DNA of 64,000 nucleotides from an uncultured Gemmatimonadales bacterium (lineage in GTDB: Bacteria > Gemmatimonadota > Gemmatimonadetes > Gemmatimonadales > Gemmatimonadaceae), in assembly GCA_963793305.1 (NCBI GenBank), contig CAWBZV010000002.1, positions 448,001-512,000 of the forward strand, read 5' to 3'. Positions 1-64,000 of this stretch are shown here, in pieces. The translations under genes were made by a program, and so were the position numbers. Under the pieces are notes generated by a model. That model saw only the letters and a program-made list of their open reading frames with translations. It ran no database searches and was not told the DNA's origin. Position 1 is the first letter of the stretch. Each line of letters opens with the position of its first letter.

Positions 1-1197
1 TCCGACGCGCCCGACTTCGAGCGCTGGGTCACCTCGACGCGCTCTCGCCTGGCGCGAACATGGGGTTCGGTCGTCGACTCTTTGGCGACTGCGGCCGCCG
101 CCCTCCGGGATCGAGCGGCCGTCGTCCGCTGGCGTCAGCAACTGGCGAACGCCGACCCGCTGAATACGAACAACATCATCGCTCTCGTGGAAGCCCACGT
201 TGCCGCGGGCGACCGGGCGGCGGCGCTACGGGCCGTTGCCGCGCATGACTCTCTCGTCCGCACGGAGCTCGACAGTGAGCCGGATCAGGAGATCCAGCAG
301 TGGATCGCCCGCCTCAAAACCGCGCCGTCACCCGAGCCACAGACCGGCGAGTCGCGGCTCCGGGCCCGCGTAGAGCGCGTGACGAATGGCCGCTACGTGT
401 ATGATCGGGTTCTGGCGAAGGGTGCCGTCCTCACGACGCTGGCCGTCACGGACACGCGGGAGGGGGTCGCGGTCGCCCTCCACATCGTCAGCACCCAGGC
501 GATGGGCCACGCCGATCCCGCGCGCTTTGTCCAGACATTGCTGCGCGTGGGCGCGGTCGGCGACCCGCGCGTGCTCCCGGTGCTCGACGCGGCGGCCACC
601 GAGGAGATCGCCTACTACGTGACGCCGCCGTCGACAGGACCGACGTTGCGCGAACGCTTGGCGCGCGATCGGGAGGTCTCGATTCCCGACGCGATTCGCC
701 TGGCGCGCGACCTCGCCGCGACCCTCGCGGTCGCTCACCGGCACAACGTCCTGCATGGTGATTTGCGACCAAAGCATGTGGAACTCTTGACCAATGGCGT
801 GGTCGTCGGCGGCTGGGCACTGATCGACGCGTTGGCGTCGGTCGGCGAGCTCGGTGGCGCGTCGAGCGTGCCTGAGACTGCCGTCACGATCGCCGCGCCC
901 GCGTACGCGAGCCCCGAGCAGCTGGAGGGTGGTCGCTTGCCAGATGCGCGAAGCGACGTGTACAGCCTCGGGTGCGTGCTGTTCGAGGCACTGGCCGGCA
1001 CGCCACCGTTTGCGCCGACGGGGGGGCACGCTATTCTTGTGCGGAAGCTGACCGAGCCCGCGCCGTCCGTGCGCGACGCGCGAGCGAGCGTTCCCGAGGA
1101 TCTCGACGCCGTGCTGCGCACCTGCCTCGCCCGTTCGCCAGCCGATCGGTACGCATCGGGCGCGGCACTCGCGGACGCCCTAGCCACGCTCACGTGA
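1..1197 (+). CDS. BTAD (SARP-type activator) domain fused to a degenerate Ser/Thr kinase domain; 5'-truncated by the window edge
   Basis: Frame open from base 1 (SDAPDFERW...ADPLN...GDRAAAL, BTAD-like). Kinase C-lobe motifs YASPEQL and SDVYSLG are present; the catalytic loop reads HGDLRPKH. Confidence 0.75.
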   Translation, partial: SDAPDFERWVTSTRSRLARTWGSVVDSLATAAAALRDRAAVVRWRQQLANADPLNTNNIIALVEAHVAAGDRAAALRAVAAHDSLVRTELDSEPDQEIQQWIARLKTAPSPEPQTGESRLRARVERVTNGRYVYDRVLAKGAVLTTLAVTDTREGVAVALHIVSTQAMGHADPARFVQTLLRVGAVGDPRVLPVLDAAATEEIAYYVTPPSTGPTLRERLARDREVSIPDAIRLARDLAATLAVAHRHNVLHGDLRPKHVELLTNGVVVGGWALIDALASVGELGGASSVPETAVTIAAPAYASPEQLEGGRLPDARSDVYSLGCVLFEALAGTPPFAPTGGHAILVRKLTEPAPSVRDARASVPEDLDAVLRTCLARSPADRYASGAALADALATLT

Positions 1198-3653
1198 CCG
1201 GACTTCAGGAAGAGCTTCAAGCCTCGCTGGGATCGCAGTACACGCTCGAGCGCGAGCTCGGCGGCGGTGGAATGTCTCGCGTGTTCCTCGCCGTCGAGAA
1301 CACCCTCGGCCGCTGGGTCGTTGTGAAGGTCCTCGCGCCCGACATGATGATCGGCGTGAGCGTCGAACGGTTTCGGCGCGAGATCATGATGGTCGCGCGG
1401 CTCCAGCACCCGAATATCGTGCCGGTGATCGCGGCGGGCGAAGCGGCGGGGCTGCCGTACTTCACGATGCCGTTGGTCGAAGGCGAGTCGCTGCGCGCGC
1501 GCATCGTCCGCTCGGGTGAGCTGCCGGTCCCCGAGGTCGTGCGCATCTTGCGCGGCGTCGCCTCGGCCCTCGCCTACGCGCACGAGAACGGCGTCGTCCA
1601 CCGCGACATCAAGCCGGACAATATTCTGCTCGGCAAGCACCACGCGCTGGTCGCCGATTTCGGCGTCGCCAAGGCACTGTCGGCGTCAGCCACGCAAGCG
1701 CAGGGTCCCCTGACGTCCGTGGGCGTCGCGCTCGGCACACCCACGTACATGGCGCCGGAGCAGGCGCTGGCCGACCCGAATGTCGACGGCCGGGCCGATC
1801 TCTACGCGCTTGGCGTGGTGGCGTACGAGATGCTGACCGGGTACCCGCCGTTCACCGGCGCTTCACCGCAAGCCATTCTTGGCGCGTCCCGAACGGAACC
1901 GGCGGCGCCGGTCACCACGCGGCGGCCGGCGACGCCTCCGGCGCTCGCGGCGCTGGTCATGCGATTGTTGGAGAAGCGGCCCGCCGACCGGCCGCAGTCG
2001 GCTGATGACGTCATCACCGCACTCGAGTCGCTGGCCACGCCATCGGGAGTCACTGTCCCGGCGGCCGTCACGGTTCCGACGACCATGGAGAAACCCGGCC
2101 CCAGCCCGCGGCAGTGGCGCCTCATCGGCGGCGCGGCGGCGGCCGTCGCTGTGATTGCGCTCGGGGCAGCGGCGGTCATTCAGTTTGGACGTACACCGCC
2201 GCCCAAGCCGGCGGCCCCACCGCCGGCCCCGGCGCCGCGCCCGGTGCAGTCGGTGGCGGTGCTGCCGTTCACCAATGTCGGGCACGACACGGCGGCGGAG
2301 TATTTCGCCGAGGGCATGGCCGATGAGTTGACGACAGCGCTCGCGCACGTCCCGGGTCTCCGGGTGGCGGCTCGCAGCACCGCGTTCACGTACAAGGGCA
2401 CGACCCTCGGTGCGCAGGACATCGGGCAACGGTTGCGCGTGAGCGATGTCCTGGAGGGCAGCGTGCTCCGCGTGGGCGGCCGCTTCCGCCTCACCGCTCA
2501 ACTGGTCAGCACGTCCGACGGGCTCGCCGTGTGGAGCGATTCGTATGAGCGTCACGCCGCGGATGTGTTTCAAGTGCAGGATGAATTGGCGCGCAATATC
2601 GCGGGTGCGCTGAACGCGACGCTCACGGCTGCCGACACGGGAGCCAACGCGACCAGCCTGGCGCCGCGTGGAACAACGAACCTCGCCGCCTACGATCTCT
2701 TTCTCCAAGGACGCTACTTCTTCTCGAGTGGCGATCCGGCATCGCTCCGCCGTGCGGCTGGCTTGTTCCAGCAGGCGATCGCCAAAGACCCATCATTCGC
2801 GCGCGCGCACGCCGAGCTGGCGATGAGTTACGTGCTGTTGTCGCGCTACGGTGGCGCGCGCGCCGATTCCGACATCGCGCGCGGGGAACGCAGCGCGATG
2901 CGAGCGCTGTCGTTCGATCCCGAAAACGCCGAAGCGCACTTGGCGTTGGGCGATGTCCGCATTCACCAGTGGCGGTGGGCCGAAGCGGAACGCGAGTTGG
3001 ATCACAGCCTGGAGCTGGATCCCCAGAACCCGCTCGTGCATCTCTGGCACGCCGACCTCTTTCTTGGCCTCGGGCAGGTCGACCAAGCCGTCGATCACGC
3101 GAAGATGGCCTACGACCTCGACCCGCTGACGCCGCTCGGGAATCAGACGCTCGGTACGGCATTGGTCGACGCCCACCGCTTCGATGAGGCGGCGACGGCG
3201 GCGCGTCACGGGCTCGGGTTGGACTCGACGCTCGCCGGGCTGCATACCGCGCTCATGGAGGCGGAGTTGTTCGGCGGCCACCGGGACAGCGCGGTGGCCG
3301 CGGCAAACCGCGCGCTCCGTCTGGCGCGAGGCGCTCCCGGCGTTCGCAGCGTGGCCACCTGGGTGTATATGTCGGCCGGTCGCCAGAACGATGCGGACGG
3401 GCTCGTGGCCGAGATGCGCCGAGGGTTGGCGCGCGGCACGGTGCCCGCGCTCGACTACGCCGACGCCCAGCTCGCGCTCGGCAATACCGATTCCGCGCTC
3501 GTCTGGGTCGAGCGCAGTGTACGGCGGCACGACGCCGAGCCGGTGTGGAATGGCTTGGCGTGCGATCCGACCTATGATGGGCTCAAGCGGGACCCTCGCT
3601 TCGTCGCGATCATGCAACCCACGGGCATGCACGTCTGCCAGCCGACCAAGTAG
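1194..3653 (+). CDS. Ser/Thr protein kinase with TM helix, TolB-like N-terminal domain and TPRs
   Basis: GGGGMSRV, VVVK, HRDIKPDN, DFG, YMAPEQ; SVAVLPF...YFAEGMADEL...LRVAARS; GTG start overlaps the upstream TGA. Confidence 0.9.
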   Translation: MTGLQEELQASLGSQYTLERELGGGGMSRVFLAVENTLGRWVVVKVLAPDMMIGVSVERFRREIMMVARLQHPNIVPVIAAGEAAGLPYFTMPLVEGESLRARIVRSGELPVPEVVRILRGVASALAYAHENGVVHRDIKPDNILLGKHHALVADFGVAKALSASATQAQGPLTSVGVALGTPTYMAPEQALADPNVDGRADLYALGVVAYEMLTGYPPFTGASPQAILGASRTEPAAPVTTRRPATPPALAALVMRLLEKRPADRPQSADDVITALESLATPSGVTVPAAVTVPTTMEKPGPSPRQWRLIGGAAAAVAVIALGAAAVIQFGRTPPPKPAAPPPAPAPRPVQSVAVLPFTNVGHDTAAEYFAEGMADELTTALAHVPGLRVAARSTAFTYKGTTLGAQDIGQRLRVSDVLEGSVLRVGGRFRLTAQLVSTSDGLAVWSDSYERHAADVFQVQDELARNIAGALNATLTAADTGANATSLAPRGTTNLAAYDLFLQGRYFFSSGDPASLRRAAGLFQQAIAKDPSFARAHAELAMSYVLLSRYGGARADSDIARGERSAMRALSFDPENAEAHLALGDVRIHQWRWAEAERELDHSLELDPQNPLVHLWHADLFLGLGQVDQAVDHAKMAYDLDPLTPLGNQTLGTALVDAHRFDEAATAARHGLGLDSTLAGLHTALMEAELFGGHRDSAVAAANRALRLARGAPGVRSVATWVYMSAGRQNDADGLVAEMRRGLARGTVPALDYADAQLALGNTDSALVWVERSVRRHDAEPVWNGLACDPTYDGLKRDPRFVAIMQPTGMHVCQPTK

Positions 3654-3727
3654 TTGATTTTCTGGTGACCGGGCAGTGAGCCGGTCCGATATCCTCTCGT
3701 CCGTACCCCTAACGAGAGGAATTCAAA

Positions 3728-4789
3728 GTGTCGAAGATCTATTTGATGGGATTCGCGCTGCTAGCGTGCGCCTGCAGCGACAGCTCGACCATGACCGCAC
3801 CAAAACCCCAAGTGATCGACGTCTCCTTGTGGGTCGCCAACGGCAACAACGTGCTGGAGTTCGCTCCGGGCATTCTCAAGACCATGGGCATGTCGGGCAG
3901 CGCCCCGACCAAGGCCATCAATAGCGCCGCGTTTGTCGCGCCGCAGGGCGTGGTGTTCGACGCCGCGGGCGACCTGTGGGTGATCGATGGTGGCGCGTCC
4001 GGCGGCGGCGCTCCCGGTCTGTACGAGTTCAAACCCGCCACGCTCAAGGCGGCCAGCGCGACGGCGATGCTGACGCCCGACAATGCCATTCACTATAGCG
4101 GGTTCACGTTCATTCAGCAGGCCGTGTTCGACAAGCAGGGCAACCTGTGGGTGACCGACAACGGCGGCAACATGGTCGATGTCTTCACCAGCGCTCAGGT
4201 GCAGGCCGGTGGCATGAACGTCACGCCGGCCACGCAGATCTCATCGAACCCGGCTTTCACCGGCCCGCTCGGTATCGTCTTCGACGCGTCGGGCAACCTG
4301 TACATCGCGAACAACGCTTCGACCACGATCTTCGAGTACACCGCTGGCATGCTCCCGGCGGTTGGCGCTGGCTCCGTCACACTCGCTCCGGCGTACACGC
4401 TGTCCGACAACGGCCACGGCTCGATCCAGGGCCCATGGGCTTTGATCTTCGACGCCGAAGGCGACCTGTGGTCTTCGAACGCGAACGCGCCGAACACGGT
4501 CGTCGAGTTCGGAGTGTCGAGCCTCGGTCAGACCGGCAGCCCGACGCCGATGACGACGTTGAGCCCCGTGACGGTCGGTGGCGATCCCAGCCTCGATAGC
4601 CCGAACGGTATCGCGTTCGACAACCTCGGTGATCTCGCCGCGATCAATTCGCTCCAGGCATTCGGGATCCCCCTGTACGCCAAGACGCTGTTGTCGGCGG
4701 GTGGCGCGAAGGTTCCCACGCTCTTCACCGCGGGTGCGACTACCACGCTCAGTGCGCCCGCTGGCTGCAACTTCGGCCCGGTGTACTAA
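3728..4789 (+). CDS. NHL/beta-propeller repeat lipoprotein
   Basis: Lipobox-like LACAC; repeated PxGIxFDxxGNLW/Y motifs; RBS GAGGA upstream. Confidence 0.8.
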   Translation: MSKIYLMGFALLACACSDSSTMTAPKPQVIDVSLWVANGNNVLEFAPGILKTMGMSGSAPTKAINSAAFVAPQGVVFDAAGDLWVIDGGASGGGAPGLYEFKPATLKAASATAMLTPDNAIHYSGFTFIQQAVFDKQGNLWVTDNGGNMVDVFTSAQVQAGGMNVTPATQISSNPAFTGPLGIVFDASGNLYIANNASTTIFEYTAGMLPAVGAGSVTLAPAYTLSDNGHGSIQGPWALIFDAEGDLWSSNANAPNTVVEFGVSSLGQTGSPTPMTTLSPVTVGGDPSLDSPNGIAFDNLGDLAAINSLQAFGIPLYAKTLLSAGGAKVPTLFTAGATTTLSAPAGCNFGPVY

Positions 4790-4801
4790 CAAACCCGCTC
4801 T

Positions 4802-5164
4802 TCAGTAACGGCGCCGCCCGAGGACCACGATAATGGCGAGGATACCCAGGATCGCTGGTGCTGTGGCCTCGGGCGCGCGACCGAGCGTGATCATGGCGGA
4901 CACGGCGCCGCTCATGATGATCACGAGACCGCCGGCGGCGAGCGGAGTAAGCCCCGGCCGAATGCGCAGCAGCCCTGGCAGGATGAGGCCGATCGCGCCG
5001 GAGACTTCGCACACGCCAATAAATCGAACCAGCGCAACCGGCACCGAGCCCACGAGTGGAGCCAGCGTCGCCGTGGGAGTCAGAAGCTTCATCCCGCCAG
5101 CGAACAAGAAGGCGAGCGCTAACACGCCTTGGATTGTCCACAGGATCACGTTCGTGCGCCGCAT
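4802..5164 (-). CDS. DoxX family membrane protein
   Basis: LWTIQGVLALAFLFAGGMKL...FIGVCEVSGAIGLILP signature. Confidence 0.85.
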   Translation of the reverse strand: MRRTNVILWTIQGVLALAFLFAGGMKLLTPTATLAPLVGSVPVALVRFIGVCEVSGAIGLILPGLLRIRPGLTPLAAGGLVIIMSGAVSAMITLGRAPEATAPAILGILAIIVVLGRRRY

Positions 5165-5324
5165 TGTCGTCTCCGCGTAAGTGGGATCTACTCACGCGAC
5201 GAGCGACGCTCCTCGGAATCGACATGCCATTCGATACCAATGACCGGCAGAAGTGCGTCCTTCTGTGTCAGGCCATCGCGAGAAGGGGTCTCGACTGCGA
5301 ATCGGCACGCGCATACCGTAGGAA

Positions 5325-5792
5325 ATGCACACAACTACCGCTCCCAATCGCCCATTGCCCGCGATCCTCGTGGGTGGTCTCATCGCCGGCATTTTGGACA
5401 TGAGCTACGCCATGCTGGTCTACAGCCCCAAGGCGCCGCTCCTCGTGCCGCAGGCCATTGCGGCTGGAGCGCTCGGCGTCGGCAAGCAGCTCGGTGGCGC
5501 GACCGGTACCACGATCCTCGGCTTCGTCCTGCACTTCACCATTGCCCTCGGCGCCGCAACGGTTTTCTATCTGGCCAGTCGTCAGTGGGCATTTCTCACG
5601 CAACGACCGCTGATCTCCGGCATGATCTTCGGCGCGTGCGTCTATCTGTTCATGCATTTCGTGGTGATCCCGCTCTCGGCCCTGCCGCCCCGCCCCTTCA
5701 ACTGGTCACGCCAGATTCCGGAATTCATCTGGCACTGGTTCGGCATCGGCTTACCCATCGCATTCTCCGTACGCCGCTACGCGCCGCGCTGA
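5325..5792 (+). CDS. Hypothetical 4-TM membrane protein
   Basis: GGLIAGILD...QAIAAG...LHFTIA; four hydrophobic segments. Confidence 0.75.
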   Translation: MHTTTAPNRPLPAILVGGLIAGILDMSYAMLVYSPKAPLLVPQAIAAGALGVGKQLGGATGTTILGFVLHFTIALGAATVFYLASRQWAFLTQRPLISGMIFGACVYLFMHFVVIPLSALPPRPFNWSRQIPEFIWHWFGIGLPIAFSVRRYAPR

Positions 5793-5823
5793 CCGGCAAT
5801 CTCGTGGCGCACCCACGCGCATG

Positions 5824-6843
5824 TCAGCTCCAGCGCACGGTGATCAGACCATTGAGACCTGGCAGCGGGAGTGACATTGCCTCGGCCTCGGCTGCCTCAC
5901 GCTCAGAGGATGAGACGCGCCGCCACCGCTCGATCGACACATTGCCCCCGGCGCGGCGCCATACTCCGACGATCTCCCCATTCACGAGGAGCACCCCCGG
6001 CCACACGCGCAACGTCCAGAGCGCAGCCCGTCGCCTGGCGTCGGGCACGAGGAGCTCCCGGTCAGCCTCCCACAGGAGATAGTACGTATCGCCGCTCGGC
6101 AGAAGCCGCGCTGCCGCCGCGGGTCCCGGCCGTGCACGAAACTCGGCCTCGTCGTCAGCGAGGATCCACGCATCGCCGATAGGTGCGCGCACACCTATTA
6201 TCTCGTGGCCCAGCGCCTCAAACGCCGAGCGCGCGGCGGCTGGCCGAATTCCGGCCCAGCCATCGAAGGATGCAGCCGTCGCCGGACCAAAGACATGCAG
6301 GTACCGGCGCGCGAGCTCCAGTCGCGCGTGCCTCGGATCCACGTCGATCGCCGGCCCAGTCCAGACGACGGGCTGCCGCGCGCCCTCCCAGCGCAGAAGA
6401 ACCCTGCCCGTCGGTGCCGCGTACCGGAGGCTGTTGTGATGGACGCCCATCCCATGGCCAGCCTGCCCGAACGGCATCCGCCGTCCGTCGAGGAATGCGT
6501 GAAGTTGCTCAGCCGTCTCGTGCGCCCTCGCGCGTCCACGGGCATCCTCCGGCAGCCGCCCGAGCGAGAACACCGCGAGGTCCTGCGCGGCGACGACATA
6601 CGCGCTGAATCGCGGTCCCCACAGCTGCACCAGCGACCGGTGCTCCCACGTGGTCGGCCCCGCGCCCTCAACGCGCGCATGGATGGACAACAGCGCGGCG
6701 CGCGGCATTGAGTCCTGCAGTCCGCACCACGCCGCCCGGCGCAGCGATGCCGCTCCCATCGGCAAGCGCTCGTCGAGCGCACCGACCCGCCGGCGGAACC
6801 CCAGGATTTGCGCTCGGGAGAGCTTGAGCCGAGAATATGTCAT
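5824..6843 (-). CDS. AlkZ/YcaQ-like winged-helix (HTH_42) DNA glycosylase family protein
   Basis: GLQDS.PRAALLSIHARV, RRYLHVFGPAT..F..WAG, RLLPSGD.Y, GVLLVNGEIVGVW. Confidence 0.8.
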   Translation of the reverse strand: MTYSRLKLSRAQILGFRRRVGALDERLPMGAASLRRAAWCGLQDSMPRAALLSIHARVEGAGPTTWEHRSLVQLWGPRFSAYVVAAQDLAVFSLGRLPEDARGRARAHETAEQLHAFLDGRRMPFGQAGHGMGVHHNSLRYAAPTGRVLLRWEGARQPVVWTGPAIDVDPRHARLELARRYLHVFGPATAASFDGWAGIRPAAARSAFEALGHEIIGVRAPIGDAWILADDEAEFRARPGPAAAARLLPSGDTYYLLWEADRELLVPDARRRAALWTLRVWPGVLLVNGEIVGVWRRAGGNVSIERWRRVSSSEREAAEAEAMSLPLPGLNGLITVRWS

Positions 6844-6874
6844 GCAGAGCCTTTAGCGTGAGGAGGAAAGCACC

Positions 6875-7333
6875 ATGAAACCTGCCAAGAAGGCTGCGCA
6901 GAAGAAGTCCAAGGGATTCACGGACGAGGAACGGGCCGCTATGAAGGAGTACGTCCGAGAGCGGAATGCGGACGCGCGCCGCGGGCGACCGGCGGACAAG
7001 GCGGATGGGGAAAGCGCCGTGCTCGCCGCGATCGCCGCCCTACCGCCGTCGGATCGCGCTATGGGAGAGCGGCTCCATGCGATCATCAAAGGCAGTGCGC
7101 CAGAGCTCTCGCCGAAGACCTGGTACGGGATGCCCGCCTATGCGAACGATGGCAATGTCATCTGCTTCTTCCAAAGTGCGCAGAAGTTCAAGACGCGCTA
7201 CGCGACGCTCGGGTTCAGCGACAAGGCGCATCTCGATGAGGGCCATATGTGGCCGACCGCGTTCGCTCTCAAGCAGCTGACCCCCGCCGAAGAGGCAAAA
7301 ATCGTCGCGCTCGTGAGGAAGGCGGTGAGCTGA
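6875..7333 (+). CDS. DUF1801 (YdhG-like) domain protein
   Basis: [11 protein letters not shown]...[30 protein letters not shown]. Confidence 0.85.
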
Positions 7334-7337
7334 GCCT

Positions 7338-8180
7338 TTACGCGGTGCTGTCGAACGTGACAACCTGCTGCACGGAGTCGAGTCCCGGCCGCTGGGTCGT
7401 GCCGGGAATGGGCGCGACCGCGGTCCCGACCGCGAAGAACTCGATGGCATTCGCGCCCCAGCCCCAGTTGGACTCTTCCACCCGCGCGCCCACGACGCCG
7501 ACCCCGCCGCGTTGCACCGCTTCGGCCTGCATCCGTTCCAGCGCCAGCTCGCGCGCGGCGTACGTCGCCTCGGTGTAGATGGTCATCTCCTTGTTGCGCC
7601 CGATCTGCCTCAGCGCCTGCATGAAGCTCAGGTGCGCAATGTGATAGACGCACGCGCCCATCGAAAGGCTCACCGGACGATACCCGGCACGAATGAGCTT
7701 CCAGAGGTCCTGGCCGCTCAGGTCGGAGGTGAAGGGCCGATTGTCTTTCGTGCGCAGGCTCCCTTGGCGTTCGCGATGCCGGATGGCCGTGCCAATGGCC
7801 TGAAACTCGAGCACGCCTTCCTCCATCGCGTACTCCTTGAATACCAGGCGAACGCCGACCACGCCGTCGGCGCCGAGTAAGTCCGCCTCTTCCTCCATGC
7901 GGGTCATGGCGAGCTCGCGCGCCTCGTACATGGCCCCCGTGAGGATCGGCAGCTCCTGGCTCACGCTCCATTTCTGCCATTGGAAGCCGACGTGATAAAT
8001 GGACGATCCCAGGACGAGACCGAGCGCCTCGAACCCGGCCTGCTCGACGAGCAGAAACTCATCGACCGAGAGATCGCTCGTGAAGAACGCGGGTCGATCT
8101 CCCGTGCCGCGCATTGCGCGAAGTCGCTCGGCCGCCCCTTTGGGCAGATTAGCGGTGGAACCGGCCACATAGTCGGGCAT
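7338..8180 (-). CDS. YbjQ-like heavy-metal-binding domain protein (duplicated domain)
   Basis: Two copies of FTSDLS...G...Y/HI...YxARELA...GVVG...EF.A.GTA. Confidence 0.8.
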   Translation of the reverse strand: MPDYVAGSTANLPKGAAERLRAMRGTGDRPAFFTSDLSVDEFLLVEQAGFEALGLVLGSSIYHVGFQWQKWSVSQELPILTGAMYEARELAMTRMEEEADLLGADGVVGVRLVFKEYAMEEGVLEFQAIGTAIRHRERQGSLRTKDNRPFTSDLSGQDLWKLIRAGYRPVSLSMGACVYHIAHLSFMQALRQIGRNKEMTIYTEATYAARELALERMQAEAVQRGGVGVVGARVEESNWGWGANAIEFFAVGTAVAPIPGTTQRPGLDSVQQVVTFDSTA

Positions 8181-8192
8181 GTGTCCTCCTCG

Positions 8193-8585
8193 TTATGAGT
8201 TCCTGCCATCCAGCCACCTGCGGAGCGCGTCGCGGCCCTGCTCTGTGCGCTCGAGCTCGGCATCGAGCGCCAGCCCAAGCTCCGCGAGAAAGGCCTCGAT
8301 CTCCATCGGATCATTTCGGATCGCTACACCGCGGACCTGCTGGCGACGGTTGGCCTCGAACGCTCCGCCCGCTCCACGCCTCAGGACGTAGACGTAGCCA
8401 CCGACCGGTAAGTGGATGGCCATGACGCGCCGCCCCAACAAGGTACGCTCGACTCGTGTGCCGGGCACGACCTCGGCGAGCATCAAAACGAGATCATCCA
8501 GGAGCGCGGCGCGATCCTCACGACCCCGCTGCATGAGGATCGCGGCGAGGCTGGCAGACTCGAATGATGGGGTGTCGTCGGCCAT
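8193..8585 (-). CDS. Hypothetical protein, likely co-transcribed with the YbjQ-like gene
   Basis: 130-aa ORF ending 12 nt before the next start; RBS GAGGAGG lies in the gap. Confidence 0.7.
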   Translation of the reverse strand: MADDTPSFESASLAAILMQRGREDRAALLDDLVLMLAEVVPGTRVERTLLGRRVMAIHLPVGGYVYVLRRGAGGAFEANRRQQVRGVAIRNDPMEIEAFLAELGLALDAELERTEQGRDALRRWLDGRNS

Positions 8586-8671
8586 CGCCGAATAATACTG
8601 AGCGGTGGAGCGACCGGTAAGACAGCAAGCTTGGCCACGCGGGGTCGGTCAACTCGTGACATATTCGCGTC

Positions 8672-9490
8672 ATGCGAACGGCAACCCCGGAGAGCTACAA
8701 TGCGCGCATCGAGCGCGTGCTGTGCTTCATTGCCGATCACGTAAACGAGCCGCTGTCGCTCGAGCAATTGGCATCGGCTGCCTCGCTCTCGCCTTACCAT
8801 TTTCATCGCATCTGGCGGGCCATGATGGGCGAGCCGATCATCGAGACCGTGCGAAGACTGAAGATGGAACTGGCGGCCCACCGCCTCGCGACCACCGAGG
8901 CGCCCGTGACGCAGATCGCGTTGGCCAGCGGCTTCTCATCATCGCAAACCTTCGCCAGGGCATTTCGGAAGCAGTACGGAAAGACGCCGAGCGATGCGCG
9001 CGCTGATGGAGCCGGGCACCCGCGGCCGCTCCAATCCCGATCTGCGGCGTCTATCGAGATCGTGTCCCTCGAGCCGTTCGCCATCGTCGCCACGCGCCAC
9101 GTCGGCCCGTACGATACTCGGGATCTCAAGAAAGCGTTTCGCGTCGTGTTCGACTGGGCGGTTGCCAGGGACCTCCTGTCCCACGTGCGCGGGATCTACG
9201 GTGTGCCGCTCGATGACGAGCGATACGATGCGGGATTCGACTTTGGCCCGTGCACCAGTGTACCAGATCACTTGCGCATCGTCCGACTTGGCGGCTCCGA
9301 GGCCGCAAGGCTTCGCGTCCATGGATCATACGACGGACTGGACGCCGCGTATGACACGCTGTACGGGGTATGGCTGCCACAGTCCGGGCGCGAGCCAGGC
9401 GCCGGACCCCTATTCAATCACTATCACAATGATCCGGACACTACGCCCGAACCCGATCTCGTAACCGACGTATTCCTCCCCGTGGTATGA
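8672..9490 (+). CDS. AraC family regulator with GyrI-like effector domain
   Basis: LSLEQLA...LSPYHFHR, GFSSSQTFARAFR, HGSYDGL..AY..LYGVWLP. Confidence 0.9.
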   Translation: MRTATPESYNARIERVLCFIADHVNEPLSLEQLASAASLSPYHFHRIWRAMMGEPIIETVRRLKMELAAHRLATTEAPVTQIALASGFSSSQTFARAFRKQYGKTPSDARADGAGHPRPLQSRSAASIEIVSLEPFAIVATRHVGPYDTRDLKKAFRVVFDWAVARDLLSHVRGIYGVPLDDERYDAGFDFGPCTSVPDHLRIVRLGGSEAARLRVHGSYDGLDAAYDTLYGVWLPQSGREPGAGPLFNHYHNDPDTTPEPDLVTDVFLPVV

Positions 9491-9499
9491 TATTCGTAC

Positions 9500-10555
9500 G
9501 TGCGTTTCGCCCCTCTCAGTGCTCTGGCCCTGTCCGCGTGGCCCCTCGGGGCACAGGTCCTTCCGATTATCCCACCGCTGGCGACGCTCCCATCCGCGCG
9601 AGTGTCGGTCGATGCGGACCGCGGGGTCTTGCTGATCGAGCTGCCTCCGACTGACCTCCCCGCGTCGACTCCGCGCGACGAGTCGATGGTCAGTCTGCCC
9701 GCGTATCAGGTGCGCATCCCGCTCGATCTGGCCCTCGCTAGTGTGAAGGTCGATGTCCTCGATAGCGCAGGGCATGAGTTGCCGAGGACATTCTTGCATC
9801 ACCTCACGCTGACCGATCCCGGTCGGCGCGAGTTATTCCTGTCCACGCAGCTGCATATTCTGGCCGTCAGCAAGGAGACGCCGACCATCGCGATGCCGAC
9901 GTTCCTGCTCGGTATGCCCCTTCCGCGTGGGGAACGACTGCTGACGATCGGCATGCTGACCAACCCCACGCGCGCGGTGCATCACGGCGTGCGCATTCGG
10001 GCGACGCTCGGGTACCGGCGCCTCGGATTCTTTCCTCTCTTCCAAGCCTTTCCATGGGGCATGGACGCGATGTTCCCGCTCGGCCATCCCCCCGACGGAA
10101 CCAAAGGCTTCGATCTCGCGCCGGGGCGCACGGTCCGTTACTGGGACTCGAGCCCCGCGGTGCCCGGCTATCTCATCGGCATCGGCGGGCACATGCACGA
10201 CTATGGAGTCAGCCTCGAGTTGGCTGACATGACGACAGGGCAGGTGCTGTGGCACGGTACACCGGTGCGAGATTCCGCCGGACACGTGCTGTCGATGCCG
10301 ACGACGTGGTTTCACAGCTGGCACAGTGTCGGCATACACATCGAGCCCACTCATCGCTATAGAATCTCCGCCGCCTATGAGAATCCCACCGGCCATCTGT
10401 TACCGGACGGAGGGATGGGTGCGGTCGGCGGGCTCTTTGTTCCGGATCGCGGTACCCACTGGCCGGCGGTCGACAGCACGAACGCCGTCTATCGGCAGGA
10501 TCTCTACGACGTCGTCGTGTCGGTTGGGTCGGGCCAAGCGATGACCATGCCGTAG
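9500..10555 (+). CDS. Secreted hypothetical protein with PHM-like copper-ligand motifs
   Basis: Signal peptide; FLHHL, GGHMHD, GGMG. Confidence 0.65.
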   Translation: MRFAPLSALALSAWPLGAQVLPIIPPLATLPSARVSVDADRGVLLIELPPTDLPASTPRDESMVSLPAYQVRIPLDLALASVKVDVLDSAGHELPRTFLHHLTLTDPGRRELFLSTQLHILAVSKETPTIAMPTFLLGMPLPRGERLLTIGMLTNPTRAVHHGVRIRATLGYRRLGFFPLFQAFPWGMDAMFPLGHPPDGTKGFDLAPGRTVRYWDSSPAVPGYLIGIGGHMHDYGVSLELADMTTGQVLWHGTPVRDSAGHVLSMPTTWFHSWHSVGIHIEPTHRYRISAAYENPTGHLLPDGGMGAVGGLFVPDRGTHWPAVDSTNAVYRQDLYDVVVSVGSGQAMTMP

Positions 10556-10573
10556 CAGCAGGATCGCCCGACG

Positions 10574-11968
10574 GTGACCAGCAAACAACTCCTGCCGTGG
10601 TTGATCGCCGTCGCGTTCTTCATGGAGTCGCTGGACACCACGATCCTCAATACGGGTGTGCCGACGATCGCCGCGGCACTCCACGTCGCTCCACTCAGCA
10701 TGAAGTCGGTGCTGGCGAGTTACACGCTGAGCCTCGCGGTCTTCATCCCCATCAGCGGCTGGATGGCGGATCGATTCGGCACGCGGAGAGTGTTCGCGTC
10801 GGCGATCGCCATTTTCACGCTCGGCTCGTTGCTGTGCGGGCTGTCCACGAACATTCATATCCTCGTCGCGTGCCGAATCCTGCAGGGGGGCGGCGGGGCC
10901 ATGATGGTTCCGGTCGGCCGGCTCACGATCGTCCGGACGTTCGCGAAGTCAGAGCTCGTGACCGCCATGAGCTTCGTCGCGATCCCGGGGTTGGTAGGCC
11001 CCATGCTCGGACCCGTGATCGGTGGTTTGATCGTCACGTACTTTCACTGGCGACTCCTGTTCTTCGTGAACATCCCGATCGGCATCGTCGGGCTCTTCAT
11101 GGCGTATCGGCATCTGCCCGACTACCGCGAGCACACCGATCCGCTCGATGTCACGGGACTGCTCCTGTTTGGATCGGGCGTCTCGCTCCTGTCGTATGTC
11201 CTCGAAGTATTTGGTGAGCACCGGCTGAGCCCCACGACGATTCTCGTCGAGCTGGCGACGTCCATCGTGTTGCTCGGCGCCTACGGCGTGCACGCGATGC
11301 GCTCGCCGCATCCCGTACTGCGCCTGGCGCTGTTTCGCATCCGCACGTTCCGCGCGTCGGTCCTCGGCAGCTTCTTCACGCGGCTCGGCATCGGCGGGAT
11401 CCCGTTCTTGTTTCCGCTGCTGTACCAGGTCGGCCTTGGGTTTACGCCGGTACAGTCCGGGCTCCTCGTGATGCCGCAAGCATTAGCGGCGCTCAGTTTC
11501 AAAGTGACCATGCCGCGCATCTTGAGGACCTTTGGATATCGAGGCGTGCTCATCTCGAATACGTTGCTCATTGGCTTCCAGATCATGCTGTTTGCCACGA
11601 TCGGCCGCGGCACGCCGGTGTGGCTCATCGTGGCCGAGGTCTTCTGCTACGGGTTCTTCACGTCGCTCCAATACACGAGCATGGGTACGCTCGCCTTCGC
11701 CGACGTCGACGAGCACGACGCGTCGAGCGCGAGCTCGATCGCCAGCACGGTACAGCAGATGGCGGTCAGCTTCGGCGTCGCGTGCGCGTCGCTCGTCACG
11801 GCGTTCTTCATTCCCGATCCGCACGGCTCGAACCCCATGCAGTTCATTCAAGGCGTGCACCGCGGCTTTCTCGTCCTCGGCGCGATGACGCTCGTGTCGA
11901 CGCTCGTCTTCGCCCAACTCAAACGCGGCGATGGCGATGCGGTGAGCGGATCGGTGCACGTCAGCTGA
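10574..11968 (+). CDS. DHA2/EmrB-QacA family MFS efflux transporter
   Basis: FMESLDTTILN, GWMADRFGTRR, RILQGGGGAMMVP; about 14 TM segments. Confidence 0.92.
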   Translation: MTSKQLLPWLIAVAFFMESLDTTILNTGVPTIAAALHVAPLSMKSVLASYTLSLAVFIPISGWMADRFGTRRVFASAIAIFTLGSLLCGLSTNIHILVACRILQGGGGAMMVPVGRLTIVRTFAKSELVTAMSFVAIPGLVGPMLGPVIGGLIVTYFHWRLLFFVNIPIGIVGLFMAYRHLPDYREHTDPLDVTGLLLFGSGVSLLSYVLEVFGEHRLSPTTILVELATSIVLLGAYGVHAMRSPHPVLRLALFRIRTFRASVLGSFFTRLGIGGIPFLFPLLYQVGLGFTPVQSGLLVMPQALAALSFKVTMPRILRTFGYRGVLISNTLLIGFQIMLFATIGRGTPVWLIVAEVFCYGFFTSLQYTSMGTLAFADVDEHDASSASSIASTVQQMAVSFGVACASLVTAFFIPDPHGSNPMQFIQGVHRGFLVLGAMTLVSTLVFAQLKRGDGDAVSGSVHVS

Positions 11969-12028
11969 GCGCGCGCTCGATCAGCCGCAACGTGGTGCAT
12001 CTCGTCTCACGTCGTTACTGTAGACCAC

Positions 12029-12496
12029 ATGACTTACCCTGCTCGCGCGTGCGCTGTTCTCCTGCTCCTCACCGCCTGCTCGTCGGCCACCAGCCCGAGC
12101 GCGGGTTTGCCGGGCCCACAAGGCACATTGTTGACCACAGTCGTCCACGGAACGCCGTGGCGCGTAGGCGACACGACCAAAGTGGACCTCGTCATCACGG
12201 ACACGTCCTCGACTACCGCCGTCTTCGAGCTCCTCGAGCCGGTTCCGACGTTGGAGATCTTCGACGCGAGCGGCGATAGCATTCCGGTCACGTACCTGGG
12301 CCCGCCCAATTTCCTCAGTCTCTCGGTCGGCTCCGGCGCGACGGTCGTGACATCGGCAATCCTGGGCGTCGGCGGCACGCCGGGCGGGACGACGATCACC
12401 GCCAATCTGACGCCGGGCACCTACACGGTCGCCGCATGCCTCGTCGGCGGTCCCGGTGACTGCGGCCAGCCGGTGTCGGTCACCGTGGTTCAGTGA
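12029..12496 (+). CDS. Hypothetical lipoprotein
   Basis: Lipobox LTAC after a hydrophobic stretch. Confidence 0.65.
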   Translation: MTYPARACAVLLLLTACSSATSPSAGLPGPQGTLLTTVVHGTPWRVGDTTKVDLVITDTSSTTAVFELLEPVPTLEIFDASGDSIPVTYLGPPNFLSLSVGSGATVVTSAILGVGGTPGGTTITANLTPGTYTVAACLVGGPGDCGQPVSVTVVQ

Positions 12497-12502
12497 CCGA
12501 TT

Positions 12503-13192
12503 CTACCGATTGGTCTTCGCAATCCAGGCCTTGAGGGGGTCGATCCACTCGGGCCGCGGTTCGAAAAAGGCGCCATGCGCTTTGCCGGTTGATATCGCCA
12601 CCTCTTTGAAGGATCTCAAGTGACTTCGCTCGGCGAGTTTTGAACAGGATCCGAGGGCGTCCGAGGTCTCATAGATAGACAGAAAATTGCCGCCGAAGAC
12701 TATGGCCGGACCCGAGTCCACGGCGAAGTCGCCATCGGTGCAAATCGCGAGTATCGCGGTATTGATCCCCTCTGCCGCAAGGTGACCGGAGGCAAGCGCC
12801 GTAATTTGCCCGCCGCGAGAAAAGCCGACGAGCGTCACTCGGCTCGGCTTGACACCGGCTTCCAGCAGTCGATGCACCCACGATTCCAACTGATCGACAT
12901 GATTCTCGAACTCGACGCCCTTCTTGCGCTGAACGGCAATGAGGTTGAACCCACCGTCCTTGAAGAGGGAATCTTTGATCCGCGGGAAATCATACACGCC
13001 ATATTTCGGCGATACGGGTTTCGGATCCTCGCCCTCCGCTATGAGACCATGAGAGAAGATGACGTATCGCTCATTGGCATGGATCTGAGACGGAAATTGC
13101 TCGTAGATCTGAACCGGCTGGCTCTTCGCGACGCCGCTCAGAGTCAGGTTGGAGCATATGGCTAGCGCTCCCAGTATGATGCGCGACTTCAT
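12503..13192 (-). CDS. Secreted alpha/beta hydrolase
   Basis: Signal peptide, FSHG, GFSRGG nucleophile elbow, HGAFF. Confidence 0.8.
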   Translation of the reverse strand: MKSRIILGALAICSNLTLSGVAKSQPVQIYEQFPSQIHANERYVIFSHGLIAEGEDPKPVSPKYGVYDFPRIKDSLFKDGGFNLIAVQRKKGVEFENHVDQLESWVHRLLEAGVKPSRVTLVGFSRGGQITALASGHLAAEGINTAILAICTDGDFAVDSGPAIVFGGNFLSIYETSDALGSCSKLAERSHLRSFKEVAISTGKAHGAFFEPRPEWIDPLKAWIAKTNR

Positions 13193-14232
13193 GCGCCGGG
13201 TTGGAACAAGGTCTGCGCCTGCGTCTCCGCGTCAATGCCGCCGCCGTTCGGGGCGTTCAACCCGAAGAAGGTCACGAGACAATCTCCCGCTTGAACAGGG
13301 ATGTTCACCTTCTGAAAGACGGTTTGCGTCACCGCCATCTGCCCCACGCCACTGATCGGAGCGCTGAAAAGAAGTTGGGCAGTTGCGGGAATGTCGGTAG
13401 CATACTGACCGCCCGAATCGGTGCGGCCTGAGGAATCGACCGGAATCGCACTAGGACAGCCGCCCGGCACGAGATAGATGTCGTTGACCACCTGCCACGG
13501 ACCTGGCGGAGCGGGAACGCCGAAGGGGCTATCACTGATATCACCGACAAAGGCCAGGATCGTTCCCGCTTGTGGGATCGTGTTCTCCTGCACGAATTGC
13601 AGCGAATCGTTCGTGGTGCTACCGGCGCCTACGTTTGCGCCCCAGACAGACTCCTGACCGGTCGCCAGCAGCTCCGCGGTCGACGGCGACGAGACTGTGG
13701 CGTACAGCATCGTGAGTGCGCTGCTCATGGTCACGGGAGACCCGCCCTCCCAGTCCAGCAGGACCACCATGCAGTTGAAGACCGGTAGCCCCGCCGGCAG
13801 CTGGAAATTCACCGTCACATTCGTCGAGCCCTGGTTCGGGTCCTTCAGAATGAACCCCTGAACTGGCTGAAGATTGGGGAGGGTATCATCGAGCGCCGTA
13901 TAGCTGGGATATACTCCACCGCTCTGCGGACACGCGCCGGGCATCGTGGCGACGGTGATCAGCGCTTCATTGAAGGCCGCCGTGGGCGAGGACATGGAAA
14001 GCGTCCCCTTCAACCCCAATAGACTTTGCTGACCGGCCGGCAACGGAAAGGCGTACAGGAAGATCTGTTCGGGTTGCGCCGCCTGCTGCGCATTCATCGT
14101 CACCGAAGCGTTCAAGCTCAACGTGTTCGTACCGTTGGGTGTCGTCGTACCATTTCCGCCAGCACACGCGCACGTGAGCGCTGCCAGCACCATCGCAATA
14201 ATATCGTTCTGTAATCTCATAAAAGATCGCAA
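13189..14232 (-). CDS. Hypothetical lipoprotein (exact start uncertain)
   Basis: LTCACAG lipobox-like motif; stop overlaps the next start (ATGA). Confidence 0.65.
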   Translation of the reverse strand: MRSFMRLQNDIIAMVLAALTCACAGGNGTTTPNGTNTLSLNASVTMNAQQAAQPEQIFLYAFPLPAGQQSLLGLKGTLSMSSPTAAFNEALITVATMPGACPQSGGVYPSYTALDDTLPNLQPVQGFILKDPNQGSTNVTVNFQLPAGLPVFNCMVVLLDWEGGSPVTMSSALTMLYATVSSPSTAELLATGQESVWGANVGAGSTTNDSLQFVQENTIPQAGTILAFVGDISDSPFGVPAPPGPWQVVNDIYLVPGGCPSAIPVDSSGRTDSGGQYATDIPATAQLLFSAPISGVGQMAVTQTVFQKVNIPVQAGDCLVTFFGLNAPNGGGIDAETQAQTLFQPGA

Positions 14233-14380
14233 AAGTTAACGGGGCAACGCAGGACTTGACGCCGCGACTCACAACGCCGTTAAGAAGAAGGAAGTCATGG
14301 GTGTTCGGCGCATCGTTACATTCGGACTGAGAGCGCGAGATGGGTCGATATATTCCGCTCGACGGCTCGTGGGGTGCGCC

Positions 14381-14428
14381 GGCTCACTCGGCGCCAGCCA
14401 ATTTGACACCAACGGTCTGAGCCGCGGA
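14381..14428 (+). repeat. Remnant of a cassette end (integrase-tail DNA plus arm-like ATTTGACACCA)
   Basis: ctcactcggcgccagccaatttgacaccaacg resembles ctcacacggcgctagtgaatttgacacc (33686-33713) and 22721-22757. Confidence 0.6.
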
Positions 14429-14493
14429 GTGGAGCGCTTTGTGCCGTCCTCTCTGTCGTGAGAATAGATTTCCGCACCCTCCCACTCGAGTAG

Positions 14494-15156
14494 ATGATGT
14501 CCGCATCACCTCGCCGCAGTTTCATTGGCCGCCTCTTCACCGGAGCGGCTAGCCTGGCAGCGGCCGGCGCAACGCCACAGCTCCTCGCCGCGGCAACCGC
14601 CGCCGATCCGGGCGACGATTGGATGAAAGCCCTCACCGCTCCGCACCGCACGGTGTTCGACGTGTCGGCCCACAAGAACGGCAAGCCGCTCGGTCATGCG
14701 AAGAACTTCCTCGACGGGTGGCGCGACGCGTTCAAGACACCCGAGCGCGACGTGAATCTCGTCATGGGTATCCACGGAGAAGCCGCGCCCTTCCTGTTCA
14801 ACGACGCCTTGTGGGAGCGCTACAAGATCGGTCAGCAATACGAGGTGACCGACGGCGAAACCAAAAGCGCCGCGGTACGAAACGTGTTCACCTCCGCCCA
14901 TGCATCCGCAGCCGCGCTCGTCGCGTCGGACCAGACCATCGAGGCCCTACAGCAGCGCGGCGTCCGGTTCGTCATCTGCATGAACACCATCGGCAGCTCA
15001 GCGCGCAAGCTCGCCGCGGCCGGCCTCGGCTCGTACGACGAGATTCATGGCGCCATCATTGCTGGTCTCCTACCAGGAGTCATCACGGTGCCCGCGATCA
15101 CCGTGGCGCTGACGCAACTCCAGGAGCACGGACTGAAATACGAAAAGGTCGAGTAA
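14494..15156 (+). CDS. Tat-exported DsrE-like hypothetical protein
   Basis: Twin-arginine SPRRSFI; LQQRGVRFVICMNT. Confidence 0.75.
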   Translation: MMSASPRRSFIGRLFTGAASLAAAGATPQLLAAATAADPGDDWMKALTAPHRTVFDVSAHKNGKPLGHAKNFLDGWRDAFKTPERDVNLVMGIHGEAAPFLFNDALWERYKIGQQYEVTDGETKSAAVRNVFTSAHASAAALVASDQTIEALQQRGVRFVICMNTIGSSARKLAAAGLGSYDEIHGAIIAGLLPGVITVPAITVALTQLQEHGLKYEKVE

Positions 15157-15194
15157 CAGAGCGTGGACGGTACGACCGGTGACTTCCCAGGCCT

Positions 15195-16121
15195 ATGAGC
15201 GAGACCGACAACCGGGGCAGCGATCCGCTGGCGGGAAGTATCGACCACGAGGCGGAACTCCTCACCCATTCGCCAAAACATTTGCCGCAAGCTGTCGGCA
15301 GATCTCCTAGGCCGAGCCGCGAGGTATACCGGGTCCTGCTAGTTGGAGCTGCTTGGCTGATCGCGGTCATATTCGATCAGTACACGGTTCGATTTCTGGC
15401 CGGTCCACCTACCGCGAGCTTGGACACCCTCAAGGCCCACGGCGCGAGCATGACGCTCGCGCTATCGGCCACTCGCCTCTTCGGTCTCGTTCTCGTTTTG
15501 CTCTTAATCCGGCTCAAGTCCAACACGGAACTCCGCGCGTCGCTTCGACCCGAGCCCTCGCAGGATCACGCGATCCAGATCCCGAAACGCCGAGCTCCAT
15601 TTTTGCGAACCGATGCCCATCGGTTGCCACTATTCGCACGGCTCACGGCAGTCTTCGTGATCACCGCGATCTGCTCCATTCTGCTGAACAACTTCGACGT
15701 GTATCCATTTCCATGGCGGTGGCAATACGACCAAAGCGTTTGGTTCGTCCGAGCGTACGCTGAGACTGGTCATGGGCTGGCTCTCGTGTTCTTCCTACTC
15801 GTGTCCGCGGTTGCATCTCCGATAATCGAAGAAGTCTTTTTTCGATTCGGGTTGCTCCGAGCGATACGGGCCTGGAGCGGGTCGAGCATCGTGGCCGTAC
15901 TGGGTAGTGCGTTGGTGTTCGGCGCTGCGCATCTCGGCTACCCGTTTTGGCGGCCGACGGTAGGAGATATACGTAATGCGTGCGGCGCCGCGGGCCTGGG
16001 CCTCGTTCTAGGGACGGTGGTCGTGCGCTCGAATGGTCGACTCACCGACGCTATCGCGATTCACTCGGCAAACAATCTCTTTGTGGGCGCGATGTTGGCC
16101 TTTACGGCGTTGAACTCCTGA
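15195..16121 (+). CDS. CPBP (CAAX protease-like) intramembrane glutamic endopeptidase
   Basis: EEVFFR, FGAAH and HSANN motifs. Confidence 0.8.
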   Translation: MSETDNRGSDPLAGSIDHEAELLTHSPKHLPQAVGRSPRPSREVYRVLLVGAAWLIAVIFDQYTVRFLAGPPTASLDTLKAHGASMTLALSATRLFGLVLVLLLIRLKSNTELRASLRPEPSQDHAIQIPKRRAPFLRTDAHRLPLFARLTAVFVITAICSILLNNFDVYPFPWRWQYDQSVWFVRAYAETGHGLALVFFLLVSAVASPIIEEVFFRFGLLRAIRAWSGSSIVAVLGSALVFGAAHLGYPFWRPTVGDIRNACGAAGLGLVLGTVVVRSNGRLTDAIAIHSANNLFVGAMLAFTALNS

Positions 16122-16123
16122 GA

Positions 16124-16540
16124 CTAAGACGCGGCATATATCAGTCCGGCACCTACTGCCGCCGCGACAGGAGAAAGGATGCGAATCACGAGAGGCGTAA
16201 GCCGCTTCGTCCACCATGTCCCGTAGGCACCATGCCACCGGATCGGTGCGACCATGATCACCAGCGAGGTTGCAACCAAAATCCAACCTCCAACCTCGAA
16301 GACCACCGGCAGCTTAGAGGCCGGCGCCCGCACGATCAGCGCCACACCGGCTAGCCCGCGCAGTCCCTGCTCAGTGAACTGAAGACGCCAGTTTGAGCGC
16401 TCCAGATTGGCGCTCATCTTCTCGAACAGGTGAAGGCAGTAACGCGGACGCAGGGCCATCAGGAACGCGACACCGACGAGCCAAAGGCCCGCTGCGGCCA
16501 CAACGATCAGAGCGATAACCTGCAAGCTATTCTGACGCAT
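16124..16540 (-). CDS. Hypothetical membrane protein
   Basis: Four TM segments; start placed at ATG 16540 because the longer ORF runs through the att repeat. Confidence 0.7.
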   Translation of the reverse strand: MRQNSLQVIALIVVAAAGLWLVGVAFLMALRPRYCLHLFEKMSANLERSNWRLQFTEQGLRGLAGVALIVRAPASKLPVVFEVGGWILVATSLVIMVAPIRWHGAYGTWWTKRLTPLVIRILSPVAAAVGAGLIYAAS

Positions 16541-16546
16541 CGAACC

Positions 16547-16586
16547 AAAAAGAAAACCTCGCCGACGTTGCAACGCCAAGCGAGGC
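16547..16586 (-). terminator. Cassette-end hairpin/terminator with central palindrome CGTTGCAACG
   Basis: CCTCG...CGAGG stem followed on the minus strand by TTTTCTTTTT; repeated at 22761-22800 and 33741-33785. Confidence 0.65.
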
Positions 16587-16596
16587 AGAAAGTCTA

Positions 16597-16641
16597 TGGG
16601 CCGAGGAGGAGTTGAACCTCCGACCTCTCGCTTATCAGGCG
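16597..16641 (-). repeat. att core: 3' 45 nt of tRNA-Ile(GAT), exact copy
   Basis: Identical to 33800-33844; begins in the anticodon stem. Confidence 0.95.
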
Positions 16642-16775
16642 CGTCTGACTTCCCAGGCAACTTCGGCATCGCGCCGCATTTCCCTTTGATAGCCCGGCAA
16701 TCCGCCGCAGTCCGGGCGACGCGATGTCGGATGTTGCCGAATCAATTTGACACCAGATTTGACACCAACGGGCTC
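16642..16775. repeat. Cassette end B (Ile family 1) with arm-like repeat ATTTGACACCA x2
   Basis: Ungapped match to 26820-26953, about 25 mismatches in 134 nt by hand count; repeats at 16745 and 16757. Confidence 0.9.
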
Positions 16776-16795
16776 GACCTTATGTTGCAACCGAA

Positions 16796-17104
16796 GTGTC
16801 GAACGCAACTCTCGGCGGGACCTTGAGTATCAGGCGCATCGCAATCGGTGCGACGGTAATCGGCTTCGTCATGCCGATCTTCTGGGTCTTTGCGTCCCTA
16901 GCATTGATGGGACCCAAGGCATGGTGGACCGACCTGTACTGGACGGTCGTTCACATTACTTGTCCATTCGGGTTGACCGACGGTAGCGGCTGGGGCAACG
17001 CGCTAGAGAAGTCATTCCTGAACGCACTGTTGTATGGAGCGGCGGTCGGCCTATTAGCGGGTTTTTGGAAACAACTCCATGCCGAATCTCGACGTGGTGA
17101 CTAA
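16796..17104 (+). CDS. Small hypothetical membrane protein
   Basis: Two hydrophobic segments; start uncertain. Confidence 0.55.
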   Translation: MSNATLGGTLSIRRIAIGATVIGFVMPIFWVFASLALMGPKAWWTDLYWTVVHITCPFGLTDGSGWGNALEKSFLNALLYGAAVGLLAGFWKQLHAESRRGD

Positions 17105-17301
17105 CCGTCGGCTAGCTATTCGGCGGCGCATAGGCTGACGCCAACGTCGGCCCGAATTCTCGCGAACCAACGAATTCGAACCGTCTGCCTGAACCCATGC
17201 GGGCAGGGGAAACGACATTCTCGTGAGTGGAACACTAGAATGCGCGTATAGTTCGCTGGGTTGCACTCTGTAGTCGGCGCGTACCCGCCCAGGGGGATGA
17301 A

Positions 17302-17913
17302 ATGTCCATGTGCTTGCCGATTGTTGGGTTCTGGAGTCTGGTGTTGCTTGTGAGTCTCATTGCGTCGGGCGCGAGTGGGCAACCTGCCAAGGCGCCGCAG
17401 GCTTATTCCGTCACGGAAGTGAACGCCATGTTCGGCGCGACCATGACCTTGAAGATCGATCGCGACGGTGACAAGGCGGTCGTGGACGAGACTGTACCCT
17501 CGCGCTCCGCCGGATCGCCGGGCATCCATACGCACAGCTACTACGATATCAAGAATCACCGGAGCTATTCGGTGGACCTGAACTTTGCCAAGACCAATTG
17601 CAGCACCGGAACCTTCGACGACAACTGGTTCGATCCTTTTGAGATGTCGGAGACACTGATGCGCAGCTTTGGAAATGCACAGCAGGTCGGTACCCAGGCC
17701 GTCAACGGCTTCGCCACTAAAGTGATGGAGTCGGGTGCCGCGGGGCCCGAACACAAGAAGGTTTGGTTGGATACGACCTCCGGCCTCATCATCAAGGCAG
17801 AGGTTGGCGCGAAGACGATCATCGAAGTCAAAGAGGTCAGCCTGGCCAAACCGCCGGACTCACTCTTCGCTGTCCCGGCAGCGTGCGCCGCCGCGCCATC
17901 CCCGCCTTCATAA
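17302..17913 (+). CDS. Secreted hypothetical protein
   Basis: Signal peptide; KVWLD..SGLIIK, PPDSLFAVP. Confidence 0.7.
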   Translation: MSMCLPIVGFWSLVLLVSLIASGASGQPAKAPQAYSVTEVNAMFGATMTLKIDRDGDKAVVDETVPSRSAGSPGIHTHSYYDIKNHRSYSVDLNFAKTNCSTGTFDDNWFDPFEMSETLMRSFGNAQQVGTQAVNGFATKVMESGAAGPEHKKVWLDTTSGLIIKAEVGAKTIIEVKEVSLAKPPDSLFAVPAACAAAPSPPS

Positions 17914-18087
17914 GAACCCTAGCAATTCGCGGCGGAAACGCACCTGTGCTGACGCTTCTCCTCGTGACAGCGTTGCTGGTAGTCCCGTGGGATACACCAA
18001 AAACGCTCCTCGCCGTCATAAGCGAGGATCGGAACCAGTTCCAGCCGACGATCGACTACCCGCGCGAATGATTATCCTCGCGCCGCG

Positions 18088-19179
18088 CTAGCGGGAGTCG
18101 AACACGTCAGCCCCGAGCGCGCGGAGCTCTGGCTCGGCCGCATAACCCAAATGCACCAGGCCCAGCATGTCTTCGACGGACCGCAGGAGCGCGTAGTGAT
18201 TGTAAGGCCGTAACGAGACCGTGCCGGGACGGATGAAGGGTGACAGCATCACGGCCCCCACGCGTCCGCCACCAGGCCCCACGCCGCCCGGTTGTCGCGG
18301 CTGACCCGGTAGCGGTCGCTCGCCGCAACAGGCCGTCGAGTCCTCGGCCAACGGTCCGTCGGCCTCATCGAACGTGACGATCAACAACCCATCAGCCTTG
18401 AACGCCGGTGACGACGTGATCGTCGGGACCCATCGCCGCAAGAATCGGTCGACCGCGGCGAGTCCACCCGGCGTGCCGTCGAGGCACGTCCGATCGTGGC
18501 CATCGTTACACACGTTGGGTGCAATGAACACGTAGTTCGGAGTCGCCTCGGCGCTCGCCAGATCGGCGGCCAATCGGTCGAGGCTCACGACTCGTTCCGC
18601 ACAGCGCGCGGGGGCGTCGATGATCGAATGGAAGTAGTAGAAGGGGTTGTGCCACGCGACGTACTGGTCGCGCACGGACGGCGGCGCTGTCTCGGTTGGA
18701 TCGGGCGCGCCGATCGCCGGGTGGGCGCAACCGCGGCCCTCACGCGCCGGATCGTTCCCCAGATCCTCGACGTAGGCGCGCCAACGCAGGCCCGCGGAGT
18801 CGATCTGGTCTCCGATGGTTCGCACCATCGCTGGATAGATGCAGCCGGCGCCGAGGGCTTGCCCGTGCGCGTCGAGCCGCGGGCTCGCGAGCTGGAACTC
18901 CGAGTACGTGACGCAATCGAGCTGCGTCTGCTCGTTCGGTGCTTGTCCACTCACCAGCGCGACGTAGTTGTCGAGGCTCATGTGCCCGATGCCGTAGTAG
19001 TTCCGGAGCAGCGCGCCACGCTTCGGCAACGTGCGCGCCAAATACGGCGCCGGCGTCCGGCGGCCGAACGTGACGCGGTACGCTTGATTCTCGAGGACGA
19101 CGAGGAAGATATGCCGGATCTTCGGCGGAGCCGGCGTCAACGATGCGAGCAGCAAGCCCGCTCGGAACACTGGGAGCAT
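18088..19179 (-). CDS. Phosphoesterase family (acid phosphatase/phospholipase C-like) protein
   Basis: IRHIFLVVLEN, SLDNY, HNPF, PNVCNDGHD, VTFDE, YNHYALLRSVED. Confidence 0.88.
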   Translation of the reverse strand: MLPVFRAGLLLASLTPAPPKIRHIFLVVLENQAYRVTFGRRTPAPYLARTLPKRGALLRNYYGIGHMSLDNYVALVSGQAPNEQTQLDCVTYSEFQLASPRLDAHGQALGAGCIYPAMVRTIGDQIDSAGLRWRAYVEDLGNDPAREGRGCAHPAIGAPDPTETAPPSVRDQYVAWHNPFYYFHSIIDAPARCAERVVSLDRLAADLASAEATPNYVFIAPNVCNDGHDRTCLDGTPGGLAAVDRFLRRWVPTITSSPAFKADGLLIVTFDEADGPLAEDSTACCGERPLPGQPRQPGGVGPGGGRVGAVMLSPFIRPGTVSLRPYNHYALLRSVEDMLGLVHLGYAAEPELRALGADVFDSR

Positions 19180-19481
19180 TGGGCATTTTACCGATGCGGG
19201 TCCATATTCGGTAGCGTGTACTCGACCTGCCAATGCGTGACGGCAACAACCATCGGACGTCGCAGTCGCGACCGGGGGACACGATCAGCCGCGCTGGGTT
19301 CATCCACTAAGTCTTCGGCTTGGTGTGCTGGTTCGTTCTCGTGTTCGCGACCTACCTCATCATTCGCCCGATCACGCCCGCATCTTCACGACGACTCGCC
19401 GGCCAAGCAATAGGCCGACGTACGTCGCGACCGTGCCGCGCCTCCGCTACGGGATGATCGCGACGGTCGGTAGCTGAGGAC

Positions 19482-19643
19482 GCGGGATTTGAACCCGCGA
19501 CCCCCTGAACCCCATTCGGTTCTCGGGTACGGTATCAACTACCTAGGATGGCGCCGTTCAGAGGGAAAACCGGGCGTCGGGCCCGATCTTCAACGCCGAA
19601 ATGTCGGTGGTTGCCGGCGGAAACGGGCCCCCAAACGGGCCCC
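19482..19643. repeat. 162-bp repeat: tRNA-Pro(GGG) 3' fragment plus end with AAACGGGCCCC x2
   Basis: Identical to 30099-30260; reverse complement begins GAATGGGGTTCAGGGGGTCGCGGGTTCAAATCCCGC. Confidence 0.95.
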
Positions 19644-19712
19644 GGCTGTTGCTGTCCGTTGGTTCGACGCGCACCGCCGGACTGGCCGAAACTCCTTAAT
19701 CGAAGCAATTAG

Positions 19713-20678
19713 CTAAGCGATACCTAGTCTGCGAGTTGCTCGCACGAGGTTATCGTAGGCATCGGCGACGGCTGTCGCCGATTCATTTAGCTCTCTTTGG
19801 GCTTTCTCAAACCGCGCGGGATTAGTCTCGCTCCACTCTGGCGGCACGCCAAGACTCCCCGCCCCGCCGAGCGCAAAGGTATGCTGTACGACGAAAGCGA
19901 CGAAGGTGCGGAGCTTCTGGCGCATTGTGACGCGCAGAGCTTCTAGCGCTGGGTCGAGAAATTCATAATCTGCGCCGATGGCGGTCTCGTTGTAGCTAAC
20001 TAGGTCGCCGAGAATGTCCCGGATAAAGGAATTTCCGTAGTCCTGAACTCGGAGTGCAAACTTACTGTTCTCGGTTGCAAAAACCGCCCTAATGTGCTGC
20101 ATCACCAGCCCATCACCTTTAAGATTGGCCTCGGCTACCTGTACCTCTGGGTATTGCGGAGGAACAGCGCCTGCTGCTTGCTTTTCTTGCCGCGGCAGAG
20201 GACCGACCTCGTCTATCGCCTCGGCAATCTTGCTGCACGCCGTCGACACCGCGGCGACCCAGTTGTCGTCCCTTCTGCTAGCGTCGTATTCGATCAGGGT
20301 CAAGCCGGCCACGTCCGTAGGCAGGTGAAGGTCAGCAGCGCCACGCGGTTTTACGATGAGTGCCCGCTTTCGGCCGAGGGCCCCAACGAACATGCCGAGC
20401 TCGATCAGTACATTGTCTCGCGTAATCCTGTGATCTTCGCCGCGGATCTTCGCCGAGTCATCAGGAGTGAAGAGAAATACGCCAAAGTCAGAGACTCCCA
20501 GCTGACTCTCAAGCGACTCGAGTGTGTACCACGAGGGCTTAAACACATCCTGGTCCCAGACGGTCACCTCCGCAATTCGCTCCAATCTAGAGTGAATTGC
20601 GTTGGCGATCTTCAGAGCCTCAGAGGCCGACGCAACGAATACCTTGGGCCGAGCCGTGGCTTTGGCCGATTGTTCCAC
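19713..20678 (-). CDS. TIR-like nucleotide-binding protein (Cap12/PycTIR-type TIR) with unknown C-terminal domain
   Basis: VFVASASEAL...W...DFGVFLFTPDD...RDNVLIELGMFVG.LG...LPTD. Confidence 0.85.
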   Translation of the reverse strand: MEQSAKATARPKVFVASASEALKIANAIHSRLERIAEVTVWDQDVFKPSWYTLESLESQLGVSDFGVFLFTPDDSAKIRGEDHRITRDNVLIELGMFVGALGRKRALIVKPRGAADLHLPTDVAGLTLIEYDASRRDDNWVAAVSTACSKIAEAIDEVGPLPRQEKQAAGAVPPQYPEVQVAEANLKGDGLVMQHIRAVFATENSKFALRVQDYGNSFIRDILGDLVSYNETAIGADYEFLDPALEALRVTMRQKLRTFVAFVVQHTFALGGAGSLGVPPEWSETNPARFEKAQRELNESATAVADAYDNLVRATRRLGIA

Positions 20679-20811
20679 TATTCAGGAAAAACGGGTGCGG
20701 GTGCGAAGGTCACGATGTGACCGTCAAGACGTAGCCTATGCCAGTTGCATCGTTGGTCACAACAGCATCGTTTTCGAGAGAGCCCTGGAGCGCCGTGCCA
20801 GCAGACCCGAA

Positions 20812-21045
20812 CTACGCACGTACTTTGTGCGCCTGCGCCTTCACTAATTGAGCTAGTACGCGCAGCGCTGCATTCACACTCTCCGGCGTGTGAAACACTT
20901 CAGCAACGTCATCGTCGAGCCGTACGACGTTGGTGCCGGCTGCGAACTGAGCGGCATGCTTTCCCCTCACCCCGCCCCGGAAGTCATAGTGGTCCCGCGT
21001 TTCGTCGCCTGGCGGCGTGGCCGCCTTTTTAGCGTCCTTCTTCAT
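20812..21045 (-). CDS. BrnA-like antitoxin
   Basis: YDFRGGVRGKH...VRLDDDVAEVF...VNAALR; overlaps the toxin 3' end. Confidence 0.8.
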   Translation of the reverse strand: MKKDAKKAATPPGDETRDHYDFRGGVRGKHAAQFAAGTNVVRLDDDVAEVFHTPESVNAALRVLAQLVKAQAHKVRA

Positions 21046-21322
21046 AGACTCTCCGTTCGTCCGGATCCGGCGTCCGTGCACTAATGATGCGAACTACGGT
21101 TGCCTGCTGCCCCTCTGTCTCCGTGTAAACTACCACGAGCAGACGCCCGGTGCTGGACCGCCCGATGTCGACCCAACGCGACTCGCCAATCGAGTGCCCT
21201 GAATCGGGAATGGTCAACGAGAGGGGGTCGCTCAGGACAGTCGCGGCTTCCACAAACGTGACGCGATGCTTGCGGACGTTCTCGGAGGCCTTCTCTGGGT
21301 TCCAAGCGAAGCGCAAGTCCAC
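21029..21322 (-). CDS. brnT: BrnT family toxin
   Basis: FAWNPEKASENVRKHRVTF.EA...RIISAR. Confidence 0.9.
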   Translation of the reverse strand: MDLRFAWNPEKASENVRKHRVTFVEAATVLSDPLSLTIPDSGHSIGESRWVDIGRSSTGRLLVVVYTETEGQQATVVRIISARTPDPDERRVYEEGR

Positions 21323-21435
21323 GCGCCAATATAGCCCGCCTCAAGGTCGAAGCGACGGGCGGTATTACACGTGCGAAGCCGGACGCCTGGTCATTAGGTG
21401 TTACTCGACTAGGACAGCCGGATTCCATGCCGCGA

Positions 21436-22530
21436 CTACGTGAGATCTTCGAAGGTCATAGGGCCACCGATCCGGTATTGCACGCCCCATTCGTCCGGGT
21501 ATGGCCGTCCCATAAACGACGCAGAGGTCGTCCAGGCTTCCCGCGCCGCCTGCGTCTGGACGTCAAAAAACCAGCCAGGGCGGCGGATCACGTGGCTGAG
21601 GTCCCACTCCCACGTCACATAGCGCCCCGCGGTGTACTCGGACACAGTTGGGAATACCTGGACGCTCAGGCGATTCCCTTCGTTGTCCAGCTGGTCGAGC
21701 ATCACTGCTCCGCTATCGAGGAGAGAAGTCATGGTATTGTCGCTATATACAGCCACCCGGCCCATCGCAACTCTCACGTAATTGCGCTTTATCTCGCGGA
21801 GTTTGAGCAGAGTGTCTAGCCCGAGATCCGACGCGGAGACGGCGACGCGGCGAACAACACTTGCCCCATGAACGAGTGCGTTGCGGTTCTCCAGCACGAC
21901 ACGGACTGCCCGCTGAAGATCGCTAGGGATGACGCTCTTCGATGCCAGGACAATCGATAGGTCGGTGGCACTGTAACTACTCCAGGCACGGCCGGGAGGC
22001 AGATACCCGCCATTCCCCGCGATTATTATCAGCTCGATGCGAATTTGCTCCGCCGCCCAGAGCAGCCGCTCTGCCTTATCAACAGGCGGTGTCAGATCGG
22101 AAACCTCGGAGAACTGCGCGGTCGAGCCGCTGGCACTCGCGTCTTGATTGGGCGAGCTAAAGGTGCCCGACCCTGCGAACACGCCCTGCGGCGGCGATGG
22201 CGTCAGTACCCGGACGTCCTCTGCTCTGACGCTACCGAGATCTTCTTTCGCCCTCTCGATCTCGCGCCTGCGGCTTGCACTAACGCCGAATGCCTCGATC
22301 TTGTCGATATCAAGCTTATCGAGGTCTACCAAGAGGAGTGCAGCCGCGACGCCGAGTAGTCCCAACGACGTCCCATCGATCGCGAGAGCCGGCCAGACGA
22401 CGTGTGCCACTGCGAGCAGCGTCGCGACAATAACGACTACCAGTTTGACCCACCGACGCTGACGACGGTTGATGAGGGCGCTATCGAATTCGGCATCCTG
22501 CGATGGAGGGTCTTTCGCTTCAGAAGCCAC
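21436..22530 (-). CDS. Two-TM protein with HEPN-like RNxxxH motif
   Basis: Two N-terminal TM helices; helical region containing RNALVH. Confidence 0.7.
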   Translation of the reverse strand: MASEAKDPPSQDAEFDSALINRRQRRWVKLVVVIVATLLAVAHVVWPALAIDGTSLGLLGVAAALLLVDLDKLDIDKIEAFGVSASRRREIERAKEDLGSVRAEDVRVLTPSPPQGVFAGSGTFSSPNQDASASGSTAQFSEVSDLTPPVDKAERLLWAAEQIRIELIIIAGNGGYLPPGRAWSSYSATDLSIVLASKSVIPSDLQRAVRVVLENRNALVHGASVVRRVAVSASDLGLDTLLKLREIKRNYVRVAMGRVAVYSDNTMTSLLDSGAVMLDQLDNEGNRLSVQVFPTVSEYTAGRYVTWEWDLSHVIRRPGWFFDVQTQAAREAWTTSASFMGRPYPDEWGVQYRIGGPMTFEDLT

Positions 22531-22550
22531 GATGGGATTGCTCAGTTACT

Positions 22551-22730
22551 ATGCGTGAAGACCTGCGTCTCCGTTACGCCACTGAGGTCCGCAAGGACCT
22601 TGCGCACCTGGGCGGCTGGAAGGATCCCGCAACGATCCTGAAGTGCTATCGGAAGCCAGACGAAGCGACGCAACGCGCCGCGTGGGGGCAGCGGCAAACG
22701 CCGCGCACTAGTGAGCTCGCACCGCGCTAG
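22551..22730 (+). pseudogene. C-terminal remnant of a tyrosine integrase
   Basis: LRLRYATE..KDLAHLGGWKDPATILKCY resembles box II with the catalytic Tyr; abuts the arm repeat and att core. Confidence 0.75.
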
Positions 22731-22812
22731 CAATTTGACACTAACGCCCCGAGCGGCGCAAGAAGAAACCTCGCCCGACGTTGCAACGCCAAACGAGGTT
22801 CGAGTTTTCGAG
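22731..22812. repeat. Cassette end A (arm AATTTGACAC plus hairpin with CGTTGCAACG)
   Basis: Homologous to 33701-33797 and 16547-16594. Confidence 0.85.
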
Positions 22813-22814
22813 TA

Positions 22815-22846
22815 TGGGCGAACCTCCGACCTCTCGCTTATCAGGC
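22815..22846 (-). repeat. Degenerate att core: tRNA-Ile 3' half with a 12-nt deletion
   Basis: tgggc[cgaggaggagtt deleted]gaacctccgacctctcgcttatcaggc. Confidence 0.9.
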
Positions 22847-22990
22847 TGGAGTCGAGCGCTGAGGACCGCCGAAGACCATTGGAGTTCGGATGCGGCCCGG
22901 ATCTCCACGTCCGTGTTCAACTGAGAGCCGTAGTGATCGCTGGCACTGCCTCTGACACTGTTCGGCAACGCAAAAGCGTTGCTGACTGGA

Positions 22991-23443
22991 TCAAGTCGGC
23001 GGAGGATCTCCCGGCCCGATTGCCGCTGGACCAGGCGCGGGATTGAGCCGTATCGAATCCGCGTCACTCGCTGATCCCACAATGCTACCAGTCGGAAACG
23101 GCAATGGCCTCCGGTATTGCACGGCGATCTCTGTCAGTCGGTCCAATACGGGACCATCCAACATCGCATTGTCAAGTTGGATGTTCACCAGGGCGAACTT
23201 GTCTGCGGATATACTAACAGACGGCAGCACCTGGGTGCGCTCGGGCCCGTGGTGCCAGTATCGGCGGCACGCTGTAATCAGCACGCCCGCAAAAAGCGTG
23301 GCGCCAGTGTAAACGAGCACTGGATAGTCGGGCCGGCCAAGCCACGCCATGACAAGGGATCCAGCCGCGAGGACTCCGAGCAGGACGTGATTCGAAAGAA
23401 CGCCACCCGTCAACCTTAGCTTCACCCAGTCAAGGCTACCCAA
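22991..23443 (-). CDS. Hypothetical two-TM protein
   Basis: Two hydrophobic helices; start overlaps the upstream gene stop. Confidence 0.65.
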   Translation of the reverse strand: MGSLDWVKLRLTGGVLSNHVLLGVLAAGSLVMAWLGRPDYPVLVYTGATLFAGVLITACRRYWHHGPERTQVLPSVSISADKFALVNIQLDNAMLDGPVLDRLTEIAVQYRRPLPFPTGSIVGSASDADSIRLNPAPGPAAIGPGDPPPT

Positions 23444-23894
23444 TTGTCACCAACCCGTCTGGAGAGAAGTTGGGGTTGAAGACTGCAAACTGACTCAGGC
23501 CGTAGAAAGTGTGGAAGGCCTTGAGCACGCGTAGGGCGGGGTCGCCAAAGAAGAGCGCGCAGCCGACTATGCGGCACGCGTTGAAGGCGAACAACCCAGT
23601 GTTAGTGTAGAGATGGCAGCCCTCGAAGCAACAGTTCGTAAATGAGTAACCATTTAGCTCGATCTTGACGTTCTTGTAATACTGGTTACGTACATTGCCA
23701 CCGCCTTGCGCTCGGAGTTTCGATCCCAGGGTACTTGGCCCAGTAGGGGACAACGAGGGCATAAGGTGCGCTAGTTTGGGATCTTCCGGCGGATAAGCCA
23801 TGAACTTCAGTCCTTGCAGAGATTTGTTGGGGATGGGCCCGCTCACCGCTCCGAGTGCGGATCGTACGCGAGGGCGGCCGCTAGTCTTCGTCAC
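23436..23894 (-). CDS. Hypothetical protein (start uncertain)
   Basis: ORF with a YSFTNCCFEGC stretch, between the ATPase and TM genes. Confidence 0.6.
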   Translation of the reverse strand: MTKTSGRPRVRSALGAVSGPIPNKSLQGLKFMAYPPEDPKLAHLMPSLSPTGPSTLGSKLRAQGGGNVRNQYYKNVKIELNGYSFTNCCFEGCHLYTNTGLFAFNACRIVGCALFFGDPALRVLKAFHTFYGLSQFAVFNPNFSPDGLVTIG

Positions 23895-25415
23895 TCAAAA
23901 GAGCAGACTCCACGTTCGCTGGGGCATTGCGCCACAGGTCTTCAAAGGCCGCTTCGTTTAGGATTGGTGCAGATCGCATTCTTTTCTTTCGCATTCGGGT
24001 CGGCGAGGTCGAGCTCAACGAATCGCCCTTGAAGCCTGCGCATGTGCGCGTAGCAGCCGATGTCAATGACGAACGCTTGAAAAGTACCTTTCTCTGATTT
24101 GTGGGTCAGCGCAGAGCCGGCGCTGTGAATGATGCGATAGTCGAGTAGGCGATAAATCAAGTCACGAATCTTGTCTCTCTGCTGCATCATTTGCTCAGGT
24201 ACGAACAAGATGTTCGTGTGCTTGTCGATGCAGAATTGGCGGATAACGTAAATGCCGCGGACGAGCGTGTCCTGTTCGCCGCCCTCCGAGTCTTGTTTAA
24301 GCTCTTCAATTCGATGCTCGAAGTTCGAGCGGCTCAGTATGCGGATGTCATCCTTGCCGATCCTACCGTCTGATTCCTGAGCGTTCTCGAGTACTTCGAT
24401 GAAGAGAGACAGTGTATCGCGCGGTACACCGCCGCCAGCAAGCACTAGTCGCCTGAATCCGTCGCCCTTGAATAGATCGTCCACCTCGTCTTTGTCCATG
24501 CCGGCAAGCCTGCCAAACTCATATAGAATTTTCTTGTTCTGCTTTTCCGTTTTCCTCAGGTCGGCAAGCGTGAAATCAATATTTATCGACTGGTAGTCGT
24601 GCCGTTCCTGGACACCGGTCGGCTGTCCCTTGCGATCAGCATAGAGGCTGCTCACATGCCGCAGGGTGGCAATCTTGAAATACAGCGGCAGGTCTTTGCA
24701 GAGTCGATGGATGTAGTCCATCACGAACGGTTGGTCGACGCGGCGCAGATGGTAGAAGTCATTGACTTGAACAAGCACAGCCTTTACGTGCTTCGAAAGC
24801 TCGAAGAATTCACGAATCTGATTCTTGAGTTGCGGCAACCAGCCATTCTAGCTCACTTATTTTTCTCTCCGCTTGCTTATAGGTGCGCTCCAACTCCATT
24901 CTCGTCGCATCGCTCGTGCTCGCCTCGAATTTGGCGACTTTACTCACCAGTCCAGCGCCGACAGAGTCGGAAGTCTGAGACACGACCGCCTCGCGGACAT
25001 TCTCGTCGCGCTCGTCCGGGCGTCGCTTCAGCTCTTGCAGACGACGCCGGATCTGACCGATGATCTCTTTCGATCTCTTTTGCTTCCCGAACCATGAGGT
25101 TAGGTGTTTTTCGAGTTCCGCGAATACGGCGTCCAGTATCTCAACGAGAACATTCGGAAAAGAGTGCTTCTTGAATTCTTCGCAGTTGAGGTATACGCGC
25201 TTCGTCCCGTCAGGGAGTATTCTCCCTGAGTGATGCAAGAGAAGCGTCTTGCCGCATCCGCGACGAGCGAAAATCGCGTGATTCTGACGCGCGACGACAT
25301 CTTCAAGGGCATTGGAAACGTCGATATATGGGATAGGCTCAGCACCACCTTGTTGTACACGGAGGTTCTCCGTGATAACCCGACGTAGTTTCCGGAGTTT
25401 TTCGCTCTTGCCCAT
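23881..25415 (-). CDS. P-loop ATPase (AAA+/STAND-like), split by two +1 frameshifts (~24846, ~23979)
   Basis: Walker A ARRGCGKT; AGGGVPRD; three ORF pieces join to about 510 aa if one base is removed at each GAATG. Confidence 0.8.
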
Positions 25416-25874
25416 AACCGCGCGGTTGAGTGAGAGGCCGTGGCAATGATGCGGCCGTGGCTAAACAACCCTGGTTGTCTCGTTGCAAGTCTACACATGA
25501 GAGCGACTGCCGACAGAGCATAATCCTGACACGATCAGCCCAAATCGTGACAGCAACGTCCACACTGTCAGATGCAGCGCGCTCGGTGCTAAGGCCGAGG
25601 GGAATTCCTTGACGCGGTCCGGCGGCCGAGTTGCCATTATGCCGCTTCGGTCTCCGCGAGCTCGCTTATTGCGAGGCCATGAACTCGCATCGAGGTGTGC
25701 CTTTCTCGCTTTCAGCTGAATGCTTTTCTTCTCGGCTGCGGTCAGTCGGATTACAAGCCGCTGGTTGCGTAGCCCTACTTCATCGCATTCGTGCTGGCGA
25801 TGCTCCTAGTATGGGGTTGTTCATTTCTCCGGAGACTGGTTATGATCGATTCGTAGTCTACTAGGAGCCACTCG

Positions 25875-26642
25875 ATGACCAAGGAGGAGGCGGTCGCCAC
25901 GCTCGATGCTGCTCTCGCAAGAGTCGAGACACTTCGTTCGGAGCGACTGCATTCGGCAGCCCACGCTGCGTTCATGCAAAGCACTGGCTTGGACTTAGCC
26001 CGGATCTTCGGTTCGCAGTCGGTAATTTCGATCAACTTCGGGGCAATCGATTATCAGACGACGGGCCAATACCTGGCCAACGTGCACAACTTCGAAGCTC
26101 AGCTTGAGCGTAGAAAAAGAGAAGCCTACCTGCGCGGGCTTGATATTGCAGAAGGCATCCTCCGCTCGGCTAGGGAACAGCTACTCAGTCATGGCGTAGA
26201 CAGGATTCTGGCGGCGAGTCGAATACGTTCGGACGGAGCAAAGGTGTTCATAAGTCACGGCACGGAAACCCCCGCTCTTGCCAGAATCGAGCGGTACGTG
26301 CGAGCGCTGGGGCTCAATCCGATCATCGTTGGCCGTGAGCCGAGCGAGGGAATGGCAGTCGACGATCTCGTCGAAAAGCGCATGGGAGAAGCTGACTGCG
26401 CGATTATCCTCGCGACGGCCAATGAAGAGGTTGCCGGTCGTAAGCAACCACGTCCGAACGTCATTCATGAGATCGGACTTGCCCAAGAGTTATTGGACAA
26501 CAAAGTGATCTACCTGAAGGAGATTGGTTGCGACTTTCCGTCGAACGTTGGCCCGAAAGTATGGGAGAACTTCACTCAGCAGAATCTGGAGTCTGCGTTT
26601 GAGAAGATCGGGAAGGAGCTAAGGGCCTTTGGGCTGCTCTGA
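25875..26642 (+). CDS. TIR-like nucleotide-binding domain protein with N-terminal helical domain
   Basis: KVFISHG...LGLNPII...AIILAT...PRPNVIHEIG...PSNV; RBS AGGAG. Confidence 0.85.
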   Translation: MTKEEAVATLDAALARVETLRSERLHSAAHAAFMQSTGLDLARIFGSQSVISINFGAIDYQTTGQYLANVHNFEAQLERRKREAYLRGLDIAEGILRSAREQLLSHGVDRILAASRIRSDGAKVFISHGTETPALARIERYVRALGLNPIIVGREPSEGMAVDDLVEKRMGEADCAIILATANEEVAGRKQPRPNVIHEIGLAQELLDNKVIYLKEIGCDFPSNVGPKVWENFTQQNLESAFEKIGKELRAFGLL

Positions 26643-26725
26643 CTGTCGCTCTTGTTATCGAATCAGCGCCACACTGGGGTCGGTTGCCACTGCTTTTGTC
26701 ACTGTCCGAGCGCCGCGCATCTATG

Positions 26726-26760
26726 AAAAATCCCCGAGCGGTCCGAAAACCGCACGGGGA
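26726..26760 (-). terminator. Rho-independent terminator downstream of a tRNA 3' copy
   Basis: TCCCCGTGCGGT-TTTCGG-ACCGCTCGGGGA-TTTTT on the minus strand. Confidence 0.75.
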
Positions 26761-26774
26761 CGTATTTTCGGGTA

Positions 26775-26819
26775 TGGGCCGAGGAGGAGTTGAACCTCCG
26801 ACCTCTCGCATATCAGGCG
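26775..26819 (-). repeat. att core: tRNA-Ile 3' 45 nt, one substitution (26810)
   Basis: 44/45 identical to 33800-33844. Confidence 0.95.
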
Positions 26820-26953
26820 CGTCTAACTGACCCGTCAACTCCGACATCGCATCGCATTTCCCTCTGACAGCACGGCAATCCGCCCGACTCTGAGCGACGC
26901 AACGTCGGAGCTTGCCGGTCGAATTTGACACCAGATTTGACACCAACGGGCTC
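26820..26953. repeat. Cassette end B (Ile family 1), second copy
   Basis: About 80% identical to 16642-16775; ATTTGACACCAGATTTGACACCAACGGGCTC fully conserved. Confidence 0.9.
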
Positions 26954-27355
26954 AACCACGAATATCTACCTCCGCTCGCAGTTTGGACGCTGCCCGCCAC
27001 CGACGACTTGCAGTGCAATTCTCTCAGTACATCCGTGGTGCGCCATTCACCTCGGGCGAAACTGCTCGCGCACCACTAAGTCGGTTGTCGCGTGACGGTA
27101 ACTAGCCAACGGAAGGCCTGCACCGCTAGCACGACGAGTGCAACCTACATCACTATGTTAGCGCCCTGCCGGCGAGTAATGCCACAATCGCCGCTGATAA
27201 CCGTCCTTGCATGCGTGATGTCAGCCGCTGTCCGTCTCTCCAACTGAGCGTGAGCACTAGATCGGCGATATCCGTTTCCCTGCCTGATCAGGATGCAACC
27301 TTCTTGCAATTGCGATCGCTGAATGACTCGGCGTCCTTGGCAGCGAAGCGTGCGT

Positions 27356-29747
27356 TCATTCTGACGACAGGGTTCGCACGGGATCCAGGCGACTCGCACG
27401 GTACGCCGGCGCGGTACAGGCGGCGACACTCACCAGCAGCAGCGTGACCGCGCTCGCCATCAGCGTAAGAGGATCGATGGTGGACACGCCGAGCGCGACG
27501 GTAGCCATTGCGCGCGACATCGCCACCGAGCCGATGACGCCGGTGACGATTCCTGTTCCGGCCCACCGTAGTCCCTCTCGAAGGACCGCGGCCAGGATTT
27601 CACCACGCTGAGCGCCGAGCGCCAACCGAATACCTATTTCGCGCGTCCGGAGGGAGACGAGATATGCGAGCAGGCCGTAGGTCCCAGTCGCTGCCAGCAA
27701 CAGCGCCGCCACGGCGAAGAAGAGGAAGACGAGCATGTCGAATCGCGGCGCGCGGAACTCCTGCTCCATCATCTCGGACATGGTTCGCACGCTCCCCGGC
27801 ACGAGATCCCGGTCGACCATTCGCACTCGGGCACGGATGGTGTGAGCGAGGCTGCCCGGTGGTAGACTGGTGCGCACGACGAAATACGAAAACGGGCGCG
27901 GCCGCTGGCGGTTGGACCAGTATAGCTGGGGCTCCGTCGCCTTCCCGGGCTCGACCGGCGCGACGTCCCGCACCACGCCGATCACAGTGAACGTGGCCTT
28001 TTCCTCGCGCAACGTGATCCGCTTGCCCACCGGATCCTCGCCCAGCCAGTAGCGCCGGGCAAGCGCCTCGTTGACGAGCGCGACGAGTGGCGCGCCGCCA
28101 ATGTCGCGACCGTCGAAATCACGGCCCCGCATAATCGGCACACCAAGGGTCGCGAAGAACCCCGGGCTCACGTCGAACCAACGAACCGATGTGCCGACGG
28201 GCGTCGTGCCATCGAGACTCACCTCGTCTGTCTCGAGTCCGCCAAAAAGAGGCCCCCCGGACGCGGAGCCAGCCGCCGCGACACCGCTCGTGCTGCGCAG
28301 CGCCCTCTCCACGCGATCCCAGAGGGCCGGCACTTGACCCTGAGAATACTTCTCGTCGGCGAACAGCGAGAACGTGAGGAGATGTTGCTGTTCGAACCCG
28401 GGGCTCCAGCTCGTCAGCGCACCAAACGACCGCGTGAGCAACCCGGCGCCGGAGACCAGCATCGAGGCGAGGGCGAGCTCGCCGATGACGAGGATCGGGC
28501 CGATGCGACGTCCGCCGCGGGAAGCCGTGCGGCCACCCTCGCGGAGCAACTGCGCGGCGCTCGTGCCCACCGAGCGGACGGCGGGGATGAGACCGAAAAT
28601 GAGCGTCGTCGCGACCGTCAGGATCACGGCGAAGCCGAGCGCCACACTGTCGACTCGTACGTCCTCGAGGCGGGGTAGCGAAGCAGGTGACATCGCCTTG
28701 AACGCGTGGGTCGCTCCAGTCGCCAACACCACGCCGATCCCCGCGCTGGCCAGCGCGAGGACGAGACTCTCCACGAGGAGCTGGCGCGCGACCCGTGCGC
28801 GACTGGCCCCGAGTGCCGATCGAAGCGCCATTTCGCGCTGGCGAGCGGTCGCCCGGGCGAGCAGCAGGTTGGCCACGTTCGCGCAAGCGATGAGGAGTAC
28901 GACGAACACTGCAGCCAGGAACAGGAGAAGGATCGTGCGGAACGTCGCCGACTACGAGGTCCTGCAGAGACTCCGCGGTCAATCCCCACCCAGCCGTTGT
29001 CGCGAAGTGCTCGCGACGGATGGACGCCGCGATCTGGGCCAGTTCCGAACGGAATGCGCTGAGCGACGCGCCGGGGGCGCGCCGCCCATACGCGACGAAC
29101 CCGCGCCAGTCGCGCTGCGATTCATCCCGCGGATCGATGTGAATCGGCCGCCACAGCTGTACGCTCTCGAATTTCGGAAGGTTGAACTCGCGCGGCAGCA
29201 CGCCCACGATGGTCACGGGCTTGCCGTCGAGTACAAGCGCGCGGCCCACAACGTCTCGCGAGCTACCGAATCGCGACTGCCACATCGCGTACGAGAGCAG
29301 CGCGACCGTGCTCTCGCGGCCGATGAGATCCGACGGTTCGATGAGGCGGCCGAGCGCCGGCCGTACGCCGAGGGCGCGGAACAGTCCCGGCGTGGCCAGG
29401 CCCCCCAGAATCGACTCCGCGCCGTCCGCTGTCGCCAGGTGGTAGGGCCAATCCCGGGCGATGCCGATCGCCTCGAGTGTCCGGGATCGGGCGGCGAGGT
29501 CCTCGACGTTCGGGGGAGAGATGCTGCACCAATCCGCGGTCGCGCCCGGATATTGCTCGCACACGGTGACCAACCGGTCGGCGTGCGGAAAAGCGAGCGG
29601 TCGTAGCACGATGCCGTAGACGATCCCGAAGATCGCGGTCGTGATGCCGATCCCCAACGCCAGCGTCAGCACGGCGGCGAGGCTGAACGCCCGGTGCGCA
29701 AGCAGCGTCCGGGTTGCGTAGCGGATATCCAACACGAAATCGCGCAT
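27356..29747 (-). CDS. Duplicated-domain ABC permease (MacB/FtsX-like), +1 frameshift at ~28941
   Basis: AAVLTLALGIG, LLIACANVANLLLARA, RTREIGIRLALGA; the join restores VGDVRTILLL. Confidence 0.88.
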
Positions 29748-30090
29748 GGTGCCGCCCAGTCAAGTGGACTGACTCACGAACGCTCGCAATCAGCGGGCCA
29801 TCACAACATTGGCGCAACGCATACCAAGTTGGTTCGGCTCGGCAGCTTACGCGTGTCAGGATTTCCCTTTCCGACTTTCGCGTGCGCGGCTTCGGGACCC
29901 CTTGTCCGACTCCGGACACGACGCCGTGCGTCCCAGCGAATAGTCGGTATTCCGGTGCTAAGCAGCGACGCGCTAGCTACGCGCGACCGGGTAACGAAAC
30001 GCCCTGACCATGATGAGCGAGGAGTGCAAGTTGCGAGAACGTGCGGTTAGCGCGAGAAACGGGTCCCGCTCGCAATTTTTTGCAAATCAA

Positions 30091-30134
30091 TCGGGACGGC
30101 GGGATTTGAACCCGCGACCCCCTGAACCCCATTC
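30091..30134 (-). repeat. att core: 3' 44 nt of tRNA-Pro(GGG)
   Basis: GAATGGGGTTCAGGGGGTCGCGGGTTCAAATCCCGCCGTCCCGA; no 5' half present in the window. Confidence 0.9.
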
Positions 30135-30260
30135 GGTTCTCGGGTACGGTATCAACTACCTAGGATGGCGCCGTTCAGAGGGAAAACCGGGCGTCGGGCC
30201 CGATCTTCAACGCCGAAATGTCGGTGGTTGCCGGCGGAAACGGGCCCCCAAACGGGCCCC
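30099..30260. repeat. 162-bp repeat, second copy
   Basis: Identical to 19482-19643. Confidence 0.95.
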
Positions 30261-30304
30261 CGCCCGTTAACTCACAGCCGTGCGCGTCGACGGCGTGCCT
30301 GCAA

Positions 30305-30625
30305 TCAATCTGAATCCGCTCGGGCAAAGCGGATCACTTTACCGTCAAATGCGACTGCCAGTATGCCTTTGTCCATGGAATATCGGTTTCGCTGCCGGCG
30401 AGGCATGCTAGGCTGGTCGGTCTCGATCCATTCACCACTCGCGCGATAGGTTAGCAGCATGATTTGATCCTTGCTGTGCTCATGCACCGTGTATATCAGC
30501 GTGCCGTCGGCGCGAAAGTCCATCGTGACATCACCAAAAGATCGCCCTCCGCATTCGTCGTTTGGGTCCGATCGCCAAACGCCGATTAGTCCATCCTGAG
30601 GCTTCCGTCGAAATCCAAAAATCAC
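30305..30625 (-). CDS. Small hypothetical protein
   Basis: LIGVW...MDFRADG beta-rich pattern; RBS GAGGG. Confidence 0.65.
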   Translation of the reverse strand: MIFGFRRKPQDGLIGVWRSDPNDECGGRSFGDVTMDFRADGTLIYTVHEHSKDQIMLLTYRASGEWIETDQPSMPRRQRNRYSMDKGILAVAFDGKVIRFARADSD

Positions 30626-30776
30626 GCGCTTACCCTCATGTCACTACGGCGGCTGAATGGGCCCTGGTGCCGACGAGGCGAGGACAAAACAAGCTGCTGC
30701 GTGACCCGCTGCATGGCATTTCCGGGTTAATCAAGGCGAACCTCGCGGCTTCTCACCGTGACCCAACGTCCTTCGG

Positions 30777-31715
30777 TCAAATCAACTCTCGCCCAGAGTA
30801 GATAGGTGCACCTAGCCACTGCGTTAGGGCGCTGGCCAGCCTACGGCGAATGCCATGCGCTTGGTTGATGAGACGGCCACCAAAAGCATCGCGGAAAATT
30901 GGGGTGCAGAACATCACCGAAAATCGCGGAATCCGCTTCTCGTTGAAGTTTCTCCAGTGCGGGAATCGACAATACACGACCATCTCAATAATCCGCTGAT
31001 ATTTTGCGCCTTGGCCGTCGCGGACCCGTTGGGCGAGCTGCTCAGTCACGTGCTTGAAATGGTCACTCAGATACATCGCACCGGCGATATCAGCGTCCAG
31101 CAACGCAACAATCAGGTCACGTACGTTTAGGCACTGGGAGATGTCAACTGCGATGATCCCGGGTCGTCCGTAGTCCCAGAGTTGGTCTGCTGCAGTGGAG
31201 ATCAGCCCGCTCGCTCCCGCAGTAGTTTGCGGGCGCTTTACTTCGACTCCACAGTGTAGGCCGTCGACGTTAATTGCGAAATCAGGATGACCTCGATTGA
31301 CCTTTTTTGGAGGCACGGTTGTGTTCATCTCAGCGCGCGCTAGAACGCTTCCGAACCAAAGTTGCGCTTGATAGTCGTAAGGTGTCTGACCGTCTTGCTC
31401 TTCGAGGCTGCCTTTGAGAGAACGCACGAGGTCCTCGGCGATTCGTTCGACCCGCTCGTCACCCAAGCAATAAGACACCTGGACAAAATCGCCAGCGACC
31501 ATGATCGCGTTGCTGATCAGCATTAGGCGGCGGGGGTCCGTTCCGAACGTACCCTCCTCAGCAACGCGTGTAAGTAACCTGCTCGCCATTCGCAAGCGGC
31601 CTAGTGGGCGGACTGGCAGCTCCCACTGTCGCAGCTTCGCGATAGCAGCATCGAGGCTATCCGCGAGGCCCCTACAGGCTTCTGGCGGGAAGTCATCATC
31701 GCTGAACGGCGGCAT
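30777..31715 (-). CDS. Hypothetical protein with PD-(D/E)XK nuclease motif
   Basis: HPDFAINVDGLHCGVEVKR; start placed at ATG 31715. Confidence 0.7.
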   Translation of the reverse strand: MPPFSDDDFPPEACRGLADSLDAAIAKLRQWELPVRPLGRLRMASRLLTRVAEEGTFGTDPRRLMLISNAIMVAGDFVQVSYCLGDERVERIAEDLVRSLKGSLEEQDGQTPYDYQAQLWFGSVLARAEMNTTVPPKKVNRGHPDFAINVDGLHCGVEVKRPQTTAGASGLISTAADQLWDYGRPGIIAVDISQCLNVRDLIVALLDADIAGAMYLSDHFKHVTEQLAQRVRDGQGAKYQRIIEMVVYCRFPHWRNFNEKRIPRFSVMFCTPIFRDAFGGRLINQAHGIRRRLASALTQWLGAPIYSGRELI

Positions 31716-31726
31716 CCGAGTATCAG

Positions 31727-32548
31727 TCACGGAACCTGTCGAAACTCTGGTCGCCGATGGTTGACCAGCGGTCGGTGCGTGGCGGCGCAATCGTTGTAGA
31801 TCGACTGGCTTACAATCGCGCGCAGTCCAACTTGCCCGTGGAGCTTGATCACACGATCAAGAATCGTCCCTGGTGCAGTCGACCCTGACCTGACATACAC
31901 GTGCCGAAGCAAAACCGTCAAGTCAACGGGAACTCGAACTCCGCCCTCGACAGGTGTAAATAGGTAAGGCAGCGTCAGTGCTGCGTCGGAACGATATCTG
32001 TCGATCATGATTGCCCGGGCTTCCTTTTCCACCTCATACCGGCGGTCTTTCGTGAGCGCCAACCTATAGAGATTGTCCTGCGCGACCGCCTCGGTGCGGA
32101 AATCGCAATACTGCACGCGGGCCAGTAGAACCTGGCTGGACTGTGTTGTGATCGAGCGGACCAGTGCGCCCGCCGTGGTAAGAATCGCTACTCCTTCGAC
32201 TCCACTGGCGCCCGGACAGTACCAGGTCCAGGCCTCATCGGATTCTGTGGTGTCTAAGCGCCAGCAGTTCGCATATGTCGTCGACCGGAAAACCTTCGAG
32301 AGGCGGTCGCCCCAGGAGCCAGGTCTCGGACGCAAGTCCTCCTCGCGAACTCCTACACTGCGGAAGTAGGCATTTCGGTCGTCGACATTTCGTTGGGGAA
32401 AGGTGCCCTCGAGTTGATCTTCGAAATTGTCGATCCTTGAGAAGAAGAGATACCGGCCTAGGACCATCTGCTCATATCTTGAGTAAGGCAGATATCTCCA
32501 AATAGTTTCATCGTCGCGCGCCTGCTCGTAGAACAAAGATTGAGACAT
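31727..32548 (-). CDS. DUF2971-like protein
   Basis: IWRY...FSRIDNFEDQLEG...ANCW...ES..W.WY...GVAI...K...Y..EKEAR. Confidence 0.75.
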   Translation of the reverse strand: MSQSLFYEQARDDETIWRYLPYSRYEQMVLGRYLFFSRIDNFEDQLEGTFPQRNVDDRNAYFRSVGVREEDLRPRPGSWGDRLSKVFRSTTYANCWRLDTTESDEAWTWYCPGASGVEGVAILTTAGALVRSITTQSSQVLLARVQYCDFRTEAVAQDNLYRLALTKDRRYEVEKEARAIMIDRYRSDAALTLPYLFTPVEGGVRVPVDLTVLLRHVYVRSGSTAPGTILDRVIKLHGQVGLRAIVSQSIYNDCAATHRPLVNHRRPEFRQVP

Positions 32549-32699
32549 GCCAATCGCTCGATTTTCGGTGCGTAGAGAACGGAGTCCTCAAGAGGCTGTG
32601 ACGCCCACGCGGGTATGTGCGCTGCCACGCATTCGCAATAAATTACCCTGAGGTGGGTGGATCAGATCGGTCAACAAACCGGTGATATCGGAAGGGGTT

Positions 32700-32888
32700 A
32701 TGACAGTGAAAGAACGAGTGCTGGATGTTGTTCGCGACCTGCCAGATGATGCCACGATAGAGGACGCGATTTACAGATTGCATCTGCTTGCTAAGATCGA
32801 CCAGGGTCTGGCCCAAGGTGCCGCTGGAGATACGCTGAGCCAAGAAGAAGTCCGCCGCCGCCTGGCGCCCTACCTGGCGCCTCGCTGA
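32700..32888 (+). CDS. Antitoxin of a RelE/ParE-type TA pair
   Basis: KERVL..VRDLPDDATIED..Y.L..L.KIDQGL; RBS GAAGGGG. Confidence 0.8.
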   Translation: MTVKERVLDVVRDLPDDATIEDAIYRLHLLAKIDQGLAQGAAGDTLSQEEVRRRLAPYLAPR

Positions 32889-33223
32889 CTAACCCTGAAA
32901 GTCCGACCCCTGTCGGCGTTCGTTGGGCACTTCAGGCGGTCGATGACCTCGCGGCGATCTGCCAGTACATTGGGCGAGATTCGCCGTCAGCTGCTGCTGC
33001 GTTCGCAGAGCGCGTACTCCACGCTGTCAGTGGAGCTGCTCTCTTTCCGCTAGCCGGTCGTACGGTCCCTGAAGTAAGACGGTCGGACGTTCGTGAAGTG
33101 TTCGTACACAGCTACCGGGTGATTTATCAGGTTTCGGAGAATGCAGTCCTTATACTGACGGTATATCACGGCGCTCGTGCGTCCCTCCGCGAAACACTGG
33201 ACCCGCGACTCCCGTCACGTTGA
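32885..33223 (+). CDS. RelE/ParE family toxin (absent from the ORF track; possible CTG start)
   Basis: Manual translation VRWALQAVDDLAAICQYIGRDSP...FPLAGRTVPE...YRVIY...ILTVYHGAR. Confidence 0.85.
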   Translation: MTNPESPTPVGVRWALQAVDDLAAICQYIGRDSPSAAAAFAERVLHAVSGAALFPLAGRTVPEVRRSDVREVFVHSYRVIYQVSENAVLILTVYHGARASLRETLDPRLPSR

Positions 33224-33321
33224 GACAGGTCAATGTGACCGGACTTGTGCTCGCTCGCCGCCGTTCGCACCCGGCTTCGAAATGAACAGTTAACCCAGGA
33301 GCGGGCGTCAGGGCGCCGGCT

Positions 33322-33588
33322 TCAGGATGGTCGCTCATACGCCGTTGAAAGAGCGCCCTGTGCGTCCAATAGTCGTTCCAGCTGCAGGGCCACGTTCACA
33401 TAGTCCGTAGTGTCAGCCTCGGAAAGCGCGAAGTCCGGCAAATGCACGGCCTTGTTTCGCAGGTCGCGTAGCTCCACGAGGAGTCGGCACTGATCGGAGG
33501 TCAAGATCTCCGCATCACGGAGTGCCTTTTCGATATTGCGCGGTGTCCGCATTATGACGGAGCCCATAACAAGGCCTCTCCGAGTCAT
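33322..33588 (-). pseudogene. HEPN/DUF4145-like fragment, probably 5'-truncated
   Basis: ELRDLRNKAVH motif; short; abuts the integrase tail. Confidence 0.6.
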
Positions 33589-33625
33589 TGCCCTGGCTGC
33601 TGTTCGTTCAACACCCAGCCAAGCG

Positions 33626-33700
33626 CCCGACGAGGCCACGCAGCGCGCCGCGTTGGAGCAGCGCCAATCACTGCACGCCAGCGGTCTCACACGGCGCTAG
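33626..33700 (+). pseudogene. Last 24 codons of a tyrosine integrase
   Basis: PDEATQRAALEQRQSLHASGLTRR* aligns with PDEATQRAAWGQRQTPRTSELAPR* (22656-22730). Confidence 0.75.
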
Positions 33701-33797
33701 TGAATTTGACACCAGATGTGACCCTGACGCCCCGAGCAGCAGAAAAAGAAAACCTCGCGCAGCGTTGCAACGCTAAGCGAAGTTGAGAGATCGAGAG
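33701..33797. repeat. Cassette end A adjoining the tRNA 3' end (arm plus terminator hairpin)
   Basis: AATTTGACACCAGATGTGACCC, AAACCTCG...CGTTGCAACG...CGAAGTT. Confidence 0.85.
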
Positions 33798-33799
33798 TA

Positions 33800-33873
33800 T
33801 GGGCCGAGGAGGAGTTGAACCTCCGACCTCTCGCTTATCAGGCGAGCGCTCTAACCACCTGAGCTACCGGCCC
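33800..33873 (-). tRNA. tRNA-Ile(GAT), CCA not encoded
   Basis: GGGCCGGTAGCTCAGGTGGTTAGAGCGCTCGCCTGATAAGCGAGAGGTCGGAGGTTCAACTCCTCCTCGGCCCA folds as a full cloverleaf. Confidence 0.97.
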
Positions 33874-33913
33874 CAGTGACGCGCGGAGCAAAGTAAGGTA
33901 GCGGGAGCACCCG

Positions 33914-34375
33914 TTACACGCCACCGGCGAGGATGCGCTGGATCTGCGCGATGTGGTTGGCGTCGTGTCCAACCATGTGCGTCGCGAGAGAGCGCACGGT
34001 GAGGCGCCCGCGCTCGGCGTGCGTGCCGGAACGTTCCCACTCGGCGGGCGAAAGACGCGAGAGAACAGTGACGTTGGCTTGGCGCAAGAGACGGTACATG
34101 TCGAGCGCATCGCGCGCGGTCCATGATGCGTAGTCGCCGAGCCGCGCCCACAGTTCCTGGTCGAAGCCCGGCAACGCCACGCCGTCATTCTCGATCATCT
34201 GACGATAGCGCCAGCTGCTCGTGAGCTCGTCCTCGGCGAGATGCGCGATGATCTCGACGACTGACCACTTGCCGGGCGCCGGGCGGCGGCGAAGCGCTTC
34301 GTCGGATACGCCCGAGATGAGTTGCGCCAGCGTCGCAGGCGCGCTGCGTTGGGCCGCGAGTGTGTCGGTGGTCAT
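33914..34375 (-). CDS. DinB family protein
   Basis: RRPAPGKWS..EIIAHL...HDANH..QI. Confidence 0.88.
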   Translation of the reverse strand: MTTDTLAAQRSAPATLAQLISGVSDEALRRRPAPGKWSVVEIIAHLAEDELTSSWRYRQMIENDGVALPGFDQELWARLGDYASWTARDALDMYRLLRQANVTVLSRLSPAEWERSGTHAERGRLTVRSLATHMVGHDANHIAQIQRILAGGV

Positions 34376-34917
34376 GGCTTCGGACCAAGTGATGTGATGT
34401 CGATCCCGTCCTGGGCAAGCACGGACGTGATGTAGCGCCACATCGCCTCGATGTCCGCGAGCACCGACGCGGTCGTGCGATCGCGCGGCGCCGCGCGATG
34501 GAGTGCGGTGGATGCGGCACTGAGGAGCAACTGATCGGCTTCCTTGCGCTGGGCCGCCGAGACGCCGATCGCGATCAACCGCCCCTGGTAGCCGTGAATG
34601 AGCTCGTACGCCTCAGGCGGAATGCGCCGCTCGAGCGCCGCGCTCGCGCTCGCGTCGAATGGCGGAAACTCCGCGGGCGGGCGAATCGCGACGTCCTCGC
34701 CGGAGCCGACGAGGTATTCCATCGTCACGTGCAACACGTCGGCGAGCCGCGCGATAACCGCAGGGTCCTTGGGTCGAACACCACTGTTCTCCCAACGACT
34801 GACCGTGTTCCGCTCCACCCCGACTGCCTTGGCGAGGTCGCCCTGCGTCATCCGGGCCCCAGCTGGGGTCCGGATGCGCTGTCGAGCCTCCCGGAGCCGG
34901 TCGGCAAAGAGCGTCAT
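34372..34917 (-). CDS. XRE family HTH repressor
   Basis: RLREAR...MTQGDLAKAVGVERNTVSRWENS. Confidence 0.88.
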   Translation of the reverse strand: MTLFADRLREARQRIRTPAGARMTQGDLAKAVGVERNTVSRWENSGVRPKDPAVIARLADVLHVTMEYLVGSGEDVAIRPPAEFPPFDASASAALERRIPPEAYELIHGYQGRLIAIGVSAAQRKEADQLLLSAASTALHRAAPRDRTTASVLADIEAMWRYITSVLAQDGIDITSLGPKP

Positions 34918-34933
34918 GTGCGTAGCGAAGTCA

Positions 34934-34976
34934 GTATCAGGTGACCCTTGACATGATACCTGAGGATATCATCTTA
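34934..34976 (+). promoter_or_regulatory. Divergent promoter/operator region
   Basis: TTGACA at 34948-34953 flanked by inverted GTATCA/TGATAC and TCAGGT/ACCTGA. Confidence 0.5.
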
Positions 34977-35027
34977 TGCCATGACAAGACACACATACGT
35001 TCACTTTTCCACGGTGGACTGGCCAAA

Positions 35028-35243
35028 ATGGCTATGACCCCCAAGGAACGCAAGGCGGCCTTCCGCGCGGCGGCCACCATGCACGAGGTCACCATGGCCA
35101 ACGCGGCCCGTCGTCTCGGCGTCAGCTATAACCATCTGATGCTCGTCCTGAACGGCGACCGCAAAGGCAGTTCCGCGCTGAAATCCCGTATCGCCGACTT
35201 TCTCGGCTGTGCAGCACCAGAGGTATTCGAACAGGAGCGCTGA
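35028..35243 (+). CDS. Small Cro-like HTH protein
   Basis: TMANAARRLGVSYNHLMLVLNGDR; divergent from the XRE gene. Confidence 0.75.
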   Translation: MAMTPKERKAAFRAAATMHEVTMANAARRLGVSYNHLMLVLNGDRKGSSALKSRIADFLGCAAPEVFEQER

Positions 35244-35261
35244 CGCTTAAGTTTGTGACCG

Positions 35262-36390
35262 ATGCCGACGACGCAGCCGAACGCCGCGCGCCGATATGCG
35301 CGCATCACGGCGGATACGCGTCGCCTGGCCGCGGTCCGCGCTACTGGACTGCCTGAAGGACGAGGGCCCCGAGATCGGTTCGAGCGACTCGCCGCTGTCG
35401 CCGCGCGGCTGCTCGATGCCCCAGTCGCCATCGTCTCCCTCGTCGACGCCCAACGCGACGTTCTGGGTCGGACTGACCGGCGTCCCACCCGCCGTCGCCG
35501 CCGCCGGCGGTACCACGATGCGCCCCTCCTTCTGCCAAGCCATCATCGCCTCCACCGGCGATGCGCTCGCCATCCCCGATGCGCGCGTCGACCCCGTCTT
35601 CTCGACGTTCCCGTCCGTCACCGCCCTCGGCGTCGTCGCCTGCCTCGGCGTCCCGCTCATCACCCGAGCCGGACTCCCCCTCGGCAGCTGCTGCGTCTAT
35701 GACATGAGACCCCGCGACTGGACCCGAGAGGACATCGAGACCCTGAGCGCCCTCGGCGCCGGCGCCGTCGCCGAGATGGAACGCCTGGCCGCCGTCACCG
35801 CCGGCGACGAGACCAGCGACGCCGTCGTGCGCTACCTCGGCGCCGCCATCGATACCATTGATACGCTCGCCCGCGTGATGCCATCCCAATGCGACACGAG
35901 TCGCATCACACGCGTGTCCCAAACCGCCGCCACGGTCGCACGCCAGTTCGGGACTCTCGCACGGGCGCTCCCCGCCACAGGCACGATCGACCTCGCCGTC
36001 ACCGCCCACGATATCTGGCGACTCCTCCAGATCGTCGCCGGCGAAGAAGCCTCCGTCACCCTCGATTTCACGGACGGACTTCCAGCCGTCGCCATCGATC
36101 ACACCCGCATGGTGCGGCTACTCGTGACGCTCGTCGCCGGCGCGCGCGACGCGCTCAATGGCCGCGGGTGGATACAGATCGCCGCCGAGCCCGGCGATAC
36201 GAATACGGTTCGCATGACCGTCCGCGCCGTCAACGCCAGCGCGCCCCTCGGCATTCCGCTCTCGGGCGGCGCCATCATCGCCGCCGACCAACTGCTCCGC
36301 GTGTGTGGCGCTACCGTCACCACACACGAGGAGAGCGTCGCTGTCGCCCTACTCCGCGCGGCGGATGGCCGCGCCGATCGTCTCGAATAG
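35262..36390 (+). CDS. GAF domain protein with degenerate histidine-kinase-like C-terminus, +1 frameshift at ~35461
   Basis: RLAAVRATGL...FERL...APVAIVSLVD then SFCQ...PDARVDP...GVPL...PRDW in the next frame. Confidence 0.75.
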
Positions 36391-37665
36391 CCGGTCGATC
36401 TGCTCCGGCTCGACGATGAGCGGCGGCGACACCGCGATCGTGTCGCCCGTCGTCCTGATCATCACGCCCTGCTCGAAGCAATCGAGGAAGACGTCGAACG
36501 CACGCGTCGTCGCGCCCGGCACACCGCGCGGCTCGAGCTCGATCGCCGCCACGAGACCAATGTTGCGAATGTCGATCACGTGCGGCAGCCCGCGCAGCGC
36601 ATGCGCCGCATCCCCAAACCGGTCGGCGAGCGATGCCGCACGGTCAAACAGCCCCTCGCTCTCGTAGACATCGAGCGCCGCCAATCCCGCCGCGGCCGCG
36701 AGCGGATGCCCCGAGTAGGTATAACCATGAAATAACTCGATGCCGCCATTGCTTGCGTCGATCAGCGCCTCGTAAATGCCCGAGCGAACAAAGGTGCCAC
36801 CCATAGGGACGCTGCCGTTCGTCATCCCCTTCGCCACCGTCATGATGTCCGGCACGACATTGAAATACTCGGCCGCGAACGGCGCACCCAACCGACCGAA
36901 CCCCGTGATCACCTCGTCAAAGATCAACAGAATCCCGTGCTCGGCCGTGATCGCGCGCAGACGCTCGAGATACCCAACCGGAGGAATGAGCACACCCGTG
37001 GAGCCCGCGACCGGCTCGACAATGACGGCAGCGATCGTCGACGCGCCGCGCTCCCGAATGACCCGCTCGAGGTCGTCGGCCAGATGCGCGCCGTGCTTCG
37101 GTTGACCGCGCGAGAATGCGTTCGTCGGATGGAGGTGGGTATCGACGATGTGATCGATCCCTGGCAGGCCCGAACCAAATTGCTTGCGATTGTTCTCGAT
37201 GCCGCCGACCGCCAGGCCGCCGAATCCCACGCCATGATAGGCGCGGTTCCGCCCGACGAAACGCGTACGCCCAGTCTCCCCACGCGCGTGATGGTAAGCG
37301 AGCGCGATCTTGAGCGCCGTGTCGACCGCCTCGGATCCCGAGTTCGAGAAGAACATGTGGTCGAGATCGCCGGGGGCAATCGCCGTCAGGCGAGCAGCCA
37401 GTTCGAACGCGAGCGGGTGACCGACTTGAAAACCGGGTGCGTAGTCGAGCTCGGCCGCCTCTTCCTGTATGGCGGCGACGATCGGCTCGCGGCAATGCCC
37501 CGCGTTCACGCACCACAGCCCGGCCGCACCATTGAGAATGCGGCGCCCGTCGGCCGCCGTGTAGTACATCCCCTTAGCCGAGACCAAGAGACGCGGCGCT
37601 CGCTTGAACGCCTTGTTCGCCGTGAACGGCATCCACAGCGCATCGAGTGTTACGGTTCCCGTCAT
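36349..37665 (-). CDS. Class III aminotransferase (omega-amino acid:pyruvate transaminase-like)
   Basis: LWMPFTAN, SGSEAVDTALK, AYHG, FDEVITGFGR, VAKG, HGYTYSGHP. Confidence 0.92.
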   Translation of the reverse strand: MTGTVTLDALWMPFTANKAFKRAPRLLVSAKGMYYTAADGRRILNGAAGLWCVNAGHCREPIVAAIQEEAAELDYAPGFQVGHPLAFELAARLTAIAPGDLDHMFFSNSGSEAVDTALKIALAYHHARGETGRTRFVGRNRAYHGVGFGGLAVGGIENNRKQFGSGLPGIDHIVDTHLHPTNAFSRGQPKHGAHLADDLERVIRERGASTIAAVIVEPVAGSTGVLIPPVGYLERLRAITAEHGILLIFDEVITGFGRLGAPFAAEYFNVVPDIMTVAKGMTNGSVPMGGTFVRSGIYEALIDASNGGIELFHGYTYSGHPLAAAAGLAALDVYESEGLFDRAASLADRFGDAAHALRGLPHVIDIRNIGLVAAIELEPRGVPGATTRAFDVFLDCFEQGVMIRTTGDTIAVSPPLIVEPEQIDRLFETIGAAIRRAE

Positions 37666-37717
37666 AATACCCGTATAATCGATGTTGCTCATATAACGGG
37701 GCAACTGTCTTATCCTT

Positions 37718-38770
37718 GTGCCGCCCACTGCTCAGGAAACACGTGCCTTGCCGTTGCTGGTCGTCGATGACGATGCGGCGGTCCGACGTTCCCTGGGGTC
37801 GGTTCTCGCCTCACTCGGCTACGCGGTAGAGACGGCCGAATCGGGCCAGGCCGCGCTGGCGCTGCTGGTCCGGGGCAAGTTCGCGGCGATGCTCTGCGAC
37901 GTGCGCATGCCCCAACTGAGCGGGCTCGAAGTGATCCCCAGCGCCCGCGACATCGACCCCGAGCTGGCGATCATCATGGTCAGTGCGGTCAACGAGGCCG
38001 AAACCGCCACCGAGGCGCTCAGGGCGGGGGCGGTCGACTACGTGACGAAGCCGATCGAGATCGATTCCATTAAGGGATCGATCGAGCGCGCGCTGAACGA
38101 ACGCGCCGCCGCTCGGCGCCGGTCCCAACGCGCGCTGCGCGAGGCCGTCGCGGCCCGAACCTCGGCGCTCGAACGCGAAAAGGCGGCCCTGCGGGGGCTG
38201 ACGATCAGTACGGCCGAGGCCCTCCTCAAAGCGATGGAAGCCAAAGACCCGTATCTCAAAGGCCACTCCACCCGCGTGTCCGAGCTCGCCGGTCAGGTCG
38301 CTCAGACACTCGGCCTCGACGCCGAGATGATCGAGAATGTCCACCTCGCCGGGCGGCTGGCGGACATCGGCAAGATCGGCACGCGGGAAGATGTCCTCCA
38401 CAAGAATGGCCCGCTGACGCCCGAAGAGTTCGACCACGTGCAAGACCACGTGCGCATCGGCCTCGAGATCCTCGCGCCGCTCAATCACCTCGGCGTCGTG
38501 CTCGACTACGTGCACGATCACCACGAGCACTACGACGGGACCGGGTATCCCCGAGCCCTCGAAGGCTCCGCGATCTCGATCGGCGGTCGAATCCTCGCGG
38601 CAGCCGATGCCTTTGTCGCGCTCACGTCACGACGCGCCTACCGCGAGCCGATGTCGGAGACCGACGCGATCGAACACTTGAGAGAAAGCGCCGGCTCGCT
38701 GCTCGACTGGACCGTGTACGCGGCGCTCCGCACCGTCATCGCCGAGAGGTTGGGAATAGCACTGGATTAG
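37718..38770 (+). CDS. Response regulator with HD-GYP domain
   Basis: LVVDD, CDVRMP, KP; KDPY..GHS.RV, HHEHYDGTGYP. Confidence 0.9.
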   Translation: MPPTAQETRALPLLVVDDDAAVRRSLGSVLASLGYAVETAESGQAALALLVRGKFAAMLCDVRMPQLSGLEVIPSARDIDPELAIIMVSAVNEAETATEALRAGAVDYVTKPIEIDSIKGSIERALNERAAARRRSQRALREAVAARTSALEREKAALRGLTISTAEALLKAMEAKDPYLKGHSTRVSELAGQVAQTLGLDAEMIENVHLAGRLADIGKIGTREDVLHKNGPLTPEEFDHVQDHVRIGLEILAPLNHLGVVLDYVHDHHEHYDGTGYPRALEGSAISIGGRILAAADAFVALTSRRAYREPMSETDAIEHLRESAGSLLDWTVYAALRTVIAERLGIALD

Positions 38771-38799
38771 TGGCGCGGCGCTTGCTTCTTTATGTAATA

Positions 38800-40218
38800 G
38801 TGGAACTGCGAGAGCGCCTGCAAGCGGCGATCGGTACAGAATACGAAGTCGGCTCCGAGCTCGGTGGCGGCGTGCAGAGCCGCGTCTATGCCGCTCGGGA
38901 CACCGAGCTGGACCGTCCAGTCGTCATCAAAGTTCTTCCGCCCGAGCTCGCCGCAGGCGAGGGCATAGAGCGTTTCCGCCGCGAAATTCGACTCGTCGCG
39001 GGGCTGCAGCACCCACATATCGTCCCGTTGCTGGTCGCCGGCGAAGCCGATGGGCTGCTCTACTACACGATGCCGCTCGTCACTGGCGAGTCGCTTCGCG
39101 CCGTGCTCGACCGCGAAGGCCCGCGAGATATCGAGTTCGTCGCGACAGTCATGGCCGAGGTGGCGAGCGCACTGGTCTACGCGCATGGACGGAACATTGT
39201 CCACCGCGACGTCAAACCCGGCAACATCTTCGTTGAGGCCGAGTCCGGCCGGATCTTGCTCGCCGACTTCGGCGTCGCGCGACGCATCGGATTCGAGGGA
39301 ACGGTCACCGCGAGCGGCGTCGCGATCGGCACGCCAGCCTATATGTCGCCAGAGTCCCTCGACGGCGGACCCGTTGATGGCCGCAGCGACATTTTCAGCC
39401 TGGGCCTCGTCGCCTGGGAACTGCTCGTCGGCGAGCGGCCGTGGCAGAGCGAGACCCTGTACTCGCTGATCTACAGCCAGAAATGCGAGCCGACGCCATC
39501 GCTCGTCGATCGTCGGCCCGATGTCCCGAAGCGTCTCCGGATCGCGATCGAGCGCTGCTTGAAGAAAGACGCCGACGAACGGTGGGAGAGCGCCGACGTG
39601 CTCCTCGCCTATCTCTGCGATACCGAGGCCGACGAGCCTCGCCTCGTCCGCCGTCGGACGTTGGCCGCGGGTCCAGCCACCCAGCGGCCGGAGCCCTCGT
39701 TCCGTCCGCGCGCACCACGGACACTCTCGGCAGGGCGCCTCGAGGTTCGGTGGAACGGCGATCTGCCGGTCGTGATCCCGCCGCGACTCAAAGCCCGAGG
39801 CCGACGCCTGTGGCCGCCTGCCATCGTACTGGCCGCCGCTCTCGTGCTGGCCGTTGGACTGCGTTTTACCCAACACGTCAGCGCTTCGCCAGCCGTCGTC
39901 GCCGAGGCCAATGGAGACGTCCCGTCCCTCCCAGCTGTCGATGTAACGGCAAGCGCCCCGGTCGTGCCCGTGGTGGAAAGACGCACGACCTCGCAGTTGG
40001 ACCGCGTGTTCGCGTCGGTCGTCGTTGCGATGAGAAGGAGAGGCGGCGAGTCCGCCGTGCGCGAGCTCCAGCGCGCCGAAACCATGTGGGAGGCCGGCCG
40101 CCGTCGCGACTGCGCACGCCAGGTGAGCGACGATGCCCGAGCGCGCTGCTCGTCGCGGCTGGCGACGCTGCGCGCCGAAGAATTGTCGGAGCTGCTGGAG
40201 CGCACCCGGTCCCGTTAG
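38800..40218 (+). CDS. Ser/Thr protein kinase with TM helix
   Basis: VVIK, HRDVKPGN, DFG, YMSPE, SDIFSLG. Confidence 0.9.
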   Translation: MELRERLQAAIGTEYEVGSELGGGVQSRVYAARDTELDRPVVIKVLPPELAAGEGIERFRREIRLVAGLQHPHIVPLLVAGEADGLLYYTMPLVTGESLRAVLDREGPRDIEFVATVMAEVASALVYAHGRNIVHRDVKPGNIFVEAESGRILLADFGVARRIGFEGTVTASGVAIGTPAYMSPESLDGGPVDGRSDIFSLGLVAWELLVGERPWQSETLYSLIYSQKCEPTPSLVDRRPDVPKRLRIAIERCLKKDADERWESADVLLAYLCDTEADEPRLVRRRTLAAGPATQRPEPSFRPRAPRTLSAGRLEVRWNGDLPVVIPPRLKARGRRLWPPAIVLAAALVLAVGLRFTQHVSASPAVVAEANGDVPSLPAVDVTASAPVVPVVERRTTSQLDRVFASVVVAMRRRGGESAVRELQRAETMWEAGRRRDCARQVSDDARARCSSRLATLRAEELSELLERTRSR

Positions 40219-40228
40219 CTTGGGGGTC

Positions 40229-40723
40229 ATGGCGGAAGACACGCCGGACCTCAGAAACTTGCCCAAGCGCGAGGCGTACCAAACCCTCGCCACGCACATC
40301 GATTCCGTCCTCGACGGTATCACCGACCCGATCGCCGCCATGGCGACGATCTCCGCTCTGGTGCACCACGGATTCGGCCACCTGTGGACCGGATTCTATC
40401 GCGTCGTCAACGACGGCAAACAGCTCCGCGTAGGACCGTATCAGGGCACACTCGGCTGCCTCGAGATCCACGTCGGCAAGGGCGTATGCGGAACGGCGGC
40501 GGCGAGCAAAGCGACGGTGATCGTCGAGGACGTCCACGCGTTCCCCGGGCACATCACCTGCGACGCCCGGTCGCGGTCCGAGATCGTGGTGCCCGTGTTC
40601 GATACGACCGGCGCGCTGATCGCCGTGTTCGATATCGACAGCGACCGCCCGGCGGCGTTCGATCGCGAAGATCAGATCGGACTCGAGGGCGCCCTCGGCT
40701 GGTTCGCCACTTCGTGCGATTGA
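40229..40723 (+). CDS. msrC: GAF protein, free methionine-R-sulfoxide reductase-like
   Basis: WTGFY, VGPYQG..GC, GKGVCG, FPGHITCD, SEIVVP, DIDS. Confidence 0.82.
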   Translation: MAEDTPDLRNLPKREAYQTLATHIDSVLDGITDPIAAMATISALVHHGFGHLWTGFYRVVNDGKQLRVGPYQGTLGCLEIHVGKGVCGTAAASKATVIVEDVHAFPGHITCDARSRSEIVVPVFDTTGALIAVFDIDSDRPAAFDREDQIGLEGALGWFATSCD

Positions 40724-41476
40724 TGCTCGTGCTCGCCGCGCTCGCCCCACTCGGCGTCGCGGCCCAAGACAACTATGAGATACAGGTCTACGGCTCGCAG
40801 ACCATCGGGCGCGACACGACGATGTTCGAGCTCCACAGCAATTTCACCGCCGATGGGCGGAGAACGGTGCAAGAGGGGTTGTGGCCGACCGAGGACGTTC
40901 GAGCACGAGACCCTCGAGATCACGCACGGCTGGACGCCATGGTTCGAGACCGGGTTCTATCTCTTCACGTATGTCAGCGGCCACGAAGGATGGCAGTGGG
41001 TCGGCGATCACATCCGACCGCGCATCCGCGTGCCTGACTCGTGGGGATGGCCGATCGGCCTGAGTCTCTCGACCGAGATCGGGTATCAGCGGCCGAGGGT
41101 CTCGCAGGATACCTGGACCTGGGAGATCCGTCCGATCATCGACCAGACGATCGGTCGGTGGTACTGGTCGGTCAATCCGGCGCTCGAACGGTCGTGGAAA
41201 GGCGCGACGGTGAACCAGGGTCTCGTGTTCGCGCCGAACGTGACGGTGGGATACGACGTAACCCACTTTGTCAATCTGGCGGCCGAGTACTACGGGTCGT
41301 ACGGACCGATCACCAACTTCTCCCCGTACGACCAACAGCAGCATCAATTGTTCGGCTGCATCAATCTCGATTTCGGCCCGATGTGGGAATTCAACTTCGG
41401 CGTCGGCAACGGATGGACGCCCGCAACCGACCACGTGATCATCGAGATGATCCTTGGCCGCCGAATGGGATTCTAG
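40723..41476 (+). CDS. Putative outer-membrane beta-barrel protein, +1 frameshift at ~40898
   Basis: Signal peptide plus QDNYEIQVY; then HETLEITHG...EYYG...C-terminal F in the next frame. Confidence 0.75.
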
Positions 41477-41970
41477 CGGGAATACCGTCGGCTGAGGTTG
41501 AAGCCGGTCGTCGCGCCGACACTCGGGAGGAGAATGATTCCCGCGAAGCTCACGGCGCACACGAAATGACACGGGCGCGACGTGTCCGTGTGATTGAGCC
41601 GGATGAGCGCAAAACTGCCCAGTCCCCCGACAGCAGTGCCGGCGAGCGCGGCGAGATAGGAGCCGGTCGCGTGTCGCCCGGCCTGTCCGATCAGCGTCGG
41701 CGGGACCGCGGTGGCAAACGCCGCGATGGTGTACCCGCCGACCAAACCGGCCGTGCTCGCGGCATCATCGCTCGCGCCGAAGCGACGCGCGACCCAACGC
41801 GTCGCGATGCCGCCGCCAATGAATCCTATCGGCAACGCCGCGGCGCCGGCCGCAACTTCGGCCGCGAACCGTCCGCCGGTGACTGCTGGTTGGCCACGGC
41901 GTTGCGCGGCCGCGGGTGTGCTGAGACACACCAGGAGCAGCGCTAGGCTTGCTCCGGCGTCCAGCCGCAT
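41473..41970 (-). CDS. Hypothetical secreted/membrane Gly-rich protein
   Basis: Signal peptide ending AAAQ; hydrophobic segments. Confidence 0.6.
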   Translation of the reverse strand: MRLDAGASLALLLVCLSTPAAAQRRGQPAVTGGRFAAEVAAGAAALPIGFIGGGIATRWVARRFGASDDAASTAGLVGGYTIAAFATAVPPTLIGQAGRHATGSYLAALAGTAVGGLGSFALIRLNHTDTSRPCHFVCAVSFAGIILLPSVGATTGFNLSRRYSR

Positions 41971-42320
41971 TTCCGACACGGCCCGAACCCACCATGGACG
42001 ATGTCGGCGTGAATCAACGTGCCGCACTTGGGGCAGTGGTGCTCGACCTCGTGACCAGCTGCCACGGACGGTGTCTCGCTGATCATCGCGATGACCCGAG
42101 CTTGCTGCTCGGGTGTCATCGACGCACTGAGCGCTGCGACGGATCCCAGCGTGGTCGGTTTGGGACGGGGCTGCGTGAGCGCCGCGCCCCATGAGGCCCA
42201 TGAGCCCGGATCGCCGTTCTCCTGCACCTCGCGCGAGGCTCTGATCAGCCACGGGATGAGGCGCCAGGCGATAGTCAAGAAAATCCCCGCCTCGCCACCA
42301 TAGCGATAGCCCGGATCCAT
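41943..42320 (-). CDS. Hypothetical protein with C-terminal zinc ribbon
   Basis: CPKCG...CRKCG. Confidence 0.6.
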   Translation of the reverse strand: MDPGYRYGGEAGIFLTIAWRLIPWLIRASREVQENGDPGSWASWGAALTQPRPKPTTLGSVAALSASMTPEQQARVIAMISETPSVAAGHEVEHHCPKCGTLIHADIVHGGFGPCRKCGWTPEQA

Positions 42321-42333
42321 ACTCCATGGACGA

Positions 42334-42924
42334 TCAGCCGAACAGCTTCGCCACGAAGAGCGCGGCTCCCACGGCGCCGATCGCCAATGAGGTCCCCAGA
42401 ACGCCCCTGGACCTCGTGAGCGCTGACACCGCACCGAGCGCAATCGCGACCTGTAGCAACGTCACCGAGAACGCAAAACCTTTGTGTTGCGTCATGAGAC
42501 GCTCGGCTTCGTCGATCTTCTCGTCGCGCTGGTGCTCGAGCACTTTGGCGCTGTCGCTGATGGCCTTCTGCTCATTCGCGTAGCGTTGCACCGTGGCATT
42601 GATGTCCGGCGGAGGCGTCTTTCCCACCGCGTGCCACGTCGCTTCGGATCCGGCGGCGATAGCGCCCTTGATCCCCTTGGCCTGGTAGTATGCCCACTCA
42701 TCCGAGGCCTGGGCTTGAAGGCCCGTCGCTTCGGTCTTCAAAAGAATCGCGTCGTTGACCGTCGCCCCGGCCTTGAGCGACGCGATCGCGGCCAGCGCCG
42801 CGAGCACCGCGGTCGAGAGCGCAGTGAAGCGAAGCATCCGGCCCTCGCCACCCTTCTTGGCCTCGATCTCCTCGTCGATCTTCTCGCGCAGCTTGTCGGT
42901 GTCGACTTCGATTTCTTCAGGCAT
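42334..42924 (-). CDS. DUF4337 domain membrane protein
   Basis: ALSTAVLAALAAI...QASDEWAYYQAK.IK...LLQVAIAL. Confidence 0.85.
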   Translation of the reverse strand: MPEEIEVDTDKLREKIDEEIEAKKGGEGRMLRFTALSTAVLAALAAIASLKAGATVNDAILLKTEATGLQAQASDEWAYYQAKGIKGAIAAGSEATWHAVGKTPPPDINATVQRYANEQKAISDSAKVLEHQRDEKIDEAERLMTQHKGFAFSVTLLQVAIALGAVSALTRSRGVLGTSLAIGAVGAALFVAKLFG

Positions 42925-43933
42925 CCGGGGAAGCTAGCATCGACAGGAACTCGAGCCCATTGGTCGTCCCGTAGTTTCCGTAGCAATTATTGAACACGAC
43001 GTGGACGCCCTGGAAGTGCGGCTCCTTCACCTGGGCCGCGGCCTCCTGTACTCGCGGCACCCATTCCTCCAGCTGGCTCCGGTCATAGAGATATCGATAT
43101 CGCTCGGCGACGGACACGCCGCGTTTCTCCCAGGTATCCGTCCGGCGTCCATGCATGCGCACGAGCGCCACAAAGGGCAATGTGACCGCCACATCTGGCG
43201 GCATACTGGATCGCATGCCCGGCGGCGCGTCGACCATCACGTACGCGAGCCAGTTTTTCTGGAGCAGTGCCAATGTGCGCTCGCGCAGCCGATCCGACAT
43301 CCACGCCCGATTTCTGAACTCGATGGCGAGCGGCAGATCGCCGAGTCCCTCCTTGGTCGCCGCAACCACCGCGGCGTTCTCCCGGGTCGGGCCGAACCAG
43401 GGCGGAAACTGGAACACGATCGCGCCGAGACGCCCCGCCGTCGCGAGAGGAGCCAGACCGTTGGCGAACCGTCGCCTGACTTCAGCCATCACCTCGCTCG
43501 GCAGATCGTGCGCATAGACTCGCGGCTTGTCGGCGAGTGCGGAGGGTAGCGCGTGATACAGATCGGCCGGTAGACGGCGCGGCTCGGATGGGTGCCCGGT
43601 CAGCAGCGCGTGCGCTTTCATACAGAACCGGAACGACTCGGGCGTCCGGTCGACCCAGTGCTGGACGACCACCGGCGGCTGCAGCGCATAAAACGTCGAG
43701 TCGACTTCGACCATCGCGAACCGACTCGCGTAGTACTTGAGCCGACCCTCAGCGGACGTCGCGCCGGGTGGATAGAATACACCGGGCGCAGTGAGCGTAC
43801 GATCGGTCCATCCCGCCGTGCCGACGTAGACCTTGCCGCCGGCCGGCAGGGAAACGGGCCCAGTCGTTACAGCGCCGAGCCGTTCCGCGCGGGCACGCGC
43901 CGCGTCACGGTCCGGGTCGTGCTCAGTGCTCAT
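42917..43933 (-). CDS. DUF72 domain protein
   Basis: VGTAGW, VEVDSTFY, QFPPWF, EFRN, RMHGR, FNN. Confidence 0.9.
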   Translation of the reverse strand: MSTEHDPDRDAARARAERLGAVTTGPVSLPAGGKVYVGTAGWTDRTLTAPGVFYPPGATSAEGRLKYYASRFAMVEVDSTFYALQPPVVVQHWVDRTPESFRFCMKAHALLTGHPSEPRRLPADLYHALPSALADKPRVYAHDLPSEVMAEVRRRFANGLAPLATAGRLGAIVFQFPPWFGPTRENAAVVAATKEGLGDLPLAIEFRNRAWMSDRLRERTLALLQKNWLAYVMVDAPPGMRSSMPPDVAVTLPFVALVRMHGRRTDTWEKRGVSVAERYRYLYDRSQLEEWVPRVQEAAAQVKEPHFQGVHVVFNNCYGNYGTTNGLEFLSMLASPDA

Positions 43934-43980
43934 GCGTTGGAACTCTATTTCGGGGTCTGTTCGGACGCCAGGGAGGAACG

Positions 43981-44160
43981 ATGGAAAGGGAAGACGAGGA
44001 GCAAGAGGAACAGGAGGAGCAGCAGGCGTTGGAGCGCGACGACCGTGAGGGGCTGATCGGCGACACGGACGAGAATCGGAATCTGAGCGGGTCGACGACT
44101 TGGGAAACCCTGCCCGATCAAGGCCCAGCCGACGACGACGAGGAAGACGCCGCAAGCTGA
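43981..44160 (+). CDS. 59-aa highly acidic small protein (below the ORF-track cutoff)
   Basis: RBS GGAGG; MEREDEEQEEQEEQQALERDDREGLIGDTDENRNLSGSTTWETLPDQGPADDDEEDAAS*. Confidence 0.65.
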   Translation: MEREDEEQEEQEEQQALERDDREGLIGDTDENRNLSGSTTWETLPDQGPADDDEEDAAS

Positions 44161-44170
44161 AGATTGAACT

Positions 44171-44220
44171 CACCGGCCAGTCGCGGATAGTATGGTGATG
44201 ACCGACTGGCCGGTGTTGTT
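44171..44220 (+). terminator. 13-bp perfect hairpin between the small ORF and the MCP gene
   Basis: CACCGGCCAGTCG / CGACTGGCCGGTG followed by TTGTTT. Confidence 0.55.
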
Positions 44221-44223
44221 TAC

Positions 44224-45694
44224 ATGATGCACTGGTATTACAACCTTCGTTTACGCACGAAGTTGATCGCCGCCTTTGCGTTGGTGATCGGCGTGATGGC
44301 GGTCGACACCGTGCTCGTCGCCGGGGCCATAGGCGCGAGAGACTGGATACTCGCGAGAAACATGCTCTGGATCGGCGGGGGCCTGATCGTGCTCATCGCG
44401 GTCGGGAACTACTGGCTCATCGGCCAGAGCGTCGCCTGGCCCGTGCAAGAGCTCAAAAGCAAGATGGCCCTCGTGGCCCGCGGCGAGGTCGGCGTCGAGG
44501 TCTGGATCACGTCGCACGATGAGTTCGGTGAGCTCGCGCGCGGTCTCGAGCAGATCATCGCGTCGCAAAAGGCCATTGCCGGCGCCGCGAGCGCGCTCGC
44601 CGCGGGCGATGTCGCCTCACCGCTCCAGCCTCGCAGCGACAAGGACGTCACCGGAAACGCGGTCGCTCATTTGCAGGATACCGTGCGATCGCTCCTGGAA
44701 CGTCATGGCGCGGCTCATCGCATCGGCCAAGGCCGGTCGGCTCACCGAGCGCGGCTCGGCCGCCGAGTACGAGGGCGCCTGGCACGATCTCGTGCACGGC
44801 ATGAACGACACGCTCGACGCCATCGTGCGCCCACTGACCGAAGCCTCCACCGTGCTCCGCCGCGCGGCGTCGCGCGATGTCACGGCGCGCATGATCGAGA
44901 CGTATGCCGGCGATATGGCGGAGTTCAAGACGACCCTCAACACCGCCGTCGTCAACCTCGACGAAGCGCTGGCCCAGGTCTCCGGCGCCGCCGACCAGGT
45001 CGCTGCGGCGTCCGATCAGATTCGCATCGGGAGCGAATCACTCGCCGAAGGAGCAGGGGAGCAAGCGACGGCGATCGCGACCATCTTCGAAGAGTTGCAG
45101 GAGCTCGCCATCGTCACGCGAACGAACGCCGAGCACGCGAATGCCGCGCGCGGGCTCAACGAGGCGGTCGGCATGCGCGAATTGAGCGAGGCGATGCAGC
45201 GCATTGAGGCCTCATCGAGCGCCATCGCCTCGATCGTGCACGCGATGGACGACGTCGCGACCCAGACGAACGTGCTCGCGCTCAACGCCGCCATCGAGGC
45301 GGCGCGCGCGGGCGAATACGGAAAAGGATTTGCGGTCGTCGCGCAGGAAGTGCGCAGCCTGTCGACGCGAAGCGCCGAGGCGGCGCAGAGCACCGCGCGC
45401 CTCATCGAGGAGGCGCGGCGGCACGCCGAGGCCGGCGCGGCCATCGCATCACAGGTCACGGGCGTCATGGATGAGATGGCAAAGGCCAGTGATCGCCAGC
45501 TCGAGGGCGTCGAGCACATTCGCGTGGCCATGGAGCAGGTCAACCACGCGACGCAGAACGTCGCTGCCAGCTCCGAGGAATCCGCCGCCGCGGCCGAAGA
45601 GTTACAAAGCCAGGCCGAAGAAATGCGCGGCCTCGTCAACTCGTTCCATCTGAGTGGGCGTGATACCCGCGGCAATTTCGCAAAAGCAAGTTAA
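44224..45694 (+). CDS. Methyl-accepting chemotaxis protein (HAMP plus MA domain), +1 frameshift at ~44700
   Basis: Two TM helices, [38 protein letters not shown]. Confidence 0.9.
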
Positions 45695-45780
45695 GCGATC
45701 GTTGAGGTCGTTGGGTCTCGACATCTGACCCCACCTGCAGCCGACGAGTCGACGAAGTCGACGAGTTCGGCTGCTCTGTC

Positions 45781-45786
45781 TATAAT
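45781..45786 (+). promoter_or_regulatory. -10 box for a probable leaderless transcript
   Basis: TATAAT 6 nt before GTG 45793; no RBS. Confidence 0.5.
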
Positions 45787-45792
45787 TCAAGC

Positions 45793-46290
45793 GTGACCGA
45801 AGCCTGGTTGCGCGGACCGGTGTACGGCGTCGACCCCTTGGTCATGCCGGCAGTCCACGCATTGATGCAAGCGAGCGACGAGATCACGCGGGCCGCTCCG
45901 GGACTGACGCCGGCGCAGCTGTGGGCGACGCCGGGCGGAGCAGGGTCGGTCGGATTCCACCTCCGCCATATCACGGGCAGCATTGACCGCTTGTTGGCAT
46001 ACGCCCACGGCCAAGCGCTCAATCCCCAACAATTCGCGACGCTCCGGGAAGAAGCGATACCCGGCGATCCGCCGGCCGAAGCCGCCCCGCTCGTGGACGA
46101 GGCGAGAAGCGCGATCAAGCGGGCGATCGCCGAGATCAAGGCAACGCCGGTCGCGACACTGCCGGAGCCACGCACGGTCGGACGGGCCGCGTTGCCGACA
46201 ACGCTCTTCGGACTCCTGTTTCATATCGGCGAGCACACCGAGCGTCATGCCGGTCAGATCATCACGCTCTCCAAGGTCGTGCGGGGATGA
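45793..46290 (+). CDS. DinB family protein
   Basis: EAWLRG, SVGFHLRHI.GS.DRL, HIGEHTERHAGQ. Confidence 0.85.
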   Translation: MTEAWLRGPVYGVDPLVMPAVHALMQASDEITRAAPGLTPAQLWATPGGAGSVGFHLRHITGSIDRLLAYAHGQALNPQQFATLREEAIPGDPPAEAAPLVDEARSAIKRAIAEIKATPVATLPEPRTVGRAALPTTLFGLLFHIGEHTERHAGQIITLSKVVRG

Positions 46291-46946
46291 CCGAGCAAGA
46301 CCTCGGCTTCGTGCACCGCTGGGTGCCCGGCCACGGGTCGCCGTTGACCGCGCTCGTGCTCCACGGCACGGGTGGCGACGAAAGCGACCTCCTTCCACTG
46401 GGCGCCGCGGTCGCGCCCGGCGCGGCTCTCTTGAGCCCACGCGGCAAGGTGCGCGAGAACGGCGCGCCCCGCTTCTTCAAGCGCGTTGCGCTCGGCGTCT
46501 TCGACCAAGCGGACCTCGCCGCTCGAACCGACGAGCTCGTGACGTTCGTTCACCGCGCAGCAGCGGCCTATGGGTTCGATCCCACGAAGATCGTCGCCGT
46601 CGGCTACTCCAACGGCGCGAACATCGCCTCGAGCGCGTTGCTCCGGCACCCGGGCGTGTTCGCCCGCGCCGTGCTGTTCCGGCCGATGGTGCCGTTCGTG
46701 CCGGATCCATCGCCGACGCTCAACGGAATGCCCGTATACATCTCGGCCGGTCGCGTCGATCCGATCGTTCGGCGTGACAATACGGAGGAGCTCGTGCGCG
46801 TGCTCACTGGGGCCGGGGCCTCAGTGACCGTGCGCTGGGAAGAAGCCGGACATGCCCTGACCTCCGGCGAAGTGCAAGGCGCCTCCGACTGGCTGTCCGA
46901 TCTGGACCGCCCGCCCAAGCGGCCGCGGCGTTACACTACGCCGTGA
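46287..46946 (+). CDS. Alpha/beta hydrolase (MhqD-like carboxylesterase)
   Basis: LHGTGGDE, PRFF.R, GYSNGANIA, GH.L. Confidence 0.9.
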   Translation: MTEQDLGFVHRWVPGHGSPLTALVLHGTGGDESDLLPLGAAVAPGAALLSPRGKVRENGAPRFFKRVALGVFDQADLAARTDELVTFVHRAAAAYGFDPTKIVAVGYSNGANIASSALLRHPGVFARAVLFRPMVPFVPDPSPTLNGMPVYISAGRVDPIVRRDNTEELVRVLTGAGASVTVRWEEAGHALTSGEVQGASDWLSDLDRPPKRPRRYTTP

Positions 46947-47380
46947 TGCGACTCGCTATCCTGATCCTGCTGGTGGCACTTCGCGTCGAGGCGCAGAACG
47001 CCGACTCGATTCGCGCCGGCACCCGTGTCCGTGTGTGGGAGTCGCCATCTGTCGAGTTGATCGGCCGCGTCCAGTCCACCGACGCGAAAGCGATCACGCT
47101 CGATGTCCCTGATGGACCCATGGTCGTCGATTGGCAGCGCGTGAGCCACGTCGACGTGAGCGGCGGACCACGCAGCGGGCCACGCTGGCGGAGTGGCCTC
47201 ATCGGCGGCCTGGCGGGCGCCGTTGGCGGAGGATTGCTCGGCGTGATCATTGGCAATGCCACCAATCACAACGCCCCGAAATTCGGCGCCGCGGGCATCG
47301 TCGCCGGCGGCGTCCTCGGCGCGATCATCGGAACGACTCAGCCCGGCGAGCGCTGGACCCCCGCGACCGTCACGCGCTGA
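46943..47380 (+). CDS. Hypothetical secreted protein with glycine zipper
   Basis: Signal peptide; GTRVRV; Gly-rich hydrophobic C-terminus. Confidence 0.7.
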   Translation: MMRLAILILLVALRVEAQNADSIRAGTRVRVWESPSVELIGRVQSTDAKAITLDVPDGPMVVDWQRVSHVDVSGGPRSGPRWRSGLIGGLAGAVGGGLLGVIIGNATNHNAPKFGAAGIVAGGVLGAIIGTTQPGERWTPATVTR

Positions 47381-50300
47381 GCTGCGACTCGTCCTTCGGC
47401 TCCGCGTACGACAACCGGAAGAGCACGGGCAACAAGAGGAGCGTCAGCAGCGTCGACGTCATGAGACCACCGACGATGACCGATGCGAACGGTCGCGTGG
47501 TCTCGGCGCCGACGCCGTGCGAGAACGCGGCGGGCAGGAGACCGAGCGCGGCCATCGACGCGGTCATGACGACGGGGCGCAAACGATTCGTCGTGCCTTG
47601 CCTCACGACCCGGTCGATGGGCAAACCCTCTTTTCTGAGCCGAATAAATTCGGAGATCAAAATAATTCCGTTCTGCACGGCGATGCCGAACAACGCCACG
47701 AACCCGACGGCGGCCGAGACGCTCAAATTCAGGTGCCGGAAGAAGAGCATCAAGATGCCGCCGATGAGCGCGAACGGCAGGTTGATCATGATGAGCCCGG
47801 CGTACTTCACGGAGCCGAACGCGCCGAATAAGAGGATGAAGATGAGGACGAGGCTCGTCGGCACGATGACCTCGAGGCGCTTCGTGGCGCGCCGCTGGTT
47901 TTCGAACTGCCCACCCCAGGTCATGCGATAGCCGGGCGGCAGGTGAATCTGCGCGGCCACCTTTTCCTGCGCCTCGGCGACCCAGCTCCCTTGGTCGCGC
48001 CCACGCACTGAGCACTTGATCGCGATGCGCCGCTCGTTCAGCTCGCGCGAGATGCGCGAGGCACCCTCGCCGGAGATCTGCTGCGCCAGCTCGCCGAGTG
48101 GCACGACGCGCCCATCGGGCGTGTTGACCGCCAGTCCGGCCAGCCGGTCGGCGCTCGACCGCGCGTCGGACACGTAGCGAATGCTCACGTCGAACAGCCG
48201 CTCGCCTTCCTGGAACTGCGTGACCGCGTTGCCGCCGATCGCCGTGGTGATGGCGTCTTCGACATCGCTCACGTTGAGCCCGTAGCGCGAGAGCGCGTTG
48301 CGATCGATGACGAAGCGCATCTGCGGCTGGCCGAACTGATTCTCGACGCCGAGGTCGGCGACGCCGCGGACCGTGGCCATCACGCGCATGGTCGCGTCGG
48401 CCTGTTCCTGCAGCGCGGTGAGGTCGGATCCGAAGATCTTCACCACGAGCTCACCTTTCACGCCGGACAGCGCTTCTTCGACGTTGTCCTTGATGTACTG
48501 GGAGAAATTGAGCTCGATGCCCGGTAACGCGTCACCCAGCTTCTTCGACATATCGTCGATCATCAGGTCTTTGTTTTCGTTGAACGCGCCCCACGTCCCA
48601 TGGGGTTTGAGATTGGCGAGGATCTCGACGTTGTTGGGGCCCTTCGGGTCCGTTCCATCGTCCGGCCGGCCGACCTGCGTGACGATCTCGGTAACTTCCG
48701 GGTACGTGTGAAGAATCTGACGGACCTGGCGTTCGTAGACTTTGCTCTCATCGATGTTGATGCCAACGGGCATCGTCACCGTAAGCCAGATATTCCCTTC
48801 GTCGAGCTCGGGAATGAACTCGCTGCCGAGGGTCGCGCCGATGCCCAACGCGATGACCAGCGCCGTGACGGCGATCCCCACGACCCACTTCCCGTGGTCG
48901 AGCGCCCACTCGAGAGTCGGCGCGAAGATCTTATGCAGCCAGCGCGAGGCGCGCGTTTCCTGCGCTCCGGGCTTCGGATTGATAAGGAAGCTGGCGAGCA
49001 CGGGGATCAGCGTCATCGACAACACCAGCGATCCGAGCAGCGTGAACGTCAGGGTGTACGCCATTGGCGAGAAGATCCGCCGCTCGACGCGCTGGAACGT
49101 GAAGATGGGCAAGAACGCGGTAACGACGCAGCACACCGAGAACAGCATGGGATGTCCCATGGTCTCCGTGATCTCGGCGATCAACGACCGCTTCTCGACC
49201 GACGCCCAATGCTCCCAATCGTGCGTGTGCGTCTTCTGTGCGTCGATGCCCTCGCGGAACTCGAGCGGCGCCGAGTCGTGTCGTTGCTCCAGTTCCTCGG
49301 CGGTGAGCGGCGGGGTCAACGCCATGCGGACCAGGTACGCCTCGACCATCACGACCGCCGCATCGACAATGAGCCCGAAATCGACGGCGCCGAGCGAGAT
49401 CAGGTTCGCGTCGACGTGCCGCCAGGACATGAGGGTGAAGGCGATGAGCAGCGAGAACGGAATGACCGTGGCGACGACGAGCGCGCTTTTGAGATCGCCG
49501 ACGAAGATGAGCAGGATGACGATGACCAGGAATGCGCCCGTGGCCAGGTTCTCGCGGACGGTGCCGACGGTATGATTGATGAGGTCCGACCGCCGATAGA
49601 AGGGAATCAGCTTGACGCCCTTCGGCAGCCGGAAACTCTGGATCTCGGCGGTCTTCGCCTCGATGCGCTTGATGACGTTGAGCGCGTTCTCGCCTTTGCG
49701 CAGCAGCACGATGCCTTCCACGACGTCGTCGGCCGTGTCCTTGGCGACGATGCCTTCCCGCGGTGCGCCACCGATGTGGGCCGTGCCGAGGTCCGAGACG
49801 CGAACCGGGATGCCATTCCGGGTCGTCACCGTCACATTGGCGATGTCAGTGACCGAGGAGAAGACGCCGACGCCGCGCACGATCTGCCGCTCGTAGCCGT
49901 GCATCAGGTAGCCGCCGCCCGCGTTGGCGTTGGCGTTGGCGACCGCCTGCTCGACCATCGGCAGCGTGACCCCGTAGGCCTGCAGGCGCGCGGGATCGAC
50001 ATCCACCTGGTACTGTTTCTCCTGCCCGCCAAACGAGACGATGTCGGCGACGCCCGGCACGGACCGATACGCGGGATCGACGACCCAATCGTCGATCGCC
50101 TTCATTTCGGTCCGGGGCAGGGTCCCCTGCAGCGTGTAGCGATACACCTCGCTCAGCGAGTTCGTGAGCGGTTGCATGCTGGGGTTCACGCCCGCGGGCA
50201 TGGTGATGCCCTGCAGCCGTTCCAGCGTTTGCTGCCGCACGAAGTACTCGTCGGTGCCATCGGCGAACGTCATGATGAGATCGGACAGGCCGAACATCGA

Positions 50301-50555
50301 GGTCGACCGCGTATCCGTCAGACTCGGCATGCCGTTCAGCGCCCGCTCGAGCGGCAAGCTGACCAGCCGCTCCATCTCCTCGGCCGCGTGCCCGGGCCAG
50401 AGGGTAATGATCTCGACGTGCACATCCTCGACATCGGGGAACGCTTCGACGTCGAGTCCCAAGAACGCGTTGACGCCGAGGACCGCGATCAGCGCCGCGC
50501 CGCCGAGAATGAGCAACCGCTGGCGGAGCGCGAAGCGAATGATGCGACGCAGCAC
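47370..50555 (-). CDS. CusA/CzcA family heavy-metal efflux RND permease
   Basis: EAFPDV, NLISLGAVDFGLIVD, GSEFIPELDEG, RLRPVVMTA. Confidence 0.95.
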   Translation of the reverse strand: MLRRIIRFALRQRLLILGGAALIAVLGVNAFLGLDVEAFPDVEDVHVEIITLWPGHAAEEMERLVSLPLERALNGMPSLTDTRSTSMFGLSDLIMTFADGTDEYFVRQQTLERLQGITMPAGVNPSMQPLTNSLSEVYRYTLQGTLPRTEMKAIDDWVVDPAYRSVPGVADIVSFGGQEKQYQVDVDPARLQAYGVTLPMVEQAVANANANAGGGYLMHGYERQIVRGVGVFSSVTDIANVTVTTRNGIPVRVSDLGTAHIGGAPREGIVAKDTADDVVEGIVLLRKGENALNVIKRIEAKTAEIQSFRLPKGVKLIPFYRRSDLINHTVGTVRENLATGAFLVIVILLIFVGDLKSALVVATVIPFSLLIAFTLMSWRHVDANLISLGAVDFGLIVDAAVVMVEAYLVRMALTPPLTAEELEQRHDSAPLEFREGIDAQKTHTHDWEHWASVEKRSLIAEITETMGHPMLFSVCCVVTAFLPIFTFQRVERRIFSPMAYTLTFTLLGSLVLSMTLIPVLASFLINPKPGAQETRASRWLHKIFAPTLEWALDHGKWVVGIAVTALVIALGIGATLGSEFIPELDEGNIWLTVTMPVGINIDESKVYERQVRQILHTYPEVTEIVTQVGRPDDGTDPKGPNNVEILANLKPHGTWGAFNENKDLMIDDMSKKLGDALPGIELNFSQYIKDNVEEALSGVKGELVVKIFGSDLTALQEQADATMRVMATVRGVADLGVENQFGQPQMRFVIDRNALSRYGLNVSDVEDAITTAIGGNAVTQFQEGERLFDVSIRYVSDARSSADRLAGLAVNTPDGRVVPLGELAQQISGEGASRISRELNERRIAIKCSVRGRDQGSWVAEAQEKVAAQIHLPPGYRMTWGGQFENQRRATKRLEVIVPTSLVLIFILLFGAFGSVKYAGLIMINLPFALIGGILMLFFRHLNLSVSAAVGFVALFGIAVQNGIILISEFIRLRKEGLPIDRVVRQGTTNRLRPVVMTASMAALGLLPAAFSHGVGAETTRPFASVIVGGLMTSTLLTLLLLPVLFRLSYAEPKDESQLSA

Positions 50556-50558
50556 GAG

Positions 50559-51692
50559 TCAGGACCCCGTGCTCAGACGGCCTTGCAGCAGGATGCTCCC
50601 GCGCGAGACCACGAGCTCGCCGGCCTTGAGACCGTCGGTGATCGACGCCATCTCGCCGTCGTCGTCGCCGACGCTGACCGGCGTGCGGAGGAACCGCGTC
50701 GGGCCGGTCTGCACGAACACGACCGTCTGCTGGCCCAATGTGACGAGGGCCGTCACGGGCACCGCGACGACGTGCGAGGTGTCCGGCGCGTACAACCGGA
50801 CATCGCCGAAGGTCGCGGCCTTGAGGACGCGGCCCGGGTTCGCGAGCGTGGCGCGGACGATCGCGGTGCGCGTCGTCGAGTCGAGCGCACCGCCGACATA
50901 GGTCACGACGGCGTCGTAGCGATGATCCGGCATCGCCGCGGTCGTGAACACGAGGTGCTGTCCCCGGTGCACGTGCGTCAAGTTCTGCTCGTAGGCCTGG
51001 GCGGTGACCCAGAGCGTCTCGAGCGCCGAGATCGTGAACAGCGGATTCCCGGCATCGGCGCTGACCTCCTCGCCCGGGTTCGCCTGGCGATCCACGACCT
51101 CGCCGGCGATCGGCGAGCGCAACACGAAATCACCCGGCGCGCTGTGCTCGTCACCCTGACCGCCCGCCAACTGCCGCACCCGTTGCCCGGCGCGCTCGGC
51201 CTCGGCTCGATCCTGCGCGGCCTGGGCGCGCGCGTCTTCGAGGTCTTTGAGCGCGATGACCTTGTGGACGTAGAGACTCTCGGATCGCACGAGCTGCGTG
51301 GTGCTTTGCAGCGACGCGGCGTCGGCTTTCAGCTTGTCGCTCTGCGCCTGCGCGAGGTCGCTCGACACAATGTGGAGCAGCGGTTGTCCCGCGGCGATAT
51401 CGTCGCCCGGTCTCGCGTCGAGCGTGCGGACGCGACCGGTGACCGGCGACAGGACGCGAACCGTCTTGTCTTCGTCCAGCAGTAACTGCGCGGGGAGGGT
51501 CGCGACCACGCGCTGCTTCCGCTCGCGGACCGTGTCGATCGAGAGAGCGGCCATCTCGGGCGGCTCGAGTTGGACGGTTCCCGGTGGCAACGATGGGGTC
51601 GAGGACGACGGCGGCGTGTCGGCGGACGCGCCCTTATTGCACGCGACCGGGACAGCCAGCACGAGGCCCAACCATATACGACGAGCGGTCAT
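50559..51692 (-). CDS. Efflux RND periplasmic adaptor subunit
   Basis: Lipoprotein signal; SPVTGRV, LRSPIAGEV, TTRT, GLKAGELVV. Confidence 0.92.
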   Translation of the reverse strand: MTARRIWLGLVLAVPVACNKGASADTPPSSSTPSLPPGTVQLEPPEMAALSIDTVRERKQRVVATLPAQLLLDEDKTVRVLSPVTGRVRTLDARPGDDIAAGQPLLHIVSSDLAQAQSDKLKADAASLQSTTQLVRSESLYVHKVIALKDLEDARAQAAQDRAEAERAGQRVRQLAGGQGDEHSAPGDFVLRSPIAGEVVDRQANPGEEVSADAGNPLFTISALETLWVTAQAYEQNLTHVHRGQHLVFTTAAMPDHRYDAVVTYVGGALDSTTRTAIVRATLANPGRVLKAATFGDVRLYAPDTSHVVAVPVTALVTLGQQTVVFVQTGPTRFLRTPVSVGDDDGEMASITDGLKAGELVVSRGSILLQGRLSTGS

Positions 51693-52946
51693 TGGGGTGA
51701 CGCCTCATCTGGGATCAGATCGCGGCCGAGGGCCCGGTCAAGCGAATAGGCCGCGACCCAATAGTCGTGCACAGCGGTGAGGTATTCCGTGCGAATGTCT
51801 TGGTTCGTCCGAATCGCGTCCAGTACGTCGAGCAGCGAGCTCGCGCCGCGCTCGTAGGCGTACCGGGCGTTGGCGACTGCTTGGGCAGTCTTGTCCAACA
51901 GCCCACCCTGATACTTGCGTGCCAGAATAGTTGCCGACCGGAGCGAGTCGGCGGCTTGGATGACGTCGGAGATCGCTTGTCGGCGCGCTTCGTTATCGGC
52001 CAGTTGCGCGACCGCGACGCCGGCCTTCGCCTTTTCGCGCTCGCCGCCGTACCAATCCCAGAGTGGGATGGGCATCGAGATGCCGAGGCTGAAGCGCGAG
52101 GTCCTGCCGAACGGAAACGAGAATGTCGTAAGGCTGAGTCGGCTGCCAGCCAAGCAACAGGGTCGGGTACGGCAGGAGCAACCAGTCTTGCTGGCCTTGA
52201 ATGGCGTGGCTCTGGTCGAGCTGCGTATCGGCCGCCTTGAGGTCGGGTCGATCCGCAAGCGCGACAGCGAGGAGACTGTCAGGGCGATCGACCGGGACGC
52301 CCACGGTCTCGAACCGCAGGGTGCCGACAACCTTGAAGGCGGTGTCGGGCTGTTTGACGCCGATCAGAAGTTGCAGCGCGAGGCGGGCGGATCGAACGGT
52401 TGCCTGTGCATGCGCGAGCGCCGCGTCGGCCCGAGCGAGATTGAGCTCGCTCGTGACGACATCGGCCTCGGCGGCGGCGCCGTTCTTGAGGCGAGCCGAG
52501 TCGGCGGCAAGCAACTGGACGAGGATGTCGCGCTCATCACTGGCGAGCGACGCCAGCGCGTCATCGAGTATCAGGTCGTAGAACGCCGAGCGGACGTTGA
52601 AGACGACCGTCCGCTGCGTGTCGTAGAGGGAGAACCGCGTGGCGCCGAGTCCCAAGCGCGCGGCCTTGATGCGGTAATAGCGATTCGGGCCGATGTCGAG
52701 ATCGGACGAGAGCGCGTACTGGAATGGGAGGCCCGGTTGCACGGCCGCGGTGGGGTTCGTGAACGCGCGCGCGATGCCGAGCTCGCCGTGCGCCGAGTCG
52801 ACGTGTAATCGCGCCGTGACGATGTCCGGGTTCTTCGCGAGCGCATACTGGACGACCGCGTGTAACGTCGGCGGTCCGGCCGAGTCCGGCCGCTGCGCCG
52901 TGGCGACGATCGGGAAGGCGACCAGCCAGAAGAGACGCGTGCGCAC
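51689..52946 (-). CDS. TolC/CzcC family outer-membrane protein, +1 frameshift at ~52110-52125
   Basis: ALAKNPDI, ALADRPDLKAA; then SMPIPLWD, YERGASSLLDVLDA in the next frame. Confidence 0.88.
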
Positions 52947-53111
52947 GTGCGAAGGATGGGAATCGGATCGGAGGGCGACGACACCCGTCGTGGGGTTGTT
53001 ACACTCGGCCGTAGGTATAACAGCGGGACTGGCAGTCCCACGAGTGGCTTGGGTAATCTGGCAGATCGTCCCCGTCATTCGCGTCATCGTGATGATAAAT
53101 CGGCTATATCG

Positions 53112-53182
53112 TGCAAAATGCGCTCACTTTTGTGCACATTTTGCATTTTTTGATTGACACGGCCGCCGGCCAGTGTCATTAT
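53112..53182 (+). promoter_or_regulatory. Inverted-repeat operator plus sigma70-type promoter of the APC gene
   Basis: TGCAAAATGCGC-N10-GCACATTTTGCA; TTGACA(53154)-N17-CATTAT with extended TG; ATG 53190 near the expected start site. Confidence 0.6.
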
Positions 53183-53189
53183 GCCGATA

Positions 53190-54611
53190 ATGCCTGACCG
53201 CGATCCCGCCCAATCGCTCGGCCTGACCGGAGCGACCGTCAATGCCATGGCGCTGATAGCGCCAGGCGCTTTCCTGTGGATCACGTATCAGCTCCAGGCC
53301 GCCGCCACGGCCCCGGATGGCTCGTCGGTCGCCACCGACATGTGGCCCGGCATCCTGCTCGCGCTCGTGATCGCGCTGCTCAGTGCCGTGTCCTACGCGG
53401 AGTTGGCGCGAAAGTACCCTGAGGCTGGATTCGGCAGTTGCTACTACTTCGCCGGCCAGGCTCTCGTCGGCACCAAACGCTGGGCCAGGCTGGCGAAGCT
53501 GGCGACCGGTTGGGCGGCACACCTCTACTACTGGGTCTACCCGGGTACGATGGTCGCCTTCATGGCGACCCTGGTCGGCTACATCTACACCCAGGTGACC
53601 GGCGGGACGATGTCCACGCTGGCGCTCGTCCTGTTCTCCATCGCGTTCGCGCTCCTCGCCGGGTTCGTCGCCGTCCGCGGAATCACCGGGTCGACCCTCA
53701 CGTCGCTCGTCATCAACGTCGTGCAACTCGTGACGCTGGTCGGATTCTCGGTGCTGGCTTTTCTGTACCGCGCTACCCACACCGGAACCTGGGTGTTCCA
53801 GCATGCCGTGGATGTCGTCCGGCCGCACAGCATCCAGGGCGTGCTCATGCAGTCCACGCTGGCGATCCTCATTCTCGTCGGATTCGAGAGCTGCACGGCG
53901 TTCGCGGCCGAGACGCGGGATGCGCATCGCAACGTCCCGCGCGCGGTGATTCTGTCGCTCGTGATTCAAGGCGCGTTCGCCTATCTCCTCGAGTATTTCG
54001 CGGCGAACTATGTCCAGACGAACATGACGGCGGCCGCGGCATCCACGGCCCCATTGGGCGACCTCGCCATTCTCATCGGGAGTCGAGCCCTCATGCTCTC
54101 GATTGCCGTCACCGTGGTCCTCGCGCTCCTCGGCACGACGCTGTCCTGCATCAACACCGCCGCGCGGGTGAGCTATGCGATGGCCAAGGATCGCGAAATG
54201 CCCGAGCTCCTGGGGGCGCTCCACGGCCGATTCGCGTCGCCGGCCCGAGCCGTGTGGGCGCTCGTCGCGTTCTCATGCGTGATCGCCGCGATCGGTGTGC
54301 AATCGGTCATCGGACTGACCGGGATTACGCTGGCCTCGAACTTCGGGACGTTCGCCCTCTACGGGATGACGTGCCTGTGGACCTACATGGCGTTTGCGCG
54401 CGACGAGCAGCGACGGTTTGTCCGGCATATGCTCGTGCCGGTGCTGGGACTCGCCGCCAACGCCGCCATGCTGCTCGCGATTCTCTACTTCGCGGGAAAG
54501 GAGAAGTACATATGCTTCGGGATCGCTGGCGGGTGGGCGCTCGTGAGCATCGCGTACGTGAGCGTCACGAGCCTGCGCGACCGGCGTCCGCTGCTCCCGG
54601 AGGCCGGCTGA
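53190..54611 (+). CDS. APC family amino acid/amine permease
   Basis: ALIAPGAF, SYAELA, LVGFES, NTAARVSYAMAKD; about 12 TM segments. Confidence 0.9.
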   Translation: MPDRDPAQSLGLTGATVNAMALIAPGAFLWITYQLQAAATAPDGSSVATDMWPGILLALVIALLSAVSYAELARKYPEAGFGSCYYFAGQALVGTKRWARLAKLATGWAAHLYYWVYPGTMVAFMATLVGYIYTQVTGGTMSTLALVLFSIAFALLAGFVAVRGITGSTLTSLVINVVQLVTLVGFSVLAFLYRATHTGTWVFQHAVDVVRPHSIQGVLMQSTLAILILVGFESCTAFAAETRDAHRNVPRAVILSLVIQGAFAYLLEYFAANYVQTNMTAAAASTAPLGDLAILIGSRALMLSIAVTVVLALLGTTLSCINTAARVSYAMAKDREMPELLGALHGRFASPARAVWALVAFSCVIAAIGVQSVIGLTGITLASNFGTFALYGMTCLWTYMAFARDEQRRFVRHMLVPVLGLAANAAMLLAILYFAGKEKYICFGIAGGWALVSIAYVSVTSLRDRRPLLPEAG

Positions 54612-55300
54612 CCGTCTCGTTCGCGGAATTGACGGATGTCGGGCACCGGCGGCAGGTCAACGACGATGCGATCGTGTCGGCGCCCGCTGCCGGCGGCCTG
54701 CTGTTCGCCGTCGCCGATGGGGTCAGTGGTCTGCCCGGCGCGCGCCGTGCGAGTCAGACCGCCTTGGGGAGCTTCATCGGCGCGCTGGCTGGGGTGGCTG
54801 GGCTGGCTGGGGTGGCTGACCGAAAACCGATTCATAAGCGCCTGCGCGCGGCGGCCCAGCAGGCGAACCTCGACGTGCACGATCAAGCGCGGGCGGATCC
54901 GGCGCTCCGCTCCATGCGCACGACGTTGACCGCGAGCGCCATCGTCGGCGACACGCTCGCCGCGGTGCACGTCGGTGACTGCCGACTCTACTTGCTGCGC
55001 CGCTCACGCCTCGAATGCTTGACGCGCGATCATCGGTCTGTCTGGCAGCACCACGTGCTCACCCGTTGCCTCGGCGCGGACCCCATCGTGCGCGTCGACG
55101 TCGTACGCAAGCGTCTGCAGTACGGCGACGTGGTCCTGCAGTGCAGCAATGGTCTCTACAATGCCGTCTCGGCGCCACGCATCGCCATGGTGCTCGCCTC
55201 CGAACCTCCAGCGGCCGCGTGTCACACGCTCGCCCGCCTCGCCCGCGCTGGCGTGGGTGGTGATGACGTCAGTGTCCAAGTCGCGCTGCTACATGCGTAA
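54608..55300 (+). CDS. PP2C family Ser/Thr phosphatase (start CTG 54608 or TTG 54629)
   Basis: TDVGHRRQVNDD, VADG, HVGDCR.Y, LTRDH, CSNGL, GDDVS. Confidence 0.85.
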   Translation: MTVSFAELTDVGHRRQVNDDAIVSAPAAGGLLFAVADGVSGLPGARRASQTALGSFIGALAGVAGLAGVADRKPIHKRLRAAAQQANLDVHDQARADPALRSMRTTLTASAIVGDTLAAVHVGDCRLYLLRRSRLECLTRDHRSVWQHHVLTRCLGADPIVRVDVVRKRLQYGDVVLQCSNGLYNAVSAPRIAMVLASEPPAAACHTLARLARAGVGGDDVSVQVALLHA

Positions 55301-56267
55301 GAACCCATCCAATGATGGCCGCGCCGCCGAGCACGCTGAGTGAAATCATCGCTACCCGAAGCCACTCCGGCACATCCCAGCGTGCGCGCTGCCGCGGAGC
55401 GGCGTGCGCAAGGTGAATTGACTCGGGATTGGCGAGCAATTCCCGAAACACCGCCGCCGTTTGGATGCGATTCCGAGGATCCCGCTCCAGCGCCCGCATG
55501 ACGATGGTTTCAACGTCCACCGGAATGTCGCCCCGAATGCGGCGCAGAGGCTTGATGTGATCGTGCAACTTGGCCTGGATGGCCGCGTACACGTTCTCGC
55601 GAGGGAAGGGCACGACGCCGGTGAGCATCTCGTACAGAATGGCGCCCAGGCTGTAAACGTCCGTGCGGGCGTCGCCTCGGCGCCCTTTGATCTGCTCGGG
55701 CGCCATGTAGTCAGGCGTGCCCCCGGCGCCCGGAGAGAGAGCGGCCCATGTCATGCGACGCTGTGTCGTATCGAGCGCGATGCCGAAGTCCATGATTTTG
55801 ATGTGCCCATCGGGCCGCACCATGACGTTTTCCGGCTTGAGATCCCGATGCACAACGCCATTCGCATGCAAATACGCCAGGGCGTCGGCGATCTCCACGC
55901 CGAACGCCAGCGCCGTCTCGACCGGCAGACGCGGGGCGACCCGGATCTCGCCCTCGCGCTCCAGCACGTCGCGCAACCGGACGCCCTCGACGTACTCCAT
56001 CGCGAGATACACGCGACTCTTGTTCTGCGGGAACAAGACCTTGATGACCGCCGGATGGCTCAAGCGCTGCCCGATCTCCTCCTCACGCCGGAACCGCTCG
56101 TGAAAGACGACATCGCTCTCGAACTGGAGGTGCGGTACTTTGAGCACGACGGTTCGGCCGGTGCTCACGTCGCGCGCGCGGAAGATCGTCGCCATCCCGC
56201 TCCGGGCGATCACGTCGACGATCTGGTACTGGTCGAGCGTCTGGCCGCTCAGCAGTGTTTCCACCAC
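55269..56267 (-). CDS. Ser/Thr protein kinase with C-terminal TM helix
   Basis: VVLK, HRDLKPEN, DFG, GTPDYMAPEQ, DVYSLG. Confidence 0.9.
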   Translation of the reverse strand: MVETLLSGQTLDQYQIVDVIARSGMATIFRARDVSTGRTVVLKVPHLQFESDVVFHERFRREEEIGQRLSHPAVIKVLFPQNKSRVYLAMEYVEGVRLRDVLEREGEIRVAPRLPVETALAFGVEIADALAYLHANGVVHRDLKPENVMVRPDGHIKIMDFGIALDTTQRRMTWAALSPGAGGTPDYMAPEQIKGRRGDARTDVYSLGAILYEMLTGVVPFPRENVYAAIQAKLHDHIKPLRRIRGDIPVDVETIVMRALERDPRNRIQTAAVFRELLANPESIHLAHAAPRQRARWDVPEWLRVAMISLSVLGGAAIIGWVLTHVAARLGH

Positions 56268-56300
56268 GGCGTACGATATTATGCAGCCTGAGAGAACGCT

Positions 56301-57621
56301 ATGACTGAGCGTGGGCCTGATGCGGCGGCGACCCTGCGCGAGCTCGAAGCGCAGGGCGTTCGCTTTCTGCTCTTGCAATTCACCGATCTGCTCGGCGTGA
56401 ACAAAGCCGTCGAGCTGCCGCTCGCGCAGGCGCCGAAGGCGCTCGCCGAGGGCGTCCTCTTCGATGGATCCGCGCTGGAAGGGTTCGCGCGGACCGAGGA
56501 GGCGGACGCGCTCCTCGTGCCGGATCTCGCCACGTTTCGCGTGTTCCCCTGGACCGAGCCGCCCGAACGTCATGGCCCGGCTCATCTGCGACATCCGGTA
56601 TCCGGATGGCCGGTCATTCGAGGGCTGCCCGCGCACCGCGCTCAAGCGACAAATCGAGTCCGCCGGCCGGCTCGGCTATGCACCACTCGTTAGCGCCGAG
56701 GTGGAGTTCTTTCTGTTCGAGCAAGGCACGGAGACGCGGGACGCCGGGAGCTACTTCGACCTCGGTGGCATCGACGAGGGCGAACGGACCCGGCGCACGA
56801 TATCCGGCATCATCGAGGACATGAAGCTCGGGCCGGCCGCGTCGCACCACGAGGTTGGACGTGGCCAACATGAAATCGACTTAGGTCTGACTGATCCGCT
56901 CTCGCTGGCCGACAATATCGTCACGCTGCGGTTCGTCCTGCGCAGCATTGCGCGTCGGTCGGGACTCATTGCCACCGTGATGCCAAAGCCCACATACGGT
57001 CGGAGTGGCTCGGGCATGCACACGCATCAGACGCTCATGTCGAAGGGGAAGAATGCGTTCTTCGACCCAAAGGGCCCGGAGAAATTATCAGACACCAGCC
57101 GGCGCTATATCGCCGGTCTCTTGCGCCACGCCCGCGGCTATAGCGCCGTCACGAACCCGCTCGTGAACTCGTACAAGCGGCTCGTCGGTGGCTTCGAGGC
57201 TCCAGTGGATGTGTCGTGGTCGACACAAAATGTGTCCCCGCTGATCAGAGTTCCCGCCGAACGCGGCGACGCCACGCGCTGCGAGAACCGCCTGCCGGAT
57301 CCCGCCGCCAATCCTTACCTCGCGCTCCTCGTGCAGCTCGCCGCTGGCCTCAATGGCATCACCGAGAAGCTCGATCCGGGAGATCCGATCAACAAGAACA
57401 TCGCGCGCATGTCATATCGTGAGCGCCGCCGCTACCGGATCGACCAGCTGCCGCGCGATCTGCACGAAGCGCTCGACTATCTGGAGAAGGACCGCGTCAT
57501 TCGCGATGCACTCGGCGAGCATATCTACGAGCGCTACCTCGAGGCGAAGCACGAGGAGTGGTCGGAGTACATCGAACACGTCAGCGCGTGGGAGATCGAC
57601 CGCTACCTGGGCCGCTACTAG
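56301..57621 (+). CDS. glnA: Glutamine synthetase family protein (type I-like), +1 frameshift at ~56566
   Basis: QFTDLLG, FDGS, EVEFF, HHEV..GQHEI, MPKP, SGMH.H, NSYKRL, ENRLPDP. Confidence 0.88.
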
Positions 57622-60056
57622 GGCGATTTTACGTGCACCTTGGCCGTCCCTTTCTTGCTCTCGACGGTCGCGGTGATGGTCACGAACCCGGTATCGCTCG
57701 CGGGCTGGACGAGACCCATCGGCGAAACCGTCGCGATCGCGGTGTCGCTGGAGGCCCAAGTCACCGTGCGTCCGAGGAGCGTGTCCCCCTGCGCATCCTT
57801 CACGGTGTCCGTGAGCTGAACATGCTGACCCTTCTTCGTCGTTATCGTTGAGCTGTCGGGATCGACAATGACCGTCGCCACGGGCGCGAGCTTCACGGTG
57901 ACGGCGGCGCCGCCCGTCACACCCTGACTCGACGCGAACGCGGAGTCGCTGCCCGGCGCCACGCCGGTCACGATCCCGGTTTGAGCGACGCGCGCGATCG
58001 AGCCACCGGACTTGGTCGTCCAGGTGAACGTGACGCCGGAGATCGGATGATCATTGACGTCGAACGCCTGCGCCGTGACCTGTTGCGTGGCGTGCGTGTT
58101 CAGCGTGAACTGGTTTGGCGACAGCACGATGTGATTGATGGCGCTCGACACCGTGACCTTCGCGCTGCCATGGACGTTGTTCGACGACGTCGCGGTCACC
58201 GTCACGGGACCACCGGTCGCGATACCGGTCACGGTCGCCGTATCGAGCTGCGAGCTCGGGTCAACGCCACCAGTGCTGACCGTCGCGGTGCCAGTCGCGC
58301 CCGACGACCACGTGACCGCGCGTCCATAGAGGACATTCCCGCTGCCATCTTTCGACGTCGCCGTCACGACGCTCGTGCCTCCGACCGCGATGGTCGACGA
58401 TCCGATCGACACGGTCACGGACGCGACTGGCGCTTGGATCACAACGGTCGTATTCGTGTCGGCCTTTGTGCCGCTCTGGGCGATGATCTGCGCCGTGCCC
58501 GCGGTGACCCCTTGGATGAGCCCAGTGCTCGTCACCGTCGCGACACCATTGCTCGTCGACGACCAGGTGACGGTCGGATTGTTGATGGGATGCCCCAGCG
58601 AATCGATCACCGTCACGCTCAGCTGCTTTTGCGCGCCCACCGTAATCGTGTCTCGCCTCGGCGAAATCGTGACCGAGCCGACGGGCACTTGGAGCACGGT
58701 GACGGTGGCGAGTCCCGTCTGACCACCACTCGTGGCGCTGATCACGGTACTGCCGACGCCCACCGACTTCACGAGGCCAGTGGCCGATACCGTCGCGATG
58801 CTCGTGCTGAGCGACGTCCACGTGACGGTGCGTCCGGAGAGCACGTTGCCCGCGGTGTCTTTCACCGTCGCCGCGAGTTGCACCGTGCCACCGAGCGTCA
58901 CGCTCGCGCTCGGCGGCGTGATGGTCACGGAGCCTACCGGGACCTGCGCGACATTGATGGTGGCTGATCCCGTCTTGCCACCGCTCGTGCCAGTGATAGT
59001 CGCTTGTCCGGCGCTGACGGCGGTCACGGTCGCCGTAAGCGGTCCCGTTGCCGCAACCGTCGCGACACCGGGGGCGTTGCTCGAGAACGTCACCGTCGCA
59101 CCCGGAATCGGACTACCCGTGTTATCCGTCACTTCGGCCGTTAACGTCACCGTTTGGCCAACGAGCAGGTTGGATGACTGTGGCGAGATGGCCACGGCGT
59201 TGATGGGCACTGCCTGCACGGTGAGCGTCGTCGTGGCCGACACGCCTTCGGACGTGGCGGTGATCGTGACCGACCCGGCTTTGAGGCCAGTCGCGATGCC
59301 GCTCTGATTGATCTTCGCCGTCGTCGTATCGGATGAGGCCCAGGTGATGACGCGGCCGGTCAATGGGTCTCCGACCGAGTCTTCGGGCGTCGCGAGGAGC
59401 TGTGTGGTCTGGCCGACGATCACCGTTGGATTCTTCGGGGTGATCACGATTTTCGCGACGGGCACGGCCGTGACTGTCACCGCGGCATTCGCGCTGACCG
59501 AACCCGACGCGACGGTGATCGTCAGCGAGCCCTGTTTCTTCGCGATGACGAGCCCGGCCTGATCGACGGTCGCCACCGTCGTGTCACTGCTGGACCACAT
59601 GACCGCGCGGCCGGTCAGTACGTGGCCAGCCGCATCTTTCGTCGTGTCCGTGAACTGAAACGTGGCGCCGATACGGAGCGTGACCGTCGTCGGCGCAATG
59701 ACGATCGATGCCACCGGCACGCCGACGACGGTGACGCGGGCGGGTTGCCTCGGTGACACGCCCGCGTAGCTGGCATCGATGGTCGCCGTGCCGGCCGCGA
59801 CGGCTTTGACCGTGCCTTGCTGATCGACCGTGGCAATTGACGGGTCGCTCGTGGACCAAAAGAGCGTGACGCCGCTGATGGACGCGCCGCTGGCGGTCAC
59901 GGGCTGCGCCTGAATGGTCGCCGAGTCGCCGACGGCGACCGTCAGCGTGTCCGGCGTCATGACGATATCGGCTACGCCATGCGCATTCGGGCCGGTCGTG
60001 CTCGAGGAGCACGCCGCCAGGATGAGGGCGTAGGCACAGCGACGAGGTATCGCCAT
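57618..60056 (-). CDS. Ig-like (Big_2) repeat surface lipoprotein
   Basis: LILAAC lipobox; about 9 repeats of V.W.SS...ATV...G.V......G...ITA. Confidence 0.9.
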   Translation of the reverse strand: MAIPRRCAYALILAACSSSTTGPNAHGVADIVMTPDTLTVAVGDSATIQAQPVTASGASISGVTLFWSTSDPSIATVDQQGTVKAVAAGTATIDASYAGVSPRQPARVTVVGVPVASIVIAPTTVTLRIGATFQFTDTTKDAAGHVLTGRAVMWSSSDTTVATVDQAGLVIAKKQGSLTITVASGSVSANAAVTVTAVPVAKIVITPKNPTVIVGQTTQLLATPEDSVGDPLTGRVITWASSDTTTAKINQSGIATGLKAGSVTITATSEGVSATTTLTVQAVPINAVAISPQSSNLLVGQTVTLTAEVTDNTGSPIPGATVTFSSNAPGVATVAATGPLTATVTAVSAGQATITGTSGGKTGSATINVAQVPVGSVTITPPSASVTLGGTVQLAATVKDTAGNVLSGRTVTWTSLSTSIATVSATGLVKSVGVGSTVISATSGGQTGLATVTVLQVPVGSVTISPRRDTITVGAQKQLSVTVIDSLGHPINNPTVTWSSTSNGVATVTSTGLIQGVTAGTAQIIAQSGTKADTNTTVVIQAPVASVTVSIGSSTIAVGGTSVVTATSKDGSGNVLYGRAVTWSSGATGTATVSTGGVDPSSQLDTATVTGIATGGPVTVTATSSNNVHGSAKVTVSSAINHIVLSPNQFTLNTHATQQVTAQAFDVNDHPISGVTFTWTTKSGGSIARVAQTGIVTGVAPGSDSAFASSQGVTGGAAVTVKLAPVATVIVDPDSSTITTKKGQHVQLTDTVKDAQGDTLLGRTVTWASSDTAIATVSPMGLVQPASDTGFVTITATVESKKGTAKVHVKSP

Positions 60057-60086
60057 GCCCTGCTGACGTGCAGAAGTGATGCCGTG

Positions 60087-61208
60087 TTAGCGGAACTCGA
60101 GCCCGAGTCCGATGCCCACTTGCCCGTGGCTGGCAACGACGGTTGGCACGCTGAAACGCGGGGGAAGGGAACCGGATGTCGTCGTAGCCGTTGTGTCGGT
60201 GAGGCGGGAGAGTCCACTGGACCGGTTATGGGCGACAATGGCGGCCTCAATTGCCCCTAACAGCGTCACGCCGGCCGCCGCCCCGATCCCCGCCGCCAGA
60301 TTCTTCTGCTCGCTCGTCTGGAAAGTCTGTGTGTACGGGTGTCCGTTCCTGTCCGTGAAAGTCGCTGTCTTGGTGACCGTCTGGGACTGTACCCCCCAGA
60401 CCACTGCGCCCGCCGCAGCGCCGGTCACCAGGACGCCAAGTACGGGTTGGTGCGTGTAGTACTGGCCGCCCCCGGGGATCAGGCCCACCCAGAACGCCAC
60501 CGTGGCGCTCGGCAACTCGCGGCGGAGGGCGAGTTGGCGCTGGTGCACGGCGTCGCTATCACTCGCGGCGGGCGTCAAGCGAAGATATTGGTCGAAGTCG
60601 CGAATGGCCGCGGGTTGGTGGTGTTGGTGCGCGAGAGCGAGCGCACGATCGTAGAACGCGGGCGCGAAGCCAGGGGCCGCGCTAACCACCTCGGTGAACG
60701 CCTGCACCGCGTCACCCCAATTTGACCCGTCGTACGCCGCGACGCCTGCGCGAAAACGCTCGACCATCGTCGTGCCCCGGCTCAAGTCGGGACCTGGCAA
60801 GATCGCCGTCAGCTTGTCGCGAATCTGCCCGGCGTCGCTAGCGCCTGGCGACAAGAACAAGTAGCGACAGTACTCGCGGATAGCGGCCGGCTTGTCGCCC
60901 ATCTCCGCGTCCTCGCGACCGAGCCGGTTGGCGAGACCGGCATCGACTTGGTTGAGCAGCGCCGCTTGCTGAAACAAATCGCGCGCCGACTTGTGATCGC
61001 CCTCGAGGGCCGCTTCGGCACCGAGGGTGGCGAGGCGGTTGGCTTCGTCGACCTGGGCGCGGACGGGGGATATCGGTGCGGGGAACGCCGGGCACGCGAC
61101 GACGGTCGCCGCCGGCAGTGTGCGCTTGAGCGGCAGCTCCTGCGCCGAGATCGACGCGAGCGGCACTCCGATCACGAGGCCGCACCAGAGAACAGTCGCG
61201 CGTCTCAT
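60087..61208 (-). CDS. Secreted TPR protein with C-terminal hydrophobic segments
   Basis: Signal peptide; TPR-like helices; GLIPGGGQYY motif. Confidence 0.8.
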   Translation of the reverse strand: MRRATVLWCGLVIGVPLASISAQELPLKRTLPAATVVACPAFPAPISPVRAQVDEANRLATLGAEAALEGDHKSARDLFQQAALLNQVDAGLANRLGREDAEMGDKPAAIREYCRYLFLSPGASDAGQIRDKLTAILPGPDLSRGTTMVERFRAGVAAYDGSNWGDAVQAFTEVVSAAPGFAPAFYDRALALAHQHHQPAAIRDFDQYLRLTPAASDSDAVHQRQLALRRELPSATVAFWVGLIPGGGQYYTHQPVLGVLVTGAAAGAVVWGVQSQTVTKTATFTDRNGHPYTQTFQTSEQKNLAAGIGAAAGVTLLGAIEAAIVAHNRSSGLSRLTDTTATTTSGSLPPRFSVPTVVASHGQVGIGLGLEFR

Positions 61209-64000
61209 GGCAGCACCGTGATGACAGTCGTGCCCACCATGCCATCACTCGATGTCGCGGTGATCGTCACCGTCAAGCTATTGTTGGCTATCGCCGTCAA
61301 GGTGACTGGTGTCGTCGCAAGAACGGGTCCGGCGGTGCTGATCGTGACGCTCGTCGGGTCCGACGTAGCCCACGTGACCATTCGCTGGCTCGAGACATCG
61401 GTGCCGAACGAATCGATCAATTGCGCGGTCACGGTCGTGGTAGTCGGCTGAATGGATCCACTCACGCTCAAGATCGTCGTGCCCGGATTGACGTTCACCG
61501 TCTGGATGTGACCGAGGACGACAACGGTAGCGGTCCCGGTCGCGGTTCCCCCCGGTGGGCTCGTCGCGGTGATCGTAGCGGTACCTGCCGCGGTACCGGT
61601 CGGCGTGACAACTCCGGTCCCGCTCACGGTTGCGACCGCCGTGTTGTTGTTGGACCACGCAACCGGAACGCCGGCTGGCGTCGTCGTCGCCGTAAGATTG
61701 ACGGGTCCGGCGTTCGGCGATGTCGCGTAGATCGTATCCGGCGACGGCGTCACCGAAACGTTGGTCACCGTCGGATACACGACGTGTACGGTCGCCGTAC
61801 CATTTGCGCTGCCGCTCGTCGCCGTGATGGTGACCATGCCGGTATCCGGGCTCGCGGTCCCGGGTTGCACGAGACCGGTGGCCGACACCGTCGCGATCGT
61901 ATTGTCGCTCGACTTCCACGTGACCGTACGATTGAGAAGCGTATCGCCGGCCGCGTCTTTGACCGTGTCTCCCAACGGCAGGGACGAGTTGTTCGGCATG
62001 GTCGAGCTGGCCGGTACTATGATGACCGTCGCCGCCGGAACCTGATTGACGGTAACGGTGGCGCTCCCAGTCACGCCCTGCGCGGAAGCATAGACCGAGT
62101 CATTACCGGGACCGACGCCGCTCACATTGCCGTTCGCATCGACAGCCGCGATGGTACCGCCAGACTTCGTCGTCCACGTGAATACGACGCCCGAGATCGG
62201 GCCACCACTGACCGGGAAGGCTTGCGCGGTGACTTGCCGCGTGCTGTGTGTATTGATGGTGAATTGGTTCGGGGTCAGCTGGATGTGATTGATCGCCGTC
62301 GCCACGGTCACCTGCGCGCTGCCTTGGACGTTGTTCGACGACGTTGCCGTGATCGACACGGGGCCGCCGATCGCGACGCCGGTCACCGTCGCGGTGTCGA
62401 GCTGCGTCGTAGGATCGACGCCTCCGGCGCTGACGCTCGCGGTGCCGGTCCCGCCAGAGGACCATACGACGGTCCGTCCGGGCAAGACATTGCTATTGCC
62501 GTCCTTTGACGTCGCCGTCACGATCGTCGTGCCTCCGACCGCGATCGTTGACGATCCGATCGACACGTTCACGGTCGCGACCGTTGCCGGGACGACGAGC
62601 GTCGTGTTCGTATCCGCCTTGCCGCCGCTCGCGGCGATGATCTGCGCGGTGCCCGTCGCCACGCCTTGCACGAGCCCTGTGCTCGACACGATGGCGATGC
62701 CGGGGGTCGGCGAGCTCCACGTGACTGCCGGGTTCGTGATCGTATGCCCGTTCGCGTCGACGACCGTCGCGGTGAGTTGCTTCTGTGCGCCAATGCTAAC
62801 CGTGTCGTTCTGCGGCGAGATCGTCACCGAGCCGACCGGCACCTGATTGACGGTGACCTCGGCCAAGCCCTGACTGCCACCGCTCGTGGCCTTGATGACC
62901 GCCGTGCCGACGTTGACGGACGTCACGAGTCCCGTTGCGGAGACCGTGGCGACGCCGGTGTTCAACGATTGCCACGTCACCGTGCGGCCCGTGAGCGTGT
63001 TGCCGGCGGAATCCTTGAGGGTCGCTGTGAGTTGAACGGTGCCGCCGAGCGTGACCGTGTCAGTGGTCGGCGTCACCGTCACCGATGCGACAGGGACGAT
63101 CGCGACATTGATCGTCGCGGTTCCGGATTTCGTGCCGCTCGTGCCGGTAATCGTAGCCTGTCCCGATCCGATGGCCGTAACCGTCGCGGTCAACGGGCCG
63201 GTTGCCGTCACCGTCGCCACCCCGGTAGCACCGCTGGAAAACGTGACGGTGGATCCGGCGATCGGATTCCCCGAGTTGTCCGTGACTTCGGCGGTCAGGG
63301 TCTGTTGCTGCCCGACGAGCAGGTTCGACGACTGCGGTGAGATGACGACCGCGTTGATCGGCACTGCCTGCACGGTAAATGGGACCGAAGCGGTCGCGCT
63401 GCCACTCGTGGCCGTGATCGTATCGACGCCGACCTTGACGCCGGTCACCACGCCGTTCGCGTCAACGGTCGAGACGGCGGCATTCGACGACGACCAGGTG
63501 ATCACGCGGCCCGTGAGCACGTTGCCGACCGAGTCCTCGGTGGTCGCCGACAGCTGCGTCGAGTCGTGGACGATCACCGAGGGGCTCGACGGCGCGATCA
63601 GGATCTTCTTGACTGGGACGAGACTGACCGTCACGCTGCCGGTGCCGCTGGCCTTCCCGGAGGACGCGGTGATCGTCACGGTGCCGAGGGCTTTGGCGAG
63701 CACGAGGCCAGCCTGGTCGACGGGGGCGATCGTGGTGTCACTGCTCGACCACACCACCGTGCGGCCGGTGAGGACATTGCCGGACGCGTCCTTCGTGGTA
63801 TCGGTAAACTGGAACGCGTCGCCGACGCGCATCGTGACCGAGGATGGGGCGACGATGACCTTCGCGACCGGTACGGAGACGACGACGACCCGCGCCGGGT
63901 GCGTGGGAGAAACGCCCGCGGTGCTGGCGTCGATGTTGACGGCGCCGACGGCAACGCCCGTGACTTTGCCGCCCTGGGTGACCGTCGCGATCGTGGGGTC
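61205..64000 (-). CDS. Ig-like (Big_2) repeat protein, paralog of 57618-60056; 5' end outside the window
   Basis: Frame open to the window edge; colinear similarity to the downstream Ig gene. Confidence 0.9.
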   Translation of the reverse strand, partial: DPTIATVTQGGKVTGVAVGAVNIDASTAGVSPTHPARVVVVSVPVAKVIVAPSSVTMRVGDAFQFTDTTKDASGNVLTGRTVVWSSSDTTIAPVDQAGLVLAKALGTVTITASSGKASGTGSVTVSLVPVKKILIAPSSPSVIVHDSTQLSATTEDSVGNVLTGRVITWSSSNAAVSTVDANGVVTGVKVGVDTITATSGSATASVPFTVQAVPINAVVISPQSSNLLVGQQQTLTAEVTDNSGNPIAGSTVTFSSGATGVATVTATGPLTATVTAIGSGQATITGTSGTKSGTATINVAIVPVASVTVTPTTDTVTLGGTVQLTATLKDSAGNTLTGRTVTWQSLNTGVATVSATGLVTSVNVGTAVIKATSGGSQGLAEVTVNQVPVGSVTISPQNDTVSIGAQKQLTATVVDANGHTITNPAVTWSSPTPGIAIVSSTGLVQGVATGTAQIIAASGGKADTNTTLVVPATVATVNVSIGSSTIAVGGTTIVTATSKDGNSNVLPGRTVVWSSGGTGTASVSAGGVDPTTQLDTATVTGVAIGGPVSITATSSNNVQGSAQVTVATAINHIQLTPNQFTINTHSTRQVTAQAFPVSGGPISGVVFTWTTKSGGTIAAVDANGNVSGVGPGNDSVYASAQGVTGSATVTVNQVPAATVIIVPASSTMPNNSSLPLGDTVKDAAGDTLLNRTVTWKSSDNTIATVSATGLVQPGTASPDTGMVTITATSGSANGTATVHVVYPTVTNVSVTPSPDTIYATSPNAGPVNLTATTTPAGVPVAWSNNNTAVATVSGTGVVTPTGTAAGTATITATSPPGGTATGTATVVVLGHIQTVNVNPGTTILSVSGSIQPTTTTVTAQLIDSFGTDVSSQRMVTWATSDPTSVTISTAGPVLATTPVTLTAIANNSLTVTITATSSDGMVGTTVITVLP

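What the first reader, a model, noticed from the sequence alone, without database searches (positions are those of the whole stretch)
16547..33873. Integron-like tandem array of integrase-less att-bounded cassettes at tRNA-Ile carrying defence cargo
Seen: three extra copies of the tRNA-Ile 3' half (16597, 22815, 26775) in the same orientation as the intact gene, each starting in the anticodon stem. Each has a terminator-bearing end on one side and an arm-repeat end on the other. Cargo is unrelated between units and no intact integrase is present in the window. Established: tyrosine integrases often cross over in tRNA anticodon loops and use arm-type repeats, and junctions in tandem arrays resemble attP. 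Inference: non-autonomous 4-7 kb cassettes mobilised in trans, forming a shufflable defence repertoire that uses tRNA att sites instead of attC.
Basis: partly seen in the sequence, partly recalled or inferred. Interest (0 to 1): 0.9.

Follow-up and report, generated by a model that had tools for sequence, protein, structure and literature searches.

The report
Decayed mobile-element array at tRNA-Ile
Three integrase-less leftovers of mobilizable genomic islands sit head to tail behind a tRNA-Ile gene in a soil Gemmatimonadaceae genome, which is a clear but ordinary case of island pile-up and decay rather than a new integron-like system.

Summary
Behind tRNA-Ile(GAT) (33800-33873, minus strand) lie three same-strand copies of its 3' part, each starting in the anticodon stem. 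They are at 26773-26819 (46/47), 22815-22847 (damaged) and 16595-16641 (47/47), and they bound units of 7.0, 4.0 and 6.2 kb. No integrase domain is in the window.

The "integron-like" reading is not supported. Units A and C each keep a 3' stub of a tyrosine integrase gene (24 and 59 codons) next to their tRNA-proximal end. In the genus mate G005 and in a metagenome contig with ~94% identical flanks, the same tRNA carries the full module. That module is integrase, HTH_17 excisionase-like gene, MobA/VirD2 relaxase and NikA/MobC, so it is an integrative mobilizable element (IME). G001, also a genus mate (flanks ~94% identical), lacks the whole 17.2 kb.

The units are therefore decayed IME remnants piled up by tandem accretion. 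This matches the published cis-mobilizable element (CIME) model.

This genome has no cognate integrase, and no excision evidence was obtained. Cargo is mixed: a TIR protein, a PDC-S35 candidate, a BrnT toxin, but also a frameshifted permease and a phosphoesterase.

Mobilisation by an incoming sibling IME remains possible but is untested.

The parts
33800..33873 (-). Intact tRNA-Ile(GAT). Its 3' 47 nt (33798-33844) are the att core of the array.
   Evidence: ARAGORN; Rfam tRNA 70.6 bits
33626..33797 (.). Proximal arm (P') of unit A: terminator hairpin 33743-33786, arm site 33704-33713 with a degenerate second copy beside it, and a 24-codon 3' stub of the integrase gene on the + strand (33626-33697).
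   Evidence: Nucleotide similarity to the intact elements of G005 and L025 stops at 33625.
26820..33625 (-). Unit A interior. Small conserved ORF 32682-32885 (+); 273-aa ORF 31730-32548 (weak PDC-S31 match); 337-aa unknown 30780-31790; tRNA-Pro-type att relic 29976-30263; frameshifted ADOP permease 27359-29747.
26773..26957 (-). Junction 1: distal arm (P) of A with a double arm site at 26923-26944, plus a tRNA fragment at 26773-26819 (46/47; the mismatch is in the anticodon loop).
22848..26772 (.). Unit B. A different hairpin follows the core (26715-26772) and there are no GGTGTCAAAT arms. Contains a PDC-S35 / TIR-like gene 25875-26639 (+), a weak P-loop ORF 24813-25415 (-), and unknown ORFs 23945-24838, 23439-23894, 22994-23443 (-).
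22551..22847 (.). Junction 2: damaged tRNA fragment 22815-22847, terminator hairpin 22759-22800, arm site 22733-22742, and a 59-codon integrase stub at 22551-22727 (+) that still includes the catalytic-Tyr motif region.
16642..22550 (-). Unit C interior. 364-aa ORF 21439-22530 (lead: DUF4145-like); BrnT toxin 21032-21322 with a small downstream ORF 20815-21081; TIR protein 19716-20678; tRNA-Pro-type att relic 19478-19646; phosphoesterase 18091-19233; unknown ORFs 17119-17910.
16546..16779 (-). Junction 3: distal arm (P) of C with a double arm site at 16745-16766, a tRNA fragment 16595-16641 (47/47), then a terminator hairpin 16546-16585 with no arm site after it. This is probably the displaced native tRNA terminator.
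13253..16545 (.). Variable stretch that G001 does not share; probably an older relic. ORF 16127-16513 (-); CPBP/Rce1-like protease 15195-16118 (+); arm site 14401-14410 with a ~34-nt trace of an integrase 3' end at 14378-14411.
   Evidence: The CPBP gene is island cargo next to a P arm in L027.

Best explanation
This is a tandem accretion of decayed integrative mobilizable elements (IMEs) at tRNA-Ile(GAT).

The intact form of the family carries a tyrosine integrase convergent with the tRNA, an HTH_17 excisionase-like gene, a MobA/VirD2 relaxase and a NikA/MobC accessory gene. It integrates by recombination in the anticodon-loop region, and its own copy of the tRNA 3' part plus a terminator restores the gene. 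The displaced fragment marks the far end of the element. Each later arrival lands next to the tRNA and pushes older elements outward.

In this genome, units A and C of the GGTGTCAAAT-arm family, and unit B of another type, have lost the whole integrase-excisionase-relaxase module. A and C keep 24- and 59-codon integrase stubs. Both att ends survive, along with some cargo: a BrnT toxin, a TIR protein and a PDC-S35 candidate.

The units match the published definition of cis-mobilizable elements (CIMEs). They are inert here because no cognate integrase is present. They could move only if a sibling IME arrived, integrated beside them and supplied integrase and excisionase.

Shown: the anatomy, the stubs, the intact relatives and the empty site. 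Inferred: the order of arrival, the crossover position, and any residual mobility.
For: Anatomy and chance:
- The core repeats and arm sites are far above chance. The core 25-mer occurs 4 times against 0 expected; the arm 10-mer with up to 1 mismatch occurs 8 times against 1.75 expected.
- 6 of the 9 exact GGTGTCAAAT sites in the 5.72-Mb assembly lie in window 14401-33713.

Integrase stubs:
- tblastn of the full G005 integrase finds only aa 340-398 (22563-22727) and a C-terminal piece at 33575-33697 in the window. No N-terminal pieces are present.
- No relaxase, MobC or excisionase remnant is present.

Intact relatives:
- G005 (same genus) has a 10.4-kb element at tRNA-Ile with a 398-aa integrase (PF00589), HTH_17, relaxase and NikA/MobC.
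- That element is collinear with unit C: P' arm, BrnT region (86-88% aa identity), tRNA-Pro relic, P arm.
- L025, a metagenome contig whose flank is ~94% identical to the window, has tRNA-Ile followed by an intact integrase, excisionase-like gene and relaxase.
- G038, G007, G008 and G033 each have one island of about 12-19 kb with an intact integrase at tRNA-Ile and a distal fragment starting at the same position.

Empty site:
- G001 (same genus) is syntenic on both sides (window 1-13252 at 88-94% identity, 33743-40000 at 94%) on one 319-kb contig and lacks 16642-33742.

Decay:
- The ADOP permease is frameshifted and the phosphoesterase matches only the C-terminal part of its profile.
- One core is truncated.
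- GC is 0.53-0.68 inside the array against 0.65-0.70 outside.

Within-genome parallel:
- The tRNA-Pro locus of this same genome has an intact sibling IME next to the tRNA and integrase-less units with a stub further out.

Literature:
- The three-step model (integration, decay to a CIME, accretion) is described in PMC5704250, section 2.3 (passages read).
Against: - Every integrase remnant found is a short C-terminal stub: A, C, the trace at 14378, L034, and the two tRNA-Pro-type stubs. Single random deletions would not often give this. I explain it as stepwise erosion down to the terminator and arm, which were held in place while each unit was tRNA-proximal, but that is inference.
- The P'/stub segment of A is only 72-80% identical to that of L025 while the flanks are ~94% identical. 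A is therefore not simply L025's element decayed in place, and I cannot tell whether A lost its integrase before or after arriving.
- Two of the three displaced cores are 47/47 and 46/47, which would also fit recent arrival or continued use.
- L034 and L022 show related units with other neighbours, which fits shuffling as well as independent accretion.
- The assembly is a draft (26 contigs, 92% complete, 5% contamination). No single independent contig spans a whole junction of this exact array.
Confidence: 0.75

Rival explanations
1. The units are working non-autonomous cassettes that are regularly cut out and re-inserted in trans by an integrase encoded elsewhere (a co-resident or visiting IME). 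The tRNA-Ile locus then acts as a shufflable store of defence genes, like an integron but with tRNA-type att sites.
For: - Core plus arm sites are kept at both ends of A and C.
- The outermost pair of cores, at the tRNA and at 16595-16641, are identical over 47 nt.
- A cognate integrase family is present in the genus.
- Related ends flank other cargo, and neighbours differ in L034 and L022.
- An integrase-less unit bounded by two P arms occurs on the 13.8-kb contig of L027/L028.
- Defence-type genes are present.
Against: - No cognate integrase is in this assembly. The best relative is 37% identical and sits at tRNA-Pro, whose att uses different arm repeats.
- The stubs show descent from autonomous IMEs, and the stub junctions are all different.
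- Core 22815-22847 is damaged, and the distal core of A differs from the tRNA in the anticodon loop.
- The cargo includes a pseudogene and non-defence genes.
- No similarity to the relaxase-proximal region of the intact IME is left, so transfer would need linkage to a whole IME.
- Even if true, this is the CIME concept already in print.
Confidence: 0.13
2. A single acquisition of a ready-made composite. The A-B-C block arrived in one step, either excised between the outermost att sites of a donor array and integrated here, or brought in by homologous replacement of the locus. Decay would then have happened mostly in earlier hosts.
For: - G001 lacks the entire block, and the block's outer cores are perfect.
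- The P' arm of A is not at flank-level identity with the close relative L025.
- Transfer of CIME-ICE tandems as a whole is reported in the passages read from PMC5704250.
Against: No donor array with the same order was found in the 5 genus genomes searched or in the 16 metagenome loci. L034 and L022 show other orders. This reading differs from the best explanation only in timing.
Confidence: 0.08
3. Assembly artefact. Alternative islands from co-occurring strains were chained through the shared 47-185-nt att repeats.
For: The genome is a draft with 5% contamination. The runs that hold the region are metagenomes with uneven depth along it.
Against: - Each junction has its own distinct flanks.
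- Metagenome contigs with zero mismatches cover 26461-26799, 26770-26878 and 33480-33826.
- Independent contigs L022 and L034 carry the same kinds of junction (P arm, core, then the next unit's proximal arm).
- The same architecture is seen at this genome's tRNA-Pro locus.
Confidence: 0.04

Closest known systems
Cis-mobilizable elements (CIMEs) and tandem accretion, as described for ICESt1/ICESt3-related islands of Streptococcus thermophilus. The definition and three-step model were read in passages of PMC5704250. The CIME definition also appears in passages of PMC10201445.
   Same: [quoted passage not shown]
   Different: The host is a Gemmatimonadaceae genome and the target is tRNA-Ile. Three such units lie in a row with no functional partner in the array, and no mobilisation has been tested.
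Tandem island arrays in tRNA genes as catalogued by Islander (PMC4383910; passages and Table 1 read)
   Same: An intact tDNA with displaced 3' fragments in the same orientation, and a fragment boundary of the anticodon-centred class.
   Different: Islander accepts a tandem member only if it has its own integrase gene, so this array would be filtered out or merged. In that table, arrays of three or more numbered 4.
Integrative mobilizable elements with a tyrosine integrase and a MobA/VirD2-type relaxase (the IME family seen intact in G005, in L025 and at this genome's tRNA-Pro)
   Same: The same att architecture (double arm sites with a 12-nt period, core, terminator), the same integrase C-terminus in the stubs, and a shared BrnT module with unit C.
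   Different: The window units have no integrase, excisionase, relaxase or MobC, so they are not IMEs by definition.
Integrons
   Same: Only the picture of several units in a row at one site, each bounded by recombination sites.
   Different: There is no IntI/attI/Pc platform and no attC. The units are multi-gene and 4-7 kb, a terminator-like hairpin follows each junction core, and they descend from self-integrating elements.
Composite SCC arrays with recombinase-less pseudo-SCC units at rlmH in staphylococci (recalled from general knowledge; no paper opened here)
   Same: Recombinase-less units bounded by direct repeats, stacked at one chromosomal site, which a recombinase supplied by a neighbour can move.
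   Different: The recombinase is of the serine type, and the target, host and cargo all differ.

Membership tests
Integron | An IntI-type integrase gene with attI and a cassette promoter at the head of the array | tested here: not met
   No PF00589 match anywhere in the window. Only 24- and 59-codon stubs of an IME-type integrase are present.
Integron | Short, mostly promoterless cassettes bounded by attC sites | tested here: not met
   The boundaries are tRNA-Ile 3' fragments with arm-type repeats. Units are 4.0-7.0 kb, and a terminator-like hairpin follows each core.
tDNA-integrated genomic island (Islander criteria) | An intact tDNA plus a displaced 3' fragment downstream in the same orientation | tested here: met
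tDNA-integrated genomic island (Islander criteria) | An integrase ORF inside each island | tested here: not met
   The criterion itself was read in PMC4383910.
CIME (cis-mobilizable element) | Flanked by attL and attR | tested here: met
   A and C have a core plus arm sites at both ends. B has cores only, and its distal one is truncated.
CIME (cis-mobilizable element) | Lacks recombination and conjugation/mobilisation genes | tested here: met
   The window has no PF00589 match. The genome has no resolvase-type recombinase. The only relaxases lie outside the window. No tblastn match to the G005 excisionase-like gene, relaxase or MobC.
CIME (cis-mobilizable element) | Derived from an ICE or IME by deletion | tested here: met
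   Integrase 3' stubs in A and C. C is collinear with the intact G005 IME. For B there is no evidence either way.
CIME (cis-mobilizable element) | Can be excised or transferred together with a functional element integrated beside it | not testable with these tools
   Only metagenome contigs were available, and they gave no usable joint.
IME (integrative mobilizable element) | Own integrase/excision module plus a relaxase or oriT | tested here: not met
   The feature is met in G005, in L025 and at this genome's tRNA-Pro locus.
CBASS / Pycsar (considered for the TIR gene 19716-20678) | A cyclase (CD-NTase or PycC) encoded next to the effector | tested here: not met
   Only the TIR domain matches (aa 6-160; PADLOC 7e-50; NCBIfam Cap12 far below its cut-off). 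No cyclase hit among the neighbours.

The most novel reading that the evidence does not exclude
In Gemmatimonadaceae, integrase-less att-bounded modules carrying defence and toxin-antitoxin genes form a circulating pool. Intact sibling IMEs re-sort them among arrays. Because tRNA-Ile-type units carry tRNA-Pro-type att relics and the reverse is also true (seen in G000, G003 and G005), cointegrate elements with two att modules may shuttle cargo between two tRNA hot spots.
Probability: 0.15. Interest if true: 0.55.

Novelty: new member of a known kind. Interest (0 to 1): 0.3.

Why it matters
The locus is a clean, well-bounded example of how defence and addiction genes stay behind at a tRNA hot spot after the mobile elements that brought them have lost their own machinery. 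It comes from a phylum (Gemmatimonadota) whose mobile elements are little described. A search of the held library for Gemmatimonad + genomic island + integrase + tRNA gave 12 papers; the 8 listed did not look, from title and abstract start, to be about such elements.

CIME-type units are rarely catalogued. One survey found none with an automated finder, and ICEberg listed 31 (passages of PMC10201445). Arrays like this one, which integrase-based finders skip, probably hide a share of island-borne cargo.

It does not open a new class of recombination system.

Tried and rejected
- **Read evidence for excision.** The only runs holding the region are metagenomes kept as contigs. When laid on 15500-34500, they gave joints only among the repeated att and tRNA-Pro-relic segments, all marked 'between: not known'. 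There was no clean circle or empty-site form. No conclusion either way.
- **Order-wide search for the double arm site** (up to 2 mismatches): 0 of 400 other genomes sampled. The sample did not include the genus mates that do have it. This says only that the arm type is narrow.
- **Rfam.** The only extra hit is a sub-threshold tmRNA match at 30088-30195 (25.3 bits against a gathering score of 47). It turned out to be the 3' part of tRNA-Pro(GGG).
- **Is A simply L025's element decayed in place?** Rejected. The P'/stub segment is only 72-80% identical while the flanks are ~94% identical.
- **Do A and C share one ancestral deletion junction?** Rejected. The ORFs beside the two stubs are unrelated, and similarity between A and C starts inside the stub.
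- **Is the hairpin after core 26773 the native flank?** It resembles the distal flank in G003 and a tRNA-Arg flank in G001 at ~75% identity. That is too weak to decide.
- **A structured RNA in the P arm?** There is an imperfect ~17-bp inverted repeat, but the covariation term is +1.06 and z-scores are -1.5 to -3.2. Not supported as an RNA.
- **Earlier notes of this scan:** none for this genome.

Full report
**1. What is in the sequence**

The window holds one tRNA gene, tRNA-Ile(GAT), at 33800-33873 on the minus strand. Downstream of it, at lower coordinates, are three more copies of its 3' part on the same strand:
- 26773-26819 (46 of 47 identical),
- 22815-22847 (one mismatch and a 14-nt internal loss in the T arm),
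- 16595-16641 (47 of 47).

A 25-nt piece of this core with up to two mismatches occurs four times in the window against 0.00 expected from shuffles. All copies start at (C)GCCTGATAAG, within the 5' strand of the anticodon stem. Start-to-start spacings are 7025, 3972 and 6206 nt. I call the units A, B and C, counting from the tRNA. GC is 0.53-0.68 across 16-34 kb against 0.65-0.70 in the flanks.

**2. The ends**

Directly after each of the four cores there is a hairpin followed by a T-run (-18.8 to -25.8 kcal/mol, z -2.4 to -3.4). Three are of one type. The one after core 26773 is different.

The 10-mer GGTGTCAAAT occurs nine times in the 5.72-Mb assembly, and six of these lie in the array. With one mismatch allowed, the window has eight sites against 1.75 expected.
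- A tandem double site with a 12-nt period lies ~100 nt upstream of cores 26773 and 16595. These are the distal (P) arms of A and C.
- A single or degenerate double site lies just beyond the terminator after the tRNA and after core 22815. These are the proximal (P') arms of A and C.

So arm repeats are on both sides of A and C, not on one side only. The two distal arms are 85% identical over 185 nt. B has neither arm type.

**3. Integrase stubs**

No PF00589 domain lies in the window: the genome has seven matches, none in C2:448001-512000. The genome has no resolvase-type recombinase.

On the plus strand, convergent with the tRNA or fragment and ending at the arm site, are the last codons of a tyrosine integrase gene.
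- C keeps 59 codons (22551-22727), including the ...HLGGWKDPATILKCY... region.
- A keeps about 24 codons (33626-33697).
- A ~34-nt trace with an arm site lies further left, at 14378-14411.

tblastn of a full-length relative finds only these C-terminal pieces in the window, with no N-terminal fragments. It finds no remnant of the neighbouring excisionase-like, relaxase or MobC genes either.

**4. The intact form exists in the lineage**

I searched 61 genomes (this genome and 60 relatives) with the 59-residue stub; 21 had a match. Nine loci were inspected. Five have the integrase next to tRNA-Ile(GAT), one next to tRNA-Lys, one next to tRNA-Ser, and two have no tRNA in the stretch.

In G005, labelled same genus, a 398-aa integrase ending ...GGWKDPATILKCYQKPDEATQRAALAQRQTLRAGGLVRR is convergent with tRNA-Ile. 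It belongs to a 10.4-kb element bounded by the tRNA and a displaced fragment with the same arm repeats. That element carries an HTH_17 excisionase-like gene, a MobA/VirD2 relaxase with a TraI-like middle domain, and a NikA/MobC gene. It is an integrative mobilizable element (IME).

Unit C is collinear with this IME: proximal arm, a BrnT-toxin region (86-88% amino-acid identity), a ~150-nt tRNA-Pro-type relic, then the distal arm. G038, G007, G008 and G033 each have one island of about 12-19 kb at tRNA-Ile. Each has an intact integrase (47-54% identical to G005's) and a distal fragment starting at the same position.

A record title returned for the G005 contig places it in Gemmatimonadaceae.

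**5. Empty and alternative sites**

G001 (same genus) is syntenic with the window on one 319-kb contig. Window 1-13252 matches in blocks at 88-94%, and 33743-40000 matches at 94%. G001 has nothing corresponding to 16642-33742.

After the last core in this genome, and after the tRNA in G001, the terminator is not followed by an arm site. All element-borne proximal arms do have one. So 16546-16585 is probably the displaced native terminator.

G003 (same genus) has a 15-kb stretch between tRNA-Ile and a distal half-core. It has no integrase and is full of insertion sequences.

**6. Metagenome scan for the double arm site**

The scan returned 16 loci.
- L025 has a flank ~94% identical to the window, then tRNA-Ile followed by an intact integrase (87% to G005's), the excisionase-like gene and the start of the relaxase. 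However, its terminator, arm and integrase-end segments are only 72%, 80% and 79% identical to those of unit A. A is therefore a different allele of the family, not L025's copy decayed in place.
- L034 shows a C-like segment (96.9% over 160 nt) next to a distal arm, a core, a proximal arm and its own integrase stub. This is followed by a homologue (89.7% amino-acid identity) of the small ORF at 32682-32885 of unit A.
- L022 shows distal arm, core, then the B-type hairpin (88% identity), followed by BrnT-like sequence.
- L027 and L028 are one 13.8-kb contig with two distal arms and half-cores 10.6 kb apart, and no integrase or relaxase.
- L030 is G005's own contig (100% identity).
- Ten loci have the arm motif without a tRNA-Ile core. 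One of these (L026) is beside tRNA-Arg(ACG).

So the ends do occur elsewhere with other cargo and other neighbours, and integrase-less units are common. The stub junctions differ between A, C and L034, and the genes beside the stubs of A and C are unrelated.

**7. No helper here**

The best relatives of the G005 integrase in this genome are 37% identical (C5:628631-629425) and 30% identical. The first belongs to an intact sibling IME at tRNA-Pro(GGG), with the order MobC/NikA, relaxase, HTH_17, integrase. Its att arms use a different double repeat, GGGGGCCCGTTT x2.

That locus also has integrase-less units further from the tRNA, with a C-terminal stub. This is the same pattern of an intact proximal element and decayed distal ones.

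**8. Cargo**

Defence-type or addiction genes:
- A protein with an N-terminal TIR domain at 19716-20678 (Pfam 7.6e-29; PADLOC 7e-50). No cyclase lies nearby, so it is not a CBASS or Pycsar system.
- A full-length PDC-S35 candidate at 25875-26639 (6e-19).
- A weak PDC-S31 match at 31730-32548 (3e-10).
- BrnT at 21032-21322 (6.8e-23).
- A lead to DUF4145-type proteins for 21439-22530 (Atlas score 0.92; the family is on only 20-26% of cluster members).

Other cargo:
- An ADOP permease split by a frameshift (27359-29747).
- A phosphoesterase that matches only profile positions 113-355.
- Several unknown ORFs.

'Defence cargo' is therefore only partly right.

**9. Interpretation**

The anatomy, the stubs, the intact siblings at the same tRNA, the empty site in G001 and the decayed cargo all fit the published three-step model. 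[quoted passage not shown]

Integrase-based finders would miss such units. Islander requires an integrase in each tandem member (PMC4383910, passages). One survey found no CIMEs with an automated tool (PMC10201445, passages).

I put 0.75 on decayed IME remnants that are inert in this genome.

In its favour:
- The att ends are well kept.
- The outermost cores are identical.
- The neighbours differ between genomes.
- All remnants are short C-terminal stubs.

I attribute the last point to stepwise erosion down to the terminator and arm, but did not test it. Even if the cassette reading were true, it would be the CIME idea rather than a new kind of system.

**10. Limits**
- The genome is a draft (26 contigs, 92% complete, 5% contamination).
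- Read-level evidence was not obtainable.
- Only one genome per species was available, so cassette order within the species could not be compared.

Noticed in passing
window 19478-19646 and 29976-30263; L001:2866-2976 (G000 C5:619866-619976): Units A and C each carry a tRNA-Pro-type att relic: the 3' 41 nt of tRNA-Pro(GGG) plus a P arm with a double GGGGGCCCGTTT repeat. The two relics are 99% identical to each other. In A the relic is preceded by a tRNA-Pro-type integrase stub. In the other direction, the tRNA-Pro array of this genome and that of G003 hold a tRNA-Ile half-core with its P arm. The intact G005 IME also has the relic. This suggests old cointegrates of two IME families.
   Followed up: partly
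relatives searched: Of the 47 listed matches to the integrase C-terminus in this genome and 60 relatives, 19 lie in open frames shorter than 220 aa. Some may be cut by contig ends. C-terminal integrase stubs seem common in this order.
   Followed up: no
window 27359-29747 (-): An ADOP-family duplicated permease is split into two overlapping frames: profile positions 3-267 and 279-803 of TIGR03434. This is a frameshift or a sequencing error.
   Followed up: no
window 16642-16744 and 26820-26922; alignment A3: The distal att arm contains an imperfect ~17-bp inverted repeat (CCGACATCGCGTCGC ... GCGAYGCGATGYCGG) that is conserved in 7 related arms. Covariation does not support an RNA. It may be a protein-binding or transfer-related site.
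   Followed up: partly
window 16759-16786 (+): On the opposite strand the arm repeat contains TTGACA. A promoter-like site (10 of 12 matches) points from the distal arm of C into the unit.
   Followed up: no
L026: The same double arm site lies about 165 nt downstream of a tRNA-Arg(ACG) gene on a metagenome contig. The arm type may therefore be shared by elements with another core specificity.
   Followed up: no
window 32682-32885 (+): A small 68-aa ORF with no family hit is conserved in L034 (89.7% aa identity), L028 (69.8%) and L027 (52%), each time close to an att arm.
   Followed up: partly
window about 1200-2030: This stretch matches dozens of places in each of the five genus genomes at 65-73% identity, so it belongs to a large paralogous family.
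   Followed up: no
L013:12784-14409 (G003): The integrase-less stretch at tRNA-Ile in G003 carries an HTH / Peptidase_M78 (IrrE-like) / DUF4411 gene trio next to IS21, Mutator-type and rve transposase genes.
   Followed up: no
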